A stretch of DNA of 64,000 nt from an uncultured Gemmatimonadales bacterium (GTDB lineage Bacteria > Gemmatimonadota > Gemmatimonadetes > Gemmatimonadales > Gemmatimonadaceae): the NCBI GenBank assembly GCA_963851265.1, contig CAWKNZ010000002.1, forward strand, positions 416,001-480,000, read 5' to 3'. The number at the start of each line of letters is the position of its first letter. The first letter of the stretch is position 1. The notes under the pieces are model-generated. The model did not search any database and was not told where the DNA came from. It saw nothing but the letters and a program-made list of their open reading frames with translations. The translations under genes were made by a program, and so were the position numbers. Shown here piece after piece: positions 1-64,000 of this stretch.

Positions 1-283
1 GGTCGGACCGCGTGCCCACGCGGAGCCGCGCCTCGCCCAGTCCCGCGCGCCGAAGGGCCGCGCGCACCAGCCCGCCGGCCGGCCCGTCCGGGCGCCAGTC
101 AAACCCGTCGTCGGCATCCGCCGGCGGCTCGGCGGCCACCGCCACCGCCGTACGCCGGGTGATCGCGAGGTTGCACACCGTGCCGCCCTCGCGGTCCGCG
201 TACGGCGGCACGTCCGTCCACCCGCCGCCGAAGTCCAGCCGGGCCGGCGCGTGCGCCACTACCCGGCGCGTCGCGTCGCGCAC
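1..283 (-). CDS. GHMP-family sugar kinase (HddA/fucokinase-like), N-terminal part; runs off the window
   Basis: Not in the ORF track. Manual translation from GTG 283 gives MRDATRRVVAHAPARLDFGGGWTDVPPYADREGGTVCNLAI, the APxRxDFxGGWTD...GGxVxNxAI N-terminal motif of GHMP sugar kinases. Confidence 0.75.
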   Translation of the reverse strand, partial: MRDATRRVVAHAPARLDFGGGWTDVPPYADREGGTVCNLAITRRTAVAVAAEPPADADDGFDWRPDGPAGGLVRAALRRAGLGEARLRVGTRSD

Positions 284-290
284 CGGCCGG

Positions 291-845
291 TCAGGAACTG
301 TGGTCGTGGACGATCTTCCACGCCCCGCCCAGACGCCGCATGACGAGCGACGTCGGCCCGCGCGCGATCGTCGAGTCACGGCCCGCGGCCGTGCGCACCG
401 AGAGCACGTAGTACGCGATCGCGTTCGCCACGTCGGGCGCGAGCAGATCGACCTCGAGCTGTTCGAAGTGCAGCCTTCCGCGCGCCGGCGCGCCCGGCGC
501 GAACCGCGGGGCGTAGGTCGCCCGGATCTCGACCGGCCCGCGGATGAGCCCCCGTCGCCCGACGAACGTCGTCCCCTCGCCGGGCGCGTACGAGCTCATG
601 AAGCCGTCGAGATCGCCCCGGTTCCACGCGTCCGCCGACGCGTCGAGCGTCGCGCGGATCTGCGTCAGCGAAGTCGAGTCGGCCGCGGCCGGCCGGCGCA
701 CGAGCCCGTGCCGGACTGGAGGCTGACCTGCCTGCGCCGCGGCCGTGCGCGCCGCGACCGCGTGCACCGCGCCCGTCACGACCAGCGCGGCGAGCAGGGC
801 CGTGCGCGGCTGCCCGCCGCAGACTTGCTGCACCACGGATACCAT
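291..845 (-). CDS. Secreted NTF2-like (DUF4440/YybH) protein
   Basis: 3' part of ORF 291..1550 from ATG 845: hydrophobic signal-like segment, AWNRGDLDGFMSSY and C-terminal WKIVHDHSS. Confidence 0.8.
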   Translation of the reverse strand: MVSVVQQVCGGQPRTALLAALVVTGAVHAVAARTAAAQAGQPPVRHGLVRRPAAADSTSLTQIRATLDASADAWNRGDLDGFMSSYAPGEGTTFVGRRGLIRGPVEIRATYAPRFAPGAPARGRLHFEQLEVDLLAPDVANAIAYYVLSVRTAAGRDSTIARGPTSLVMRRLGGAWKIVHDHSS

Positions 846-974
846 TGAGAGACACGGTTGAAGGGATGTCGGCGATCGCGCGCGCCGGGAAACGACCCGT
901 CCGGGGCGCCGCGAATCTACGTCGCGGGCATCCCGTAGCGGGCGGGTTGCAGGGCACATCGTTTGCCCCCGGAG

Positions 975-2591
975 ATGCCGATGCCGGACTTCGAGCAGTA
1001 CCTGCGCGGACGTACGCTGATCCTGCTGTCCAATCGGGAGCCGTACGAGCACGTCACGTCCGAAGGGGACGCGACCGACGCACCCACGGTGCGCCGCCCC
1101 CCGGGCGGTCTGGTCTCCGCCCTCGACCCGACCATGCAGCGCACCCAGGGCACCTGGGTCGCGTGGGGCTCCGGGTCTGCCGACCGCGACAGCGTCGACG
1201 CCGATGACCGCGTGCAGGTGCCGCCGGAGGCGCCCCGCTACGCGCTCCGCCGCGTCTGGCTCGACGCGGCCGACGTCGAGGGCTACTACCACGGCTTCGC
1301 GAACAGCGCGCTCTGGCCGCTCTGCCACATGCTCCTCCAGCACTACACGTTTCGCGAGGAGTACTGGGAACGCTACGAGGCGGTGAACGCGCGCTTCGCC
1401 GAAGCGGTCGCGGAGGAGTGCCGGCGCGCGGCGCACCCGCCCGTGGTGTGGACGCAGGACTACCACTTCGCGCTCGCGCCGGCCATGCTCCGCGAGCGGC
1501 TGACGGCCGACGGCACGGTCAGGCGCGCCTTCCTGCACCACTTCTGGCACATCCCCTTCCCGGCGCCCGACCTTTTCAACCTGCTGCCGTCACCGGCCCA
1601 GAGTGCCGTCCTCGAGGGGATGCTCGGCAACGACCTGATCGAGTTCCACACCGAACGCCACGCGATGAACTTCATGGACTGCGTCGCGACGTTCGTCGAA
1701 GGGGCCCAGGTCCGCCGCGAGCACCATTTCGTCCGCTACCAGGGGCGCACCGTGCGCGTCGGCGCATTCCCGATTTCGGTCGACGCCGCGCAGTACGAGC
1801 GACTCGCGCGCGAGGGCGCCGGGCAGGCCGCGGAGCTCCGGGCGCGGTACGCGAGTGGCGGCCGCACGCTCGCCGTCTCGGTCGACCGCATCGACTACAC
1901 GAAGGGGATCCCCGAACGGCTCCGTGCGCTCGATACGCTGTGGGCGGGCGCGCCCGACCTGCGCGAGAAACTCACCATCCTGCTCGTCGGCACCCCGTCG
2001 CGCAGCGAGATCGCCTCGTACCAGGCCATCGAGGCCGAGGTCGAGGAGCTCGTCACCGGGATCAACGAGCGCTGGGGAACGCCAGGCTGGACGCCGATCG
2101 TCTACCTGCACAAGAATGTCCCCGCCGCAGAGCTGGCCGCCATGTACCGCGCCGCCGACCTCTGCCTCGTGTCGTCGCTGCAGGACGGCATGAACCTCGT
2201 CGCGAAGGAGTTCGTCGCCTGCAACGTCGACGAGCACGGCGTCCTCGTCCTCAGCCGCCTCACCGGCGCGGCCGAGGAGATCTACGGCGCGGTGCTCATC
2301 AACCCGTTCAACGTCGACGGGTTCGTGCAGGGGCTCCGCGACGCGATCACGATGCCCGCCGCGGAGCGCCGCCGCCGTATGCGCGGCATGCGCGACCAGC
2401 TCAAGCGCGCCACGATCTTCGACTGGCTCGAGAGCATCCTCGCGCGCGTCGCGGAACTCGCGCCGCCGGCCGATGCGGTCGAGTCGACGCCGTCCCGGTC
2501 GACGGGCGCGCGTACGTCCGGCGCACTCGACGCCGCCGTCGGCGCGAACTCCGTCGGCGCAACGTCCCTCGGCGCGGGGTCGACGGTCTGA
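975..2591 (+). CDS. otsA: Trehalose-6-phosphate synthase (GT20)
   Basis: Motifs SNREP, GGLVSAL, YYHGFANSALWPLCH, QDYH, HIPFP, VDRIDYTKGI, DGMNLVAKEF. Start could be 963, 975 or 981. Confidence 0.93.
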   Translation: MPMPDFEQYLRGRTLILLSNREPYEHVTSEGDATDAPTVRRPPGGLVSALDPTMQRTQGTWVAWGSGSADRDSVDADDRVQVPPEAPRYALRRVWLDAADVEGYYHGFANSALWPLCHMLLQHYTFREEYWERYEAVNARFAEAVAEECRRAAHPPVVWTQDYHFALAPAMLRERLTADGTVRRAFLHHFWHIPFPAPDLFNLLPSPAQSAVLEGMLGNDLIEFHTERHAMNFMDCVATFVEGAQVRREHHFVRYQGRTVRVGAFPISVDAAQYERLAREGAGQAAELRARYASGGRTLAVSVDRIDYTKGIPERLRALDTLWAGAPDLREKLTILLVGTPSRSEIASYQAIEAEVEELVTGINERWGTPGWTPIVYLHKNVPAAELAAMYRAADLCLVSSLQDGMNLVAKEFVACNVDEHGVLVLSRLTGAAEEIYGAVLINPFNVDGFVQGLRDAITMPAAERRRRMRGMRDQLKRATIFDWLESILARVAELAPPADAVESTPSRSTGARTSGALDAAVGANSVGATSLGAGSTV

Positions 2592-3451
2592 CACGTCCCG
2601 ACCTGCTCGACCCGCCCGCGCGGGTCGGGCCATCGCGCCACATCCGCACGTCGGCCGCCCTGCTCGACGGCCCCGCGCGCGCGCACGCCCTGGCCGAGCT
2701 CGCCGCCACGCGGCCGCTCGCGCTCTGCCTCGACATCGACGGCACGCTCGCGCCCATCGCGCCGCGCCCCGAGGATGCCCGCACGCCGGAGGACACGCTC
2801 CAAACGCTCGAACGGCTCGCCGCACATGCGGGCGTGTGCGTCGCCCTCGTCACCGGCCGCACGCCGGTTACCGCTCGCGCGATCGTTCCCGTCCCGGGGC
2901 TCTGGATCGTCGGCAATCACGGCGCCGAGATGCTCGCCCCCGACGCGACCACGTCCGCCGTCGACCCCGACGTCGCGGCGCACGCGCCCGCGCTCGAACG
3001 ACTCGCCGCCGCACTCGCGCCGCTCGCCGCCACGCCGGGCGTGCTCGTCGAGAACAAGCGCTGGAGCCTCTCGCTCCACACGCGCCTCGCTCCGCCCGAT
3101 GCGCGCGCCGAGGTCGTCGCCCGCGCGCGTGCGCTCGGCGAGGACGCAGGGTTGCGCGTCGACGCCGGAAAGTCCGTGCTCGAGTTCAAGGCCCCGGTCG
3201 AGGTCGACAAGGGGACCGCGACGCTCGCGCTCCTCAGGCAGCTCGGCGCGCTCGACGGCGCCGCGCGCGCCTTCGCCGCCGGCGACGATGCCACCGACGA
3301 ACACCTCTTCCGCCGCCTCCGCGACGCCGCCCCGACCGCCCTCACGGTGCGCGTCGGCGACGACGTCCCGACCTGGGCCGAGTACCGCGTCGAGACCCCG
3401 AACGCGCTCGGCACCTTCTTGCGCGACCTCGCCGACGCATTAGGCGCGTGA
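2588..3451 (+). CDS. otsB: Trehalose-6-phosphate phosphatase (HAD IIB); start codon unclear
   Basis: LDIDGTLAPI, VTGR, GNHGAE, GK.VLE, DKG and GDDATDE motifs, directly after otsA. No ATG/GTG/TTG between the otsA stop and the DxD motif. Confidence 0.88.
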   Translation: MTRPDLLDPPARVGPSRHIRTSAALLDGPARAHALAELAATRPLALCLDIDGTLAPIAPRPEDARTPEDTLQTLERLAAHAGVCVALVTGRTPVTARAIVPVPGLWIVGNHGAEMLAPDATTSAVDPDVAAHAPALERLAAALAPLAATPGVLVENKRWSLSLHTRLAPPDARAEVVARARALGEDAGLRVDAGKSVLEFKAPVEVDKGTATLALLRQLGALDGAARAFAAGDDATDEHLFRRLRDAAPTALTVRVGDDVPTWAEYRVETPNALGTFLRDLADALGA

Positions 3452-3517
3452 GCGGGGCGTAGACCACCGGCGCCCGAGGTCGGGGCCGCCTGACGCCCGA
3501 TGTCCCGCGTCTGGCTG

Positions 3518-3802
3518 TCAGGCGTCCGGGGGTGAAGCGGCCCGCCCCGCCCGGCGTACCACCGCGTCGCCCTCCTCTCGCGTCATCCGGCCCACCCGCA
3601 CGAGGTAGTCGACCGCGTCGCGCGCGCTCGCCGGGTGGAGCGCGGCCAACTCCCCGGGGTCCGCGAGCACCGCGGCCAGCGCGTCGGCCAGCACTGTGGT
3701 GACCTCATCTTCGATCGCCCGGCCCCGCGCGGCCAACCGCGCCCCCTCGGCGGCGAATGCCTCCGCATCGAACGACTCGGACGATGGTTGGCGCGATGAC
3801 AT
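3518..3802 (-). CDS. Hypothetical protein (94 aa)
   Basis: ATG ORF filling the gap between otsB and the CoA transferase; natural-looking composition. Confidence 0.55.
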   Translation of the reverse strand: MSSRQPSSESFDAEAFAAEGARLAARGRAIEDEVTTVLADALAAVLADPGELAALHPASARDAVDYLVRVGRMTREEGDAVVRRAGRAASPPDA

Positions 3803-3836
3803 CGTCGGAAATAAGCGGCCCCGGCTACCCTACCGC

Positions 3837-4988
3837 ATGCTCCTCGCCGGCCTCCGCGTCCTCGACCTCTCGCGCGTCCTCGCCGGCCCGCTCTGCACGA
3901 TGATGCTCGGCGACCTCGGCGCCGACGTGCTCAAGGTCGAACGGCCCGGGGCAGGGGACGACACCCGCGGCTGGGGCCCGCCCTTCGACGCGCGAGGCGA
4001 GAGCGCCTACTTCCTCAGCGTCAATCGCAACAAGCTGAGCCTCGCGGCGGACCTGGCGCGCCCGGACGACGTCGCGCTCGTCCGCACCCTGATCGCCGAC
4101 GCCGACGTGGTCGTCGACAACTTCCGCCCGGGCCTGCTCGAACGCTCGGGGCTCGCGCCACAGGCGCTGCTCGCCGCGCATCCGGCCCTCGTCTGGTGCA
4201 CGATCTCGGGCTTCGGGGCGACCTCGCCGCGTCCGGGCTACGACTTCGTCGTGCAGGCCGAACGCGGGTGGATGGCGATCAACGGCGAGCCCGACGGCGC
4301 CCCGCTCCGCGCCGGCGTCGCGCTCGTCGACGTGGTCACGGGCAAGGACGCGGCGATCGCGATCCTCGCCGCGCTGCTCGCCCGCAGCCGCGGTCCCATG
4401 CCGGCCCACGCCCGCCACCTCCAGCCATCGCTGGCCGCGAGCGCGGCCGCTGCGCTCGTGAACGTCGCGCAGAACGCCCTCGTCACCGGACAGGAGGCGC
4501 GGCGCTGGGGCAACGCGCACCCCAACCTCGTCCCGTACCAACTCTTTGATGCGGCCGACCGCCCGATCGTGCTCGCCGTCGGCAACGACGCCCAGTGGCA
4601 GGCCTGCGCGCGCGTCCTCGACCTGGCCGCGCTCGGCGACGACCCGCGCCTCGCGACGAACGCCGGCCGGATCGCCTTCCGTCCCGAGGTCGTGTCGGCC
4701 CTGGCCGTGCGCCTCGCCGCGCGGCCTGCGCGCGATTGGCTCGAGCGGTTGGACGCCGTCGGCGTCCCGGCGGGCCTCGTCAACACCGTCCTCGAAACGC
4801 TGGCCACCGTCGACGCGTCACCGCTCACCGGCGTGGCGCCGAGCGTGCCGGGCACGGTGCGCCGCCCCCCACCCACGCTCGACGCGGATGGCGCCCGCGT
4901 GCGCGCGTACGGCTGGGCCGCCTTCAGTACGCATGAGGCTGGTGCGCCAGATCACAATCCCGCAGCAGACGGGGCGAAAACGCGCTAG
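3837..4988 (+). CDS. CaiB/BaiF family III CoA transferase
   Basis: LAGLRVLDLSRVLAGPLCTMMLGDLGADVLKVERP, VNRNKLS, DNFRPG, GYD and GNAHP..VPY motifs. Confidence 0.92.
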   Translation: MLLAGLRVLDLSRVLAGPLCTMMLGDLGADVLKVERPGAGDDTRGWGPPFDARGESAYFLSVNRNKLSLAADLARPDDVALVRTLIADADVVVDNFRPGLLERSGLAPQALLAAHPALVWCTISGFGATSPRPGYDFVVQAERGWMAINGEPDGAPLRAGVALVDVVTGKDAAIAILAALLARSRGPMPAHARHLQPSLAASAAAALVNVAQNALVTGQEARRWGNAHPNLVPYQLFDAADRPIVLAVGNDAQWQACARVLDLAALGDDPRLATNAGRIAFRPEVVSALAVRLAARPARDWLERLDAVGVPAGLVNTVLETLATVDASPLTGVAPSVPGTVRRPPPTLDADGARVRAYGWAAFSTHEAGAPDHNPAADGAKTR

Positions 4989-5110
4989 CTGCGGCGTTAC
5001 CTCCCCCCGAACGCCTCGTCCATCCTCCGAACGTCGCACCGCGATTCCGTTCGACCGGCCATTCTGGCGTTATGCTGGCCTGTCGGGCGCCGCGCCGGAG
5101 GATTAGTCTC

Positions 5111-5686
5111 TTGGCCGTGTCCACCACCACGGTACCCGGGGCGAATCTCGACCCCTCTGACGCGGACCAGCAGGTCATCACGAGCGTGCTCGCGGGCGAC
5201 CGCGACGCCTTCTCGGTTCTCATCCACCGGTACAGCGACCCGCTGTACCGGCATGCGCTGGGGATGACCGGAAGTCCGGACGTCGCGGAAGACATCCTGC
5301 AGCAGTCCTTCATCAAGGCGTACCACCACCTCGCCGAGGTGCGCGGTCGGTTCGATGCCTGGCTCTTCCGGATCGTGGCGAACGGGTGCAAGGATTGGCT
5401 CAAGAACATCCGACGCACCCACGTCAGCTACGAAGAGGACGACCAGCCGTCGAGCTACGCGACCCCGGACGAGGACCTCGACCGCAGTGAACTGCGGATG
5501 GACCTGGACCGCGCGCTGGCCACGCTCAACGCGAGCCTGCGCGAGGCCTTCGTCATGAAGCACGTCGAGGGGCGGTCGTACGAGGAGATGAGTGATCTGC
5601 TCGGCACCACCGTCGGTGCCCTCAAGATGCGCGTCCACCGCGCGCGCGAGGCGCTGCACGCCATCCTGGAGGAGAAGTACGCCTGA
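5111..5686 (+). CDS. ECF RNA polymerase sigma factor
   Basis: Region 2 (AEDILQQSFIKAY...FDAWLFRIVAN) and region 4 (EGRSYEEMSDLLGTTVGALKMRVHRAR). Start approximate (TTG 5111 or GTG 5117). Confidence 0.9.
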   Translation: MAVSTTTVPGANLDPSDADQQVITSVLAGDRDAFSVLIHRYSDPLYRHALGMTGSPDVAEDILQQSFIKAYHHLAEVRGRFDAWLFRIVANGCKDWLKNIRRTHVSYEEDDQPSSYATPDEDLDRSELRMDLDRALATLNASLREAFVMKHVEGRSYEEMSDLLGTTVGALKMRVHRAREALHAILEEKYA

Positions 5687-6051
5687 TGACGGACATGACC
5701 CCCGATCCGATCCGCTCCGAGCAGGAGCGAGTCCGCCGCCCCGATGCCGGGGTGGCCCCCACGGTTGCCCCGCGCCCCGAGACGGCCACGGACACCGATG
5801 CCGGCCCGCTGAGCGGGCACCCGGCCCCCGCCGTGCAGCAGTGGCTGGACGGCGAGCGCAGCGAGGCCGAAGCGCGCCGCGCGGCGCCGCAGGACGTCGC
5901 GCTGTGGGCGAAGGTGCAGGGCGAAACCGAGCGCCGTGGCCGCATGGTCACGCCGGCGCCGGTGCTCGAGCGCCTCATGGCCGCGATCCCCGACTCCGAG
6001 CCGAAGGGCGACGGCGTGGTGGACAAGGTCAAGAAGCTGTTCGGAAAGTGA
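5686..6051 (+). CDS. Small soluble protein, possible anti-sigma factor
   Basis: TGATG overlap with the ECF gene; QWLDGE resembles the start of anti-sigma domains. Confidence 0.6.
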   Translation: MTDMTPDPIRSEQERVRRPDAGVAPTVAPRPETATDTDAGPLSGHPAPAVQQWLDGERSEAEARRAAPQDVALWAKVQGETERRGRMVTPAPVLERLMAAIPDSEPKGDGVVDKVKKLFGK

Positions 6052-6063
6052 CCTGACGTGAAG

Positions 6064-6100
6064 CGGCGGGGGCGGCTCCTAGGAGCCGCCCCCGCCGTTT
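6064..6100. terminator. Probable bidirectional intrinsic terminator
   Basis: Perfect palindrome CGGCGGGGGCGGCTCCT/AGGAGCCGCCCCCGCCG followed by TTT, between convergent genes. Confidence 0.8.
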
Positions 6101-6114
6101 GCGTTTCACGCGGG

Positions 6115-7539
6115 TCAGATGTGAATCGCCCGTCCGAGCACCGCGAGCGCGGCCTCCTTCACCGTCTCGCTCAGCGTGGGGTGCGCGTGCACGGTGATCC
6201 CGATGTCCTCGCTCGCCCCGCGATACTCGAACGCCAGCACCACCTCGGCGATCAGGTCGCTCGCGTTCGCGCCCATCATGTGGCAGCCGAGGAGTTCGTC
6301 CGTCTCGGCGTCGGCGATGAACTTCACGAACCCGGTCGTCTCGCCCATCGTGCGCGCGCGACCGTTGGCGGAGAAGGGGAACTTGCCCGCCTTGTACTTC
6401 CGCCCTTCGGCCTTCACCTCGTGCTCCGCGTAGCCGACGGACGCGATCTCGGGCCAGGTGTAGACCACGCTCGGCATGGAGCGGTAGTGCATGTGCACCG
6501 GCTTGCCGGCGATCACCTCGGCCGCGACCGTGCCCTCCTCCTCGGCCTTGTGGGCGAGGAGCTTGCCGCCCACCACGTCGCCGATCGCGTAGACGGTGGG
6601 AATGTTGGTGCGCATCTGGCCGTCGGCGAGCACCTCGCCGCGCTTGCCTAACGCGAGGCCGAGCGCGGCCGCGTCGACGCCGCGGAGCGCCGGGCGGCGT
6701 CCCACCGAGACGAGCACGTAGTCGGCCTCGATCGTCTCGGGCGCGCCGCCGTCCTTCTCGATGGTGACCTGCACGACGTCGCCCCTGCGCTCGGCGCCGG
6801 TCACGCGCACGCCGGTCTTGAGTACGAGGCCCTGCTTCGTGAAGACGCGCGTCGCCTCCTTGACCACGTCCTCGTCCTGGCCGGGGAGGATCGTCGGCGC
6901 GAGCTCGACCACCGTGACCGTCGACCCGAGTCGCCGCCACACCGAGCCGAGCTCGAGCCCGATCACGCCCCCGCCGATCACGACGAGGCGCGCGGGCACC
7001 TCGGGGATCTTGAGCGCGCCGATGTTCGACAGCACGCGTTCCTCGTCGAAGCGCAGGAACGGCAGCTCGGACGAGACGGAGCCCGTGGCGACGACGACGT
7101 TGGCCGGCGCGTAGGTGGTGGTGGTCCCGTCGTGGCCGCGCACGTCGACGCGGTTCCTGCCCTCGCCCGCGGACACGAGCGTGCCGGTCCCCTTGGCCCA
7201 GGTGACCTTGTTCTTCTTGAAGAGGAACTCGACCCCCTTCGTGTTCGCGCCGACCACGTCGTCCTTGCGCTTCATCATCGCGCCGAGGTCGAACGTCACG
7301 CCGTCGTAGTGCACCCCGTGCTCGGCGGCGTGCAGCCGGGCGAATTCGTAGTGCTCGCTCGACTGGAGCAGCGCCTTGCTCGGGATGCAGCCGACGTTCA
7401 CGCAGGTGCCGCCTAACGTCTTGTCGCTCTCGACGCAGACCGTGGCGAGCCCGAGCTGCGCGGCGCGGATCGCGGCGACGTAGCCGCCAGGGCCGCCGCC
7501 GAGGATGAGGACGTCGCAGGGGGTGGGGGTGGTGCTCAT
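6115..7539 (-). CDS. lpdA: Dihydrolipoyl dehydrogenase (E3)
   Basis: GGGPGGY, redox motif GGTCVNVGCIPSK, GGGVIGLE and C-terminal HAHPTLSE. Confidence 0.97.
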   Translation of the reverse strand: MSTTPTPCDVLILGGGPGGYVAAIRAAQLGLATVCVESDKTLGGTCVNVGCIPSKALLQSSEHYEFARLHAAEHGVHYDGVTFDLGAMMKRKDDVVGANTKGVEFLFKKNKVTWAKGTGTLVSAGEGRNRVDVRGHDGTTTTYAPANVVVATGSVSSELPFLRFDEERVLSNIGALKIPEVPARLVVIGGGVIGLELGSVWRRLGSTVTVVELAPTILPGQDEDVVKEATRVFTKQGLVLKTGVRVTGAERRGDVVQVTIEKDGGAPETIEADYVLVSVGRRPALRGVDAAALGLALGKRGEVLADGQMRTNIPTVYAIGDVVGGKLLAHKAEEEGTVAAEVIAGKPVHMHYRSMPSVVYTWPEIASVGYAEHEVKAEGRKYKAGKFPFSANGRARTMGETTGFVKFIADAETDELLGCHMMGANASDLIAEVVLAFEYRGASEDIGITVHAHPTLSETVKEAALAVLGRAIHI

Positions 7540-7621
7540 ATGGTGCGGAAAGACCGTGTGATCGTGTCGAAATGATGGCGTCCCGAGCGGAGCGCGGAAC
7601 GCCGAACGCGGCCGGTCGCGC

Positions 7622-8488
7622 TCAGCCGCCCACCGCGCGTTCCGTCGCCGCCCACAGCGCGTCCTGCGCCGCCACGTCGTGGCTCGACCGCGACGACCTC
7701 GCCGCGCGCTCGTTCTTGTAGTACCCGCCCGTCGTCCCGCGGATCGCCGGATCGGATGCGAGATACACGCTCGTTCGCGCGCCCCGTTCGGGGCCGGGCA
7801 TGAACGGGCGCGCCGCGCGGAAGAGGAACGAGAACACCCCGGCGGTTCCCGCGCCGAATCCGCTCGCGATCGCCCCGGGGTGCAGCGCGTTGACCGAGAC
7901 GCCCGTGCCCACGAGGTCCCGCGCGAGGTGGTAGGCGAACCACAGGTTGGCCAGCTTGCTGCGCGCGTACGCGCCGAGCGCGGACCACCCGCGCTCGAGC
8001 TGGAGGTCGTCCGGGGCGTACCGGGTCGGCATCTCGTGCGCGCTCGACGACACCACGACCACGCGCGCGTCGCCGGTGGCCGCGCCCGCCGCGCGCAGCG
8101 GCGCGAGCAGTTCGCCGGTGAGCAGGTGGTAGGCGACGTGGTTGAGCGCCATCGTCGCCTCCACGCCGTCGACTTCGCGCCGTTCGCTGAACAGCGCGCC
8201 CGCGTTGTTCACGAGCACGTCCAGCTGCGGCACGCGCCCGCGCACGTCCGCCGCCAGCTGCCGCACGGCGGCCTGCCGCGACAGGTCGGCGAGGAACACC
8301 TCGGCCGACCCGCCGCGCCCCGCCGCCGCCGCGCGCGCCTCGACCTCGCGCCGCGCGTCGGCCGCGCGGGCCGCGTCGCGCCCGACGAGCAGGACGCGGA
8401 ACCCGCGCTCGGCGAGCGCGCCGGCGGTGGCACGCCCGATCCCGTTGGTCGCGCCGGTGACGAGCGCCGTGCGCGCGACGTCGGTCAC
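7622..8488 (-). CDS. Short-chain dehydrogenase/reductase (retinol dehydrogenase-like)
   Basis: [21 protein letters not shown] motifs; GTG start overlaps the sucB stop (GTGA). Confidence 0.9.
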
Positions 8489-9765
8489 GCGATCAACATC
8501 GCCGCGGGGTCTTCCATCAACTCCTTCACGCGCACGAGGAACAGCACCGCCTGCTGCCCGTCGATGAGGCGGTGGTCGTACGAGAGCGCGACGTACATCA
8601 TCGGCCGGATCTCGACCTTGCCGCCCACGGCCACCGGGCGGTCCTGCGTCTTGTGCAGGCCGAGGATGCCCACCTGCGGGTAGTTGATGATCGGCGTCGA
8701 GATGAGCGAGCCGAACACGCCGCCGTTGGTGATCGTGAACGTGCCCCCCGTGAGGTCGTCCATCGTGAGCTTGCCGTCGCGGGCGCGCTTGGCGATCGCG
8801 ACGATGTCGCGGCTCACGTCGAGCACGCCCTTGGCTTGCGCGTCCTTGATGTTGGGCACCACGAGGCCGGCGTCGCTCGCGACGGCGATCCCCATGTTCA
8901 CGTAGTGGTGATAGACGATGCTGTCGCCGTCGATGGAGCCGTTGACGGCCGGGTACTGCTGCAGCGCCATCACCGCCGCCTTCACGAAGAACGGCATGAA
9001 CGACAGGCGGACGCCCTGCTCCTTCTCGACGCGCTCGCGCACCCGCTCGCGCAGCGCGGTCACGCCCGTCATGTCGATCTCGTTGAAGGTCGTCAGGTGG
9101 GCGGTCTGCTGCTGCGAGGCGAGCAGGTTCTCGGCGATGCGGCGGCGGCGCGTCGTCATCTTCTCGCGCGTCTCGCGGGCGCCGCCCGCGCCGTTGCCGG
9201 CCGCGGCCGGCGGCGCGGCGAACGCCGGCGGGGGCGTCGGCGCGGGCGGGCGCGGGGCGGCAGGTGCGGCGGGGGCCGTCGGCGTTGCCGTCGCGGCGGG
9301 TGTGGGCGCGGCCGCGATCGCCTGCACCACGTCGGGCTTGCTCACGACGCCGCCGCGGCCGGTGCCGGGCACGGTGCCGATGTTCATGCCGGCTTCGGCG
9401 GCGAGCCGCTGGGCGGCGGGCGACGCGCGCACCTCGCCGGCTGGCGCCGCGGGCGCCGAGGCCGCGGCAGGTGCGGCGGCAGGTGCCGCGGCAGGTGTGG
9501 CGGCGGGCTGCGCGGCGGCCCCGGCCTGGGCCGTCTCGTCGATTTCGGCCAGCTGTTCGTCGACGTTCACGACGTCGCCTTCCTGCCTGAGTCGCTTCGT
9601 CAGCACGCCGGCCCCGAGCGCGGGCACCTCGACGGTGATCTTGTCCGTCTCCAATTCGACGAGCGTCTCGCCCGCCGAGACCGTGTCGCCCTCGCGCTTG
9701 AGCCAGCGGGAGATCGTCGCCTCGACGATCGATTCGCCGAGCGGCGGCACCTTGATCGCGATCAT
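8485..9765 (-). CDS. sucB: 2-oxoglutarate dehydrogenase E2 (dihydrolipoyl succinyltransferase)
   Basis: Lipoyl domain [11 protein letters not shown]3-binding domain GTGRGG, catalytic [12 protein letters not shown] and SYDHRLIDG. Confidence 0.95.
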
Positions 9766-9885
9766 GACTGCCAGAGTGGAGTGAGCGTTGGCCGCCGGGA
9801 ACAATCGCCCGGCTGGCAGAGGTCAGCACGGGCCGGTAGCGTTCGCGGCGCAATATAGCCATCGCTTCCGGAGCTCCCTTCTCGC

Positions 9886-10920
9886 GTGCGCGCGCTCACC
9901 ATTTCCGCCCACGGCGGTCTCGACCAGCTGCAGTACCGCGACGACGTGCCCGAGCCGCAGCTCGCCGGCCCGCGCGACGTGCGCGTGCGCATCGAGGCCG
10001 CGGCGCTCAACCACCTCGACCTCTTCCTACTGGGCGGGCTGCCCGGGATCACGATCACCCCGCCGTGGGTGGTGGGCTCGGACGGCGCCGGCGTGGTCGA
10101 GTCGGTCGGCGCCGAGGTCTCGCACGTGCGCCCGGGCGACGCGGTGGTCATCAACCCGGGCACGAGCTGCGGCCAGTGCGAGTACTGCCTCGCCGGCGAG
10201 GAGCCGCTCTGCCCGCGGTACCGCATCTTCGGCGAGCACGCGCCCGGCTTCTGCGCCGAGTACGCGGTGGTGCCCGCGGCCTGCGTGCACGCCGTGCCCG
10301 CGGCGATCGCGCCGGAGGAGCGCGCGGCGTTCTCGCTCGCCACGCTCACCGCGTGGCGGATGGTCGTCACGCGGGCCGCGGTGCGCCCCGGCGACCACGT
10401 GCTCATCTGGGGGATCGGCGGCGGGGTCGCGCTCGCCGCGCTGCAGATCTGCCGACGCATCGGCGCGACGACGTGGGTGACGAGCGGCAGCGACGAGAAG
10501 CTCGCGCGCGCCCGCGCGCTCGGCGCCGACCACGCGCTCAACCACCGCGCCGAGGACGTGCCGCGCGCGATCCGCGCCGCGACCGGCAAGCGCGGCGTGG
10601 ACGTGGTGATCGACTCCGTCGGCGAGGCGACGTGGCAGCGCTCGCTCGGATCGTTAGGCCGGCGCGGGCGGCTCGTGACCTGCGGCGGCACGTCGGGCCC
10701 GATGGTCGAGACCGACGTGCGCAAGCTGTTCTGGAACCAGTGGTCGATCATGGGCTCGACGATGGGGACGAACGCCGAGTACGACGCGATCGTCGCGGAG
10801 CTGCGCGCGGGGCGGCTGCTGCCGCCCGTGGACTCGACGTGGCCGCTGGAGGAGGGGCGCGACGCGTACGCGCGGCTCGAGAGCGGTGGGCAGTTCGGCA
10901 AGGTCGTTGTCCGCGTCTGA
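9886..10920 (+). CDS. Zinc-binding MDR alcohol dehydrogenase/quinone oxidoreductase
   Basis: ALNHLD, GSDGAG, structural Zn site CGQCEYC...C, GIGGGV, GKVV. Confidence 0.9.
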   Translation: MRALTISAHGGLDQLQYRDDVPEPQLAGPRDVRVRIEAAALNHLDLFLLGGLPGITITPPWVVGSDGAGVVESVGAEVSHVRPGDAVVINPGTSCGQCEYCLAGEEPLCPRYRIFGEHAPGFCAEYAVVPAACVHAVPAAIAPEERAAFSLATLTAWRMVVTRAAVRPGDHVLIWGIGGGVALAALQICRRIGATTWVTSGSDEKLARARALGADHALNHRAEDVPRAIRAATGKRGVDVVIDSVGEATWQRSLGSLGRRGRLVTCGGTSGPMVETDVRKLFWNQWSIMGSTMGTNAEYDAIVAELRAGRLLPPVDSTWPLEEGRDAYARLESGGQFGKVVVRV

Positions 10921-11137
10921 CGCCGCGGCCTACACCGCCGACGAGCAGCGCGCGCTGCGCGAGACCGTGGCCGCGGGTGGGGCGCCGGCGTGCCCGCGCG
11001 ACGGCGCCGCGATGACGCGCCGTCCGGTGGGCGGCGGCTCGTTCGGGCTCGGGTACTCGCGGCAGCGCGAGTGGCTCATCTGCCCCACCTGCCGGCGGAG
11101 TGCCCTGTTCGACGTCAAGCGCGGCACGCGGAACTGA
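10907..11137 (+). CDS. Small zinc-ribbon-like protein
   Basis: CPRD...CPTC pair in about 76 aa; TTG start overlaps the end of the upstream gene. Confidence 0.6.
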   Translation: MSASDAAAYTADEQRALRETVAAGGAPACPRDGAAMTRRPVGGGSFGLGYSRQREWLICPTCRRSALFDVKRGTRN

Positions 11138-11164
11138 GTTTCCGGCGCCCTTATCTTCCCGCGC

Positions 11165-12010
11165 ATGCACCGCCTCCTCGCCTGGCTCCAGCCCGCCGCC
11201 GCCCCGGCCGTCGCCTTCGGCTCGCGCCTGCAGGACAGCTTCGCCCAACTCGGCGACCTGATCCCGAACCTGCTCGCCGCGCTCGTCATCCTCTTCGCCG
11301 GCTACCTGCTGGCCAAGCTGATCCAGCGCGGCGTCGCGCGCGTGCTCGTCCGCCTGCGGCTCAACGAGGCGCTCGCGCGCGGCGGCGTCATCTCGGCGGT
11401 CGAGCGCTCGGGCGCGCACGTGAACCCGGCGCGCATCCTCGCGAACCTCGTCTTCTGGTGCGTGATGTTCGCCGTGCTGCTCGTCGCGGCGAACGCGCTC
11501 GGCCTCAAGTCGCTCGCCGACGTCTTCGCCGAACTCGTCGGCTACATCCCGAGCGTGATCGCGGCGGTCGTGATCGTGATCGCGGGCATCCTGCTCGGCG
11601 GCTTCGTCGAGGGGCTCATCCGCGCGTCGGCCGGCACGATCCACGGCGGGCCGACGCTCGCGCGCGTGGCGCGGGTGAGCGTGGTCGTGATCGCGGTGTT
11701 CATGGCGCTGCAGGAGCTCGGCGTCGCGACCGAGATCGTCACGACCGCGTTCGCGATCCTCTTCGGCGCGGTGGCGCTCGCGCTCGCGCTGTCGTTCGGG
11801 TTAGGCAATCGCGACCTCGCGGGGGAGGTCACGCGCGAGTGGTACGAGCGCTACCGGGCGGAGCGCGCCGCGATCGACCGCGAGCAGGCGATCGAGGACG
11901 CGGAGGACGAGGCGGAGCTGGCGCGGCCGGTGACCTTCCGGCGGACGCCGCGGGGCACGGCGGCCCTGCCTAACATCGCCCCGGCGCCGGCGGAGCCGCC
12001 GCGGGCGTAG
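11165..12010 (+). CDS. Mechanosensitive-channel-like TM-helix repeat protein (CmpX-like)
   Basis: Repeated IP.L.AA.VI...G helices and C-terminal ALALSFGLG motif. Confidence 0.8.
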   Translation: MHRLLAWLQPAAAPAVAFGSRLQDSFAQLGDLIPNLLAALVILFAGYLLAKLIQRGVARVLVRLRLNEALARGGVISAVERSGAHVNPARILANLVFWCVMFAVLLVAANALGLKSLADVFAELVGYIPSVIAAVVIVIAGILLGGFVEGLIRASAGTIHGGPTLARVARVSVVVIAVFMALQELGVATEIVTTAFAILFGAVALALALSFGLGNRDLAGEVTREWYERYRAERAAIDREQAIEDAEDEAELARPVTFRRTPRGTAALPNIAPAPAEPPRA

Positions 12011-12126
12011 CGCGCCGCCGCCGCGCGCGCCTGCCGCGCGCGCCCGCCGCGCGCTGGCCCGGACGCGCGCGAGCCCCTATGTTGGCCGGGCCCCCGCACG
12101 GCCCCCACGGTCCGGAGTCCCGCCGC

Positions 12127-12750
12127 ATGACCGAGATCCGCTCGTCCGACAACCGTCGCGATCTGTCCACGAACAGCGGTTTCCAGTTCGAGTTCTACTG
12201 CGAGCGCTGCGGCGAGACGTGGCGTTCCCCGTTCGATCGCTACATGGCGGGCACGCTCGAGGGCGTGATCGGCGCGGCCGACGGCCTGCTCGGCGGGCTG
12301 TTCGGCGGCGCGCGCAACCTCGTCAACGAGCTGTCCACCGCGGGCTACTCGAAGGCGAAGGACGAGGCGCTGGAGCGCGCCGTCGTGACCGCGCGCGGCC
12401 ACTTCCACCGCTGCCCGCGGTGCTCCAACAACTTCTGCGACGACTGCTGGAACGCCGACGAGGGCACGTGCATCGCGTGCGTGCCGCGCCTCGAGGCCGA
12501 GGTCGCGGCGATCAACCGCGAGGCGAAGCTCACGAAGGCGCGCGAGGTGGCGGGCGAGCGCGCGACGGTGAGCGACGCCGAGTTGCAGGCGCGCGTGGTG
12601 ACGTGCGGCTCGTGCCACGCCGTGGTCGGGCACGCGAAGTTCTGCCCCGAGTGCGGCGTCCCGGTGTCGCTCACGCGCGCGTGCGGGCACTGTGGGGCCG
12701 ACGTGCCGCGCACGGCCAAGTTCTGCCCGGAGTGCGGGGCGAAGCCGTAG
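12127..12750 (+). CDS. Multi-zinc-ribbon protein (double zinc ribbon)
   Basis: GFQFEFYCERC, CPRC..FCDDCW, CIAC, and two CxxC...KFCPECG units. Confidence 0.82.
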   Translation: MTEIRSSDNRRDLSTNSGFQFEFYCERCGETWRSPFDRYMAGTLEGVIGAADGLLGGLFGGARNLVNELSTAGYSKAKDEALERAVVTARGHFHRCPRCSNNFCDDCWNADEGTCIACVPRLEAEVAAINREAKLTKAREVAGERATVSDAELQARVVTCGSCHAVVGHAKFCPECGVPVSLTRACGHCGADVPRTAKFCPECGAKP

Positions 12751-12996
12751 ACCGGTCGGGTGGCGGACCGCTGATGCGTTGCGGGTAGGGAGCGGCTGGA
12801 CGGCACGCGGGCGGGCGACGCGACACCCCTCCGCCGTTGCCCGCCGGGGGCACGAGAACACTCACCCCGAAGCGGGGTAAGTATTTGTGCCGCATCAGTT
12901 TGTCACTACCGACCCCGAGTTCGTGCCGAAGCCGGACTCGGCTAGATTGCAGGGTTGCGCGTGCCCGCGCGCTCCCTCGTTCCCGCCGTCCCCGCC

Positions 12997-15528
12997 ATGA
13001 CCGCACCCAACGCCCGCGAACGCATCCTCCCCCGCCTCATCGACGAGGAGATCAAAGAGTCGTTCATCAACTACTCGATGAGCGTGATCGTCTCGCGCGC
13101 CCTGCCGGACGTGCGCGACGGGTTGAAGCCGGTGCAACGGCGCGTGCTCTACGCGATGAACGAGGACGGGCTCGTCCCGGGGCGCCCCTACAAGAAGAGC
13201 GCGACCGTCGTCGGCTCGGTGCTCGGCAAGTACCACCCGCACGGCGACAGCTCCGTGTACGACGCGCTCGTGCGCATGGTGCAGGACTTCTCGCTGCGCT
13301 ACCCGCTCGTCGACGGGCAGGGGAACTTCGGCTCGGTCGACGGTGACCCCGCGGCGGCCTACCGGTACACCGAGGCCAAGCTCACGCGCGTGGCGGTCGA
13401 CCTCCTGGCCGACATCGACAAGAACACCGTCAACTTCGCGCCAAACTTCGACGACCGGCTCACCGAGCCGACGGTGCTGCCGTCGTCGGTGCCCAACCTG
13501 CTCGTCAACGGCTCGTCGGGGATCGCGGTGGGCATGGCGACCAACATCCCGCCGCACAACATGCGCGAGATCGTGGCCGCGCTGCACGCGATCATCGACG
13601 ACCCCGAGGTGTCGACCGACGCGCTTCGCAAGCACATCAAGGGGCCCGACTTCCCCACCGGCGCCTACATCTACGGGCGGCAGGGGATCAAGGACTACAT
13701 CGAGACCGGGCGCGGCAAGATCGTCATGCGCGCGCGCGCCGTGATCGAGGAGAAGGAGAGCAGCAACAAGTCGCAGATCGTCGTCACCGAGCTGCCCTAC
13801 CAGGTGAACAAGGCGCGCCTCGTCGAGCAGATCGCCGACCTGCACCGCGAGCAGAAGGTCGAGGGCATCTCGGCGCTGCGCGACGAGAGCGACCGCGACG
13901 GCATGCGCATCGTCATCGAGCTGAAGCGCGACGCCATCCCGCGCGTCGTGCTCAACCAGCTGTACAAGCACTCGACGATGCAGTCGACGTTCGGCGTGAT
14001 CATGCTCGCGCTCGTGCCCGACACGCAGACCGGGCGGCTCGTGCCGAAGGTCATGCCGGTCAAGACGGTGCTCGAACATTTCGTGTCGCACCGTCACGAA
14101 GTCATCGTGCGCCGCACGCAGTTCGACCTCGACAAGGCGCTCGACCGCGAGCACATCCTCGAGGGGCTCAAGATCGCCGTCGACAACATCGACGAGGTGA
14201 TCCGGATCATCCGCGCCGCGGCCGACACGCCGGTCGCGAGCCGCCAGCTACAGGCGCGCTTCAAGCTCACCGAGCGGCAGGCCGAGGCGATCCTCAACCT
14301 GCGCCTCGCCAAGCTCACCGGCCTCGCGATCGAGGAGCTGGAGGCCGAGCTCAAGGAGGTGCGCGCGACGATCGCCGACCTGCGCGACATCCTCGCCAGC
14401 CGGCCGCGCCGCATGCAGATCATGAAGGCCGAGCTGGCCGAGATCGCCGGCCGCTACGGCGACGACCGCCGCTCCGAGATCATCGCCGACGAGGGCGAGT
14501 TCTCGATCGAGGACCTGATCGCCGAGGAGGACATGGTCGTGACCATCTCCCACTCGGGGTACATCAAGCGCACGCCCGTCACCACGTACCGCAAGCAGCG
14601 CCGCGGCGGACGCGGCCTGAGCGGGCAGGACCTCAAGGACCTCGACTTCATCGAGCGGCTCTTCATCGCGAGCACGCACGACTACATCATGATCTTCACG
14701 GACGACGGGCGCTGCTACTGGCTCAAGGTCCACGAGATCCCGGCCGCCGGGCGCGCCACGCGCGGCAAGCCGATCGTCAACCTCATCAACGTCGGCCCGG
14801 AGACGAAGATCCGCTCGATGGTCGCCGTCCGCGAGTTCCGCGAGGACCAGTACCTGTTCTTCGCCACCCGCAACGGCACGGTCAAGAAGACCGCGCTCTC
14901 CGAGTACGGCAACGTGCGGTCGGCGGGCGTCAAGGCCGTCAAGATCGAGGAGGACGACGAGCTGATCGACGTGCAGATCACGAGCGGCACCAACGACGTC
15001 GTGCTCGCCACCAAGCACGGCCTCTCGATCCGCTTCCCCGAGAACGAGGTGCGCGATATGGGGCGCGACACCACCGGCGTGAAGGGGATCACGCTCCGCC
15101 CCGAGGACAAGGTCGTCTCGCTCGTGATCGTGCGACGCGGCGACGCCACCCTCCTCGTCACCACGACGAAGGGGATGGGCAAGGTCACCGACCTCACCGA
15201 GTACCGCGTGCAGGGCCGCGGCGGCAAGGGCATCCTCACGCTCAACCGCACCGAGCGCACGGGCAACGTCGTCGCGACGATGGAGGTCATGCAGGACGAG
15301 GGGATCATGCTCATCACGAAGAACGGCGTCGTGATCCGCTCGGGCGTCAACGAGGTGCGCAACACGGGGCGGAATGCGCAGGGCGTCAACCTCGTACGCC
15401 TCGACGCCAACGACGAGCTGTGCGCCGTCGCCCGCGTCGTCTCGGAGAAGGAAGAGGACGGCGAAACCCTCGGCGACGATCCGCTCATTCCGGACGGTCC
15501 CGAAGACGGCAGCGAAGACGCGATCTGA
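12997..15528 (+). CDS. gyrA: DNA gyrase subunit A
   Basis: [20 protein letters not shown], catalytic AAYRYTE, GyrA-box QRRGGRG, pinwheel repeats and acidic tail. Confidence 0.98.
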
Positions 15529-15571
15529 CGTCGTCGCAGTCGCGCTGCGCCCCCGCCGCGCGCGGTGACGA

Positions 15572-15610
15572 CCGAGCCCGGGGCGAGCATTGCTCCCGCC
15601 CCGGGCTCGG
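15572..15610 (+). terminator. Hairpin downstream of gyrA (possible terminator)
   Basis: 14-bp inverted repeat CCGAGCCCGGGGCG/CGCCCCGGGCTCGG; no clear U tract. Confidence 0.5.
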
Positions 15611-15716
15611 CTACATTCGGGATGCACCCCGGTCGCGTGACCTGCTTCACGCAGCGTACGCCCGATCTCGGCTGCGCGACGCCGGCGGCACGGCAGTCGC
15701 GCTTGTGCATCCCACC

Positions 15717-16739
15717 GTGTCCACCCTCTCCTCCCCTCCCGCCGCGCTGGTCTCGCTCGCGGCGCTCCGCGCGGCGCAGCAAGTCCTTCGTGGCGTGGCC
15801 GTGCGCACGCCACTCCTGCCGGCCGAAGATGCGCTGCCGGCCGCGCACGCGTCCGCGGGAGGGCAGCGCGCCGGTGGGCGGGTGTGGGTCAAGCCCGAGA
15901 TGCTGCAGCGCGGCGGCGCGTTCAAGCTGCGCGGCGCGTACAACTTCCTCGCCGCGCTCGATCCCGCCGACCGGGCGCGCGGCGTGGTCGCGCCCTCGTC
16001 GGGCAACCACGCCCAGGCCGTCGCCCTCGCCGCCCGGCTGTTCGGCGTCCCGGCCACGGTCGTGATGCCGTCCAACGCGCCCGTCGCCAAGCTCCGCGGC
16101 GCCGCGCGCCTGGGCGCGGAGGTCGTACTCGTCGGACCCAGCAGCGACGAGCGGGCTGCGCGTGCCGCGGAGATCGTCGCGAGCACCGGCGCGGTGCTCG
16201 TCCCGCCTTACGACCACCCGCACATCGTCGCCGGGCAGGGCACGATCGGCCTCGAGATCGCCGAGGACCTGCCCGACGTGCGCCTCGTCCTGGTGCCCGT
16301 CGGCGGCGGCGGGCTGCTGGCCGGGGTCGCCACCGCGGTCAAGGCGCTCGCGCCGCGGGCGCGCGTCGTCGGCGTCGAGCCGGCCGCCACGCCCAAGCTG
16401 TCGCAGGCACGCGCGGCGGGGCGCCCGGTCACGCTGCCCTACGCGGGCGGGCTCCCGGACGGACTGCTCACGACGAGCGTCGGCGCGCTCCCGTTCGCCC
16501 ACCACGCGGCGTACGTCGACGAGGTAGTCGCAGTCGCCGACGACGCGCTCCCCGAGACGATGCGCGTGCTGCTCGACCGCCTCAAGCTCGTCACGGAGCC
16601 GAGCGGGGCGGTGACGTTGGCCGCGCTGCGACTCGGTCTGGTCGAGCCCTCGGCCGAGGGCGACACGGTATGCGTGCTGAGCGGCGGCAACATCGAGTGG
16701 CCGGGTCTGGTCGACCTGTTGGGCCGCGACGGTGGATGA
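15717..16739 (+). CDS. PLP-dependent threonine/serine dehydratase
   Basis: KPEMLQRGGAFKLRGA, SSGNHAQ, GQGTIGLE, VGGGGLL, EPSGA, LSGGN; no ACT domain. Start approximate. Confidence 0.9.
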   Translation: MSTLSSPPAALVSLAALRAAQQVLRGVAVRTPLLPAEDALPAAHASAGGQRAGGRVWVKPEMLQRGGAFKLRGAYNFLAALDPADRARGVVAPSSGNHAQAVALAARLFGVPATVVMPSNAPVAKLRGAARLGAEVVLVGPSSDERAARAAEIVASTGAVLVPPYDHPHIVAGQGTIGLEIAEDLPDVRLVLVPVGGGGLLAGVATAVKALAPRARVVGVEPAATPKLSQARAAGRPVTLPYAGGLPDGLLTTSVGALPFAHHAAYVDEVVAVADDALPETMRVLLDRLKLVTEPSGAVTLAALRLGLVEPSAEGDTVCVLSGGNIEWPGLVDLLGRDGG

Positions 16740-18309
16740 TCCGGCGGTCGGTGGTGTGGTCGCCGCCCCTGTGGCGACCGGCGTCGAGGCGAGGCGGGCA
16801 GGAACGAACGAGCCGGTGATTCCGGCGTTCGCGGTGGCCGGCCGTGTACTGCTCGTCGACGACGACCCCTCGTTCGTCGAAGGGATCTCGTGGGCGCTGC
16901 GCGAGCACGGCTACGGCGTCGAAGGGCTGGACGGCGCGCGCGCGCTCCTCGCCCGCCTCGCGGACCACGCGGCCGCGCTCCCCGACGTGGTGCTCCTCGA
17001 CATCCTGCTCGGCGACGGCGACGGCGTCGATCTCTTGCGCCACCTCAAGGACGACGAGCGGTGGTGCGACGTGCCCGTCCTCATGCTGTCGTCCGCCGCG
17101 GCCGAGGAGTACACTGTGCGGTCGCTCGGGATCGGCGCGGCGGATTTCGTGCGCAAGCCCGTGCGCCCGCGCGAACTCGCCGCGCGCGTCGCGGCGCACC
17201 TGCGCGCGGGCGCGACGCTCCGCACCACGCGCGACGCGCTCCGGCGCACCGAAGAAGAGTTGGTGCGCGCGCGCGCGGACGCGGAGAACCGGCGCAAGCT
17301 CGTCGACATCCTGCACGAGGTCACCGGCGACCTCGCCGCCGACGAGATCTACCACCTGCTCGCGCGTCGCGTCGCGCGCGGGCTGTCGGTCGCGCACTGC
17401 GCGGTGATCCTCGACGGCGGGGCCGGCGTGGGGATCGTGGCGACCGCGTTCGAGTTGCCGAAGTTGCGTGCGGCGGAAGTGACGCTCGCGCACTTCCCCG
17501 AGGTCGGCGAGGCGTTGGCGACGAGCGCCCCGGTGCTCGTCGAAGACGTCGCGACGCATCCGCTCTACACCGGCCGCGCGCCCGCCGCGCTCGACGGCGG
17601 CGCCGCGCCGATTCGGTCGAGCATCGCGCTGCCGTTTGCCGTCGATCGCGCCACGCGCGGCGTGTTCCTGCTGCGCCGCACGCGCGAGCAACCCCCGCTC
17701 ACGGCCGAAGACGTGGCGTTCGCGGAGGCGGTGATCGGCGCGGCCGTGGCCGTGGTGCAGCGCGCGCAGATGATCGAGACGACGCGTGCCGACAACGTGC
17801 GCCTCGAACACCTCGCGACGACCGATCCGCTCACCGGGCTGCTCAACCGGCGCGCGCTCTCGGAGCGGCTGACGACCGAGATGGAGCGCGCACTGCGCTA
17901 CGACACGTCGGTCGCGCTACTCCTCGTCGACCTCGACCATTTCAAGCGCGTGAACGACACGCACGGCCACCTCGCCGGCGACGGCGTGCTGCGCGCGGTC
18001 GCGGAGCTGCTCGCCGAGGAAGCGCGGTCGAGCGACCTGGTCGCGCGCTACGGCGGCGAGGAGTTCCTCGTCGTGCTGCCCGAGACGGACGCCGCCGGCG
18101 CGACCGTGCTCGCCGAGCGCATGCGCGAGCGGGTGGCCGGGCACGCGTTTCGGGCCTGGGAGGACGGGCACACCCTGCACGTGACGGCGAGCATCGGCGT
18201 GGCGACGTTCCCCGTCGCCCGCATCGAGAGCGTGGAGGACCTGTTCGCGCGCGCCGATGCCGCGTTGTACCGGGCGAAGGCGGACGGGCGTGACCGGGTG
18301 CGGAGCTAA
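16732..18309 (+). CDS. Diguanylate cyclase with REC-GAF-GGDEF architecture
   Basis: Receiver domain (VDDD, LLD, KP), GAF-like middle, DPLTGLLNRR, DLDHFKRVNDTHGHLAGD, RSSD I-site and GGEEF. Confidence 0.93.
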   Translation: MDDPAVGGVVAAPVATGVEARRAGTNEPVIPAFAVAGRVLLVDDDPSFVEGISWALREHGYGVEGLDGARALLARLADHAAALPDVVLLDILLGDGDGVDLLRHLKDDERWCDVPVLMLSSAAAEEYTVRSLGIGAADFVRKPVRPRELAARVAAHLRAGATLRTTRDALRRTEEELVRARADAENRRKLVDILHEVTGDLAADEIYHLLARRVARGLSVAHCAVILDGGAGVGIVATAFELPKLRAAEVTLAHFPEVGEALATSAPVLVEDVATHPLYTGRAPAALDGGAAPIRSSIALPFAVDRATRGVFLLRRTREQPPLTAEDVAFAEAVIGAAVAVVQRAQMIETTRADNVRLEHLATTDPLTGLLNRRALSERLTTEMERALRYDTSVALLLVDLDHFKRVNDTHGHLAGDGVLRAVAELLAEEARSSDLVARYGGEEFLVVLPETDAAGATVLAERMRERVAGHAFRAWEDGHTLHVTASIGVATFPVARIESVEDLFARADAALYRAKADGRDRVRS

Positions 18310-18788
18310 CGCCCCATCGCCTGCAGCTCGACGAGCAGACACCGATCCTGCACGACGTCGATCCCCTCGCGCGCGAGGCGTTCGGCCACGGCGTCGTGCC
18401 GAATGCCGAGCTGAAACCATACCGCCCGCGGCCGCACCGCGAGAATGTCGTCCACATGGGCCGGGATGTCGTTCGGCCTGCGGAACACGTTGACGAGATC
18501 GATCTGCCCCGGCACGTCGGCGAGCTTCCGGAACACGGGGACGCCGAGGATCGACGTCACGTCGGGGTAGTAGACCGGCACCGGAACCACGTCGTACCCG
18601 GCGCGCTGCGCGTAGGCGGGCACGTAGTAGGCGGGTGCGCCGGTCTCGGGGACCTTGATACCGAGCACCGCGATGCGCTGCACGGCGCCGAGCAGGGCGT
18701 GGATCTCGGCCGGGGCGTCGACGAGGTGCGCGCGCCAGGCGTCGGACGCGTCGGGGGAGATGGGCGAGAGGCTGGACGTAATCGGCAT
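18306..18788 (-). CDS. CoA-binding protein (YccU-like)
   Basis: IAVLG, GYDVVPV, DLVNVFR, VWFQLGI, VVQDRC. Confidence 0.88.
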   Translation of the reverse strand: MPITSSLSPISPDASDAWRAHLVDAPAEIHALLGAVQRIAVLGIKVPETGAPAYYVPAYAQRAGYDVVPVPVYYPDVTSILGVPVFRKLADVPGQIDLVNVFRRPNDIPAHVDDILAVRPRAVWFQLGIRHDAVAERLAREGIDVVQDRCLLVELQAMGR

Positions 18789-18924
18789 ACCCGTCCGTGG
18801 TGCGAGGATCATGCGCGCGGCTACCTTGCCGGCGGCTGCCGGCGGCTCGCGACATGGTCCGGACCGCTGTCCGCGCCGTGCCGCGCGCGACCGGGCGCGA
18901 CCGCCCCTTTCTGGAGTGCTTCCG

Positions 18925-20166
18925 ATGCGCATGCTCGTCCTCGGGGCGGGGCTGCAGGGATCCGCCTGCGCCTACGACCTGTTGCAAAATCCCGACGTGA
19001 CCGACGTGCGACTCGCCGACGTGAGCGTCGCGCAGCTGCCGCGGTTCCTCGCGCCGTACACCGATCCGACCGCCCTCGGCGGCTCCCGCCCGCGACTGAT
19101 CCCGACCCCACTCGACGCCCGTGACGGCGAGGCCGTTCGCGCGCTGATGCGCGGCTGCGACGCGGCGATGAGCGCGCTTCCGTACTACTTCAACTTCGAG
19201 ATGGCGCGCGCGGCCGCGGAGGTCGGCGTGCACTTCTGCGACCTCGGCGGCAACACCGAAATCGTCGAGCAGCAGCGCACGCTCGCCCCGCAGATGCTCG
19301 CGCACGGACGGTCGATCGTGCCCGACTGCGGGCTCGCGCCGGGCATGGTGAACATCCTCGCCCAGCACGGCATCGACCTCGTGGAGCAGGACGGTGCGCG
19401 CGCCAGCTCGGTGCGCATCTTCGTCGGCGGCCTGCCCGAGCGCCCCGAGCCGCCGCTCAACTACCACATCGTCTACTCGCTCGAAGGCGTACTCGACTAC
19501 TACACGACGCGGTCGTGGGTGGTGCGCGACGGCCGCCGCGTGCAGGTCGACGCGCTGAGCGACGTCGAACGCGTCGACATCCCCGGCGTCGGCGAGCTCG
19601 AGGCGTTCCACACGGCCGGCGGGCTGTCGACGATGGGCGCGCGGTACGAGGGGCGGATCGCGACGATGGAGTACAAGACACTCCGCTACCCTGGGCACGC
19701 GCGACTCATGGAGGCCGTGCGCGCGCTCGGCTTTCTCGAGCTCGAGCCGGTCGAGGTGAAGGGCCAGCGCGTGATTCCGCGCGACCTCGCCGTCGCGGTG
19801 ATGGGCCCGCGGCTCCGCAAGCCGGGCGCGCACGACCTGGTTGCCGTGCGCGTCGTCGTCGAGGGAGAAGCGAACGACGGCGCGACGGTGTCGCGCGCGT
19901 GGGAGCTGGTCGACCGGTTCGACGCGGAACGCGGCATCTCGGCGATGATGCGGGCCACGGGCTACTCGCTGTCGATCACGGCGCAGCTGCAGGCCCGCGG
20001 GGAGATCCGCCCCGGAGTCTGGACGCCGGACGAGTGCATGCCCGCGGAGCGCTACATCGCGGAGTTGGAGCGGAGGGGGGTGGAGATCCGGGAGATCAGC
20101 CCCGACCGCAGGGGCGGAGGGGCGGAGCGGAGGGGCGGGGAAGAGCGGAGGGCGGTCACGGCGTAG
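18925..20166 (+). CDS. Saccharopine dehydrogenase / lysine 6-dehydrogenase family protein
   Basis: VLGAGLQG, DLGG, DCGLAPG, VGGLP, EAFHTAGG, YKTLRYPGH. Confidence 0.88.
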   Translation: MRMLVLGAGLQGSACAYDLLQNPDVTDVRLADVSVAQLPRFLAPYTDPTALGGSRPRLIPTPLDARDGEAVRALMRGCDAAMSALPYYFNFEMARAAAEVGVHFCDLGGNTEIVEQQRTLAPQMLAHGRSIVPDCGLAPGMVNILAQHGIDLVEQDGARASSVRIFVGGLPERPEPPLNYHIVYSLEGVLDYYTTRSWVVRDGRRVQVDALSDVERVDIPGVGELEAFHTAGGLSTMGARYEGRIATMEYKTLRYPGHARLMEAVRALGFLELEPVEVKGQRVIPRDLAVAVMGPRLRKPGAHDLVAVRVVVEGEANDGATVSRAWELVDRFDAERGISAMMRATGYSLSITAQLQARGEIRPGVWTPDECMPAERYIAELERRGVEIREISPDRRGGGAERRGGEERRAVTA

Positions 20167-20177
20167 GGCGCGGTACC

Positions 20178-20211
20178 CGTCGCACCCGGCGCGTCGCACC
20201 CGGCGCGTCGC
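20178..20211 (+). repeat. Short tandem repeat, 14-bp unit CGTCGCACCCGGCG x2.4
   Basis: Read directly in the intergenic gap between two convergent genes. Confidence 0.75.
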
Positions 20212-20213
20212 GC

Positions 20214-21935
20214 CTACCGCGTGAACCCCGCCATCGTCGCGCCCATCGCGTCGATCGTCGCCCTCGCGTTCCACCGGTCGCGGCCGTTGAAGATGAACGA
20301 GAACGCGAGCACCTCGCCGTCCGCCGCCGTGACGTAGCCGCCTAACGCGATCACCTCGTCGGTCGTCCCCGTCTTGGCGTGCAGGTTCCCGACGGCCGGC
20401 GTGCCGACCATGCGGTGCAGCATCAGCGCGCTCTCCCCGGCCACCGGGAGCGACGCGTGGAAGGCCGCCCCCCACGGCGCGCGGTGCGCGTAGCCGAGCA
20501 GCTGCACCATGGCGCGCGCGGTGACGCGGTCGAGCACCGAGAGCCCGCTGCCGTCCGTCACCGACACCGCGCCCGCCCTCGCCCCCACGCGCCCGGTGAG
20601 GAAGCGGTTGAGCAGGGCGTTGCCCGCCGCCGCCGACCCCACCGAGTCGCGCCGCGGCCCGCGCACCGCGTCGCGGAAGATGAGTTCCGCGAAGTGGTTG
20701 ATGCTCTCGCGGTTCATCACCGCCACGAGTTCGCCTAACGGCGGCGATTCGAGCGCCGCGACCGAGTCCGCGCCCGCCGGGGCCGGCCCGGCCCGCAGCC
20801 CGCCGTCCACCCGCACCCCCTCGGCGGCGAGCGCGGCCGCGACGGCGCCGGCGGTGAACGTCGCGGGGTCGGCGACCGTCAGCTGCAGGAGGCGCGCGCC
20901 GGCCGCGCGCCCCACCGTGCCGCGCGCGACCACGTGCCCGTCGGTGGCGCGGTACACGTGCACGTTCACGCCGCTGCCGCCGGTGACGCGCACGGCGTTC
21001 TCGACGCGGATGCCCGTCGTCGCCGGCTCCAGCCACACGTGCCCGTCGCCCGCGACGCCGACGACCACGATGTTTTCGTCGATCGACAGCGCGCCGAACG
21101 GCGCCGCGTAGCCCGAGCCCGCGTAGCGCGTGAGCCAGCCGTCGGGGATCGTGCGCGCCTCGAAGGCCGACGCGTCGGCCACCACGTCGCCGGTCACGTG
21201 CTTCACGCCCGCCGCCGCCACGCGTCGCGCGAGGGCGCGCGCCGGGGCGTCGTAACCCGTCCCGAATTCGGTCCCGCCCCAGAACCGCCGCGAGAACGAC
21301 GGGTCGCCGTCGCCGCGCACGACGAGGTCGCCGCGCACCGTGCCGTCGGCGTCGAGCGGTCCGGTGCGGAGCACTTCGGTCCTGAACCGCCAGTCCGGCC
21401 CCAGGCGGTCGAACGCGAGCACCGACGTGAACATCTTCATCGTCGACGCGGGCATTACCGGCGCGTCGGGCTCGCGGGTGAACAGCGTGTCGCCGCGGCT
21501 CAGCGACACCACGATCGCGCCCCAGTGCCCGTCCTCGCGCCGCGACAGGATCGTGCCGAGCGCCGCGTCGAGCTCGGCCGCGCCGCGCGGGGCGGTGTAG
21601 GCCGGGCGCGCGACGGTCACGGGGTGGGCGGACGGCCGCCGGGCACCGCGGCGCGGCTTCGCGCTCGCGTTGCCGCGGGCCGTCCCGGCCCCTCTCGCGG
21701 CTCCCCTCGTGGCGCCCTTGCCAGCTCCCTTGCCAGCTCCCTTGCCAGCTCCCTTGCCGGCGCGCGGCTTCGCGCCGCGTTTGCGGGCGGGTGGACGCGT
21801 CGGCGCGGCTTGCGTGAGGGGCGCGGCATCGACGGCCGCCGCTGCGGTGTCGGACGGGAGAGACGTGAAAGCGGCGGCCGCGAGGAGCACGGCCGCCGCT
21901 CGGCGCGGCAGGCGGATGAGGACGGACGACAGCAT
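20214..21935 (-). CDS. dacB: D-Ala-D-Ala carboxypeptidase/endopeptidase (PBP4, peptidase S13)
   Basis: PASTMK (SxxK), SIN (SxN), AKTGT, GDGDPS and DGSGLS motifs; signal peptide. Confidence 0.92.
   Translation of the reverse strand: MLSSVLIRLPRRAAAVLLAAAAFTSLPSDTAAAAVDAAPLTQAAPTRPPARKRGAKPRAGKGAGKGAGKGAGKGATRGAARGAGTARGNASAKPRRGARRPSAHPVTVARPAYTAPRGAAELDAALGTILSRREDGHWGAIVVSLSRGDTLFTREPDAPVMPASTMKMFTSVLAFDRLGPDWRFRTEVLRTGPLDADGTVRGDLVVRGDGDPSFSRRFWGGTEFGTGYDAPARALARRVAAAGVKHVTGDVVADASAFEARTIPDGWLTRYAGSGYAAPFGALSIDENIVVVGVAGDGHVWLEPATTGIRVENAVRVTGGSGVNVHVYRATDGHVVARGTVGRAAGARLLQLTVADPATFTAGAVAAALAAEGVRVDGGLRAGPAPAGADSVAALESPPLGELVAVMNRESINHFAELIFRDAVRGPRRDSVGSAAAGNALLNRFLTGRVGARAGAVSVTDGSGLSVLDRVTARAMVQLLGYAHRAPWGAAFHASLPVAGESALMLHRMVGTPAVGNLHAKTGTTDEVIALGGYVTAADGEVLAFSFIFNGRDRWNARATIDAMGATMAGFTR
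21715..21758 (-). repeat. In-frame 12-bp tandem repeat (GKGA) in the dacB N-terminus
   Basis: CCCTTGCCAGCT x3 plus a partial copy. Confidence 0.85.
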
Positions 21936-21937
21936 GG

Positions 21938-21985
21938 GCGGTGCGACGTGCGGTGCGACGTGCGGTGCGACGGGCGGTGCGACGG
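21938..21985. repeat. 12-bp tandem repeat GCGGTGCGACGK x4 directly upstream of dacB
   Basis: Four adjacent copies beginning 3 bp from the dacB ATG. Confidence 0.85.
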
Positions 21986-22052
21986 CGGCGAAACGCGCGG
22001 CGGACCGGGGCCGCCGCGTGGCGAGCAGTCTACACGGTCCGCGGCCGGCCCG

Positions 22053-23333
22053 TCACACCCGGAAGATGATCTTGCGCTTCCAACACCACGCGAGCACGAC
22101 GTACCAGAACCCGACGAACAGGAGCGCGAACGCGAGCGATGCGTCGCGCGGCGAGAGCCACGTCGCGAGCGCCTTGTCGTAGAACGCGTCGACCAGGCTC
22201 GTCCGCTCGCCGTCGACCTGCACGTGCACGATCGAGTAGATGCACCGCGCGAGCACGCCCGACCCGACGAAGGCGATCATGGGATTCGTGCCGTAGATCG
22301 CGAACGGCCGCGTCCACCCGGTGACCTGCCGCGCGTCGATGAGCCACATGCACGTCGCGAGCGCCACGCACGCCATCCCCGCCGTGAACAGTGCGAACGA
22401 ACTCGTCCAGAGCGACTTGTTGATCGGGAATACCCAGTGCCACATCAGCCCGCCCATGATGCCGAGCGTGCCCGCGGCGTAGAGGCCGTTGATGCGCTCC
22501 GCGAGCGGCCGCGCGCGCTCGCCGATCCAGCGGCCCGCGAAGTTGCCGAACATCGCCGTCCCGATGGCCGGAATCGTCGAGAACAGCCCTTCAGGGTCGC
22601 GCACGCGGTTGCCGCCGACCCACAGATGGTCGGGCCGCAGGAGCGTCCGGTCGACCCACGCGTCGAGCGTGAGCCCCGGCCGCCCGAGCACGAACAGCCC
22701 CTGCACGCCGCCCGACCCGGGCACGGGCAGGAGCGTCATCGCCCACCAGTACCCGTACAGCAGCACCGCGAGGACGATCACCTGCTGCTTGAGCGTCGTG
22801 CGCATCGTGATCAGCCCGGCGGCCGTGTAGGCGATCCCGATGCGCTGCAGCACGCCCATGATCCGCAGGTGCTCCAGGCGGTACAGCACGCGCTGCAGTA
22901 CCGTGGGGTCGGCGATGCCCTTGATCTCGCCCCACTGCAGGAACGGGAACCAGTTGAGCAGCAGGCCGAACAGGAAGATCAGTGCGCCACGCCGGACGAT
23001 CTGGCGCGTGATGGCCCCGTCGTCGGCCCCGGCCGCCCGGCGCGCACCGAGTGAGAGCTGCGTGGTGATGCCGACGATGAACAGGAAGAACGGGAAGATC
23101 AGATCGGTCGGCGTCCACCCGTGCCAGGGCGCGTGCTCCAGCGGCGGGTAGATGTGCTCCCACGACCCCGGGTCGTTGACGAGCAGCATGGCCGCAACGG
23201 TGATCCCGCGGAACACGTCCAGAGAGAGAAGGCGTTCACGCGCCGGCGGAGTGCTCACGCCCGCGGGGTGCGCGGCCAGCGGCGTGGCCGGGATCGACGC
23301 GGCGGGAGGCGGAGGAACGAGGGTCGCAGACAT
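22053..23333 (-). CDS. Membrane acyltransferase, HGSNAT/DUF5009 (NagX-like) family
   Basis: [50 protein letters not shown]. Confidence 0.9.
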
Positions 23334-23478
23334 CGGCACGGAGGTTGAAGCCGAACGTTACTCGGCAGCTGGACGGCCGGCACTGGGCTTTCCCCGGTCC
23401 CGGCCACAAGTTGGCGTAGATGTGGGCCGGCGGTGATTGCCGGCGGCTCGCGGACGATCACCCGGGGGGAGTCGGCGT

Positions 23479-24039
23479 ATGGCGATCGAAAACCGGACGT
23501 TGCGTGAAGGGATCACGGGCGGACTGCTGGCGGCGGCATCGGTCGCCATCTGGTTCCTCATCCTCGACACGGTTGGTGGCCACCCGTTCTACACGCCGCT
23601 CCGACTCGGCGAGAGCGTGGCGTCGTTCTTCGGCGGCACGGGGGGCGGCGCGGCGGTCACGTACGTGCTCGGGTACACGCTTTTCCACGTCATCGCGTTC
23701 ACGCTGTCCGGAATCGTCGTCTCGGCGGTCGTGAACCGGGCGGAAGCGGAGCCGTCGCTGCTCTTCGGCCTGCTCATCATCTTCGTCGCCTTCGAGCTCG
23801 GTTGGTACGGCCTGTCGGCCATCCTCTCCAGCGAGCAGGCGTACGGGTCGATCGCGTGGTACCAGGTGATGGTCGCCAACCTGATCGCGGCGGCCACGCT
23901 GGGCATCTACATGTACCGCCGCCACCCGGCGCTCCTCGAACGCGCGTCGGCCGCCGTGTCCGGAGGCACCGACGGCGACCGCCGCGTGGCTCAGGTGGCC
24001 CGCACGGACGAGGATCGTCGCCGCGCGGCGCGCGCGTAG
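23479..24039 (+). CDS. Hypothetical membrane protein (about 4 TM helices)
   Basis: Several hydrophobic helices; GGAG Shine-Dalgarno before the ATG. Confidence 0.75.
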   Translation: MAIENRTLREGITGGLLAAASVAIWFLILDTVGGHPFYTPLRLGESVASFFGGTGGGAAVTYVLGYTLFHVIAFTLSGIVVSAVVNRAEAEPSLLFGLLIIFVAFELGWYGLSAILSSEQAYGSIAWYQVMVANLIAAATLGIYMYRRHPALLERASAAVSGGTDGDRRVAQVARTDEDRRRAARA

Positions 24040-25364
24040 ACCAACGGCCCGAGCGCGACCGCGGCGAGCGACCCGCCGATCGCGCTCGCGCCGTACTTGC
24101 CGCCCGCGACCGAGTACGCGGTCGCGGTGACGAACACGAGCGCGGGGAGGGCCGCGAGCGCGGCCACCCCGCGCGTGCCTAACGGAAGGCGGAACGGCCC
24201 GCGCAGCCCGGGCTCGGCGCGCCGCAGCTGGACCAGCGCCCCGAACTCCAGGAACATCGCGAGCGCGTACAGCAGCGCGTCGGCGACGACGAGCTCCCGG
24301 AACGGCAGCACCGTGAACGCCGAGTAGAACAGCGCCGCCACGACGACCGCCGTGCGCGGCGTGCCGCGCGCGTCCACGCGCGCCAGCCGTCCGGGGAGCA
24401 ACCCGTCTTCGGCCAGGACCAGCGGCACGCGGCTGAAGCTGAGCAGCAGCGCGTTGTAGAGCGCGAGCGCGCTCACCATCCCCGCGACGGCCACCGCGGC
24501 CGCGAGCACCGGGCCCGCCGCGCCGCCCGTGGCCCGCGCGATCGCCGGCCACGCGCCGTCCGTCCACGTCGTCCAGTCCGACGCGGCCAGCGTGGGCAGC
24601 AGCGGCACGAAGTAACTCGCCGCGACGAGCGGTACGGCGATCGCGAGCGCGCGCGGGTACGCGCGCCCCGCGTCCTCGATCTCGCCGAGTGCGGTGCTCG
24701 CGTTGTCCCAGCCGAAGTAGTTCCACATCGCGATCGAGAGCCCGACCCCGAGCCCGGCGAACGGCGAGGCGCCCGGCCCCGATCCGACCCGCGTGAACGG
24801 CGCCCACGGCGCGTGCCACGGCGTGCCCGTCACGCCCGCGCGCCCGCTCGCGATCGCCGCGACGCCGATCGCGCCGAAGGTCGCGAGCACGAAATAGCCC
24901 GCCCACGTGCCGACGCGCCCCACGCGGAGCGCGCCGCGCAGGTTGATCGCGGTCGCGCCCCAGATCACGGCGAGGCGCACCGCCCACACGCCCCAGCCGG
25001 GCAGCCCGGGCGCGAACCACGCCAGATACTGCGTGAACAGCACCGGGTAAATGGCCATGTCGACGAGCGAGTACAGCCACGTGTACCAGCCGTTCTGGAA
25101 GGCCCAGAACGGGCCGAACGCGCGCCGCACCCAGCGGTAGTAGCCGCCCTCCTCGGGCAGCATGCTGGCGAGCTCGCCGATGAGCAGCGCCTCGGGCACG
25201 CTCCACAGCACCGGGACGACGGCGAGCAGCAGCAAGGCGAGCCCTGGCCCGACCTCGGCGACGAGCGTCTCGGTGGTGAACGCGCCGCCCGAGACGGTGA
25301 AGAAGAGCAGGAAAACGACGGCGCGCGTCGTGAGCGTGCGGCGGAGCCGGACCGGAGTGGTCAA
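23991..25364 (-). CDS. APC-family amino acid/polyamine permease
   Basis: SGGAF..E, ELASMLPEEGGYYRWVRRAFG, WNYFGWD, RGPFRLP; many TM helices. TTG start inferred. Confidence 0.88.
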   Translation of the reverse strand: MTTPVRLRRTLTTRAVVFLLFFTVSGGAFTTETLVAEVGPGLALLLLAVVPVLWSVPEALLIGELASMLPEEGGYYRWVRRAFGPFWAFQNGWYTWLYSLVDMAIYPVLFTQYLAWFAPGLPGWGVWAVRLAVIWGATAINLRGALRVGRVGTWAGYFVLATFGAIGVAAIASGRAGVTGTPWHAPWAPFTRVGSGPGASPFAGLGVGLSIAMWNYFGWDNASTALGEIEDAGRAYPRALAIAVPLVAASYFVPLLPTLAASDWTTWTDGAWPAIARATGGAAGPVLAAAVAVAGMVSALALYNALLLSFSRVPLVLAEDGLLPGRLARVDARGTPRTAVVVAALFYSAFTVLPFRELVVADALLYALAMFLEFGALVQLRRAEPGLRGPFRLPLGTRGVAALAALPALVFVTATAYSVAGGKYGASAIGGSLAAVALGPLVYARAARRRSSSVRAT

Positions 25365-25490
25365 TAGCGGGCGGGAGCGGGCGAGCCGGTGGGGGTGAGT
25401 CGGCAGGGGTTGAGTCGGAACTTGCAGGGACCTGCCCCGCGACACGCGCGTCACACCCGACCTGTTACGCCGCCAACCCCCAGATCCGTC

Positions 25491-26180
25491 ATGCTCAGCC
25501 GCCCCACCGCGATCGTCTTCGATTCGAACGAGACACTGCTCGACCTCGCCGCGCTCGACCCCGCCTTCCGCGAGGCGTTCGGCGATCCGTCGGCGCGGCG
25601 CACCTGGTTCAAGCAGGTGCAGGAGCTGTTCATGACGTCGATCGCGACCGGCGTCTACCGGCCGTTCGACGAACTCGTGGACGTCGCGCTCGACATGACG
25701 GCGCAGCAGCTGGGACTCGCGGCAGTGCCCGAGGCGGGGCGGGCGCGCATCCTGGCCGAGCTGCCGGCGCTGCCGCTGCACGCGGACGTCCGCCCCGCGC
25801 TCGACCGGCTGCGCGAAGGGGGGGTGCGCGTGGCCGTCCTCACCAACTCGACGCCGAAGGCCGTCCGCGCGCAGATGACCGCGAACGACGTCGCGGACGC
25901 GTTCGAGCGCCTGCTCTCGGTCGACGCCGTCGAGCGCTACAAGCCCGCGCGGGAGGCGTACGCGTACGCCTCCCGCGAGCTCGACGTCGCACCCGGCGAG
26001 ATCCTCCTCGTCGCCGCGCACGGCTGGGACTGCGCCGGCGCGATGGCCGCGGGGTGCCGGGCCGCGTTCGTGCGGCGGCCCGGCCAGGCGTTGGACCCGA
26101 AGGGCCCGCGGCCGGAGCTGGACGTGAAGACCCTCTTCGCGCTGGTCGACGCGGTGTTAGGCGGACGAGAGCCGCGTTAG
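25491..26180 (+). CDS. Haloacid dehalogenase type II
   Basis: FDSNETLLD, LTNS, YKP, VAAHGWD motifs. Confidence 0.88.
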   Translation: MLSRPTAIVFDSNETLLDLAALDPAFREAFGDPSARRTWFKQVQELFMTSIATGVYRPFDELVDVALDMTAQQLGLAAVPEAGRARILAELPALPLHADVRPALDRLREGGVRVAVLTNSTPKAVRAQMTANDVADAFERLLSVDAVERYKPAREAYAYASRELDVAPGEILLVAAHGWDCAGAMAAGCRAAFVRRPGQALDPKGPRPELDVKTLFALVDAVLGGREPR

Positions 26181-28618
26181 ACGACGAGGTTCAACAACCG
26201 CCCCGCCACGAAGATCACCTTGCGCGGCTCGCCCGTCACGAACTTCGCGATCCCCGGCTCGGCCATCGCGGCCGCGATCGCCTGCTCCTGGCCGGCGTCC
26301 TTGGGCAGCTGCACCGTGCCGCGCGTCTTCCCGTTCACCTGGACCGCGATCGTCGCCGACTCCTCCGCCGCGAGCGACGGGTCGTACGGCGGCCACCCCG
26401 AGTCGAACACGCTCGGCGCGTCGGCCCCGTGCGCGCGCGCCCACAGCTCCTCGGCCAGGTGCGGCGCGAACGGGGCCGCGAGCTGCACCAGCGGCAGGAC
26501 CTCGCCCCGGTGCGGCGTGCGCTCGCCCTGCCGCAGCACGTTCACGTAGCTCATCATCTCGGCGATCGCCGTGTTGTACGACAGCCGTGCGACGTCGTCG
26601 CCGACCTTCTTGATGGCCTGGTGCAGCCGGCGTAGCACCGCGCGGTCCGGCGCCCCGTCCGCCGTCATGTCGCGGGCGCTGTTGTACAGCCGGTCGAGGA
26701 AGCGCCGCACGCCCGAGATCCCCGCGTCGCGGAAGTCGCCGCCCTCCTCGTAGGGCCCGAGGAACATGAGGTAGGTGCGGAACGTGTCCGCGCCCCACCG
26801 CTCGATCGTGTCGTCGGGGTTGATCACGTTCCCCTTGGACTTCGACATCTTCGCGCCCTCGCGCACGATCAGCCCGTGCGCGCGGAACTTGGTGAACGGC
26901 TCGTCGAAGTCGACGTGCCCCGCGTCCTTCAACGCCATCGTCACGAACCGCGAGTAGAGCAGGTGCAGCACCGCGTGCTCGTTGCCGCCGATGTAGCTGT
27001 TTACCGGGAGCCACGTTTTCGTGCGCGCGCGGTCGAACGGCACGTCGGCGCGGTCGGCGCTCGGGTAGCGCAGGAAGTACCACGAGCTATCGAGAAACGT
27101 GTCGCTCACGTCCGTCTCGCGCCGTGCGTCGCCGCCGCACGACGGGCAGGCGACGTGGTACCACTCCGCGTCGCGCGCGAGCGGGCTCACCCCCGAGTCG
27201 TCGGGCTTGAAATCTTCGAGGTACGGCAGCACCACGGGCAGCTGCGACTCGGGCACCGGCACCGTGCCGCAGTGCTCGCAGTACACGATCGGGATCGGCG
27301 GCCCCCAGTAGCGCTGCCGCGAGATGCACCAGTCGTGCAGGCGGTAGTTGGTGGTCGCGCGCGCCGCCCCGCGCTCGGCGAGCCACGCCACCACGGCCTG
27401 CTTGCCCTCGTCGACCGTGAGGCCGTCGAACTGCGCGGACCCGACGAGCCGCGCCTCGGCGCCCTCGCCGTCGACCACCTGGACGACCGGGAGCGCGAAC
27501 CGCTCCGCGAACTCCAGGTCGCGCGCGTCGTGCGCGGGCACGGCCATGATCGCCCCCGTGCCGTATTCCATCAGCACGTAGTCGGCGATCCACACCGGCA
27601 CGGGCGCGCCCGTGGCCGGGTTGGTCGCGTACGCGCCGGTGAAGACGCCCGTCTTCTCCTTGTCGATCTTGCGGCTGACCACGTCCTGCCGGGCCGTCGC
27701 CTCGCGGTAGGCGTCGACCGCCGCGCGCTGCTCGGGTGTGGTCACCGCGTCGACCAGCGGGTGCTCGGGGGCGAGCACGAGGTACGTCGCGCCGAAGATC
27801 GTGTCGACGCGCGTGGTGAAGACGGTCGCGATCCTCTCCCCGTCGGGCGTCGGGATCGCGAAGTCGACCTGCGCGCCCGTCGAGCGCCCGATCCAGTTCC
27901 GCTGCGCGGTCTTGGTGGTGTCGCTCCAGTCCAGCCACTCGAGGTCGTCGAGCAGCCGCCCCGCGTAGTCCGAGATGCGGAAGAACCACTGCTCGAGGAA
28001 GCGCTGCTCGACCGCCGTGCCGCAGCGCTCGCAGTGGCCGTCGATCACCTGCTCGTTGGCGAGCACGGTCTTGTCGAACGGACACCAGTTGACGGCCGCC
28101 TTCTTCTTGTACGCGAGCCCCTGCTTGTGCAGTTGCAGGAACACCCACTGCGTCCACCGATAGTAGTCCGGCTGCGACGTGTCGACCGAGTAGCGCCAGT
28201 CGACCATCAGCCCCGCGCGGTCGAGCTGCCGCCGGAAGTTGGCGACGTTGCGCGGGGTCATCGCCATCGGGTGCGCGCCGACCTTGAGCGCGTAGTTCTC
28301 GGAGTGGATGCCGAACGCGTCGAAGCCTAACGGCTGGAAGACCGTGCGCCCCTGCTGGCGCATGAAGCGCCCCTGGATGTCGGTGCCCGTGAACGCGAAC
28401 AGGTTCCCCACGTGCAGCCCCTCGGCCGACGGGTAGGGGAACATCATGAGCTGGTAGTACGGTGGGCGCGCGGGGTCGCTCGCGTCGAGGTCGGCGTGGT
28501 TCGTGCCCCGCTCCTGCCACCGGCGCTGCCACGCGGCCTCGACGGCGGCGGGGTCGTAGCGGTCGGGTTCGGGTGCGGGCGCGGACGGCGCGGGGGGAGA
28601 CGAGGTCGGGACGGTCAT
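26177..28618 (-). CDS. leuS: Leucine--tRNA ligase
   Basis: MFPYPS..LHVGN (HIGH motif), editing domain GTGAIMAVPAHD, SRQRYWG, KMSKS, VQVNGK. Confidence 0.98.
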   Translation of the reverse strand: MTVPTSSPPAPSAPAPEPDRYDPAAVEAAWQRRWQERGTNHADLDASDPARPPYYQLMMFPYPSAEGLHVGNLFAFTGTDIQGRFMRQQGRTVFQPLGFDAFGIHSENYALKVGAHPMAMTPRNVANFRRQLDRAGLMVDWRYSVDTSQPDYYRWTQWVFLQLHKQGLAYKKKAAVNWCPFDKTVLANEQVIDGHCERCGTAVEQRFLEQWFFRISDYAGRLLDDLEWLDWSDTTKTAQRNWIGRSTGAQVDFAIPTPDGERIATVFTTRVDTIFGATYLVLAPEHPLVDAVTTPEQRAAVDAYREATARQDVVSRKIDKEKTGVFTGAYATNPATGAPVPVWIADYVLMEYGTGAIMAVPAHDARDLEFAERFALPVVQVVDGEGAEARLVGSAQFDGLTVDEGKQAVVAWLAERGAARATTNYRLHDWCISRQRYWGPPIPIVYCEHCGTVPVPESQLPVVLPYLEDFKPDDSGVSPLARDAEWYHVACPSCGGDARRETDVSDTFLDSSWYFLRYPSADRADVPFDRARTKTWLPVNSYIGGNEHAVLHLLYSRFVTMALKDAGHVDFDEPFTKFRAHGLIVREGAKMSKSKGNVINPDDTIERWGADTFRTYLMFLGPYEEGGDFRDAGISGVRRFLDRLYNSARDMTADGAPDRAVLRRLHQAIKKVGDDVARLSYNTAIAEMMSYVNVLRQGERTPHRGEVLPLVQLAAPFAPHLAEELWARAHGADAPSVFDSGWPPYDPSLAAEESATIAVQVNGKTRGTVQLPKDAGQEQAIAAAMAEPGIAKFVTGEPRKVIFVAGRLLNLVV

Positions 28619-28921
28619 GCGAGCGAGCGAGAAGGGGAAACTCGCAATCTAGCCGCCACTGACACCGCTCACGGCGCGGGCGGATCCGACGCCGTGCGCT
28701 CGGCGCACCGGCCGTTCACCTGCGCGCTGTTCGGGCGCGGAGCGATCGTGCCGCGTGCAATCCGGGCCGTGAAGGCCAGCGGTCACGAAGGGAGCGGGAA
28801 CGGCGGCGTCGGGCGATCTCGCAAGTCCTTCCACTCGCACGATCGCGGCTCGGTGCACAGGAAATGCGTTAATGACGGGACCGTTACTCTGTGCTCCCGT
28901 CTGCCACGATCAAGAGCGACC

Positions 28922-29926
28922 ATGCGCGAACGCCGACCGTATTTCACGACTGCCGCCGCAGCTGCCGTTCTGACCGTTGCGGCGCTCGCGGGAACCAGCG
29001 GATGCGGCACCGATCGGGTCACCGCCGACGCACGCCGGACACTCGGCACGCAACTCGGCGCCATCCCCGGCGCGGGCACGACCGGGACCGATCGGCGCCA
29101 GTCGGCATCGGCCGACGACCTCGCGGCGGCGCGCCGCTACCTCGAAGCGACGCTCCGCCTCGACCCGACGAACGAGGGCGCGCGCGCCGCGCTCGCGGGA
29201 CTGGGCGGCCCGTCCGACGTCGATCCCGCTCTCGTCAACCTGACGCCCACGTCAGGACCGGTGGCGAGCCGTGCCGCCGGTGCCCGCACGTCGGCGTCGT
29301 TCGGCGAGGTCGCGGTCGGGGCCGTCGGGGCGATCACCTCGGACCTGGCCCAGGCCGTCGGGCCGGTCGCCCGTACGCCGGCGCTCGTCGGCGGACGGTC
29401 GGCGGCCGATTCCACGCACGAGATCATGGCCATCGTGAGTCCGTCCGCGGACAGCGCCGGTCGGGCCGCCGCGCGCCCGCCGCGCTCCCACTCGACCGGT
29501 GTGCGGCGGCGCGACGAAGTCGAACCGGCAACGGCGATCGCCGCCCGCGACGACAGCACGCGAGCCCCGGACGCGAAGCCCGCCGACGCCGACCGCTCGG
29601 CCGCAACACAGCCTGCGAAGCACAAGCGCACGTGGCCGTGGACGCGCGCCCAGCGCTGGTTGGTGGCCAAGGGCATCGGCGCCGGCGGCGGCGCGGGCGT
29701 GGTCGTGGGTGCCCTCGTCGGCAACGTCCCGGGCGCGCTCCTCGCGGGCTCGCTCACCGGCGGCGCGCTCGGATTCCACAAGGCCACCAAGATCGGGCCG
29801 GCGGCACCCTACCCGTCAAAGAGCGACAGCGTCGCGTTCGACGCGAACCATCGTCGACGCGACACCGAGAAGTCCAAGAAAGCGCCCGCCGATACCGGGG
29901 CCCGGGTCGCCGTCGCGCATCGCTGA
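28922..29926 (+). CDS. Hypothetical exported (lipo)protein with TPR-like helix pair and glycine zipper
   Basis: Signal ending ...LAGTSGC; LEATLRLDPTNEGARAAL; C-terminal GAGGGAGVVVGALVG...GGALG. Confidence 0.6.
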   Translation: MRERRPYFTTAAAAAVLTVAALAGTSGCGTDRVTADARRTLGTQLGAIPGAGTTGTDRRQSASADDLAAARRYLEATLRLDPTNEGARAALAGLGGPSDVDPALVNLTPTSGPVASRAAGARTSASFGEVAVGAVGAITSDLAQAVGPVARTPALVGGRSAADSTHEIMAIVSPSADSAGRAAARPPRSHSTGVRRRDEVEPATAIAARDDSTRAPDAKPADADRSAATQPAKHKRTWPWTRAQRWLVAKGIGAGGGAGVVVGALVGNVPGALLAGSLTGGALGFHKATKIGPAAPYPSKSDSVAFDANHRRRDTEKSKKAPADTGARVAVAHR

Positions 29927-29950
29927 CCGCTGGCGCGGAGCGCCGGGGCC

Positions 29951-31231
29951 CTACCGCCCGGTGCCTCCGCCGCGCACCGGCGTCCGCGCCCCATCGGCGG
30001 CCGTCGCCCGGACCCGCTCGACCGCGTCCGCCGCGACGTAGCCTTCCAGCGTCGCGACGCCCGGCGATGCGGGGCGCACGTGCAGCCAACCGCCGCCCGC
30101 CGCCCCGTCCACCGTGAGCAGCGAGCCGGGTGCGAGCGCCGCGAGCGTCGGCGCGCCGGTGATCGGCCCCGCGCGCAGCGCGACGGACGACCGCGAGCCG
30201 ATGCGAACGGTCGATCCGACGAAGGCCGTGTCCCGCCCGGGCGCGCTCGCCACCTGGTGCCGGGCGCTCAGGAACGGCAGCGGGTCGACCGCGCCAGTGC
30301 GCTCGTAGATCCCGAAGTGCAGGTGCGTCGGCCCGCCGCGCGCGTTCCCGGTGTTCCCCACGTAGCCGACGGTGTCGCCCACGCGCACCAGCTGGCCGTC
30401 GTGGACCGCCTGGGTGTCGAGGTGCGCGTAGTAGAGCGAGTGCCCGCGCGACGGCACCTCGACCGAGACGACGTGTCCGCCGAGGCGGTCGTCGCCCACG
30501 TACGCGACGATCCCGTCTTCCGCGGCGAGTGCCGGCGTCCCGCGCCGCGCCATGATGTCGACGCCCTCGTGCGACCGCGCGCCGCCGTCGCGCTCGGCAC
30601 CGAACCCGCTCGCGATCGCGCGGGCGTCGAGGCCCAGCACGGGGAAGGCGAGCGACGGCCCGGCGCCCAACGCCATCGCCCAACGGACGCGGCGGCGCAA
30701 CTCGGGCTGGACGCGAAGCACGTAGACCGCGTCCGCATCGTCGACCGGCGCGTCATACGTCGCGTGCGTCCCGTCTCCGCTGGCCACGAGGCGCCGCGCG
30801 GTCGGGTCGGTCGGGTCCTCGCGCCAGAGGTCGGTGAACACGCGCGCGCCCGAGTCGGCGTCTGCGTCGACGCGCGCCGTCACGCGCTCGCCGCGGCGCG
30901 CCCGCACGCGCCACGCCAGCGCGACCGCATCGCCGCCCTGAAACACGCCCTGCTCGCGCAGCGGAACCGGCGCCGCGGCGGGCGTGTCGAGCGCGCGGTC
31001 GCCCGCGACCACCCACTCGCGCGCGAGGCGAGCGCCGTCCTCGCCCTCACCGCGCAGGTCGTCGGCGTAGCGCTCGCGCTCCGTCGCGCCGCGCAGGCGA
31101 TCGCCGATCGTGCGTACCTGATTGCCGATCGCGTCGCGTATGCGGCCGGCGTTGCATGCGCTCCCAACGGTGAGGGCGGCACCGAGTGCCAGCCGTGCGA
31201 CGAGCGCGAAGGGACGTGAGACAAGATGCAT
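29951..31231 (-). CDS. M23 family metallopeptidase with C-terminal SH3b-like domain
   Basis: HEGVD, YYAHL, VGNTGNA, HLHFGIY; lipobox-like VGSAC; ...LRAGP...GWLHVR...GYV. Confidence 0.88.
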   Translation of the reverse strand: MHLVSRPFALVARLALGAALTVGSACNAGRIRDAIGNQVRTIGDRLRGATERERYADDLRGEGEDGARLAREWVVAGDRALDTPAAAPVPLREQGVFQGGDAVALAWRVRARRGERVTARVDADADSGARVFTDLWREDPTDPTARRLVASGDGTHATYDAPVDDADAVYVLRVQPELRRRVRWAMALGAGPSLAFPVLGLDARAIASGFGAERDGGARSHEGVDIMARRGTPALAAEDGIVAYVGDDRLGGHVVSVEVPSRGHSLYYAHLDTQAVHDGQLVRVGDTVGYVGNTGNARGGPTHLHFGIYERTGAVDPLPFLSARHQVASAPGRDTAFVGSTVRIGSRSSVALRAGPITGAPTLAALAPGSLLTVDGAAGGGWLHVRPASPGVATLEGYVAADAVERVRATAADGARTPVRGGGTGR

Positions 31232-31353
31232 CGTCTTGTGCATACCCCGGACGCCGCGTCTGGTGCACGCCCGTCACACTCGTGACGATGCCGAATCCCG
31301 TTCGCCGGCATGCCCGCTCCCCCGCCTCTGGTACCGCAGGTACGTTGGTCGCC

Positions 31354-33252
31354 ATGACCGCTTCTACCCTCACGCCCTCACCCCCCCCGATCGCCCCCGC
31401 GGCGCTGGCAGACCGCCTGCGCGCGACGACGTTCCTCGCCGGCCTGCCGGACGCGTACTTCTGGCGTCTCGCGCGCGCGTTCACGCTGCGGCCCTTCGAC
31501 GAGGAAGCGACGCTGTTCGAGGAGGGTGCGCCGCGACAGTTCCTCGCCGTGCTGCTCTCCGGGAGCGTGTCGGTCGAGAAGGTCGCTGAGGGGCGCGCCG
31601 TGCGGCTCTCGACCTTCGGCGTCGGCGAGGCGGTGGGCGAAGGCCTGCTGCTCGGCGACACGAACGCGCACGGCACCACGGCGCGCGCCCTCACGCCGGT
31701 CACGGCCGCCGTGATGACGCGCGCGCAGATGGACGACCTCCTCAAGGAGAACCCGCCCATCTTCGCGGCCCTCGTCGCGCGTGCCGCACGCGCGATCTCG
31801 CAGCGCCTGCGCGCGGCCGACGCGACGCTCCTCGGCCACGGCCGCGCGACCGGCTTCACCGGCGCCGGCACGCGCCGCGAGCACGACCTGTTAGGCACCC
31901 GCGAGGTGCCGGCCGACGCACTCTACGGCGTCCAGACGCTGCGCGCGCTCGAGAACTTCCCGATCACGAAGGTGCCGCTGCGCGAGTTTCCCGCGCTCGT
32001 CGGCGCACTCGCGGCGGTGAAGGCTGCCGCCGCGCGCGCGAACGCCGAGCTCGGACTGCTCGCCCCCGACGTCGCCGACGCGGTCGAACGCGCCGCGGAC
32101 GAGGTGCGCGCGGGGCGACACCACGAACACTTCCTCGTCGACATGATCCAGGGCGGGGCGGGCACCTCGACCAACATGAACGCGAACGAGGTCATCGCCA
32201 ACCGCGCCCTCGAGCTGTTGGGCCGTCCGCGCGGCGCGTACGACACGGTGCACCCCAACTCGCACGTCAACCTCAGCCAGAGCACCAACGACGTCTACCC
32301 GACGGCGGTGAAGCTCGCGCTGCACGAGAGCATCGACGCGCTGCGCGCGGCGATGCGCGTGCTGGCCGAGTCGTTCCTCGACAAGGGGCGCGAGTTCGCG
32401 CCGTTCGTGAAGATGGGGCGCACGCAGCTCCAGGACGCCGTGCCGATGACGCTCGGGCAGGAGTTTCGCGCGTTCGGCCACACGATGCTCGAGGACGTCG
32501 ACCGCCTCGGCGAAGTGCAGGGGCTGCTACGCGAGATCAACATGGGCGCGACGGCGATCGGCACCGGGATCACGGCGCCCGCCGGCTACGCCGAGGCCGT
32601 CCGGCGCCACCTCGCCGCGATCACCAACCTCGAGCTCGTGACGGCGCCCGACCTCGTGGAGGCGACGGCCGACACGGGCGTGTTCGTCCAACTCTCGGGC
32701 GTGCTCAAGCGGTGCGCGGTGAAGTTGTCGAAGATCTGCAACGACCTGCGCCTGCTGTCGTCGGGCCCGCGCGCGGGCCTGGGGGAGATCAACCTGCCGG
32801 CCATGCAGCCGGGGTCGTCGATCATGCCCGGCAAGGTGAACCCGGTCATCCCCGAGGTGGTCAACCAGGTCTGCTTCGACATCGTCGGCGGCGACGTCAC
32901 GGTGACCATGGCGGCCGAGGCCGGACAGCTCCAGCTCAACGTGTTCGAGCCGGTGATCGCCTACCGCCTGTTAGGCGGACTCGCCACGCTGCGCAACGCG
33001 TGCGACGTGCTGCGCGAGCGCTGCGTCGTCGGGATCACGGCGAACCCCGACCGCATGCGCCACTTCGTCGAGCACTCGATCGGCGTCGTCACCGCGCTCG
33101 TGCCCGTGATCGGCTACGAGGCGGCCACCGACATCGCGCGCGTGGCGCTCGCGAGCGGGCGCGGCGTGTTCGACCTCGTGATCGAGCGCGCGCTGATGAC
33201 GCGCGAGGAACTCGAGCACGCGCTCGACCCCGTGACGATGGTCGGGGTCTAA
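31354..33252 (+). CDS. aspA: Aspartate ammonia-lyase with N-terminal cyclic-nucleotide-binding domain
   Basis: YGVQTLRALENF, QGGAGTSTNMN, MGRTQLQDAVP and GSSIMPGKVNP; about 160-aa CRP-like N-terminus. Confidence 0.92.
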   Translation: MTASTLTPSPPPIAPAALADRLRATTFLAGLPDAYFWRLARAFTLRPFDEEATLFEEGAPRQFLAVLLSGSVSVEKVAEGRAVRLSTFGVGEAVGEGLLLGDTNAHGTTARALTPVTAAVMTRAQMDDLLKENPPIFAALVARAARAISQRLRAADATLLGHGRATGFTGAGTRREHDLLGTREVPADALYGVQTLRALENFPITKVPLREFPALVGALAAVKAAAARANAELGLLAPDVADAVERAADEVRAGRHHEHFLVDMIQGGAGTSTNMNANEVIANRALELLGRPRGAYDTVHPNSHVNLSQSTNDVYPTAVKLALHESIDALRAAMRVLAESFLDKGREFAPFVKMGRTQLQDAVPMTLGQEFRAFGHTMLEDVDRLGEVQGLLREINMGATAIGTGITAPAGYAEAVRRHLAAITNLELVTAPDLVEATADTGVFVQLSGVLKRCAVKLSKICNDLRLLSSGPRAGLGEINLPAMQPGSSIMPGKVNPVIPEVVNQVCFDIVGGDVTVTMAAEAGQLQLNVFEPVIAYRLLGGLATLRNACDVLRERCVVGITANPDRMRHFVEHSIGVVTALVPVIGYEAATDIARVALASGRGVFDLVIERALMTREELEHALDPVTMVGV

Positions 33253-33280
33253 CGCGGACCCGACGCGGGTCCTTCCGCAC

Positions 33281-35083
33281 TCACGTGCGGAAGCCCGCGA
33301 TCAGCCGCCGCACCCCGGCCGCACCGGCCGCGAGCTGGTCGGCCGTCGCCGACACCTCCTCCACGCTCGCCGCCGTCTGTTCGGTGGCCGCTGCCACCGA
33401 TTCGGCGGCCGCCGCGTGCCGCCCCGCGGCGTCGCGCGCCCGCGCGAGCGCGTCGTCCGCGGCCGCGACCGCGGGCCGGCTTCCGCGCACGGCGTCCGAC
33501 ACCCGCGACGCCGATTCGGCCACGCGCGCGACCGCGGCGTCCACGCGTCCGAGCGCGCCGGACGCGCCCGCCGCCACGAACTCGGCGTCGCGCAGGCGCG
33601 CCGCACCGGCGTCGGCCGCCGCGACGGCGCCGGCCACCTGAGCCCGCATGCGTCGCACCTGGCCCGCGACCTCGTCGGCCGCCGCCGCGCTCTGTTCGGC
33701 GAGGGCGCGCACTTCGTCGGCGACCACCGCGAACCCGCGACCGGCCGGACCCGCGCGCGCCGCCTCGAGCGCGGCGTTCAGCGCGAGCAGGTGCGTCTGC
33801 GCGGCCACCTCGCCGATGACCGCCGCGAAGTTGTCGGCCACGCCCGCCGCGTCGCGCAGGGCCCCGAGCTCGCGGGCCGACGTGTCGGCGACCTCACGGG
33901 CGCCTAACAGCAGCGCCACCGCGCGCCCGATCTCCGCGCGCGCCGACTCGGCCGTCCGGCGGATCTCGCGCCCCGCGCGCTCGGCGTCCACCGCGGCCTG
34001 TCGGATCGCGAGCCCGCGCTCGGCGAGTTCGCGGACCGCGCCGCCGGCCGCGTCCAGCGCGCCGAGCTGGGTGGCCGCGCCCGCCGAGATCTCGAGTACG
34101 GCCCCGGTGACGTGCTGCGTCGCCGCGGCCGTGCCGGTCGCGTTCCCGGCGAGCTCGGCCGAGGCGGCCGAGACCTGGTCGGCCTCGTCCTGCACGCGCG
34201 CGAGCAGGGTGCGTAGCCGTTCGCGTGCCTGGTCGAGCGTGTGGCCCAGTCGTGCGTACTCTGCCGAGGCGTCGCGGTCGGACGCGTCGCGCGCGTTTGT
34301 TGGAGGGTTCCACCCCGTCCATGGGGCGGGGTGCTCGTCGGTCCGGCCGCGGGCGTCACGCAGGTCGCCCTCGCCCATCGCGCCGATTTCGGCGCCCAGG
34401 GCGGCCAGGGGTTCGGTGACCGCGCGCGACGTGCGCATGGCCGCGTACGCGCCGACCACGACGGCGGCGAGCAGCAGGCCGAGGAGCCCGGCCTCGCGCT
34501 CGCGCAGGAGCGCGGCGGCGTCGGCCTCGCGTTCGGCGGCGCGGACCGACGCGGCTGCGCGCAGACGCCCAAGCTCCTGCTCCACCTGGTCGACGTCGGC
34601 CGTGGCGCGCGCGACCGCTGCCGACGCGTCGGCGTGCTGGCCGACTGCGGCGTACGCGCGAACCATCGTCAGCCGCGCTTCGATCGCGGCCTGCGTGCGG
34701 CCGACCGCCTCCAGCCGCTCGCGCTCGACGTCGCCGAGGCCCGGCAGGGCGATCGCATCGCGCCGAAGGCCGTCGGCCTCTTCCATGGCGCGCTGATAGC
34801 GGCGCGCCGCCTCGTCGCCGCCGCTTTCGGCGTAATGCGTGCCGGCGACGATCTCGCGGAGGAGCGCGGGGCTGACCTGCCCCACGGTGTCGTAGTGCGC
34901 GTGAAGTGCCGCGACGATGGCGGCATGGCGCTCCGCCGCCGCGTCCAACGTCGCGAGTCCGAGCGCGCCGGCGGCGCCGAGCAGGGCGAGCGTTCCACCG
35001 AACCCGAGGCGGAGTCGGCCCGTGATCGTCCACCGCGGGAGCACGGCGCGGGCGGGCCCGGCGTCGGCCAGAGTGACGGTCAC
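33281..35083 (-). CDS. Methyl-accepting chemotaxis protein
   Basis: Two TM helices around a helical periplasmic domain, HAMP, and [32 protein letters not shown] overlaps the upstream stop. Confidence 0.9.
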
Positions 35084-36285
35084 GGAATCGAGGGCGAGGC
35101 GGCGGACACCACGGCGATCGTCACGCCGCGGCCGATCACGCCGTGGCGGGCGTCGAACGCGATCGGGCCGGCGACGCCACGGATCGCGGGCGTCGTGTGG
35201 CCGAGCGCGGCGAGCCAGTCGCGGACGCGCCGGCGCCGATCGGAGGCGTCGAGGTCGGTGGCGAGCGCGGCGCGTCCGAGGAGCAGGCCCGCCTCGTAGG
35301 CCATCGCGGCTCGGACGCCCGGGCGTTCGTGGTAGCGCGCCGTGTAGCGGGCGACGAACGCGCGGCCCTCGGCGGGCGCGCCGGGGCGGTCCGCGGCGGC
35401 GGCCGTGAACGGGACGGCGTAGCGCGCCCCGGCGAACTCGGCCGAGTCGGCGAGCGGGGCCACGGCGTCGCCGCCTAACAACGGCGTCCGGTCGCCCGCA
35501 GCGCGCAGCGCGCGGAGGAGGGCCGCGGCGTCCTCCGCGCTGCCCGGGAAGAGGATCACGTCCGGTCGGCGCGAGGCGAGAAAGCGGGCGTAGACCGGCC
35601 ACTCGGTGACGCCCGTGAGGTACGGGTCGCGCGTGGCGAGCGCGCCGCCGTGGCGTTCGAACGCGCGCCCGAACGCGGCGGCCCAGTCGCGGCCGTAGGC
35701 GTCGTTCCGGTAGACGATGGCCGCACGCCGCGCGCCGAGCGAGTCGGCGACGTAGGCGGCCACGGCACGGCTCGCCGTCTCGTCGTCGGGGGAGAGGCGA
35801 AACAACCAGGGCGAGCGGCCTGCGAGGGCGGCGCTCGTCGCCGTCGGCGTGATCGCGGCGACTGCGTGCGCGCCGTCGTGCTCGGCGTCTTCGAATACCG
35901 GCACCGCGTCGAGGGTGCGGCCGCTTTCCGGATCGCCGACGATGCCGATCACGGCCGGGTCGTCGCGCAGGCGTTCGGCGGCGGCGACCGCGCCGACGAC
36001 GCCGTGCGGCGTGGAACGCACGCTGAAGCGCAGCCCCCGCGCGCGCACGGCCGGCTCCGACGCGAGCGTTGCCGCGGCGAGCTCGACCCCGCGTTGGACC
36101 GCGGCCATGCCCGGCCGGTCGGGGTTGAGCGCCACGCCGATCGCGATCTCGCGTCGGCCCACGCTCGGTGCGGCCGCGGCGCGCGCGCACGACTGGGCAC
36201 AACTGGCGAGGATCACGACGTTGAGCACGTGCGTGATCGCGCGCGCTCGGTGTGATGAGCGGCCCGGCACACGGGGTGCTGGCAT
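35080..36285 (-). CDS. LivK/LivJ-like periplasmic solute-binding protein
   Basis: [38 protein letters not shown] motifs. Start approximate. Confidence 0.85.
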
Positions 36286-36537
36286 CGGGGGCGGGGCGGG
36301 CGTGTGGCGGTATGCGGTGGGGCGGGTCACCAGCACGACGACCAGCGCGCGCCACGCGAAACCGGCACGTATCGCTCGGCCGCGCGGTTCGTACTCGGCG
36401 TGCCCCACGCATGAGCTGGGTGTGCGCTCGCTTGCTCCTCTGGAAACGCGAGGTTTACCTTGCCCACGCCGCCTTTCGGTCGCGCCCGACTTTGGCACGA
36501 CCCGCGGACGCTCACACGCCGCCCTACTCCGACTGGC

Positions 36538-38076
36538 ATGACACGCAATTCCCGCCCGCGGCCACGCGGCATGGCCTCGGCCATCCGCGCGGTATCGGGC
36601 CGCGCAACGGCTTACGCGCTGCCGCTCGCGGCCGTCGCGCTGCTGGCGCTCACGGCCTGCGAGGGCCCGCACACGCCCGACTCGGTCCTCACGACGCATT
36701 CCGAGACGAACGTCGCGGTGCTCGGGCTTTGGAAATACCTGTTCTTCTTCGGCACGTTGGTCTTCATCGTCGTCGAAGCGCTGCTGATGTACGTGATCGT
36801 CAAGTTCCGGCGGCGTCCGGGCGACTCGATCGAGCCGCGGCACGTGCACGGCAACACCACGCTCGAGGTGCTGTGGACGGCGATTCCCGCCGTCATCCTG
36901 GTGTTCATCGCCGTGCCCACGGTGCGGACCATCTTCCGCACGCAGGCCAAGGCGAAGGCCGGCGCGCTGCAGGTCGAGGTGATCGGCCACCAGTGGTGGT
37001 GGGAGTTCCGCTACCCCGAGTACAACATCACGACGGCCAACGAGCTGTACCTCCCGACGGGGCGCACGGTGAACTTCGCGCTCAAGACGGCCGACGTGCT
37101 GCACTCGTTCTGGATCCCGGCGCTGTCGGGCAAGCGCGACCTCATCGCGAACCACACCAACTATCTCTGGTTCACGCCCGACTCCGCGCTTGGCGCGGCG
37201 GCGTGGAACGGGCACTGCGCGGAGTACTGCGGGGCGAGCCACGCGAACATGCGGTTCCGGGTCTACACGGTGCCGCCGGCGCAGTTCGCGAGCTGGGCGA
37301 AGGGGCAGCAGCAGGTGGCGGAGTTCGGCGCGACGCCGACGACCGCGGCCCCGGGGACGGGCGCGCCGCAGAGCAGCATGCCCGTTTCGGTGGGTGATTC
37401 GGCCGCGGCCAAGGCCACGGCGCGGCAGCAGGCGGGGATCGCGACGGCCGGCCCGAAGGCGCAGACCGACCAGCCCGCGGTGAACAGCGACGTCGCGGCT
37501 CGCAACAACCCGGCGCCGACGGTCAACGCGTCGGGCGCGGGTACGCCGCAAGCGGGCGTGGCCGGCGCGCGTCCGGGCACGGTCAAGCCGCAGGGGCCCG
37601 TGACGCCGCAGACCGCGCAGCAGCAGGCGACGTATGCGGACGTGCCGGCCGGCTACACGTTCCCGGCGGCCAACATGCCGTCGAACATCCTCCCGGCGAC
37701 GCCGATCCCGGCCGAGATCGGGCAGGCGACGCTGCTCGCGGGCGACGCGACGCGCGGGCTCGCGACGATCAAGACCAAGTCGTGCGGCGGCTGCCACTAC
37801 GTGAACGGCAACCCGGTGATGATGGGGAAGATCGGGCCGAACCTGACGCACATCGGCTCGCGGAACACGATCGCGGGCGGGCTCTTCCCGAACGACGTGT
37901 CGCACCTGTCGGCGTGGCTCAAGAACGCCCGCGCGATGAAGCCGGGGGTCACGATGCCGGCGCTCGGCATCGGGCAGTACGATCCGCTCACGAAGGCCAG
38001 GGTGACGCCGGCGCTCGGCGGGCTCACCAACCAAGAGGTCGCCGACATCGTGGCCTACCTGCACGCCCTGAAGTAA
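36538..38076 (+). CDS. coxB: Cytochrome c oxidase subunit II with fused cytochrome c (caa3 type)
   Basis: Lipobox LTAC, HQWWWEF, DVLHSFW, CuA site CAEYCGASHANM, heme c motif CGGCH, GPNLTH. Confidence 0.95.
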   Translation: MTRNSRPRPRGMASAIRAVSGRATAYALPLAAVALLALTACEGPHTPDSVLTTHSETNVAVLGLWKYLFFFGTLVFIVVEALLMYVIVKFRRRPGDSIEPRHVHGNTTLEVLWTAIPAVILVFIAVPTVRTIFRTQAKAKAGALQVEVIGHQWWWEFRYPEYNITTANELYLPTGRTVNFALKTADVLHSFWIPALSGKRDLIANHTNYLWFTPDSALGAAAWNGHCAEYCGASHANMRFRVYTVPPAQFASWAKGQQQVAEFGATPTTAAPGTGAPQSSMPVSVGDSAAAKATARQQAGIATAGPKAQTDQPAVNSDVAARNNPAPTVNASGAGTPQAGVAGARPGTVKPQGPVTPQTAQQQATYADVPAGYTFPAANMPSNILPATPIPAEIGQATLLAGDATRGLATIKTKSCGGCHYVNGNPVMMGKIGPNLTHIGSRNTIAGGLFPNDVSHLSAWLKNARAMKPGVTMPALGIGQYDPLTKARVTPALGGLTNQEVADIVAYLHALK

Positions 38077-38094
38077 CCTCGAGACGCACCCCTC

Positions 38095-40131
38095 ATGGCC
38101 ACCACGATTGCGCCGCCGCGATACGCGCCGGCCGACACGCGAGTCGACACGCACGTCGCCGAGGATACCGGCCTCTGGAGCTGGCTCACCACGGTCGACC
38201 ACAAGCGGATCGGGACGCTCTACCTCGTCACCTCGCTCGCCTTCTTCATCTGGGGCGGGCTCGAGGCGGGGCTGATCCGCGCGCAGCTCGCGCAGCCCAA
38301 CCAGCACCTCGTCTCGGCCGAGACGTACAACCAGCTGTTCACGATGCACGGCACGACGATGGTGTTCCTCGCCATCATGCCGTTGTCGGCGGCGTTCTTC
38401 AACCTGCTCATCCCGCTCCAGATCGGCGCCCGCGACGTCGCGTTCCCGCGGCTGAACGCGTTCTCGTACTGGATCTATCTGTTAGGCGGCATCTTCATCA
38501 CGCTGCCCGTGCTGTTCCACGCCGCGCCGGACGGCGGGTGGTTCGGGTACGCGCCGCTGACGACGAAGGCGCACTCGCCCGGGATCAACATCGACTTCTG
38601 GGTGATCGGGCTCCAGATCCTCGGCATCAGCACGCTGGCGGCGTCGTTCAACTTCATCACGACCGTCATCAACATGCGGGCGCCCGGGATGAACATGATG
38701 CGCATGCCCATGTTCACCTGGAACGCGTTCATCGTGCAGTTCCTGATCCTGCTGGCCTTCCCGGTCATCACGATCGCGCTCCAGTTCCTGATCTTCGACC
38801 GGTTCTTCGGGACCAACTTCTACACGACGGCCGCGGGCGCGGACCCGCTGCTCTGGCAGCACCTGTTCTGGATCTTCGGGCACCCCGAGGTCTACATCCT
38901 CATCCTGCCCGCGTTCGGGCTGGTGAGCGAGGTGATCCCGACGTTCAGCCGCAAGCCGATCTTCGGCTACCCGGTGATGGTGTACGCGACCACGCTGATC
39001 GGCTTCCTCGGCTTCGGCGTGTGGGCGCACCACATGTTCGCGGTGGGCATGGGCCCGGTGGCGGACTCGGTGTTCTCGCTGACGACGATGCTCATCGCGA
39101 TCCCGACGGGCGTGAAGATCTTCAACTGGATCTCCACGATGTGGGGCGGCGCGCTGCGCTTCACGACCGCGATGAAGTACGCGACGGCGCTCGTCGGCCT
39201 GTTCACGATCGGCGGCATCTCGGGCGTGATGCACTCCTCGCCCCCGGCCGACCTGCAGCAGACGGACTCCTACTTCATCGTCGCGCACTTCCACTACGTG
39301 CTGTTCGGCGGCTCGATGATGGGCCTGTTCGCCGGCATCTACTACTACTTCCCGAAGTTCAAGGGGCGCCTGCTCGACGAGAAGCTCGGCAGCTGGAGCT
39401 TCTGGACGATGCTGGTCGGGATGAATCTCACGTTCTTCCCGATGCACTTCTCGGGGCTGCTCGGCATGCCGCGCCGCGTGTACACGTACGACGCGGACCA
39501 GGGCTACTCCGGCTTCAACCTCGCCTCGTCGATCGGCACGGCCATCCTCATCGTCGGGGTCTGGTTCACGATCTACAACCTGATCAAGAGCTGGAACAAG
39601 GGCGAGAAGGCGGGCAACGACCCGTGGGGCGCGGGCACGCTCGAGTGGACCATCCCGTCGCCGCCGCCGGATTACAACTTCGCCGAGCTGCCGCGCGTGA
39701 CCTCGCGCTACCCGCTGTGGGACGTGAAGGCCCCGCAGCTGACGGCGGAGGTGCCGCACTCGGAGCAGGGGGACTCGCGCCTCGGGATCGGCGTGCCCGG
39801 CGCGGGCATGGGGGCGAACGGCGCCGAGGCGTCGCACACGCACGTCAACCCGACCGGCGGCGCCGGACCGTTGGGTGGCGCGCCGGTGATGGCGAACGCG
39901 ATGCAGCGCACGGGCGGCCGCCTGCCCACTGCGAAGGAACTCGGCATTCCGATGCCGAACCCCAGCATCATGCCGCTCGTCTGCGCGATGGGCGTGGTGG
40001 TGATGTTCTCGGGGCTGATGTTCCTCGAGAAGGACCTCAAGGTCGGGATCAGCGTGATGGCGTTCGGCGCGCTCTGGTGGGTCTCGTCGCTCTTCAACTG
40101 GCTCACGACCCCGCTCGAGGACGCGCACTAA
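38095..40131 (+). CDS. ctaD: Cytochrome c oxidase subunit I (A1 type)
   Basis: DHKRIG, HGTTM, FWIFGHPEVY, WAHHMF, AHFHY, GMPRR. Confidence 0.97.
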   Translation: MATTIAPPRYAPADTRVDTHVAEDTGLWSWLTTVDHKRIGTLYLVTSLAFFIWGGLEAGLIRAQLAQPNQHLVSAETYNQLFTMHGTTMVFLAIMPLSAAFFNLLIPLQIGARDVAFPRLNAFSYWIYLLGGIFITLPVLFHAAPDGGWFGYAPLTTKAHSPGINIDFWVIGLQILGISTLAASFNFITTVINMRAPGMNMMRMPMFTWNAFIVQFLILLAFPVITIALQFLIFDRFFGTNFYTTAAGADPLLWQHLFWIFGHPEVYILILPAFGLVSEVIPTFSRKPIFGYPVMVYATTLIGFLGFGVWAHHMFAVGMGPVADSVFSLTTMLIAIPTGVKIFNWISTMWGGALRFTTAMKYATALVGLFTIGGISGVMHSSPPADLQQTDSYFIVAHFHYVLFGGSMMGLFAGIYYYFPKFKGRLLDEKLGSWSFWTMLVGMNLTFFPMHFSGLLGMPRRVYTYDADQGYSGFNLASSIGTAILIVGVWFTIYNLIKSWNKGEKAGNDPWGAGTLEWTIPSPPPDYNFAELPRVTSRYPLWDVKAPQLTAEVPHSEQGDSRLGIGVPGAGMGANGAEASHTHVNPTGGAGPLGGAPVMANAMQRTGGRLPTAKELGIPMPNPSIMPLVCAMGVVVMFSGLMFLEKDLKVGISVMAFGALWWVSSLFNWLTTPLEDAH

Positions 40132-40132
40132 C

Positions 40133-40813
40133 ATGGCGACCACCGTCACGACGATGACGTCCGCCAACCAGGCGGACACGCACACCGCGGGGCACTACAC
40201 GACCACGGGCCTCGACAACCGCAAGATCGCCATCTGGGCGTTCATCGGGTCGGAGTGCATGCTGTTCACGTCGCTCATCTCGACGTACCTGATCTACAAG
40301 GGGCGGTCGCTGGTCGGCCCGTTCCCACACGAGGTGTGGCGCGACCCGTCGACGGGGCACGTGTTCAAGCCGATTCTGAACATCCCCGTCACGTCGGCCT
40401 CGACGTTCGTGCTCCTCATGTCGTCGCTGTGCATGGTGCTCGCGCACAACGCGGTCGTGAACGCGGACAACCCGCGGAAGAGCCTGATCACCAACTCCAA
40501 GCTGTGGCTCGCCATGACGGCGATCCTCGGCGCGACGTTCCTCGGGTTCCAGGCCTACGAGTTCACCTCGTTCGTGCACGAGGGGCTGACGATCCGCACC
40601 AACCTGTTCGGGTCGAGCTTCTTCACGCTCACCGGCTTCCACGGCGGCCACGTGACCGCCGGCGTGATCTGGCTGCTCGCGCTGCTCGCGATCGACATGA
40701 AGCGCGGACTGCGGCCGAGCGACGCGCTCGCCGTCGACCTCGCGGCGCTGTACTGGCACTTCGTCGACGTCGTCTGGATCGTGATCTTCACGCTCGTATA
40801 CCTCATCCAGTAG
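40133..40813 (+). CDS. ctaE: Cytochrome c oxidase subunit III
   Basis: FIGSE..LF, LLMSS, TGFHGGHV, YWHFVDVVW. Confidence 0.95.
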   Translation: MATTVTTMTSANQADTHTAGHYTTTGLDNRKIAIWAFIGSECMLFTSLISTYLIYKGRSLVGPFPHEVWRDPSTGHVFKPILNIPVTSASTFVLLMSSLCMVLAHNAVVNADNPRKSLITNSKLWLAMTAILGATFLGFQAYEFTSFVHEGLTIRTNLFGSSFFTLTGFHGGHVTAGVIWLLALLAIDMKRGLRPSDALAVDLAALYWHFVDVVWIVIFTLVYLIQ

Positions 40814-40822
40814 GAGCGCGCG

Positions 40823-41197
40823 ATGGCCAATCCCCCGTCCGCCAACCCCGTCGCGGCCCAGGCCGCGCACGACGACCACCAGGCCGCGCACGGCGATCAC
40901 CCGACCGCCGCCACGTACATCAAGGTCGGCGTCGTGCTCACGGCCATCACCGTGCTCGAGGTGTGGGCCTACTACATCCCGAGCCTGGTGGCGATGCGCG
41001 GCGTCTTCATCACGCTCCTGCTCTCGCTGTCGGCGGTCAAGTTCTTCACGGTGGTCATGTTCTACATGCACCTGAAGTACGACCACAAGCTGTTCCGTGC
41101 GCTGTTCACCGGCCCGTTCATCGTCGCGTCACTGACGCTCATCGGGCTGATGTTCCTGTTCGGGAAACTCGCCGTCCGGCTCGGACTGCTGGCCTGA
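40823..41197 (+). CDS. Cytochrome c oxidase subunit IV (caa3)
   Basis: LTAITVLE, K...VVMFYMHLKYD; position in the operon. Confidence 0.88.
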   Translation: MANPPSANPVAAQAAHDDHQAAHGDHPTAATYIKVGVVLTAITVLEVWAYYIPSLVAMRGVFITLLLSLSAVKFFTVVMFYMHLKYDHKLFRALFTGPFIVASLTLIGLMFLFGKLAVRLGLLA

Positions 41198-41211
41198 TCC
41201 CCGCAGGTTCG

Positions 41212-41255
41212 GAAGCGGCCGGGCGGGGATCCGCTCCGGCCGCTTCGTGCGTTAT
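41212..41255 (+). terminator. Putative intrinsic terminator after the cox operon
   Basis: GAAGCGGCCGG...CCGGCCGCTTC stem followed by GTGCGTTAT. Confidence 0.6.
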
Positions 41256-41428
41256 GGGGTAGCAGGTGCGCGGTGTATTCCGCTGCGTTCGCTCGGATGG
41301 AACGCCCGCAGGCGTGCCGCGGGGTACGGGACCGTGAGCATGCGACATCCCGACGACCCGATCCCCGTCCCGACCGAGCGCCGGCGGTTCGCCGCCCTCG
41401 GGACGACATCTTCGCTGTTGGCTCTCCC

Positions 41429-42280
41429 ATGCTGATGCTTCTTCACCCCGTCGCGCAGCTCGGCGGGGGCGTATCGATCCACGCGAGTACCGTCATCGGC
41501 TCGCTGGCCGTCGGCGCGCTCTACGAATGGCGTGCGCGTCAGGCGGCCACGTCCGCCGCGGACGGTGCTCCCGCGGGCTCGCCCACCACCGCGCAGCGCG
41601 CGATGTTCTTCGGCGCGCTCGCCATCCTGCTGGCGACGCTCAACGGCCCGCTGCACGACCTGAGCGACACGTACCTGTTCTCGGCGCACATGGTCCAGCA
41701 CCTCGTGCTGGAGCTGGTCGTGCCGCCGCTCATGATCGCCGGCACGCCGGGGTGGATGCTGCGGCCGCTGATTCGCGGACCGCGGATGCGCCGCTTCGCC
41801 GAGGTGGCGCTGAGCCCGATCAGCTGCTTCGCGATCTTCAACGTGGTGCTGAGTGCGTGGCACCTGCCGCCGCTGTACAACCTCGCGCTCGCCGAGCACC
41901 CGGTGCACATCGTACAGCACCTGATGTTCCTCAGCGCGAGCGTGGTGATGTGGTGGCCGCTGCTGAGCCCGTTGCCGGAGCTGCCGCGACTCAGCTACCC
42001 GGGACAGATGCTGTACTGCTTCCTGATGACCCTTCCCATGTCGGTGGTCGCGGTTTGCATCACGATGGCCGACCGGGTGCTCTACCCGCTGTACGCGATC
42101 GCACCGCGCGTCGCGGGGATCTCGCCCCTCGAAGACCAGCGGTACGGCGGGCTCGTCATGTGGATTCCGGGCGGGATGTTTTTCTACATCGTGATGAGCG
42201 TCGTGTTCTGGATGTGGACGCACCGCGGCGGCGACGACCGGGCGGACGCACAGGCGCCGGTGGGAGTCCCGGCCGCGTAA
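41429..42280 (+). CDS. ctaG: caa3-type cytochrome c oxidase assembly factor
   Basis: LFSAHMVQHL, WHLPPLY, H..QH, DQRYGGLVMWIPG. Confidence 0.9.
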   Translation: MLMLLHPVAQLGGGVSIHASTVIGSLAVGALYEWRARQAATSAADGAPAGSPTTAQRAMFFGALAILLATLNGPLHDLSDTYLFSAHMVQHLVLELVVPPLMIAGTPGWMLRPLIRGPRMRRFAEVALSPISCFAIFNVVLSAWHLPPLYNLALAEHPVHIVQHLMFLSASVVMWWPLLSPLPELPRLSYPGQMLYCFLMTLPMSVVAVCITMADRVLYPLYAIAPRVAGISPLEDQRYGGLVMWIPGGMFFYIVMSVVFWMWTHRGGDDRADAQAPVGVPAA

Positions 42281-42449
42281 GTCGGGAGCACGCGGCCCGC
42301 GCTCCGGCGTGGGGCCGTGTGCTGCCGTTTCGTGGTGCTACGCCAGCGAGGGAGGAGCGTCGTTGCGGAATCGTTCTGCGGCGGGGTCGACCACACGGCC
42401 ATTCGGCGTGCGATCAGCTCGGGTGCCGGGAATCGCAGCGCGCTCCGCG

Positions 42450-43268
42450 TTACCCGGCGTGCGGCGCGAGCCACGGGTCGCCGCTCATCCACCCGGGGTC
42501 GGGGGCGAACAGGAAGACGACGCCGCCGTTCGCGAGCTTGGGCAGGAGCCGCTCGGCGCGGGACGGTTCGAGGGCGGGGCACCCTTCGCTACGCCCCGCC
42601 CTGTCGTCCGTCACGTAGGGAGCGCCGTGCGCGACGACGCGCCGCGCGCGCGCGTTCTCGTTGAATCCGTCCGAGACGCCCATCAGGCGTAGGCCGAGCG
42701 AGCTGTACGTGCGGCCGCCGGCATGGCCGCGGAACGCGTACAACTCCTGCGCGACGTACAGCCCCAGCGAGGTGGCCTCGCTCCCGGACGCGTTCGAGAA
42801 GCGGGTCGGGACGCCGTACTGCGAGGTCGACGAGCCGCGTCCATGGGCGACCGCGAACGGGCCCTCGACCACCCGGAGCGCGTTCATGTCGAAGACGTAC
42901 CCGCGAGGCGCGGTGCTCGGCAGGCCGTAGTCGACGAAGTACAGGTAGGGCTTCGCGTCCGGGTGCTCGGTGCGGTACGCGAAGTAGCTCCGGAACGCGT
43001 CTTCGAGGGCGAGCGGGTGGCTCAACTGGCGGACGCTGCCGGCGAGCGTGCCGAGCGCGGTCGCGACCTCGGTGGAGAGCCGACCGGCCGGCCGGGCCGC
43101 GACGGAATCCGTCGCGCGTGGTCGGGCTCCGACGAGCGAGAGCGCGGCCGTGACGACGGGGCCAGTTCGCTGGCGGGCCGGCGCGACGCGGGCCGCGGTT
43201 GCGCACAGGACCGCGGCGGTCCCGAGGACGAGGTTGGGGAAGTGCCTGCGGAAGCTGCGTCGCGCCAT
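42450..43268 (-). CDS. Murein L,D-transpeptidase-like protein (YkuD_2)
   Basis: VAHGRGS, FSN..GS.ATSLG, HGAPY, GRSEGCPA. Confidence 0.85.
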   Translation of the reverse strand: MARRSFRRHFPNLVLGTAAVLCATAARVAPARQRTGPVVTAALSLVGARPRATDSVAARPAGRLSTEVATALGTLAGSVRQLSHPLALEDAFRSYFAYRTEHPDAKPYLYFVDYGLPSTAPRGYVFDMNALRVVEGPFAVAHGRGSSTSQYGVPTRFSNASGSEATSLGLYVAQELYAFRGHAGGRTYSSLGLRLMGVSDGFNENARARRVVAHGAPYVTDDRAGRSEGCPALEPSRAERLLPKLANGGVVFLFAPDPGWMSGDPWLAPHAG

Positions 43269-43786
43269 GACTCGGAGCGGGGATAACCGAAATCGCTGCA
43301 CAACAGATGTTTATCGCTGCGCCGCGCGGTTGTGAAGCGCTGGCCTGGGGTGATGTGCGCCCGAGCGAGTGCCGTGAACCGGGACGTTCTGTCGTCGTCC
43401 GGCGCAACGCACGGCTGGTTCACGGCGTGGGCCAATGGTGACGCACCGCACCGGCGATCGAGCGGTCGCCGGGTCATGGCGCTGCTCGCGCCGGCGCAGC
43501 CGCTGCGCGCCGCGGGAGTCCCGGGGCCTGCGCCGTTCAACCCGGTGGTCAGCCTCACGGCAGGTGCGGCAGGCACTGGCGCGGACGTGATCGCGGCTGG
43601 CGGCGGCAACGTGCTTGCCGTGTCCGGGGCGCCGCTCCGGCAGGGCGACTGAGCGATGACGCGTTCGCGGTCACGAAACCCGATGTGTCGCGCGTCGCGC
43701 GCGAGCGCCTCGCCTCGGCGCTCGCCGCCGCACGATGATGTCGAACGACTTCGTGTCCGGCGTGTCCGACGACTGAGACTGCCGGC

Positions 43787-46735
43787 TCAGAAGCTCGGGC
43801 CGAGGAGCATGGCGTTGAGCACCAGACGGTCCATGCTCCGTACCCACCCGCGGAAGGTCGGGTCGTTCTCGAACAGCACGACGTGGCCGCGCCCCAACGA
43901 CTCCTCGACGACGAGTGCGGTGTTGCGCAGCAGCCGCTCGGTGTTGCCGGGCCACGTGAACCCGGCGCGCGTGAACGCGCCGGTGCGCGGGAACACCGCC
44001 ACGTTGTTGCCCTCGCGCGAGAGGCGGAGGAAGGTGCCGCCCTCGACGAGCGCCGTGACGCGCGGTTGCTCGTAGCCGAAGGTGAGCCAGTGTGTGCGGT
44101 CGAGCACCGCGTCGAACATCGCGCCCGGCACCGGGGCCGGTGTGTTGGGCGCGGCGCTCGGGCTGGTCACCGCGAGCAGGTCGGCACGCGGGGCCGCGGT
44201 GTCGGCGGTCGCAGGGCGGGCGGCGTTGGAGGTCGTGTCGCCGCCGACTCGGCGCGCGCTGGTGAGGTCGACCTCGGGTCGCACGGCCCATTCGGTCGCG
44301 CCTCCCATCGTCACGAGCGTGCCGCCGGCGCGAGCCCACACCTTGAGTCGGGCGAGGGCATCGGCGCCCACCGCACGGCCGATCGCGCCGGGCGAGCCGT
44401 CGGGCATCACGATCACGTCGAAGCGCGACAGGTCCCCGCCGGTGAGCGCGGCCCAGTTGAGGTGCTCGAAGTCGACGTTCCAACGCCGGTCCATCGTCCA
44501 CCAGAGCGCGCCGAACGCCGTCTGCGACAGGCCCTCGTCGCCGACGACCGCGATGCGCGGCCGCTTGAGTGCCGCGATCGCGGACGATCCGATGCCGAAC
44601 TGCGCGCGCTCGGTGTACGCGGACGCGACCGGCGTCACGGGGACGCCGCGCTCGCGCGCGAGGCGGTCGAGCGTCGTGCCTAACGTCTGCGCGTTGCGGG
44701 ACGCGAGGACGACGAACGTCCCGCGCGGCCAGAACCGGCCGCCGGCCTCGATCGAGTCGGTGGCGACGTTGACGCGGTAGCCGGAGGCCAGCAGGCGGAA
44801 GGCGAGCGGGGCCGCCCCGCTGCGCGCCGGGGCGAAGAGGTAGGCGGTCGGCGACGACACGGCGCCGGTGACGCCGCCGCCGAGCGGCGTCGGGAGCGGT
44901 TCGGTGGCGAGCGGTTCGGCGCCGGGCGGGCCGTAGGGCGCGGCGGCCGGACCGGCGAGCGCGACCGGGCGCGCCGCGTACGCGAGGCCCGCGTATTGCG
45001 CGCCGCCTCCGGGCGGCGCCGCCGCGACCGCCGGCCCCGGGAGCGTCGTGTTAGGCGCCTCGAGTAGCCGGCCGCCGGCCGCCGGCGCGTCCTCCGTCCA
45101 GTACGCCTCGACGCCGAACGCGACGGGGAGCGACCACGCGGTGACGTCGTAGAATTCCGCCTCCTCAGCGCTCGCGTTGCTGCCGCGGCGCAGGTTGCGC
45201 CGGAAGCGCTCGATCTGCCGGCTGGCGAAGGCGGAGTCGAGCGTGGGCGCGGGTTCGAGGATCGCGCGTGCCAGCCGGCCCTGCGGCTGGGCGAGGTCGA
45301 TCACGTACGCGCCCGGCTCGAAGCGGTGGGCGGCGCCGGCCGCGCTCGATGCTACCACGTCGGAGCCCGCGCCGTAGGCGTGCGTGCGGGCGCTCGCGGA
45401 CGCGCCGGCGGTCTGGCGCACCTCGATTCCCGCGCGCACGAGGGCCGTCGCCAGCTCGGCCGCGCGCTGCGGGTCGGCACCCGGGACGATCACGACCCCG
45501 CGCATGCGTCCGCTCCGCCCCTGCTCGACCGCGCGACGCCGGAACGCGCTGTAGTCGATCAGACGCTCGGCGCCGCGCGCGGCGGTGACCTCGATGGTTG
45601 CCATCGCGGCGGTCCAGTGCTTCGCGATGCCGTCGCGGAACGAGAGGAGCGAGCCGTCCTCGCGCCGCCACGAGATGCCCTTCCAGCCGCCGCCGTCCGT
45701 CTCGTACGTCATCCCGGTCGCGCCGTTGAGCGAGGGCCAGGTGTCCCAGTAGCCCGGGTAGTACAGGTCGAACTCGTTGCGCACGAAGTACTGCCAGCCC
45801 TGCGCGTCGAATGCCGCCGCGTTGGCGCGGCCGATGGCCGACAGCCACTTCTCGCTTTCCGTCCCGATGTTGACGTTGACCGGGCGCGCCGCGGGCGGGA
45901 AGAAGTACGTCGGGACCTGTCCGTGCTGGTCGACGGTGACCTGCGGGTGCCAGCGGAGCATGCCGCCCATGATCGCCTGGACCTCGGGCTGCGTGCTCGC
46001 GATCACGTCGCGGTTCATGTCGAACCGGTAGTGGTTGAAGCGGCCCTGGATGCTCCACGGCTCGCGGTGCTCGTAGGCGTCGTTGGCCGGGTCGCTGCGC
46101 GCCACCGAGTTGTACCACACGGCGAAGCGCTCGTGGCCGTCGGGGTTGGAACTGGGGTTGATGACGACGACGGCGTTGCGGAGCGCGGCGAGTGTGGCCG
46201 GCTCGGTGCTCGCGGCGAGTTGGTAGAGGAGCTGCATCCCGCTCTCGAAGCCGGGCGACTCGTTGCCGTGCACGCTCTCCGAGATCCAGACCACGGCGGG
46301 CGTGCGCCGCGCGATCGCCTCGGCCTCGCCGGCGCCTAACGTCCTGGGGTCGGCGAGGCGGGCGAGGTCGGCGCGGATCGCGTCGAGGCGCGCGACGTTC
46401 TCGGGCGCGCTGACGACGAAGACGCGCATCCGGCGCCCCTCGTGCGACGCGCCGATCTCTTCCACGCGCACGCGGTCGCGCGCCGCGTCGGCGATGGCGA
46501 GGAGCACGCGCTCCTGCTCGCCGTACTGCGTGTTGCGCGCGCCTAACGAGTACCCGAGCAGCGCCTCGGGGCGCGGGACCTCGGGGCGGTACGGACCGCG
46601 GGCGGTGAAGTCGAAGCGCCGGTCGTCGCGCGCGGCGGTGTCGCGGGCCGCGGGGAGGAGCGGCTGTGCGGCGGCGGGGACGGCGGTCGCCGCGAGGAGC
46701 AGGGCTGCGGCGAGGGGACGGGCGAGTGGGCGCAC
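43787..46735 (-). CDS. Secreted M14 zinc carboxypeptidase
   Basis: Signal peptide, VHGNE, NPDG, DMNRD, DQHG. Start approximate. Confidence 0.88.
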   Translation of the reverse strand: MRPLARPLAAALLLAATAVPAAAQPLLPAARDTAARDDRRFDFTARGPYRPEVPRPEALLGYSLGARNTQYGEQERVLLAIADAARDRVRVEEIGASHEGRRMRVFVVSAPENVARLDAIRADLARLADPRTLGAGEAEAIARRTPAVVWISESVHGNESPGFESGMQLLYQLAASTEPATLAALRNAVVVINPSSNPDGHERFAVWYNSVARSDPANDAYEHREPWSIQGRFNHYRFDMNRDVIASTQPEVQAIMGGMLRWHPQVTVDQHGQVPTYFFPPAARPVNVNIGTESEKWLSAIGRANAAAFDAQGWQYFVRNEFDLYYPGYWDTWPSLNGATGMTYETDGGGWKGISWRREDGSLLSFRDGIAKHWTAAMATIEVTAARGAERLIDYSAFRRRAVEQGRSGRMRGVVIVPGADPQRAAELATALVRAGIEVRQTAGASASARTHAYGAGSDVVASSAAGAAHRFEPGAYVIDLAQPQGRLARAILEPAPTLDSAFASRQIERFRRNLRRGSNASAEEAEFYDVTAWSLPVAFGVEAYWTEDAPAAGGRLLEAPNTTLPGPAVAAAPPGGGAQYAGLAYAARPVALAGPAAAPYGPPGAEPLATEPLPTPLGGGVTGAVSSPTAYLFAPARSGAAPLAFRLLASGYRVNVATDSIEAGGRFWPRGTFVVLASRNAQTLGTTLDRLARERGVPVTPVASAYTERAQFGIGSSAIAALKRPRIAVVGDEGLSQTAFGALWWTMDRRWNVDFEHLNWAALTGGDLSRFDVIVMPDGSPGAIGRAVGADALARLKVWARAGGTLVTMGGATEWAVRPEVDLTSARRVGGDTTSNAARPATADTAAPRADLLAVTSPSAAPNTPAPVPGAMFDAVLDRTHWLTFGYEQPRVTALVEGGTFLRLSREGNNVAVFPRTGAFTRAGFTWPGNTERLLRNTALVVEESLGRGHVVLFENDPTFRGWVRSMDRLVLNAMLLGPSF

Positions 46736-46850
46736 GAGGGGTCGGACGGGAGACGATCTGGGCGTGCCCCGCCGTCGTCCTCCGCGCGGCGAACGATCTC
46801 GCTGCGGGCCGGGGGCAACGCGACGGGGCGAGTGACCTGCCGGCGCGCGA

Positions 46851-47315
46851 TCACCGTCGCCGTACGGCGTCGGCGCGCTCCTGCCGTTCGAGGCGCGCGA
46901 CGTACGCATCGTAGCGCGCCTGCTGGGCGGCGGTGAGGCGTTGCCGGATGTCGCGCCGGCCCGCGGCGCGGATGGAGTCGAGTTGCGGTCGGACGGGCGC
47001 GACGGCGGTCTCGATCGCGCGGCGCCGCGCGTCCATGATCGAGTCGACCGCGTTGCGTTGTTGGCGCGAGAGCCCTAACTCGGCGGCGAACGCGTCGAGC
47101 CCGCGCGCGGCCTGGGTGGGGCGGCTCGCCAGCACGAGGCGGTCGGCGGCGACGCCGAGCGCGCCGCCGGCGAGGACCGCGGCGACCACGACGGCCGCGG
47201 CCAGCCGGCGCGATCGTGCTTCGGGGCCCGACACGCCCCGAGCGTCTGGCGCGCGCGGCGCGGCGCGCGCGCGTCCTCCGAGGTCAGCGTGCGGCGTGGC
47301 CGACACGGCGGTCAC
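46851..47315 (-). CDS. Membrane-anchored Spy/CpxP-like helical protein
   Basis: TM helix GGALGVAADR, ELGLSRQQ and LTAAQQARY (LTxxQ-like). Confidence 0.65.
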   Translation of the reverse strand: MTAVSATPHADLGGRARAAPRAPDARGVSGPEARSRRLAAAVVVAAVLAGGALGVAADRLVLASRPTQAARGLDAFAAELGLSRQQRNAVDSIMDARRRAIETAVAPVRPQLDSIRAAGRRDIRQRLTAAQQARYDAYVARLERQERADAVRRR

Positions 47316-47983
47316 TCGTCGGGGAGGAGCTCGCGGAAGGTGGCGTCGCGCCGCTGCTGGACGGTCGGCGCGGGAATCAACTCGCTGTCGTGTTCGGCCG
47401 CGCGCTCGGTCGCCGACGGGTGGCGTCGTGCGAGACCGCCGCTCAGCAGTTCGTCGACGAGCCGGTTGCGGCGCACGCGCGCCTGCTCGACCGGGTCGTC
47501 GCTCGCCGCGTCGTCACCCGCGCGCGCGAGACCGGCGTCGAGCACCGAGGCGCCCGCCGGCGCTGGCGCGGGGCTCGTGACGATCGGGGCGTCGAGGACG
47601 TCGCGGAACGCGGAGTGGGCGCGCGACGCGGCGACCGTGGCCCGGGCGTCGACGAACACGGCCGCCGCGATGACGAGCGCGACGCCCGCGGCCGCAAGGC
47701 CGGGCTCGGCCCACCGGGCGAGCGCGTGCCACCACTCGACGGCGACCGCGGGGACCGCGCGAAAGGCTCCCGTCGTGGTCGCGGTCGCACGCGCCGCGCC
47801 GTCGCGTACCGCCGCGAGGATGCGTGCCTCGAACGCGTCCCAGTAGCGCGGCTCGTCGGGCGTGGCGTACACGCCGCGCAGTTCGCGCGTGAGCCGGTCG
47901 GGCGCGTCGGGGGCCTGTCCCGCGGGTCCGCGTCGGCGCGACGGGCCGAAGGGCGGGCGGAGCGGCCGTTGCTCGCCGCTCAT
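47312..47983 (-). CDS. Single-TM protein, putative anti-sigma factor
   Basis: Follows the ECF gene; YWDAFEARIL then one TM helix; GTGA overlap with the next gene. Confidence 0.6.
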   Translation of the reverse strand: MSGEQRPLRPPFGPSRRRGPAGQAPDAPDRLTRELRGVYATPDEPRYWDAFEARILAAVRDGAARATATTTGAFRAVPAVAVEWWHALARWAEPGLAAAGVALVIAAAVFVDARATVAASRAHSAFRDVLDAPIVTSPAPAPAGASVLDAGLARAGDDAASDDPVEQARVRRNRLVDELLSGGLARRHPSATERAAEHDSELIPAPTVQQRRDATFRELLPDE

Positions 47984-48010
47984 CGCGTCGTACTCATCAT
48001 CGCGCGTTGC

Positions 48011-48667
48011 TCACAAGCCGCTGCGTATGGAGCCGAGCCAGCCACGTAGGGCGGCGCGCGCGTGGTGCAGGTCGGAGCGCGCGGTGCCTTCGGGAATACC
48101 GAGCATCGCGCCGATCTCGGCGTGCTTGAAACCCTCGACGTCGTGCAGCACGATCACCGCGCGCTGCCGTTCGGCGAGGCGCGCGAGACCCGCGCGCAGG
48201 CGGTCGCGCAACTCGTCGCTCTCGGCGGGATCGCGCTGCGGCCGCGGGGAGGCTACGGTCTCCGGCAGCTCGTCGGCGTCGCGCACCTTGCGGCGGCGTG
48301 CGATGTCGAGCGCCGCGTTGGCGACGATGCGGTGCAGCCACGCGCCGAAGGCCTGCTCGGGGCGGAAGCGGTCGAGCGCCTTGTAGGCGTGCAGGAAGCC
48401 TTCCTGCACCGCGTCTTCGGCGTCCTCGTGCGTCAGCACGATCGCGCGCGCGACCACGTACGCGCGACGCTGGTGCAGGCGCACGAGGCCGGCGAACGCG
48501 GCAGCGTCGCCGGCCTGGGCAGCGAGGACGAACGCGCGCTCCGAGGCGGCGCGGTCGGCGGCCTCGTCGGCATGACGCGACGGCGCCGACGATACGCGTT
48601 CGACCCGCGGGGTGCGGTCACCGAGGGCGAACGGAAGCGGCAGGGAGAGCGCGGGGCTGTAGGACAT
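48011..48667 (-). CDS. ECF RNA polymerase sigma factor
   Basis: DAEDAVQEGF, FGAWLHRIVANAALD, EGFKHAEIGAMLGIPEGTARSDLHHAR. Confidence 0.92.
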   Translation of the reverse strand: MSYSPALSLPLPFALGDRTPRVERVSSAPSRHADEAADRAASERAFVLAAQAGDAAAFAGLVRLHQRRAYVVARAIVLTHEDAEDAVQEGFLHAYKALDRFRPEQAFGAWLHRIVANAALDIARRRKVRDADELPETVASPRPQRDPAESDELRDRLRAGLARLAERQRAVIVLHDVEGFKHAEIGAMLGIPEGTARSDLHHARAALRGWLGSIRSGL

Positions 48668-48807
48668 CCGGCCAACATAACGCGCCAGGGTGCGGCGTCG
48701 TTGGCGGGCGTCGCGCATCGCGACGATGAACCCCCGCCTTCGCGAGGCTGACACGGCCGTCCCAGCCGTCACGCCCGCGAAAGCGGGCGTCCGTCCCGCC
48801 GACCGCC

Positions 48808-49386
48808 CTACAGCCCGAGTGCGCCGGCGTCGGCCTGCATCGCGGCAAGCACGCGGCCGATGTGCTCGTCGAGATCGACGCCGAGTTCGGCGGCCCCGTT
48901 GATCACGTCGTCGCGGTTCACTCCGCGGGCGAAGCCCTTGTCCTTCATCTTCTTGCGGACGCTCGCGACGTCGACGTCCGCCACCCGGCGCGACGGTTTG
49001 ACGAGCGCGGCGGCGGTGATGAGGCCGGTGAGCTCGTCGACCGCGAACAGCGTGCGCGCGATGGGCGTCGTGCGGGGCGCGTGGGTGTAGTCGGCGTGCC
49101 CCATCACGGCGTCGAGCACGTCCTCCGGATAGCCGAGCGCGCGCAGGTGACGCACGCCTGCCGCAGGGTGCTGCTCCGTCGCGGAGCGTTCGGCGTTCGG
49201 ATACCGCTCGTAATCGAAATCGTGCACGAGGCCGGCGAGGCCCCAGCGCGCCTCGTCCTCGCCGAAGTGGCGGGCGTAGGCGCGCATCGCGGCCTCGACC
49301 GCGAGCATGTGCTTGCGCAGTGACTCGCTCGCCGTCCACTCGTGCACGAGGGCGAGCGCGTCGTCGCGGCTGGGCAGAGTGGTCAT
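48808..49386 (-). CDS. HDIG/HD-domain metal-dependent phosphohydrolase
   Basis: LRKHMLAVE, LVHDFD, H...H, DELTG, KKMKDKGFA. Confidence 0.88.
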   Translation of the reverse strand: MTTLPSRDDALALVHEWTASESLRKHMLAVEAAMRAYARHFGEDEARWGLAGLVHDFDYERYPNAERSATEQHPAAGVRHLRALGYPEDVLDAVMGHADYTHAPRTTPIARTLFAVDELTGLITAAALVKPSRRVADVDVASVRKKMKDKGFARGVNRDDVINGAAELGVDLDEHIGRVLAAMQADAGALGL

Positions 49387-49439
49387 GCGCGGAGCGTCGT
49401 TCGCGAAACGTGAGTGGCGATGCCGTCAGCCGCGCAGCG

Positions 49440-50678
49440 TCACCGCGCGCCCGCTGCGGCGGGCGCCCCGCCGGACGTGGCAGCACCGGACGGAGCGGCG
49501 CCCGGGGCGGGACTCGCGGCCGCATTCGACTGCGTGCCTTCCCTCGTCGCGACTCGGACGTACACGCTCATTCCGGGGCGGAGCGGGCGCGTGGCACCGA
49601 GCCCGTTCGTGATCCGGATGCGCACGGGGACGCGCTGTACGACCTTCGTGAAGTTGCCGGTCGCGTTGTCGGGCGGGAGGAGCGCGAACCGGGCGCCGCT
49701 CGCGGCGGAGATGCTCTCCACGACGCCCTGCGCGGGCGCGCCGTCGTACGCGTCGATGTCGAGCTCGACCGGCTGGCCGACGCGGATGTCGTCGAGCTGC
49801 GTTTCCTTGAAGTTGGCGGTCACCCAGATGCCGGTATCGGCCACGACGCTCATCATGGTCTGGCCCGGCTGGACGAGCTGCCCGACTTCGACCGTCTTGC
49901 GCGACACGACGCCGCTCACCGGCGCGACGATGTGCGTGTAGGAGAGCTGCAGCTTGGCGTTGTCGAGCGCGGCGCGCGTGCCGGCGAGGCGCGCGTCGGC
50001 GAGGCGCACGCCGGCCTGCGCGTTGCCGACGCCCGACCCGGCCGCGGCCGCCTGGCGCTGCGCGGCCGTCACCTGCGCGGCGGCCACGTCGACCGCGGCG
50101 CGCGCCGCGTCGAGCTGCAGCTGCGAGATGATCTGCTGCGCGGCGAGCTGCTGGTAGCGGCGGAAGTCGCTCTGCGCCTTGACGAGCTGGGCGCGCGCGG
50201 CGGCGACGTTGGCCTGGCCGGCGGCCGTCTGGCTCTCGGCCGTCTGCACCTGCGCCACCGACGAGCCGCGCCCGCCGACGGCCGCCTGCGAGGCTTGCAG
50301 GTCGGCCTGCGCCTGCGTCACGCGGACGGCGTAGTCGGCGCTGTCGATCTGGACGAGGAGTTGCCCCTCCTTGACGGGCGTATTCTCGTCGACGGTCACG
50401 CGCTCGACGTAGCCGCCGACCTTGGCGAGGACGGGAACGATGTGGCCGTCCACCTGGGCGTCGTCGGTGGTCTCGTGTGCGCGCGCGTAGTTCCACGTCT
50501 TGTAGCCCCAACCGCCGCCGAGCAGGACGAGCGCGGCGATGATCGGGATGACGATACGCTTGCGGTTGCCGCCGCCGGCCGGGGCGGGCGTGGGCGGAGC
50601 CGCCGGCGGCGCCGCCGCGGGGGCGGCGGCCGGCGGGGCGGCGGACGTGGCGGGCTCGGGTCGGGTCGCGGTGGACAT
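49440..50678 (-). CDS. EmrA/HlyD-family membrane fusion protein
   Basis: TDDAQV, ANFKET, LLPPDNATGNFTKVVQRVPVRI, LRPGMS. Confidence 0.93.
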   Translation of the reverse strand: MSTATRPEPATSAAPPAAAPAAAPPAAPPTPAPAGGGNRKRIVIPIIAALVLLGGGWGYKTWNYARAHETTDDAQVDGHIVPVLAKVGGYVERVTVDENTPVKEGQLLVQIDSADYAVRVTQAQADLQASQAAVGGRGSSVAQVQTAESQTAAGQANVAAARAQLVKAQSDFRRYQQLAAQQIISQLQLDAARAAVDVAAAQVTAAQRQAAAAGSGVGNAQAGVRLADARLAGTRAALDNAKLQLSYTHIVAPVSGVVSRKTVEVGQLVQPGQTMMSVVADTGIWVTANFKETQLDDIRVGQPVELDIDAYDGAPAQGVVESISAASGARFALLPPDNATGNFTKVVQRVPVRIRITNGLGATRPLRPGMSVYVRVATREGTQSNAAASPAPGAAPSGAATSGGAPAAAGAR

Positions 50679-50779
50679 GGTCGGGCGGCTGGTGGCGGTG
50701 TGAAACGGGTCGAGTGCCTAACGCGTGCCGGTCGGCGCCGGCCCGGCCAGGTCGGCCGGGCGGCGTCGGCGGCGCGGGC

Positions 50780-52477
50780 TCAGGGCAGGTCGACGACGGT
50801 GCCCTGGGCGCGTGCGAGCGCGACTCGGGCGTTCTGGTATGCGGTGAGGACGTCGACGTAGCCGGTGCGGGCGTTGGTGAGCGACTGCGACGCGGTGATC
50901 ACGTCGGCGTTGCCCGACACGCCCGCGCGGAAGCGGTCGCGCGCCTGCGCGACTTCCTGCTCGGCGAGGCGGAGGCGTTCGCGTGCGGCCGACACCTCCT
51001 GCCCCGCGGAGCGGAGGTCGAGGATCGCGCCGCGCACGTCGACGGAGGTCTGCGTCTGCAGGTCCCGGGCGCGCACGTCGAGCTCCGACGCGGCGGCACG
51101 CTGCTCCTGCTCGCGCCCTTCGCGCAGGCCGCCGGTGAAGATCGGCCACGACACCTGCACGCCGTACGTGTAGGTGTTGAGCAGACGGCCGCGCGTGAAG
51201 CCGAGGCCGGTGTTGCCGTCGTCGGCGAACGCCTGCAGCGCCGGGTAGCGTTCCGCCCGGATCGCGGCGGCGGCCTGCTGGGCGGCCGCGGCCTGCTCGG
51301 CGGCGACGCGCAGGTCGGCACGGCGCGAGGTGGCGATGCGTTCGGCCGCGCCCTGGTCGGGGACCGAGAGCGTGTCGATGGGGAGCGCCGCGAGCCGGTC
51401 GGTGAGCGTCAGCGGCTGGTCGAGCGCGACGCCGACGGCCCGGTTGAGGTCGAGCCGCGCGCGGTCGCGCGTGTTGCGCGCCGCGATGAGCGAGGCGCGC
51501 GTGGCGGCGAGCTGCGATTGCGCGCGCGTGACGTCGAGCGCGACGCCGACGCCCGCGGCGAGCTGCTGCTGCGCGATCGTGAGCAGTTCCCCGGCGAGCA
51601 CCGAGTCGGCGACGCGGTTCTCGAGCTGCGATTCGGCCTGCAGCACGCGGATGTACGTGGCGGCCGCACTCCCGGCGGCGATCTGCCCCTGGTTCTGCGC
51701 GTCGAAGGTGCCCGCGCGCACGAGCGTGCGCGACGCGCGGATGCGCTGCACCGCGCTCAGGTCGAGCAGGCTGGCCGCGACGCGCGCGCGGAAGTCGTAG
51801 ATGTTGACCGGGCCGGCCACCTGCCCGTTGGGGTCGAACAGCGCCGGCTGCCCGGGCGCGCTCGGGAAGGTGATGCCGAACGAGGCGGTGTTGAACGTGC
51901 GCTGGTTCTGGCTGCCGAGCCCCGAGAGCGACGGGAGGAGCGCGGCGCGGCTCTGCCGCAGGCGGCCGCGCGCCTGGTCGATGCGGTAGCGCGCCTCTTC
52001 GGAGTTCGCGCTCTGCACGGCCGCGAGGCGCGCGGCGCCGCCGAGCGAGAGCGGCCCGACGGGGCCGCCGAGCGTGGCGGCGCCGGCCTGGCCGGCGTCG
52101 GCCGGGGTGCGGGGCGCGCCGGGGTTCGCCGGGGTGACCACCGCGCCGGGCGCACCGGGCGTCGCACTGGGCGCGCCGCTTCCGCCGCCGCCGGGCACGT
52201 TGGGCGTGGCGGGCGCGGAGCCGGGCGCGGCGGGCACACCCGGCGAGGGCAGCGAGGGCGTCGACGTGGGCGCGCCGGGCGTCGAACTTCCCGGCGTCGT
52301 GGGCGTGGACGTCGGCGAGCCGGTACTCGGCGGCGCCGGGCTCGGCGGTGCGGGGGCGGGCACCTGGCTGCGCGCGGCGGTCGTCGCGAGCGCAGAGGTC
52401 GCGAGCGTGGCCGCCGCGGCGAGCACGAGGGCGGAGCCGGGGCTGCGCCCCCGAGTCGAAGGCCTGCGGTCGTTCAT
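50780..52477 (-). CDS. TolC-family outer membrane efflux protein
   Basis: Two OEP repeats (LDVTRAQ..., AEQEV...RFRAG...DV..A); Pro/Thr-rich linker after the signal; ATGA overlap with tetR. Confidence 0.88.
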   Translation of the reverse strand: MNDRRPSTRGRSPGSALVLAAAATLATSALATTAARSQVPAPAPPSPAPPSTGSPTSTPTTPGSSTPGAPTSTPSLPSPGVPAAPGSAPATPNVPGGGGSGAPSATPGAPGAVVTPANPGAPRTPADAGQAGAATLGGPVGPLSLGGAARLAAVQSANSEEARYRIDQARGRLRQSRAALLPSLSGLGSQNQRTFNTASFGITFPSAPGQPALFDPNGQVAGPVNIYDFRARVAASLLDLSAVQRIRASRTLVRAGTFDAQNQGQIAAGSAAATYIRVLQAESQLENRVADSVLAGELLTIAQQQLAAGVGVALDVTRAQSQLAATRASLIAARNTRDRARLDLNRAVGVALDQPLTLTDRLAALPIDTLSVPDQGAAERIATSRRADLRVAAEQAAAAQQAAAAIRAERYPALQAFADDGNTGLGFTRGRLLNTYTYGVQVSWPIFTGGLREGREQEQRAAASELDVRARDLQTQTSVDVRGAILDLRSAGQEVSAARERLRLAEQEVAQARDRFRAGVSGNADVITASQSLTNARTGYVDVLTAYQNARVALARAQGTVVDLP

Positions 52478-53127
52478 GCGGTCGGTTCGGGAGTAGGACG
52501 AAGGGCGTGGAACGCGAACTCCCGGAGCTGCGCGAACACCTGGTCGGGCGAGAGCTCGTGGAGGGTGGGCATGAACGACTGGTTCGGCCCCATCCAGAGG
52601 GAGTGCGTGATGAACATCGCGGAGAGCATACGGGCTGCCGCGTAGGGCTCGACGGGCCGAAATTCGCCGCGGGCGACGCCGCGAGCGATCACGCCGCCGA
52701 TGAGCCGGTTGCCGCGCGTGAGCACCTCGGTCGAGTAGAACTCCACGAGGTCGGGAAAGCGGTGCAACTCGCTCACGACTAGGCGATAGACCGTGCGGAA
52801 GGGCTCGGCACGGAGGTAGTTCCACCACTGGGCCATGCAGCCGTCGAGTTGCTGTGCGGCCGGCGCGTCCGGGTCGGCGCGGATGCCGACCTCCAACCGG
52901 TCGAGCCGGTCGACGATCGTGTGGCGGACGACCTCGCGAAACAGGGCTTCCTTGTTGGGGAAGTAGAGGTAGATGGTGCCCTTGGCGATCCCGGCACGGC
53001 GCGCGATGTCGTCGAGGCGCGCGCCCACGAGTCCATACTCGCCAAAGATCTCGAGGGCGGCCTCGAGGATCTGGTGCGGGCGCTCATCGGGCGCGCGTCG
53101 ACGGACGGGATCGTAAGCGAGAGACAT
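52474..53127 (-). CDS. TetR/AcrR family transcriptional regulator
   Basis: ILEAALEIF...LDDIARRAGIAKGTIYLYFPNKEALF. Confidence 0.95.
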   Translation of the reverse strand: MSLAYDPVRRRAPDERPHQILEAALEIFGEYGLVGARLDDIARRAGIAKGTIYLYFPNKEALFREVVRHTIVDRLDRLEVGIRADPDAPAAQQLDGCMAQWWNYLRAEPFRTVYRLVVSELHRFPDLVEFYSTEVLTRGNRLIGGVIARGVARGEFRPVEPYAAARMLSAMFITHSLWMGPNQSFMPTLHELSPDQVFAQLREFAFHALRPTPEPTA

Positions 53128-53135
53128 CTGGTTAC

Positions 53136-53176
53136 TGACTGGTCAGTCATTTTACACATGCAAGAACGGGGCGCAA
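53136..53176 (-). promoter_or_regulatory. Sigma70-like promoter with overlapping TetR operator palindrome
   Basis: Minus strand reads TTGCGC-16 nt-TAAAAT, immediately followed by the inverted repeat TGACT-N4-AGTCA (53136-53149), just upstream of the tetR ATG. Confidence 0.65.
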
Positions 53177-53243
53177 CGGCGCCCCGTCCCGACCCACGAC
53201 GACGGTCGTGACCGTGTCGTGAACTACGGCAGCGTGCTTCGGC

Positions 53244-53432
53244 CTACTTGGTCGCCGCGGCGACGGGCTCGCCCGCCTCGAGGTGGTGGTTGGTCCACTT
53301 CACCATCCCGAACAGGAATCCGCCGATGAGGACGAGGCCGGCAATCAGGCCCATGAACGCGGCGCTCTTGTCGGCGTTGACGTCGTGGTGCTCGCCGTGA
53401 CCGGCCCCGCCGTGGTTCGTGTCGTGTGCCAT
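53244..53432 (-). CDS. Small His-rich single-TM protein
   Basis: 62 aa, one TM helix, 11 bp downstream of the PPIase gene. Confidence 0.65.
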   Translation of the reverse strand: MAHDTNHGGAGHGEHHDVNADKSAAFMGLIAGLVLIGGFLFGMVKWTNHHLEAGEPVAAATK

Positions 53433-53443
53433 CGGAACCCCGC

Positions 53444-53905
53444 TCAGCTCACCCGAACCGTGTTCATCACGTCGTTGCCCGAGATCTGGCGGACGACGTC
53501 CATGCCCTCGACGACCTTGCCGAATACCGTGTGTACCCCGTTCAGGTGCCGCGTGTTCGGCGTGCTGAGCACGATGAAGAACTGGCTACCCCCGGTGTTG
53601 GGGCCCGCGTGCGCCATCGACAGTGCGCCTTCCTCGTGCTTGTGAGGATTCCCCTTGAGCTCGTCCGGGATCGTGTACCCGGGGCCGCCGGTACCGATGC
53701 GGCGGTCGCCCGCGGGCAGGTCGCGCGACAACGGGTCGCCGCCCTGGATGACGAAGTCGGGGATGACGCGGTGAAACTTCACCCCGTCGTAGTAGTGCTC
53801 GTTGGCCAGCTTCTCGAAGTTGGCGACCGTCTTGGGCGCCTCCTTGTCGTAGAGCTCGGCGACGATGGTGCCCTTGTTGGTCTCGAACGTGACGCGCTTG
53901 GACAT
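53444..53905 (-). CDS. Cyclophilin-type peptidyl-prolyl isomerase
   Basis: [43 protein letters not shown]. Confidence 0.95.
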
Positions 53906-54014
53906 GCGACGGATGGCGGTTGGAGGTAGAACCCGGACAAGGTAAGCGCGTCGGGCGGCAAAGGTGGACGCCGCGGCCCCGCCTACATTCCCGCGCCCAC
54001 CCTCCGCACGCATC

Positions 54015-54983
54015 ATGCGCATCCTCGTCAGCCGCACCGACCGCCTGGGCGACGTCGCGCTCACGCTGCCCCTGTGCGGGCTGCTGAAGCACCGGCTCGG
54101 CGCCACGGTGGTCTTCCTCGGCCGCGACTACACGCGCCCCGTGCTCGAGGCGAGTGCGGCCGTCGACGAAGTGCTCGAGTGGGACGGCGTCGCGGACGCG
54201 TCGCTCGCACGGCGACGCGAGGCGCTCCGCGCGGCGCGCGCCGACGTCGCGCTGCACGTCTTCCCGCGCGCGGCCGTGGCGTGGGCCGCGCTCGCCGCGC
54301 GCGTGCCGCGCCGCGTCGGGACCACGCACCGGTGGTACCACTGGCTCACGTGCAACGTGCGCGAGCCGCTCGAGCGCCGCGCGTCGCCGCTGCACGAGGC
54401 GCAGCTCAACGTCCGCCTCGCGCGCACGCTCCTCCCCGCCGCCGACCTCGCGCTCGCGCCGGACGCGCTGGCGCCCTACGCCGCGCTCGCGCCGCGCGTG
54501 CCGGTGCCGGTGTGGGCCGCCCCGCTGGTCGGCGGCGACCGCTCGTCGCTCGTCGTCCACCCCAAGTCGTTAGGCAGTGCGCGCGAGTGGCCGCTCGCGC
54601 GCTGGCGCGCCCTGGTCGACGCGCTGCCCGCGGACCGGTATCGCGTGCTCGTCACGGGCTCGGCCCAGGAAGGGGCGGCGATGCGGGGGTGGCTCGACGC
54701 GCTGCCGGCGCACGCGCACGACCTCACCGGCCGGCTGTCACTCGCCGAACTGCTGGCGGTGCTCGCGGCCGCGGACGGGGTGGTGGCAGCGAGCACGGGG
54801 CCGCTCCACCTCGCGGCCCTGCTCGGCACGCCGACTCTGGGATTGTTCGCGCCGGTGCGCCCGGTGCACGCGGGGCGCTGGGCCCCGATCGGCACGCGGG
54901 CCGAAGTGCTGGAGGCGCAGATGGACGCGATCAGCCCGGCGTCTGTCGCGGCACGGGTCGAGGCGTGGGTGCCGACGCGCTAG
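54015..54983 (+). CDS. Glycosyltransferase family 9 (heptosyltransferase-like)
   Basis: [11 protein letters not shown]...[21 protein letters not shown]. Confidence 0.9.
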
Positions 54984-56178
54984 CCGCCGCCCGCGGCGCG
55001 TCGGTGTGCGTGACCAGCAACCGACCGCCGCGATCACCGCGGGTGCCGGACAGCAGGTCGTGCACGGCGTCGACGATATCCTGCACCGGGACGGCGTCGA
55101 TCTCACAGTCTTCCGGGAAGTGGACGACGCGCCGAGGCATCGCGCCCCACGCTCCCCACAGGTGCGCCTCGGTGTACGCCGTGTAGACGGCGACGAGCGG
55201 CGTTCCGACGGCCGCCGCGATGTGCATGTTGGCCGTGTCGGGGGTGAGCACGATCGCGGCGCGACTCAGCAGCGCGACGAGATCGGTGAGGTCGGCCGAG
55301 GGTGGGGCGACGACGACGCGCTCGGCGGCGGCCGGGTCGAGCGCCGCGATCGCGCCGGCCGCCATCGCCGCGGCTTCGGCCGCGCGGGCGGGCGGCGGCG
55401 TGAACACCACGGCGAGATCCGGGTGCTGCACGGCGAGCGCGATCGCGATCTCTGCCGCCCGCGCCACGCCGAAGCACCGCTTGCGCTGACTGCCCCACGC
55501 GTTGAACGCGACGAACGCTCGCCCGGCGAGCACCTCGGCGACGAACGCGCCCGTGCGCGCGTCCGCGACCGGCGTGGTCGTCAGGCGCGGCGGGTATTCG
55601 GCGGGCGTGGGCGGCGCGGCGTGCGGATCGCCCACCGCGGCCCACGCGAGGTGGAGGAAGCGGGTGGTCACGTGCCGGCGCGCGAGGGGTACGCGAAACT
55701 GGTGCGTGAACAGCCCCGCGTACTGCGGCGGGCGCCGCACCGTGGCACGCATCGCCCCAGGCGGCGCGACGAGCGCGGCCGTCACGCCCTCGTCCAGATG
55801 GTCGCGCAGCCGGAGGGTGAGGATCACGTCGTACCGGCGCGCCCGAAGCGTGTGCAGCATGCGCCACCACCCACGCAGCCCACGCCGGTACTGGTACACG
55901 TGATCGATGCGCGGGTCATGCGTGAGGAGCGAGGTCGCGCTCGCCGTCACCACGTCGATTTCCGCCGCCGGCAGTCGCGCGCGCAGGTAGGCGATGGTCG
56001 GGGTCAGCACCACCGCATCGCCCACCCGATCCGTGCGCGCCAGCAGCACGCGGCGCGCCCGCGCCGGAGGAAGCGGCGCAGGCGAGATCTCGTCGGAAAA
56101 GATCGCGCGATACAGGCAGTACAGCACCCGGTAGAAGCGTCGCGTGAGGCGCGTGCGGAACGGCCCGGTTCTCTTCAT
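54931..56178 (-). CDS. Glycosyltransferase family 9
   Basis: RTDRVGDAV, TPDTANMHIAAA; ATGA overlap with the upstream GT9. Confidence 0.88.
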   Translation of the reverse strand: MKRTGPFRTRLTRRFYRVLYCLYRAIFSDEISPAPLPPARARRVLLARTDRVGDAVVLTPTIAYLRARLPAAEIDVVTASATSLLTHDPRIDHVYQYRRGLRGWWRMLHTLRARRYDVILTLRLRDHLDEGVTAALVAPPGAMRATVRRPPQYAGLFTHQFRVPLARRHVTTRFLHLAWAAVGDPHAAPPTPAEYPPRLTTTPVADARTGAFVAEVLAGRAFVAFNAWGSQRKRCFGVARAAEIAIALAVQHPDLAVVFTPPPARAAEAAAMAAGAIAALDPAAAERVVVAPPSADLTDLVALLSRAAIVLTPDTANMHIAAAVGTPLVAVYTAYTEAHLWGAWGAMPRRVVHFPEDCEIDAVPVQDIVDAVHDLLSGTRGDRGGRLLVTHTDAPRAAASASAPTPRPVPRQTPG

Positions 56179-57437
56179 CGCTCGACGGACCAGGCGTGGT
56201 GAGAACGGCCCGCACCCGGCCGCACGACGCGCGGCGCGATCGCGGCACGTGCGGAGCCCAGGACCGCGTCGACCGCGTCGACGACGGCCGCGGCCGGAAG
56301 CTCGGCGAGGGGCCGCCGCCCGTCGACCGCCACGGCCCGGTGAGCGGGGCCGGGCGGGGCCCAGTGCACCATCTTCGTGCCGCTCAGTGGCGTGTAGAGC
56401 GCGACCGTCGGCCGTCCGGCGGCAGCGGCGAGGTGCACGTTGGCGGTGTCGGGCGTGACGACCAGCGCCGCGCGCGCGAGGACCGCGGCGAGTTCGGGAA
56501 GCCGTGGCGACGACGGGATCGCGACGACGCGCGTCGCGTCGGCCGGGGCGAGGCGCGCGCGGGCGGCGCGGACGATGGTCGCCGCCGACGCGTCCGCACC
56601 CGGCGGCGGGGTGAGCGCAACCCACAGCCCCGGGTGCCGCACGACGATGCCGGCCGCGATCTCCGCGGCCTGCGCCTCGCCCAGCGTGCGCATCGGCGCC
56701 GACGCCCACGCGTTGAGCGCCACGAACGCGCCGCCCACGTGATCGACGAGCCGGGCGTCCACGCGTTGGGCGACCTCCGCCGACACGTGTACCGAGAGGG
56801 GATACGCGGCCGTGCCGTCGGCCGCCCGGCCACGTCCGCCCGTGACCGCGGCGCGCACGGCGTAGAGCAGGCGCTCGGGCATGTAGCGCCGCTCGAACCC
56901 CTTCACACGGGCGCGGTGCGTGAAGAGTCCCGCGAAGCGCACCGGTCGGTGCGGCGTGACGCGGGCGCCGCGGCGTCCGGCCACGAACGCGGTGAGCAGG
57001 CCCTCGCGCAGGTGGTGCGGCAGCACGAAATCGGCGACGAGATCGTAGCGCTCGCGCCGGAGCCGCCGCGCGAGTCCGGTCCACGCGCGCGCCGCCGCGA
57101 GGGGCCCACGCCCGCGCCGCGGGTCGTGCACGACCACGCGGTCGACGCGCGGGTCGCCTTCCAGGAGCGAAGCGCTGCCGGGCGCCACGAGCACGTCGAT
57201 CCGGGCGTGCGGCGCGGCATCGCGCAGGAACGCCACGGCCGGCGTGGCGACGACGAGGTCGCCGACGAAGTAGTTGGCCATCACGAGCACGCGCCGCAGC
57301 GCGTCGCCGTCGATGGGGCCCGGGCCGACGTCGGTCGGGAACGCGCGCCGCGCGAGGCCGAACAGGGCGCGGTTGTAGCGCCGGCGCAGGCGCCGGCGTA
57401 GCCGCGCCGCGCCCGTGGTGATCGGCGCTCCGGTCAC
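56175..57437 (-). CDS. Glycosyltransferase family 9
   Basis: [26 protein letters not shown] overlap with nth. Confidence 0.88.
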
Positions 57438-58153
57438 CGGTCGGCGCCGTCGCGGTCGCCGTGCATGGGCCGGCTCGACGGGCAGATGGCGGCGAGCGTG
57501 CATGCCCCGCAGCGCGGCGTGCGCGCGTCGCACACGCGGCGGCCGTGGAAGATCAGCCGGTGCGAGAGCATCGCCCAGCCGTCCTGTGGGAAGAGCGGGA
57601 TGAGCTCCTGCTCGATCGTGACCGGGTCGTCGCCGCGGGCGAGGCCCAGCCGCCGGCTGAGCCGGTGGACGTGCGTGTCGACGGTGACGCCCGCGTTGAT
57701 GCCGAACGCGTTGCCGAGGATCACGTTCGCGGTCTTGCGCCCGACCCCCGGTAGCTCGACGAGCTCCGGCATCGTGCGCGGCACCTCGCCGCCGTGCCGC
57801 TCGACGAGGGCGCGGGCCATGCCGACGAGGCTCCGCGCCTTGTTGCGGAAGAAGCCCGTGGGCTGCACCAGGCGCTCGACGTCGGCCACGTCGGCGGCGG
57901 CGAGCGCGCGCGCGTCGGGGTAGGCGGCGAAGAGCGCGGGCGTGGTCAGGTTCACGCGGCGGTCGGTACACTGCGCGGAGAGGATCGTGGCGCAGAGCAA
58001 CTCGAAGGGGTCGCGGTGGGTCAACTCGCAGTGCGCGTCCGGGTGCGCGTCCGCGAGGGCCTGCCACACGCGCGCGGCGTGCGCGGGCATGTCCCGCTTG
58101 AGGATGCGCCCGGGCGCGCGCGGCCCGGCGGCCCTCGCACGCCTAACGGGCAC
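57434..58153 (-). CDS. nth: Endonuclease III
   Basis: LSAQCTD, HhH motif [16 protein letters not shown], 4Fe-4S motif C-x6-C-x2-C-x5-C. Confidence 0.95.
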
Positions 58154-59855
58154 GGGCCGCCCCGCCGGTGCCCCCGCGGCCCCCTTCGCGCTTCGCGCGC
58201 GCGAAGGCGAGCACGGCGTCGGCGTCGCGCGCGTTGAGCACGTCGCCCGGACCGAGCCAGCCCTTGCGCGCGACGCCGACCCCGAAGTCCACGTTGGCGA
58301 GCCCCGCGGGCGTGTGCGCGTCGGGCCCGATCTCGATCGTCACCCCCCGGTCCTTCGCGGCGCGCAGCTCACGCCAGTCGAGGTCCAGCCGGTGCGGGTC
58401 GGCGTTGAGCTCGACCGACGCGCCGTGCTGGGCGGCGGCCGCCACCACCTCGCCGACGTCGATCGCGTACGCCTCGCGCTGGAGCAGCAGCCGCCCGGTG
58501 GGGTGGCCCAGTACCGTGAGGAACGGGTTCGCCACCGCGCGGCAGACGCGGTCGGTCATCTCGCGCGCGCTCAGCCCGAAGCGCGAGTGCACGCTCCCGA
58601 CGACGAACTCGAAGCGCGCGAGGGTGTGCTCGTCGTAGTCCAGCTCGCCGTCGCCGAGAATGTCGCACTCGATCCCTTTCAGGACGCGGAACGCGACGTC
58701 GCGCGCGGCGTAGTCGTCGTTCACGCGGTCGATCTCCCCGTGCTGCTTGATGACGGCCGCGGGGGTGAGACCCCCCGCGTACGCCGCGCTCTGCGAGTGG
58801 TCGGTGATGCCGAGGTACGCCCACCCCATCGCGCGGGCCGCCTCGGCCATCTCGGCCACCGTCGCGCGGCCGTCGGAGTACTCGGTGTGGCAGTGCAAGA
58901 CGCCGCGCAGGTCCGCGGGCTCCAGCAGTCCGGGGAGGGCGCCCGCGGCTGCGGCTTCCACCTCGCCCGTGCCCTCGCGCAGTTCGGGGACGACGAAGGC
59001 GAGCCCCGCGAGCGCGTACACGTCGACTTCATCGCGGACCGGGACGATGTCGCCGTCCGCGCCGCGCAGCGCGCCCCCGTCGAGCGTGTACCCGCGCGCG
59101 GCGAGCCGGGCGGCCACCTGCGCAACGTGCGCCGCGCTCCCAGTCGCGCGCCAGAGCGCGAGCGCGTACGCCGCGGGCGCCGCGCGCGTGAGGCGCGCGG
59201 CGACGCCGTGGGCGGCGGGGAGGCGTACGGGGGTCGCTTCGGCCGCGGCGGCGACCACGTCCACCGCGGCCACCACCTCCAGCCGGCGCCGCACCTCGCC
59301 CGCTGCCTGCACCGCGACCACGCCGGGCTGCGCGCGCACCGCCTCGACCAGGCGCGCGGCCTCGATTGCCGCCTCGGGGAAGCGCACCAGTCCGGTACTC
59401 GCCCGCAGGAACGCGATCCCCGCGGCGATCTTCGCGGCCGTCTTCGCGCCGAACCCCTTCACGCTCGCGAGGCGCCCGTCCTGCGCGGCCGTCTCGAGCG
59501 CGTCGAGCGAGTCGACGCCCAGCGTCGTGTGCAGCTGGTGGATCTTGGACGTGCCGAGCCCCTGGACGTGCAGCAGCTCGGCGAGTCCCGGCGGCGTCTC
59601 GGCGGCGAGCTCGTCGAGCAGGTTGCTGCGGCCGTTGGTCACGAGGTCCCGCACGACGGCGAGCGTGCCCGGGCCGAGGCCCGGCACCTCTTCGAGCGAG
59701 CCGTCGGCGAACAGCGGCGCGAGGTCTTCGGCGTCGAGCGCGGTGAGCGCTCGGGCGGCGTTGTGGTACGCGCGCGTCTTGAACGGGTTGTCGCCGCGGA
59801 GTTCGAGGAGTTGGCCGATGCGTTCCAGGGCATCGGCGGCGGCGCGCGAGTCCAT
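58143..59855 (-). CDS. polX: PolX-PHP protein with degenerate polymerase site
   Basis: N-terminal [10 protein letters not shown], HhH motifs, intact PHP motifs [27 protein letters not shown]. Confidence 0.9.
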
Positions 59856-59911
59856 ACGGCCAAGCTAGCGGCCGCTCGGCCGGTCCGGGGCAGGCGGGTC
59901 AGCTAAGTTCC

Positions 59912-60180
59912 ATGACCAACCCCCGGTGACCGATCCCATCTCCGGATGTTTCACCGCTCCCGGTCCCCGTCCACGAAATCTAGAGGCACCTCTCCCGCCT
60001 GCTCGCGGCCGTCCAGCGGGGGAGGTCGTGGTGATCATGCGCGACCGCACGCCAGGGGCGCGGCTGGTCGAGTTCGAGGAGTAGCGCGCGCACCCGGTGT
60101 TCGGTGACATGCGCGGCCAGATCGGTGACATCCCGCCTGAGGCGGTCGCGCCGATGACCGAGGAGGCCTCGGACGAGTGA
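59912..60180 (+). pseudogene. Decayed Phd/YefM-type antitoxin
   Basis: Manual translation gives ...VPVHEI*RHLSRLLAAVQRG/EVVVIMRDRTPGARLVEFEE*RAHPVFGDMRGQIG...; internal stops plus a frameshift. Confidence 0.72.
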
Positions 60181-60205
60181 GGCCTGTCGCGGGCGGCGAC
60201 GTGCC

Positions 60206-60310
60206 GTGCGGATCCTGCTCGACACGCACGCACCGTTCGGGTACCGCGCCGGCAGCGGCGCGCGACATTCAGCAGACGCCCGCTGCGAGCTGCCGGACGT
60301 CGGAGCCCTC
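60206..60310 (+). pseudogene. Truncated VapC/PIN toxin remnant
   Basis: MRILLDTHA start right after the antitoxin remnant; similarity fades after about 30 codons. End approximate. Confidence 0.68.
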
Positions 60311-60424
60311 GCCGCCGACACGGCGTTAGGCGTACATCGTCGCGGCATCGCCTCGCGGCGGTGGGCGGCACGCCGCACCCGGCGGCGCGGAGAACCGCCC
60401 GGCGCGCGCCGCGCAGTGTTCCTG

Positions 60425-62899
60425 CTATGGCCTCGCGCCGAACCTCCGCGACGCGACTGCCTCGTCGCGTCGCGGGGCCGCCGCAGCCGAGTCGCCGCGA
60501 AGCAGTCGTGCGCGCGCCGCCCACAGCGCGCCGTCGGTCGTCGCGACGGCTGCGCCGTTCGCCATCCCGAACGCGCGAAGCCGCTCGGCGCGGTCGAGCA
60601 CTTCGGCCCACCGGCCGCGCGCGGCGAGGGCTTCGAGCGCGTTGTCGACGATGTCGACCCGCACCGGTGCGACCACTTCGGGGAGCGCGTCGAGGACCGC
60701 CAGCGCGCTGTCCGCCTCGGCCGATGCGGCCGCGGTGTCGCCGCGCCGGAGCAGTGTGAGCGACCGGTACGCCCGGAAGTGCGCCGCCTCGCGGCTGTTC
60801 GCGCCGTAGCCGATCGCCGCGAGCCGGATCCCCTCGCGCGCGACCGAGTCGGCGGCCGCGAGGGCGCCGGCGCCGCTGAGCGCCCCCTCGTGGCCGAGCA
60901 TCGCGTCGAGCCGCTCGACGGAGAGTGGAGCGCCGAGCGAGTCCATGATCGCGATCGCGCGGACGTAGTACGTGTCGGTCGAGTCGTGGCGCGTCGTGCC
61001 GAGCACGCGCCACGCCCACGCGCGCGCGGGTGTGGGCGCGCGCGTGCGGGCTCGCTCGATCGCGAGCACCTCGGTCGCGAGCGAGTCGGCCGTGCGCAGG
61101 TCTCCGCGCGCGAGGGCGAGCGTCGCGCGCGCGCCGACGACGCGGGCGCGCAGTTCGCCACGTACCGGGTCGCGTGCCGCCTCGTCCGCGGGAAGCGCCG
61201 CGCACGCCGCCTCGAGGCGGCGTTGGGCGGCGGCGAAGCCATTCGTGCGCATGGCGGCCAGCCCCGCCGCGAGGCTCGCCTCGGCGTACGCCGTGGACCG
61301 CGTGCCGTAGCTGCTCTGCGCAAGTATCACCGCCGAGTCGAGCACGGCGGCCGCCTCGCGCGCCCGATCTTGGGCGACGTAGGTCGCACCGATCGCGGTG
61401 TAGAGCCGGGCGCGCGTGCGCGGGTCCGCGGCGAACGCGGTGGGCACGCGTCCGGCCGCACTGTCGAGCGCCTCGGCGAGCGAGGCGTGCGGGCCGAGGC
61501 GCGTGAGCACGCCACCCGTAGTCACGTCGGGCGTGCCCAGCAGTTGCTGGAGGAACGACGCGACGCGCTCGGAGCGCTCGGCCTCGCGCCGGCTCTCGCG
61601 CGCCTGCCAGAGCGCGACGCCGCTCCCGCACACGAGCGCGGTCGCCGCGACGGCGAGGCCCGCGGCGAGCGCGCGTCGCCGACGCACGAACACGCGCGCC
61701 CGGTAGGCGAGCGTGTCGGGGCGGGCGAGGACGCGGTCGCCGCGCAGGTACCGCCGCACGTCGTCGGCGAGCGCGTCGACGGTCCCGTAGCGTCGCGCGG
61801 GTTCCTTGCGCAGGGCGGTGCGGACGATCGCGTCGAGGTCGCCGCGGAGCGTGCGCGCGAGGCGCGTCGCCGAGGGCGCGCCGCGCGCGCGGGCCGGCGC
61901 GTCGTCGCCCCGCGCGACCACGTCGGGGAGCGGCGGCACCGGACGGTCGAGCACGGCCACGATCGCCTCCGCCGGGCTCAGCTCGTCGGCGTCCAGCGGC
62001 GTGTGGCCGGTCAGCAGCAGGTGCAGGAGTGCGCCTAACGCGTACACGTCGGCCGCGGTCGTCACGCCGCCGCCGCGCACCTGTTCGGGCGCTGCGAACG
62101 CCGCCGTGAAGGGCGAGACGCCCGCCCCGGTGAGCGTCCCCGGGCGATCGGCCCCGTCGAGGAGCTTCGCCACGCCGAAGTCGAGCAGCTTGACCGTGCC
62201 TTCGCCGGTGACGAAGATGTTGGACGGCTTCAGGTCGCGGTGGATGACGAGCGCGCGGTGGGCGTGGGCGACGGCGGCGCACGCCTGCCGGAAGAGGTCG
62301 AGCCGCGCCGGAATCGTGAGGCGCCGCGTGTCGCACCAGGCGTCGATCGGCTCGCCCTCGACGAACTCCATGACGAGGTACGGCAGGCCCTCGGCCGTCG
62401 CCCCGCCGTCCAGTAACTGCGCGATGTTGGGGTGCGCGAGCGAGGCGAGGATCTGGCGCTCGCTCTGCAGCCGTCGCGTCATGAGCGTGCTGTCCGCGTT
62501 GCGCCAGACGGTCTTGATCGCCACCCGGTGCGTGTACGTGCCGTCGACGCGCTCGGCCTCGTACACGGTCCCCATGCCGCCCTCGCCGACGCGCCGCACG
62601 ACGCGGTAAGGGCCGAGTTGGCGCCCCTCGAACGGCGGCGCCTCCGGTGCGCCGGCGGGGCCCGAGGCGGACGGGTCGGCGAGCAGCGCGGCCCACCCTG
62701 CCCCCGTGCCGGCGTGACGTTCGAACCGCTCGCCCGCCGCCGCATCGGCGGCGAGCAGGCGGCGGACCTCTCGGAGGACCGCCTGGTCGGCGGCGCTCCG
62801 GGCGAGGTGGGCGTCGCGCTCCGCCGCGGGGAGGGCGGCCGTCTCCCAGAAGAGCTGCTTGACGGCCGGCCAGTGCTCCGCGGCGGGGGCGCGCGCCAT
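60425..62899 (-). CDS. Membrane Ser/Thr protein kinase with TPR-like C-terminal region
   Basis: GEGGMGTVY, VAIK, HRDLKPSN, DFG, APEQ, DVYALG, a TM helix and helical repeats. Confidence 0.93.
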   Translation of the reverse strand: MARAPAAEHWPAVKQLFWETAALPAAERDAHLARSAADQAVLREVRRLLAADAAAGERFERHAGTGAGWAALLADPSASGPAGAPEAPPFEGRQLGPYRVVRRVGEGGMGTVYEAERVDGTYTHRVAIKTVWRNADSTLMTRRLQSERQILASLAHPNIAQLLDGGATAEGLPYLVMEFVEGEPIDAWCDTRRLTIPARLDLFRQACAAVAHAHRALVIHRDLKPSNIFVTGEGTVKLLDFGVAKLLDGADRPGTLTGAGVSPFTAAFAAPEQVRGGGVTTAADVYALGALLHLLLTGHTPLDADELSPAEAIVAVLDRPVPPLPDVVARGDDAPARARGAPSATRLARTLRGDLDAIVRTALRKEPARRYGTVDALADDVRRYLRGDRVLARPDTLAYRARVFVRRRRALAAGLAVAATALVCGSGVALWQARESRREAERSERVASFLQQLLGTPDVTTGGVLTRLGPHASLAEALDSAAGRVPTAFAADPRTRARLYTAIGATYVAQDRAREAAAVLDSAVILAQSSYGTRSTAYAEASLAAGLAAMRTNGFAAAQRRLEAACAALPADEAARDPVRGELRARVVGARATLALARGDLRTADSLATEVLAIERARTRAPTPARAWAWRVLGTTRHDSTDTYYVRAIAIMDSLGAPLSVERLDAMLGHEGALSGAGALAAADSVAREGIRLAAIGYGANSREAAHFRAYRSLTLLRRGDTAAASAEADSALAVLDALPEVVAPVRVDIVDNALEALAARGRWAEVLDRAERLRAFGMANGAAVATTDGALWAARARLLRGDSAAAAPRRDEAVASRRFGARP

Positions 62900-62912
62900 C
62901 TATCGCAAGGCG

Positions 62913-63812
62913 TTAGGCACGCGCGCGCCGCCGGGCGAGCGTGCCGAGTGCTCCGACGCCCGCGGCCGTGAGCGCCCAGGTGGACGGCTCGGGAGCGGTG
63001 GTCACCCCGCCCGACCCCGCCGGCACGAGACGCGACGCATAGATGGTGGAGATCTGCGCCGCTGTCAGGTCCGTGTTGAACACCGCCACGTCGGCGATCG
63101 CGCCGTCGAAGTAGCGGCCGCCGAACACGTTACTCTGCCCGATGTAGAAGGGCGCGGAGTTGGTCCCGTGCGGACCGGGCGTGTCGCCGACCCCGCCCGC
63201 CAGGGCCCCGTCGATGTACACATAACGGTCGACGCCCGTGGCGAACGTGGCCGCCACGAACACCCACCGGTTTAGGTCGCTGCTGCCGAACGGAGTGTAA
63301 GACGTGGTGTTGCCACCGGCTTCGGTGTAGAAATGGAGGAGGTTGTCCGCCGGGTTAATCTGGAGGTCGAAGTCATTGCCGCCATTCGACTCGCCAGCGA
63401 TCGAGAACGCGCGGCCCTGCGCGGAGGGGAGCGAGGCGAGGTTGATCCACGCGACGATGCTGCCGCTGTTGCCGATCCCGCCGAGGAGCGGATTGCTGCC
63501 GCCGGCGGTGGCGTACTTCTGCCCGGTCGCGCCGTTGTTGAGGAGCAGTGCGGAGCTCGACGGGTCGCTGATGTTCGGTCCGCTGCCGGGGCCGCCGACG
63601 GTGGCGCCGTTCTGGAGCGTGCCGGTATAGCCGTTCACGACGCTGTTGGCCTGCGCCGATTGCGTGAACGTGTAGTACGCGAGCAGGCCGGGCGTGCTCT
63701 CGACGGTCGCGTTGTAGCCCTGCTGCGCGCCGGCGTGGGCCGCGACCGCCGCGAGCGCGAACGTGGTGAGGGCCGCCCGGCGCAGGCCGGACGTGGGGGG
63801 CAGTGCGGGCAT
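62913..63812 (-). CDS. PEP-CTERM protein with LamG/concanavalin-like domain
   Basis: Signal peptide, WVFVAATF...YIDG...IG...FDGAIADVAVFN, C-terminal APEPSTWAL-TM-RRR. Confidence 0.92.
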   Translation of the reverse strand: MPALPPTSGLRRAALTTFALAAVAAHAGAQQGYNATVESTPGLLAYYTFTQSAQANSVVNGYTGTLQNGATVGGPGSGPNISDPSSSALLLNNGATGQKYATAGGSNPLLGGIGNSGSIVAWINLASLPSAQGRAFSIAGESNGGNDFDLQINPADNLLHFYTEAGGNTTSYTPFGSSDLNRWVFVAATFATGVDRYVYIDGALAGGVGDTPGPHGTNSAPFYIGQSNVFGGRYFDGAIADVAVFNTDLTAAQISTIYASRLVPAGSGGVTTAPEPSTWALTAAGVGALGTLARRRARA

Positions 63813-64000
63813 CGGGGAACTCCGTGCGGGGGTGGCGGCCCGCGCGCCCGTGGACGGACGCGCGCCGGGCCGTGCCGGCCGCCGGGGATGGCGGCCGTAC
63901 CCGGCAACGCGTAGAACTGCTCCAGATCCCATCACGCAACGCAGTCGCTACACCGCGCGACCGGCGTTCACGCCCCCGCCAGCTCCGCCGACAGCCACGC

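Follow-up and report, generated by a model that had tools for sequence, protein, structure and literature searches.

GTTAGGC, a hyper-abundant DNA word in Gemmatimonadaceae genomes with features of an uptake-sequence-like self tag

Why should a single seven-letter word, read in most cases through a rare TTA codon, recur across the housekeeping genes of an uncultured Gemmatimonadales bacterium? We address this question starting from a window of 64,000 nucleotides (positions 416,001 to 480,000 of contig CAWKNZ010000002.1, the whole stretch of DNA analysed), in which the first-pass annotation had listed 25 exact copies of GTTAGGC/GCCTAAC. All of its coordinates proved correct, with 10 copies on the plus and 15 on the minus strand:

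6646..6652, minus strand: sense in lpdA-like gene, A-L-G (GCG TTA GGC)
7411..7417, minus strand: sense in lpdA-like gene, T-L-G
10653..10659, plus strand: sense in zinc alcohol dehydrogenase gene, S-L-G
11800..11806, plus strand: sense in MscS-like gene, G-L-G; the sole copy with a 5' G
11968..11974, minus strand: antisense in MscS-like gene, CCT-AAC (P-N)
20340..20346, minus strand: sense in dacB-like (S13 peptidase) gene, A-L-G
20733..20739, minus strand: sense in dacB-like gene, P-L-G
24177..24183, minus strand: sense in amino-acid permease gene, P-L-G
26156..26162, plus strand: intergenic, flanked by the permease start and the end of leuS
28325..28331, minus strand: sense in leuS, P-L-G
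31890..31896, plus strand: sense in aspartase/fumarase-class lyase gene, L-L-G; GCTCGGC in 3/3 same-genus relatives
32970..32976, plus strand: sense in aspartase/fumarase-class lyase gene, L-L-G
33902..33908, minus strand: sense in MCP gene, L-L-G
35473..35479, minus strand: sense in MCP gene, GTT-AGG-C frame (V-R)
38481..38487, plus strand: sense in ctaD (COX1), L-L-G
44678..44684, minus strand: sense in M14 peptidase gene, T-L-G
45050..45056, plus strand: antisense in M14 peptidase gene, CCT-AAC (P-N)
46334..46340, minus strand: sense in M14 peptidase gene, T-L-G
46541..46547, minus strand: sense in M14 peptidase gene, S-L-G; retained in 3/3 same-genus relatives
50716..50722, minus strand: intergenic, upstream of HlyD-family gene
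54569..54575, plus strand: sense in heptosyltransferase gene, S-L-G
58141..58147, minus strand: its TAG is the stop codon of PolX-like gene (GT-TAG-GC); overlaps the start region of HhH-GPD gene
60325..60331, plus strand: intergenic, flanked by the end of the Ser/Thr kinase gene and the start of the PolX gene
62033..62039, minus strand: sense in Ser/Thr kinase gene, A-L-G
62912..62918, plus strand: its complement gives the TAA stop of PEP-CTERM gene (GCC-TAA-C)

Shuffling the window 100 times with dinucleotide composition preserved yielded a mean of 2.05 copies (sd 1.40, maximum 6), and none of the 100 shuffles reached 25. As annotated, a pyrimidine stands 5' of the word in 24/25 copies and a purine 3' of it in 23/25, and the two near-matches pointed out earlier are genuine, each one base off (ATTAGGC at 3439 and, at 47074, CCCTAAC, which reads GTTAGGG on the opposite strand). 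By our own gene models, the class of in-frame xxG-TTA-GGC copies is present but holds 17 members rather than the 19 claimed, three copies rather than two are intergenic (26156, 50716, 60325), and one is read in the GTT-AGG (Val-Arg) frame. The two antisense CCT-AAC copies and the two on stop codons (58141 on TAG, 62912 on TAA) are as described.

Genome-wide, GTTAGGC is the top 7-mer, with 1,762 copies against 96.1 expected (885 on the plus and 877 on the minus strand; ~0.4 per kb, rising to ~1.3 per kb in relatives), and the top 8-mer is the same word preceded by C, CGTTAGGC (1,396 against 50.1). The excess is also seen against within-gene shuffling of synonymous codons, from which 0.85±0.79 copies would be expected in the coding sequences of the window and 67.2±7.2 in those of the whole genome, compared with 19 and 1,060 observed. 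The word is sharply defined: enrichment is lacking in 20 of its 21 one-off words, of which 18 stand at ≤1.2 times expectation, GTTAGAC at 1.64 and GTTAGTC at 1.45 times; GTTGGGC, at 2.2 times, is the sole outlier. The hyper-abundance of GTTAGGC in dozens of independently assembled genomes rules out an assembly artefact, and within the literature searched the signal is, as had been proposed, undescribed.

The GTTAGGC signal operates on DNA, not on codons. Selection on DNA rather than on TTA translation had been put forward on account of the antisense and non-coding copies and the fixed context, and antisense, non-coding and stop-codon copies do carry the same flanks: these do not differ between the six classes, with 175 non-coding copies among them, position -1 being C in 75–94%, and no extended flanking motif was found around genomic copies. 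In our set of 2,591 crude gene calls, compatible peptide sites are filled by the antisense word at 198 of 1,273 x-P-N sites (15.6%), as against 763 of 8,532 x-L-G sites (8.9%) for the sense word, 64 of 1,551 for [CSRG]-L-T and 35 of 3,219 for V-R-x. As many as 147 stop codons lie inside GTTAGGC (89 of 316 TAA and 58 of 592 TAG), and the word is denser outside genes (0.72 per kb) than within them (0.31 per kb), convergent spacers being the densest class of all at 1.61 copies per kb. The same gene calls show that TTA is indeed roughly "nearly absent elsewhere", with 763 of 1,072 TTA codons (71%) falling within the word; this rule, together with the single tRNA-Leu(UAA) gene of the genome, would suit translational control through a rare codon (bldA-like) or a codon-pair effect, a reading that is refuted by the shared flanks of the antisense, non-coding and stop-codon copies, sits badly with TTA codons located in housekeeping genes, and has in our judgement practically no chance of being right.

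Copies avoid one another within ~500 bp and are relatively evenly spaced. When sites were redrawn among compatible peptide sites, 65.6±7.6 gaps of <200 bp and 149.4±9.8 gaps of <500 bp were expected, compared with 12 and 82 observed, and none of 300 simulations gave counts this low. When the 1.83-Mb contig is divided into 100-kb bins, word orientation goes with that of the genes and not with the replichore, in agreement with the annotated lack of Chi- or KOPS-like polarity. Inverted copies paired within 60 bp amount to only 3 + 3 pairs, with no terminator pairing.

The word is also better conserved than comparable sequence, being kept in 57 of 121 orthologous-site comparisons (0.47) against a mean of 0.33 for 1,133 other 7-mers (GCTCGGC, 0.31; GTTGGGC, 0.18). 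At sites of gain, the ancestral state lay at least two changes away in 16 of 18 cases; we give this no weight, because the two-step word GCTCGGC is far commoner than any one-step word, and multi-base "jumps" are not relied on here. An effect on the proteome is visible as well, the PN/NP ratio being 1.04 and the ALG/GLA ratio 1.47 in this genome, against 0.67 and 0.86 in a small comparison set of pooled word-poor loci from relatives (167,241 aa).

The depletion in acquired DNA that the signal should show if it marks self is borne out: as the GC content of the windows compared increases, density climbs from 2.0 to 6.2 copies per 10 kb. A 45-kb stretch of core genes around parAB-gidA holds no copy of GTTAGGC at all. 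A conserved word-free zone at the origin/parAB was ruled out, this region not being a word desert in any of five other word-rich genomes (G001, G004, G049, G148, G150), and a consensus search for parS-like sites found none and carries no weight. Judging by its identity to same-genus genomes (73–81%, with flanks at 82–89%), the segment appears to have been imported, although it could be an assembly chimera instead. If it was recombined in, as it seems, DNA can enter by at least one route that does not strictly depend on the word, a point against the self-tag reading.

Some 40% of Gemmatimonadaceae genera are rich in GTTAGGC, and hardly any other part of the phylum is. On a FastTree phylogeny the abundant genera are scattered, the sister genus is word-poor, and density is graded ~100-fold between genera. 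Our family survey covered 151 genomes (46 word-rich, 105 word-poor), with a smaller set of 31 (10 rich, 21 poor). Word-poor genomes show no avoidance of the word (8 observed against 10.2 expected in 641 kb). In one soil metagenome run, 19% of sampled words were present, a figure that supports no habitat claim.

From the anatomy, abundance, spacing, conservation, proteome effect and taxonomic range of the word, all observed directly, we tentatively favour, at somewhat short of even odds, an uptake-sequence-like self tag, (C)GTTAGGC, maintained through biased uptake and/or recombination in transformation. The tag would be a "self" word at the level of DNA, 8 to 9 bp long, read on double-stranded DNA in either orientation by a protein. 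Its chromosome-wide build-up would proceed through a bias acting on fragments and not through local mutation bias, the likeliest source being preferred uptake and/or recombination of word-bearing fragments in natural transformation, a molecular drive akin to that of the Pasteurellaceae USS and the Neisseriaceae DUS. Uptake or recombination would presumably be the biased step, and the graded density between genera may reflect how strongly each lineage is driven.

The USS core of Pasteurellaceae is 9 bp long; the DUS of Neisseriaceae has 10–12 bp, and its reader in Neisseria is the minor pilin ComP. Like these, GTTAGGC occurs in hundreds to thousands of exact copies, equally on both strands, and its use of reading frames is set by available peptides and codon cost. 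The likeness to uptake sequences and to HIP1 raised by the annotation is supported by spacing, encoded peptides and convergent-spacer density: in the literature (PMC7811141, PMC2817400), the hallmarks of uptake sequences include relatively even spacing, enrichment of encoded peptides, scarcity in foreign DNA and an excess outside genes, and GTTAGGC shares these, including the excess in spacers downstream of genes. Unlike USS and DUS, it belongs to a different phylum, for which our searches found no literature on competence or biased uptake, is shorter (7 fixed bases and 1–2 biased ones) and has no AT-rich flank. It also departs from DUS in that inverted copies at terminators are lacking here, that one identical word serves scattered genera with no dialects found, and that no pilus gene tested tracks it.

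HIP1 (GCGATCGC) is a palindrome read by two methylases. GTTAGGC is, like it, hyper-abundant and patchy in its phylum, but is asymmetric and not its own reverse complement, and occurs in a genome without PF00145 and PF01555 methyltransferases. A VirB4-type T4SS, reportedly a correlate of HIP1, is found in only 2/151 family genomes and is rejected as a determinant. The HIP1 octamer occurs 15 to 300 times more often than expected and is conserved both inside ORFs and between them (PMC5861425), and its function, still under debate, is now proposed to be that of an uptake recognition sequence (PMC13756078).

A gene present only where the word is abundant was not found among integron integrase, ComEC, secretin, Eco57I-like methylase, pilus-operon protein, VirB4 and RecC. 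The idea that poor genomes have lost their competence genes is rejected, ComEC being present in 31/31 genomes and secretin in 147/151 family genomes; together with the pilin operons of this genome, these supply machinery in line with uptake. A 792-aa pilus-operon protein looked promising on 5 genomes, but among the 151 its 77 matches fell, by our hand count, in 27/46 rich and 50/105 poor genomes; a 420-aa protein of the operon matched only in G043 (poor) and G049 (rich), and a 398-aa one, found in 5/5 genomes, gave no separation between rich and poor. A more specific version of the self-tag reading, which we hold possible but doubtful, is that GTTAGGC is a working uptake/self-recognition sequence of one family-wide specificity, its density graded by drive, and that its reader would be an Xer/IntI-type or pilus-tip module sharing the specificity of attC.

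Against a self tag stand the abundance of the same word in scattered genera, a word-poor sister genus, the lack of dialects, of inverted terminator pairs and of an extended flanking motif, and the failure of every gene tested to track the word; over-dispersed spacing and conservation fit a selected array of binding sites equally well. In such an array, a protein that organises the chromosome or tracks along DNA, of the nucleoid-associated or SMC/partition-related kind, would bind the word, with selection keeping about one site per 0.5 to 3 kb. The strong deficit of close pairs, the better conservation of sites than of synonymous alternatives and the use of both orientations are in its favour, and HIP1 has been given the same role in PMC5861425 on grounds of conservation and periodicity. 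However, the word is scarce in the sister genus and in ~60% of family genera, a gradation of ~100-fold is odd for an architectural requirement, chromosome regions show no pattern beyond the sole 45-kb desert that the five other rich genomes do not share, and we know of no candidate protein. We consider this explanation rather unlikely.

Sites could instead be made and kept by a methyltransferase recognising the word together with methyl-directed short-patch repair, reportedly Elhai's model for HIP sequences. Enzymes of the Eco57I/MmeI type read asymmetric 6–7-bp sites, and this genome encodes a methylase-like protein of that type (1,141 aa). HIPs are also accompanied by cognate methyltransferases (PMC4390886). 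What makes this model quite improbable is that this genome (94% complete) contains no PF00145 (C5) or PF01555 methyltransferase and its hsdM-like genes are broken, while the Eco57I-like protein occurs in 147/151 family genomes, rich or poor, so that its presence is no determinant. Nor does any column or variable domain separate rich from poor in 41 orthologues, the alignment including 40 of 146 family orthologues, 22 from rich and 18 from poor genomes, chosen among the listed matches of full length; at the best column, 57% of the rich share one residue that none of the poor has. Moreover, a local repair bias does not predict avoidance within 500 bp, and one-off words show no depletion of deamination partners, except for the CTAG-containing GCTAGGC.

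As an asymmetric 7–8-mer of sharp specificity, over-represented in core DNA, GTTAGGC resembles Chi and KOPS, and might act as a recombination hotspot or as a self-protection signal for a helicase-nuclease on linear DNA. Unlike those, it lacks a replication-linked strand skew, its local skew following gene orientation. Mutual avoidance, which is not known for Chi sites, counts against this reading, and RecC, rejected as a determinant, was not found in the genus and occurs in 19/151 family genomes, 15 of them word-poor. According to a preprint, HIP1 improves transformation in a homology-dependent manner, which could speak for a Chi-like role; on balance we regard such a role as very unlikely.

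Identity with the integron GTTRRRY core, noticed in the annotation, is confirmed letter for letter with the attC R' core and mostly extends to the preceding C: in integron arrays of relatives of the same order, R'' is GCCTAAC and R' is CGTTAGGC. One such array (G021:C95) holds 29 GTTAGGC copies in 27 kb, most ending an attC-like repeat of ~85–100 nt, with GCCTAAC 81–98 nt upstream in 18 of the 28 listed. Genomic copies might thus be secondary (attG-like) sites or binding sites of an IntI/Xer-type recombinase, integrases being common in the order (TIGR02249 above cut-off in 18/31 relatives). Yet these are rich and poor alike, so that the integrase is rejected as a determinant; an intact gene is found in 3/10 rich against 12/21 poor genomes, and none in rich G002, G008 and G018, and the gene is split in the present genome. 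Unlike attC, the genomic words are single, with no attC-like flanks or imperfect palindrome and nearly no inverse partner nearby, and occupy synonymous positions of conserved genes independently of integrase presence. We find this link highly improbable.

To our knowledge, uptake sequences are known from only two bacterial families. Should the self-tag reading be true, this would be a third bacterial lineage with an uptake sequence, and no earlier one would come from a soil phylum in which competence is not known; the identity with the integron attC core would point to an Xer/IntI-type or pilus-tip DNA-binding module as reader. A sharp word that alters codons, stop codons and peptide frequencies in a widespread soil family would offer a new, independent system for studying the marking of self DNA by bacteria, both its mechanism and its purpose. 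It would also be a simple sequence marker by which foreign stretches of these genomes could be spotted, the 45-kb one among them, and a practical handle, in that placing it on transforming DNA could make Gemmatimonadota genetically tractable.

Word-poor lineages yielded no DUS-like dialects, two candidates having been checked and found false. Local peaks of TAGCTCA and GTAGAGC, which presumably match the tRNA D-arm consensus, were rejected, TGAGCTA showing no genome-wide enrichment, with 198 copies in 7.1 Mb, and the CGTCTCAG of G169, a tandem octamer, lies in palindromic arms rather than being dispersed. A further candidate word, TGCCGTT, is seen in the word-poor lineages L005 and L007.

All 25 coordinates assigned to GTTAGGC/GCCTAAC in the window by the first-pass annotation were right, and the two near-matches it listed are both single-base variants of the word. 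Dinucleotide shuffles of the window contained 2.05±1.40 copies (0/100 reached 25), and within-gene codon shuffling left 0.85±0.79 copies in coding sequence compared with 19 observed, an enrichment over the synonymous null. The reported flanks were also reproduced, with a 5' pyrimidine in 24/25 copies and a 3' purine in 23/25. The class counts held in part: two antisense CCT-AAC copies and two copies over stop codons stand, while our own gene models place 17 copies in frame as xxG-TTA-GGC (19 had been claimed), three between genes (two had been placed outside intact genes) and one of the 25 in the GTT-AGG frame.

Across the whole 4.60-Mb assembly (G000; 12 contigs, 73% GC), in which the window spans C2:416001-480000, the word occurs 1,762 times, 885 on the plus and 877 on the minus strand (0.38 per kb), against 96.1 expected under an order-2 Markov model, making it the most exceptional 7-mer. 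The most exceptional 8-mer under the same model is CGTTAGGC (1,396 vs 50.1 expected). The signal is sharp: 1,762 of 1,925 TTAGG pentamers lie within GTTAGGC, and 20 of 21 one-off words (single-base variants) are not enriched, GTTGGGC being the sole exception at 2.2x, with GTTAGAC (1.64x) and GTTAGTC (1.45x) slightly raised. Genes were called with our own crude caller choosing by GC3 (2,591 ORFs), and because these cover only ~74% of the genome, gene-based counts are lower bounds. Even so, 1,060 copies fall in coding sequence, compared with 67.2±7.2 after genome-wide synonymous codon shuffling.

As had been proposed, the TTA codon is mostly confined to the word (763/1,072 TTA codons lie inside GTTAGGC), and a single tRNA-Leu(UAA) gene was found in G000. 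A signal at the level of DNA, not of TTA translation, is borne out by the fill rate, defined as copies per peptide site able to carry the word synonymously, which is higher for antisense x-P-N than for sense x-L-G.

Fill rate of peptide sites able to carry the word
x-P-N (antisense): 198 of 1,273 filled, 15.6%
x-L-G (sense): 763 of 8,532 filled, 8.9%
[CSRG]-L-T: 64 of 1,551 filled, 4.1%
V-R-x: 35 of 3,219 filled, 1.1%

It is further borne out by the flank preferences, which do not differ between frames, between strands or between coding copies and 175 that are clearly non-coding (position -1: C 75–94%, T 6–17%; position +1: G ~50%, A ~25%, T ~5%); the outer flanks carry codon periodicity only. 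In our gene set the word also supplies 89/316 TAA and 58/592 TAG stops. Two genes of the window are recorded here.

57434-59855, minus strand: PolX-like gene (HHH_8, thumb and PHP domains) with its TAG stop inside a word copy, overlapping the start of an HhH-GPD glycosylase gene by ~10 bases
31186-33252, plus strand: aspartase/fumarase-class lyase with an N-terminal Pfam cNMP_binding domain (residues 102-189), an unusual fusion

Bin by bin, local strand excess follows gene orientation and there is therefore no independent replichore polarity, in line with the earlier claim. Coding sequence holds 0.31 copies per kb and DNA outside our coding mask 0.72; spacers flanked by convergent genes reach 1.61 per kb, compared with 0.65 for divergent and 0.62 for tandem pairs. 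Density in 10-kb windows climbs with GC content, from 2.0 at 66–69% to 6.2 above 77%, although the word is AT-rich. Inverted pairs no more than 60 bp apart number only 3 + 3. Copies avoid each other: against a null in which equally many sites were redrawn from the compatible peptide sites of each class within each 100-kb bin, short gaps were rare, and 0/300 simulations gave counts as low as those observed.

Short gaps between neighbouring copies, observed and under the spacing null
<100 bp: observed 6, null 34.3
<200 bp: observed 12, null 65.6
<300 bp: observed 27, null 95.2
<500 bp: observed 82, null 149.4

The longest word-free stretch of the genome spans 45,086 bp (contig 1, 182876-227962) and has normal GC. 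It carries core genes, including pgm, gidA/mnmG, parA, parB and mnmE, and was for that reason rejected as a genomic island. In five other word-rich genomes compared, the corresponding region contained the word in 5/5, at 23 to 52 copies per 80 kb. Identity to two same-genus genomes is 73–81% inside the stretch vs 82–89% in its flanks. The simplest reading would be homologous replacement by DNA of a word-poor relative, or else a chimeric assembly; in both cases the stretch would be foreign DNA without the word, which would agree with the anticipated depletion in acquired DNA.

Conservation in relatives was assessed in three same-genus genomes with ~83% DNA identity to G000 (80–99 kb aligned). 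The word was kept in 57/121 site comparisons (0.47), which agrees with the predicted conservation, against a mean of 0.33 for other 7-mers (n=1,133), 0.31 for the two-step synonymous alternative GCTCGGC and 0.18 for GTTGGGC. Turnover of sites nevertheless remains high: among the 91 aligned across the four genomes, the word is present in a single genome at 45, in two genomes at 22, in three at 15 and in every one at 9, and unfilled sites hold the synonymous words GTTCGGC, GCTCGGC and GTTGGGC. The proteome has shifted toward word-encoded peptides. The PN/NP ratio is 1.04 in G000, 1.12 in the same genus and 0.67 in a pool of word-poor relatives (167,241 aa), and the corresponding ALG/GLA ratios are 1.47, 2.07 and 0.86.

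LeuS relatives assign G000 to Gemmatimonadaceae, the closest being a Roseisolibacter (76% amino-acid identity). With genomes called rich where the word exceeded 1.5x its reversed control, 46/151 family genomes in ~25/64 genera are rich by hand count; in the genus of G000, 5/5 are rich. The genome comparisons of this analysis include rows for genomes marked unpublished (G011, G045, G210 and G237), all word-poor, and none of the conclusions depends on them. Density is graded ~100-fold across the family and the trait is mostly uniform within a genus, an exception being a genus in which two genomes have 3,896 and 4,141 copies but a third, which is more diverged, has 66. None of 92 genomes sampled from the phylum outside the family was above control; exceptions in other samples were G030, from another family (345 vs 147), and loci L037 and L041. 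In a LeuS tree (FastTree) the sister of the window is a Roseisolibacter locus with 0 copies in 14.6 kb, and rich loci are scattered. In word-poor relatives the word is neither avoided nor enriched, at 8 copies over 641 kb where 10.2 were expected. Two apparent alternative words in word-poor lineages were false leads, and TAGCTCA and GTAGAGC near leuS (loci L003, L030 and L062) are local peaks, not genome-wide words; they match tRNA D-arm words, as in clustered tRNA genes. In G169, the genome of locus L031, the octamer CGTCTCAG is found on many contigs in short tandem runs that make up the opposed arms of palindromic elements.

A local mutation or repair bias leaves unexplained the mutual avoidance of copies, the lack of the word in foreign DNA and the preference for spacers downstream of genes. 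All three would be accounted for by a force that acts on entire DNA fragments. For uptake sequences, passages of PMC7811141 trace fairly regular spacing, and rarity in newly acquired DNA, to molecular drive, and passages of PMC2817400 describe tripeptide frequencies approximately doubled and frame use set by codons. The resemblance to uptake sequences suggested in the first-pass annotation extends to spacing, foreign-DNA scarcity, peptide shift and frame use. Because the features match one by one, we rank first, if tentatively, the possibility that the word is a self tag for uptake or recombination. One shared specificity, its strength varying by lineage, might then account for the word being identical, its density graded and the uptake genes universal. 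An array of binding sites kept by selection ranks second and seems to us rather unlikely; methylation-repair, Chi-like and integron readings are placed lower.

Of about ten candidate readers, proteins that might recognise the word, none has a presence/absence pattern that tracks it across rich and poor genomes, and this includes three pilin-operon proteins.

Candidate readers and their distribution
ComEC: 31/31 genomes
Secretin: 147/151 family genomes
VirB4: 2/151 family genomes
RecC: 19/151 family genomes; not found in the genus of G000; 3/3 in an apparent sister genus
Integron integrase: over the cut-off in 18/31 genomes; intact copy in 3 of 10 rich genomes vs 12 of 21 poor ones
Contig 7: 582086-585511 (L119:2086-5511), minus strand: Eco57I/MmeI-type methylase-like protein, 1,141 aa; 147/151 family genomes

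The Eco57I/MmeI-type protein was rejected as the determinant, as the orthologues of 23 rich and 18 poor genomes are told apart by no residue; it shows ~50% identity across those 147/151 genomes with no hypervariable domain, and such broad conservation is unusual for a restriction-modification-type enzyme. Among DNA methyltransferases, G000 has no PF01555 or PF00145 match and its hsdM-like genes are broken. The N6_Mtase matches, frame-broken at the end of contig 7 (771474-772495) and the start of contig 9 (923-1858), could be remnants of one repeated, decayed type I system.

Literature searches matched only unrelated papers for the word itself, and those joining the phylum with competence or over-represented oligomers yielded nothing on the word. 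What this analysis adds is the test of spacing, the shift in peptides, the stop codons supplied by the word, the word-free segment that appears imported, the range across the phylum and the negative results for candidate readers.

The noted identity with the integron core proved exact in a same-order relative. In G021 (contig C95, 1-27000; L174+L175) there are 29 GTTAGGC copies in 27 kb at 61.5% GC, most of them ending a ~85–100-nt repeat, with GCCTAAC 81–98 nt upstream in 18/28 copies inspected. By its repeat structure this is an integron cassette array, its attC sites apparently ordinary, with CGTTAGGC as R' core, and the Gemmatimonadaceae word is therefore identical to the integron core found locally. 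Counts skewed to one strand in several genomes of the family of G021 suggest integron arrays likewise. The genomic copies in G000 lack attC structure, and integrase presence does not track the word, both of which count against an integron reading. The link may at most hint at what sort of DNA-binding module could read the word. In G000 itself the integron integrase gene (L122, contig 6: 3005-6044) is split, with residues 2-265 encoded at 5244-6044 and, ~2 kb away, residues 260-313 at 3005-3166, and appears to be interrupted by an insertion.
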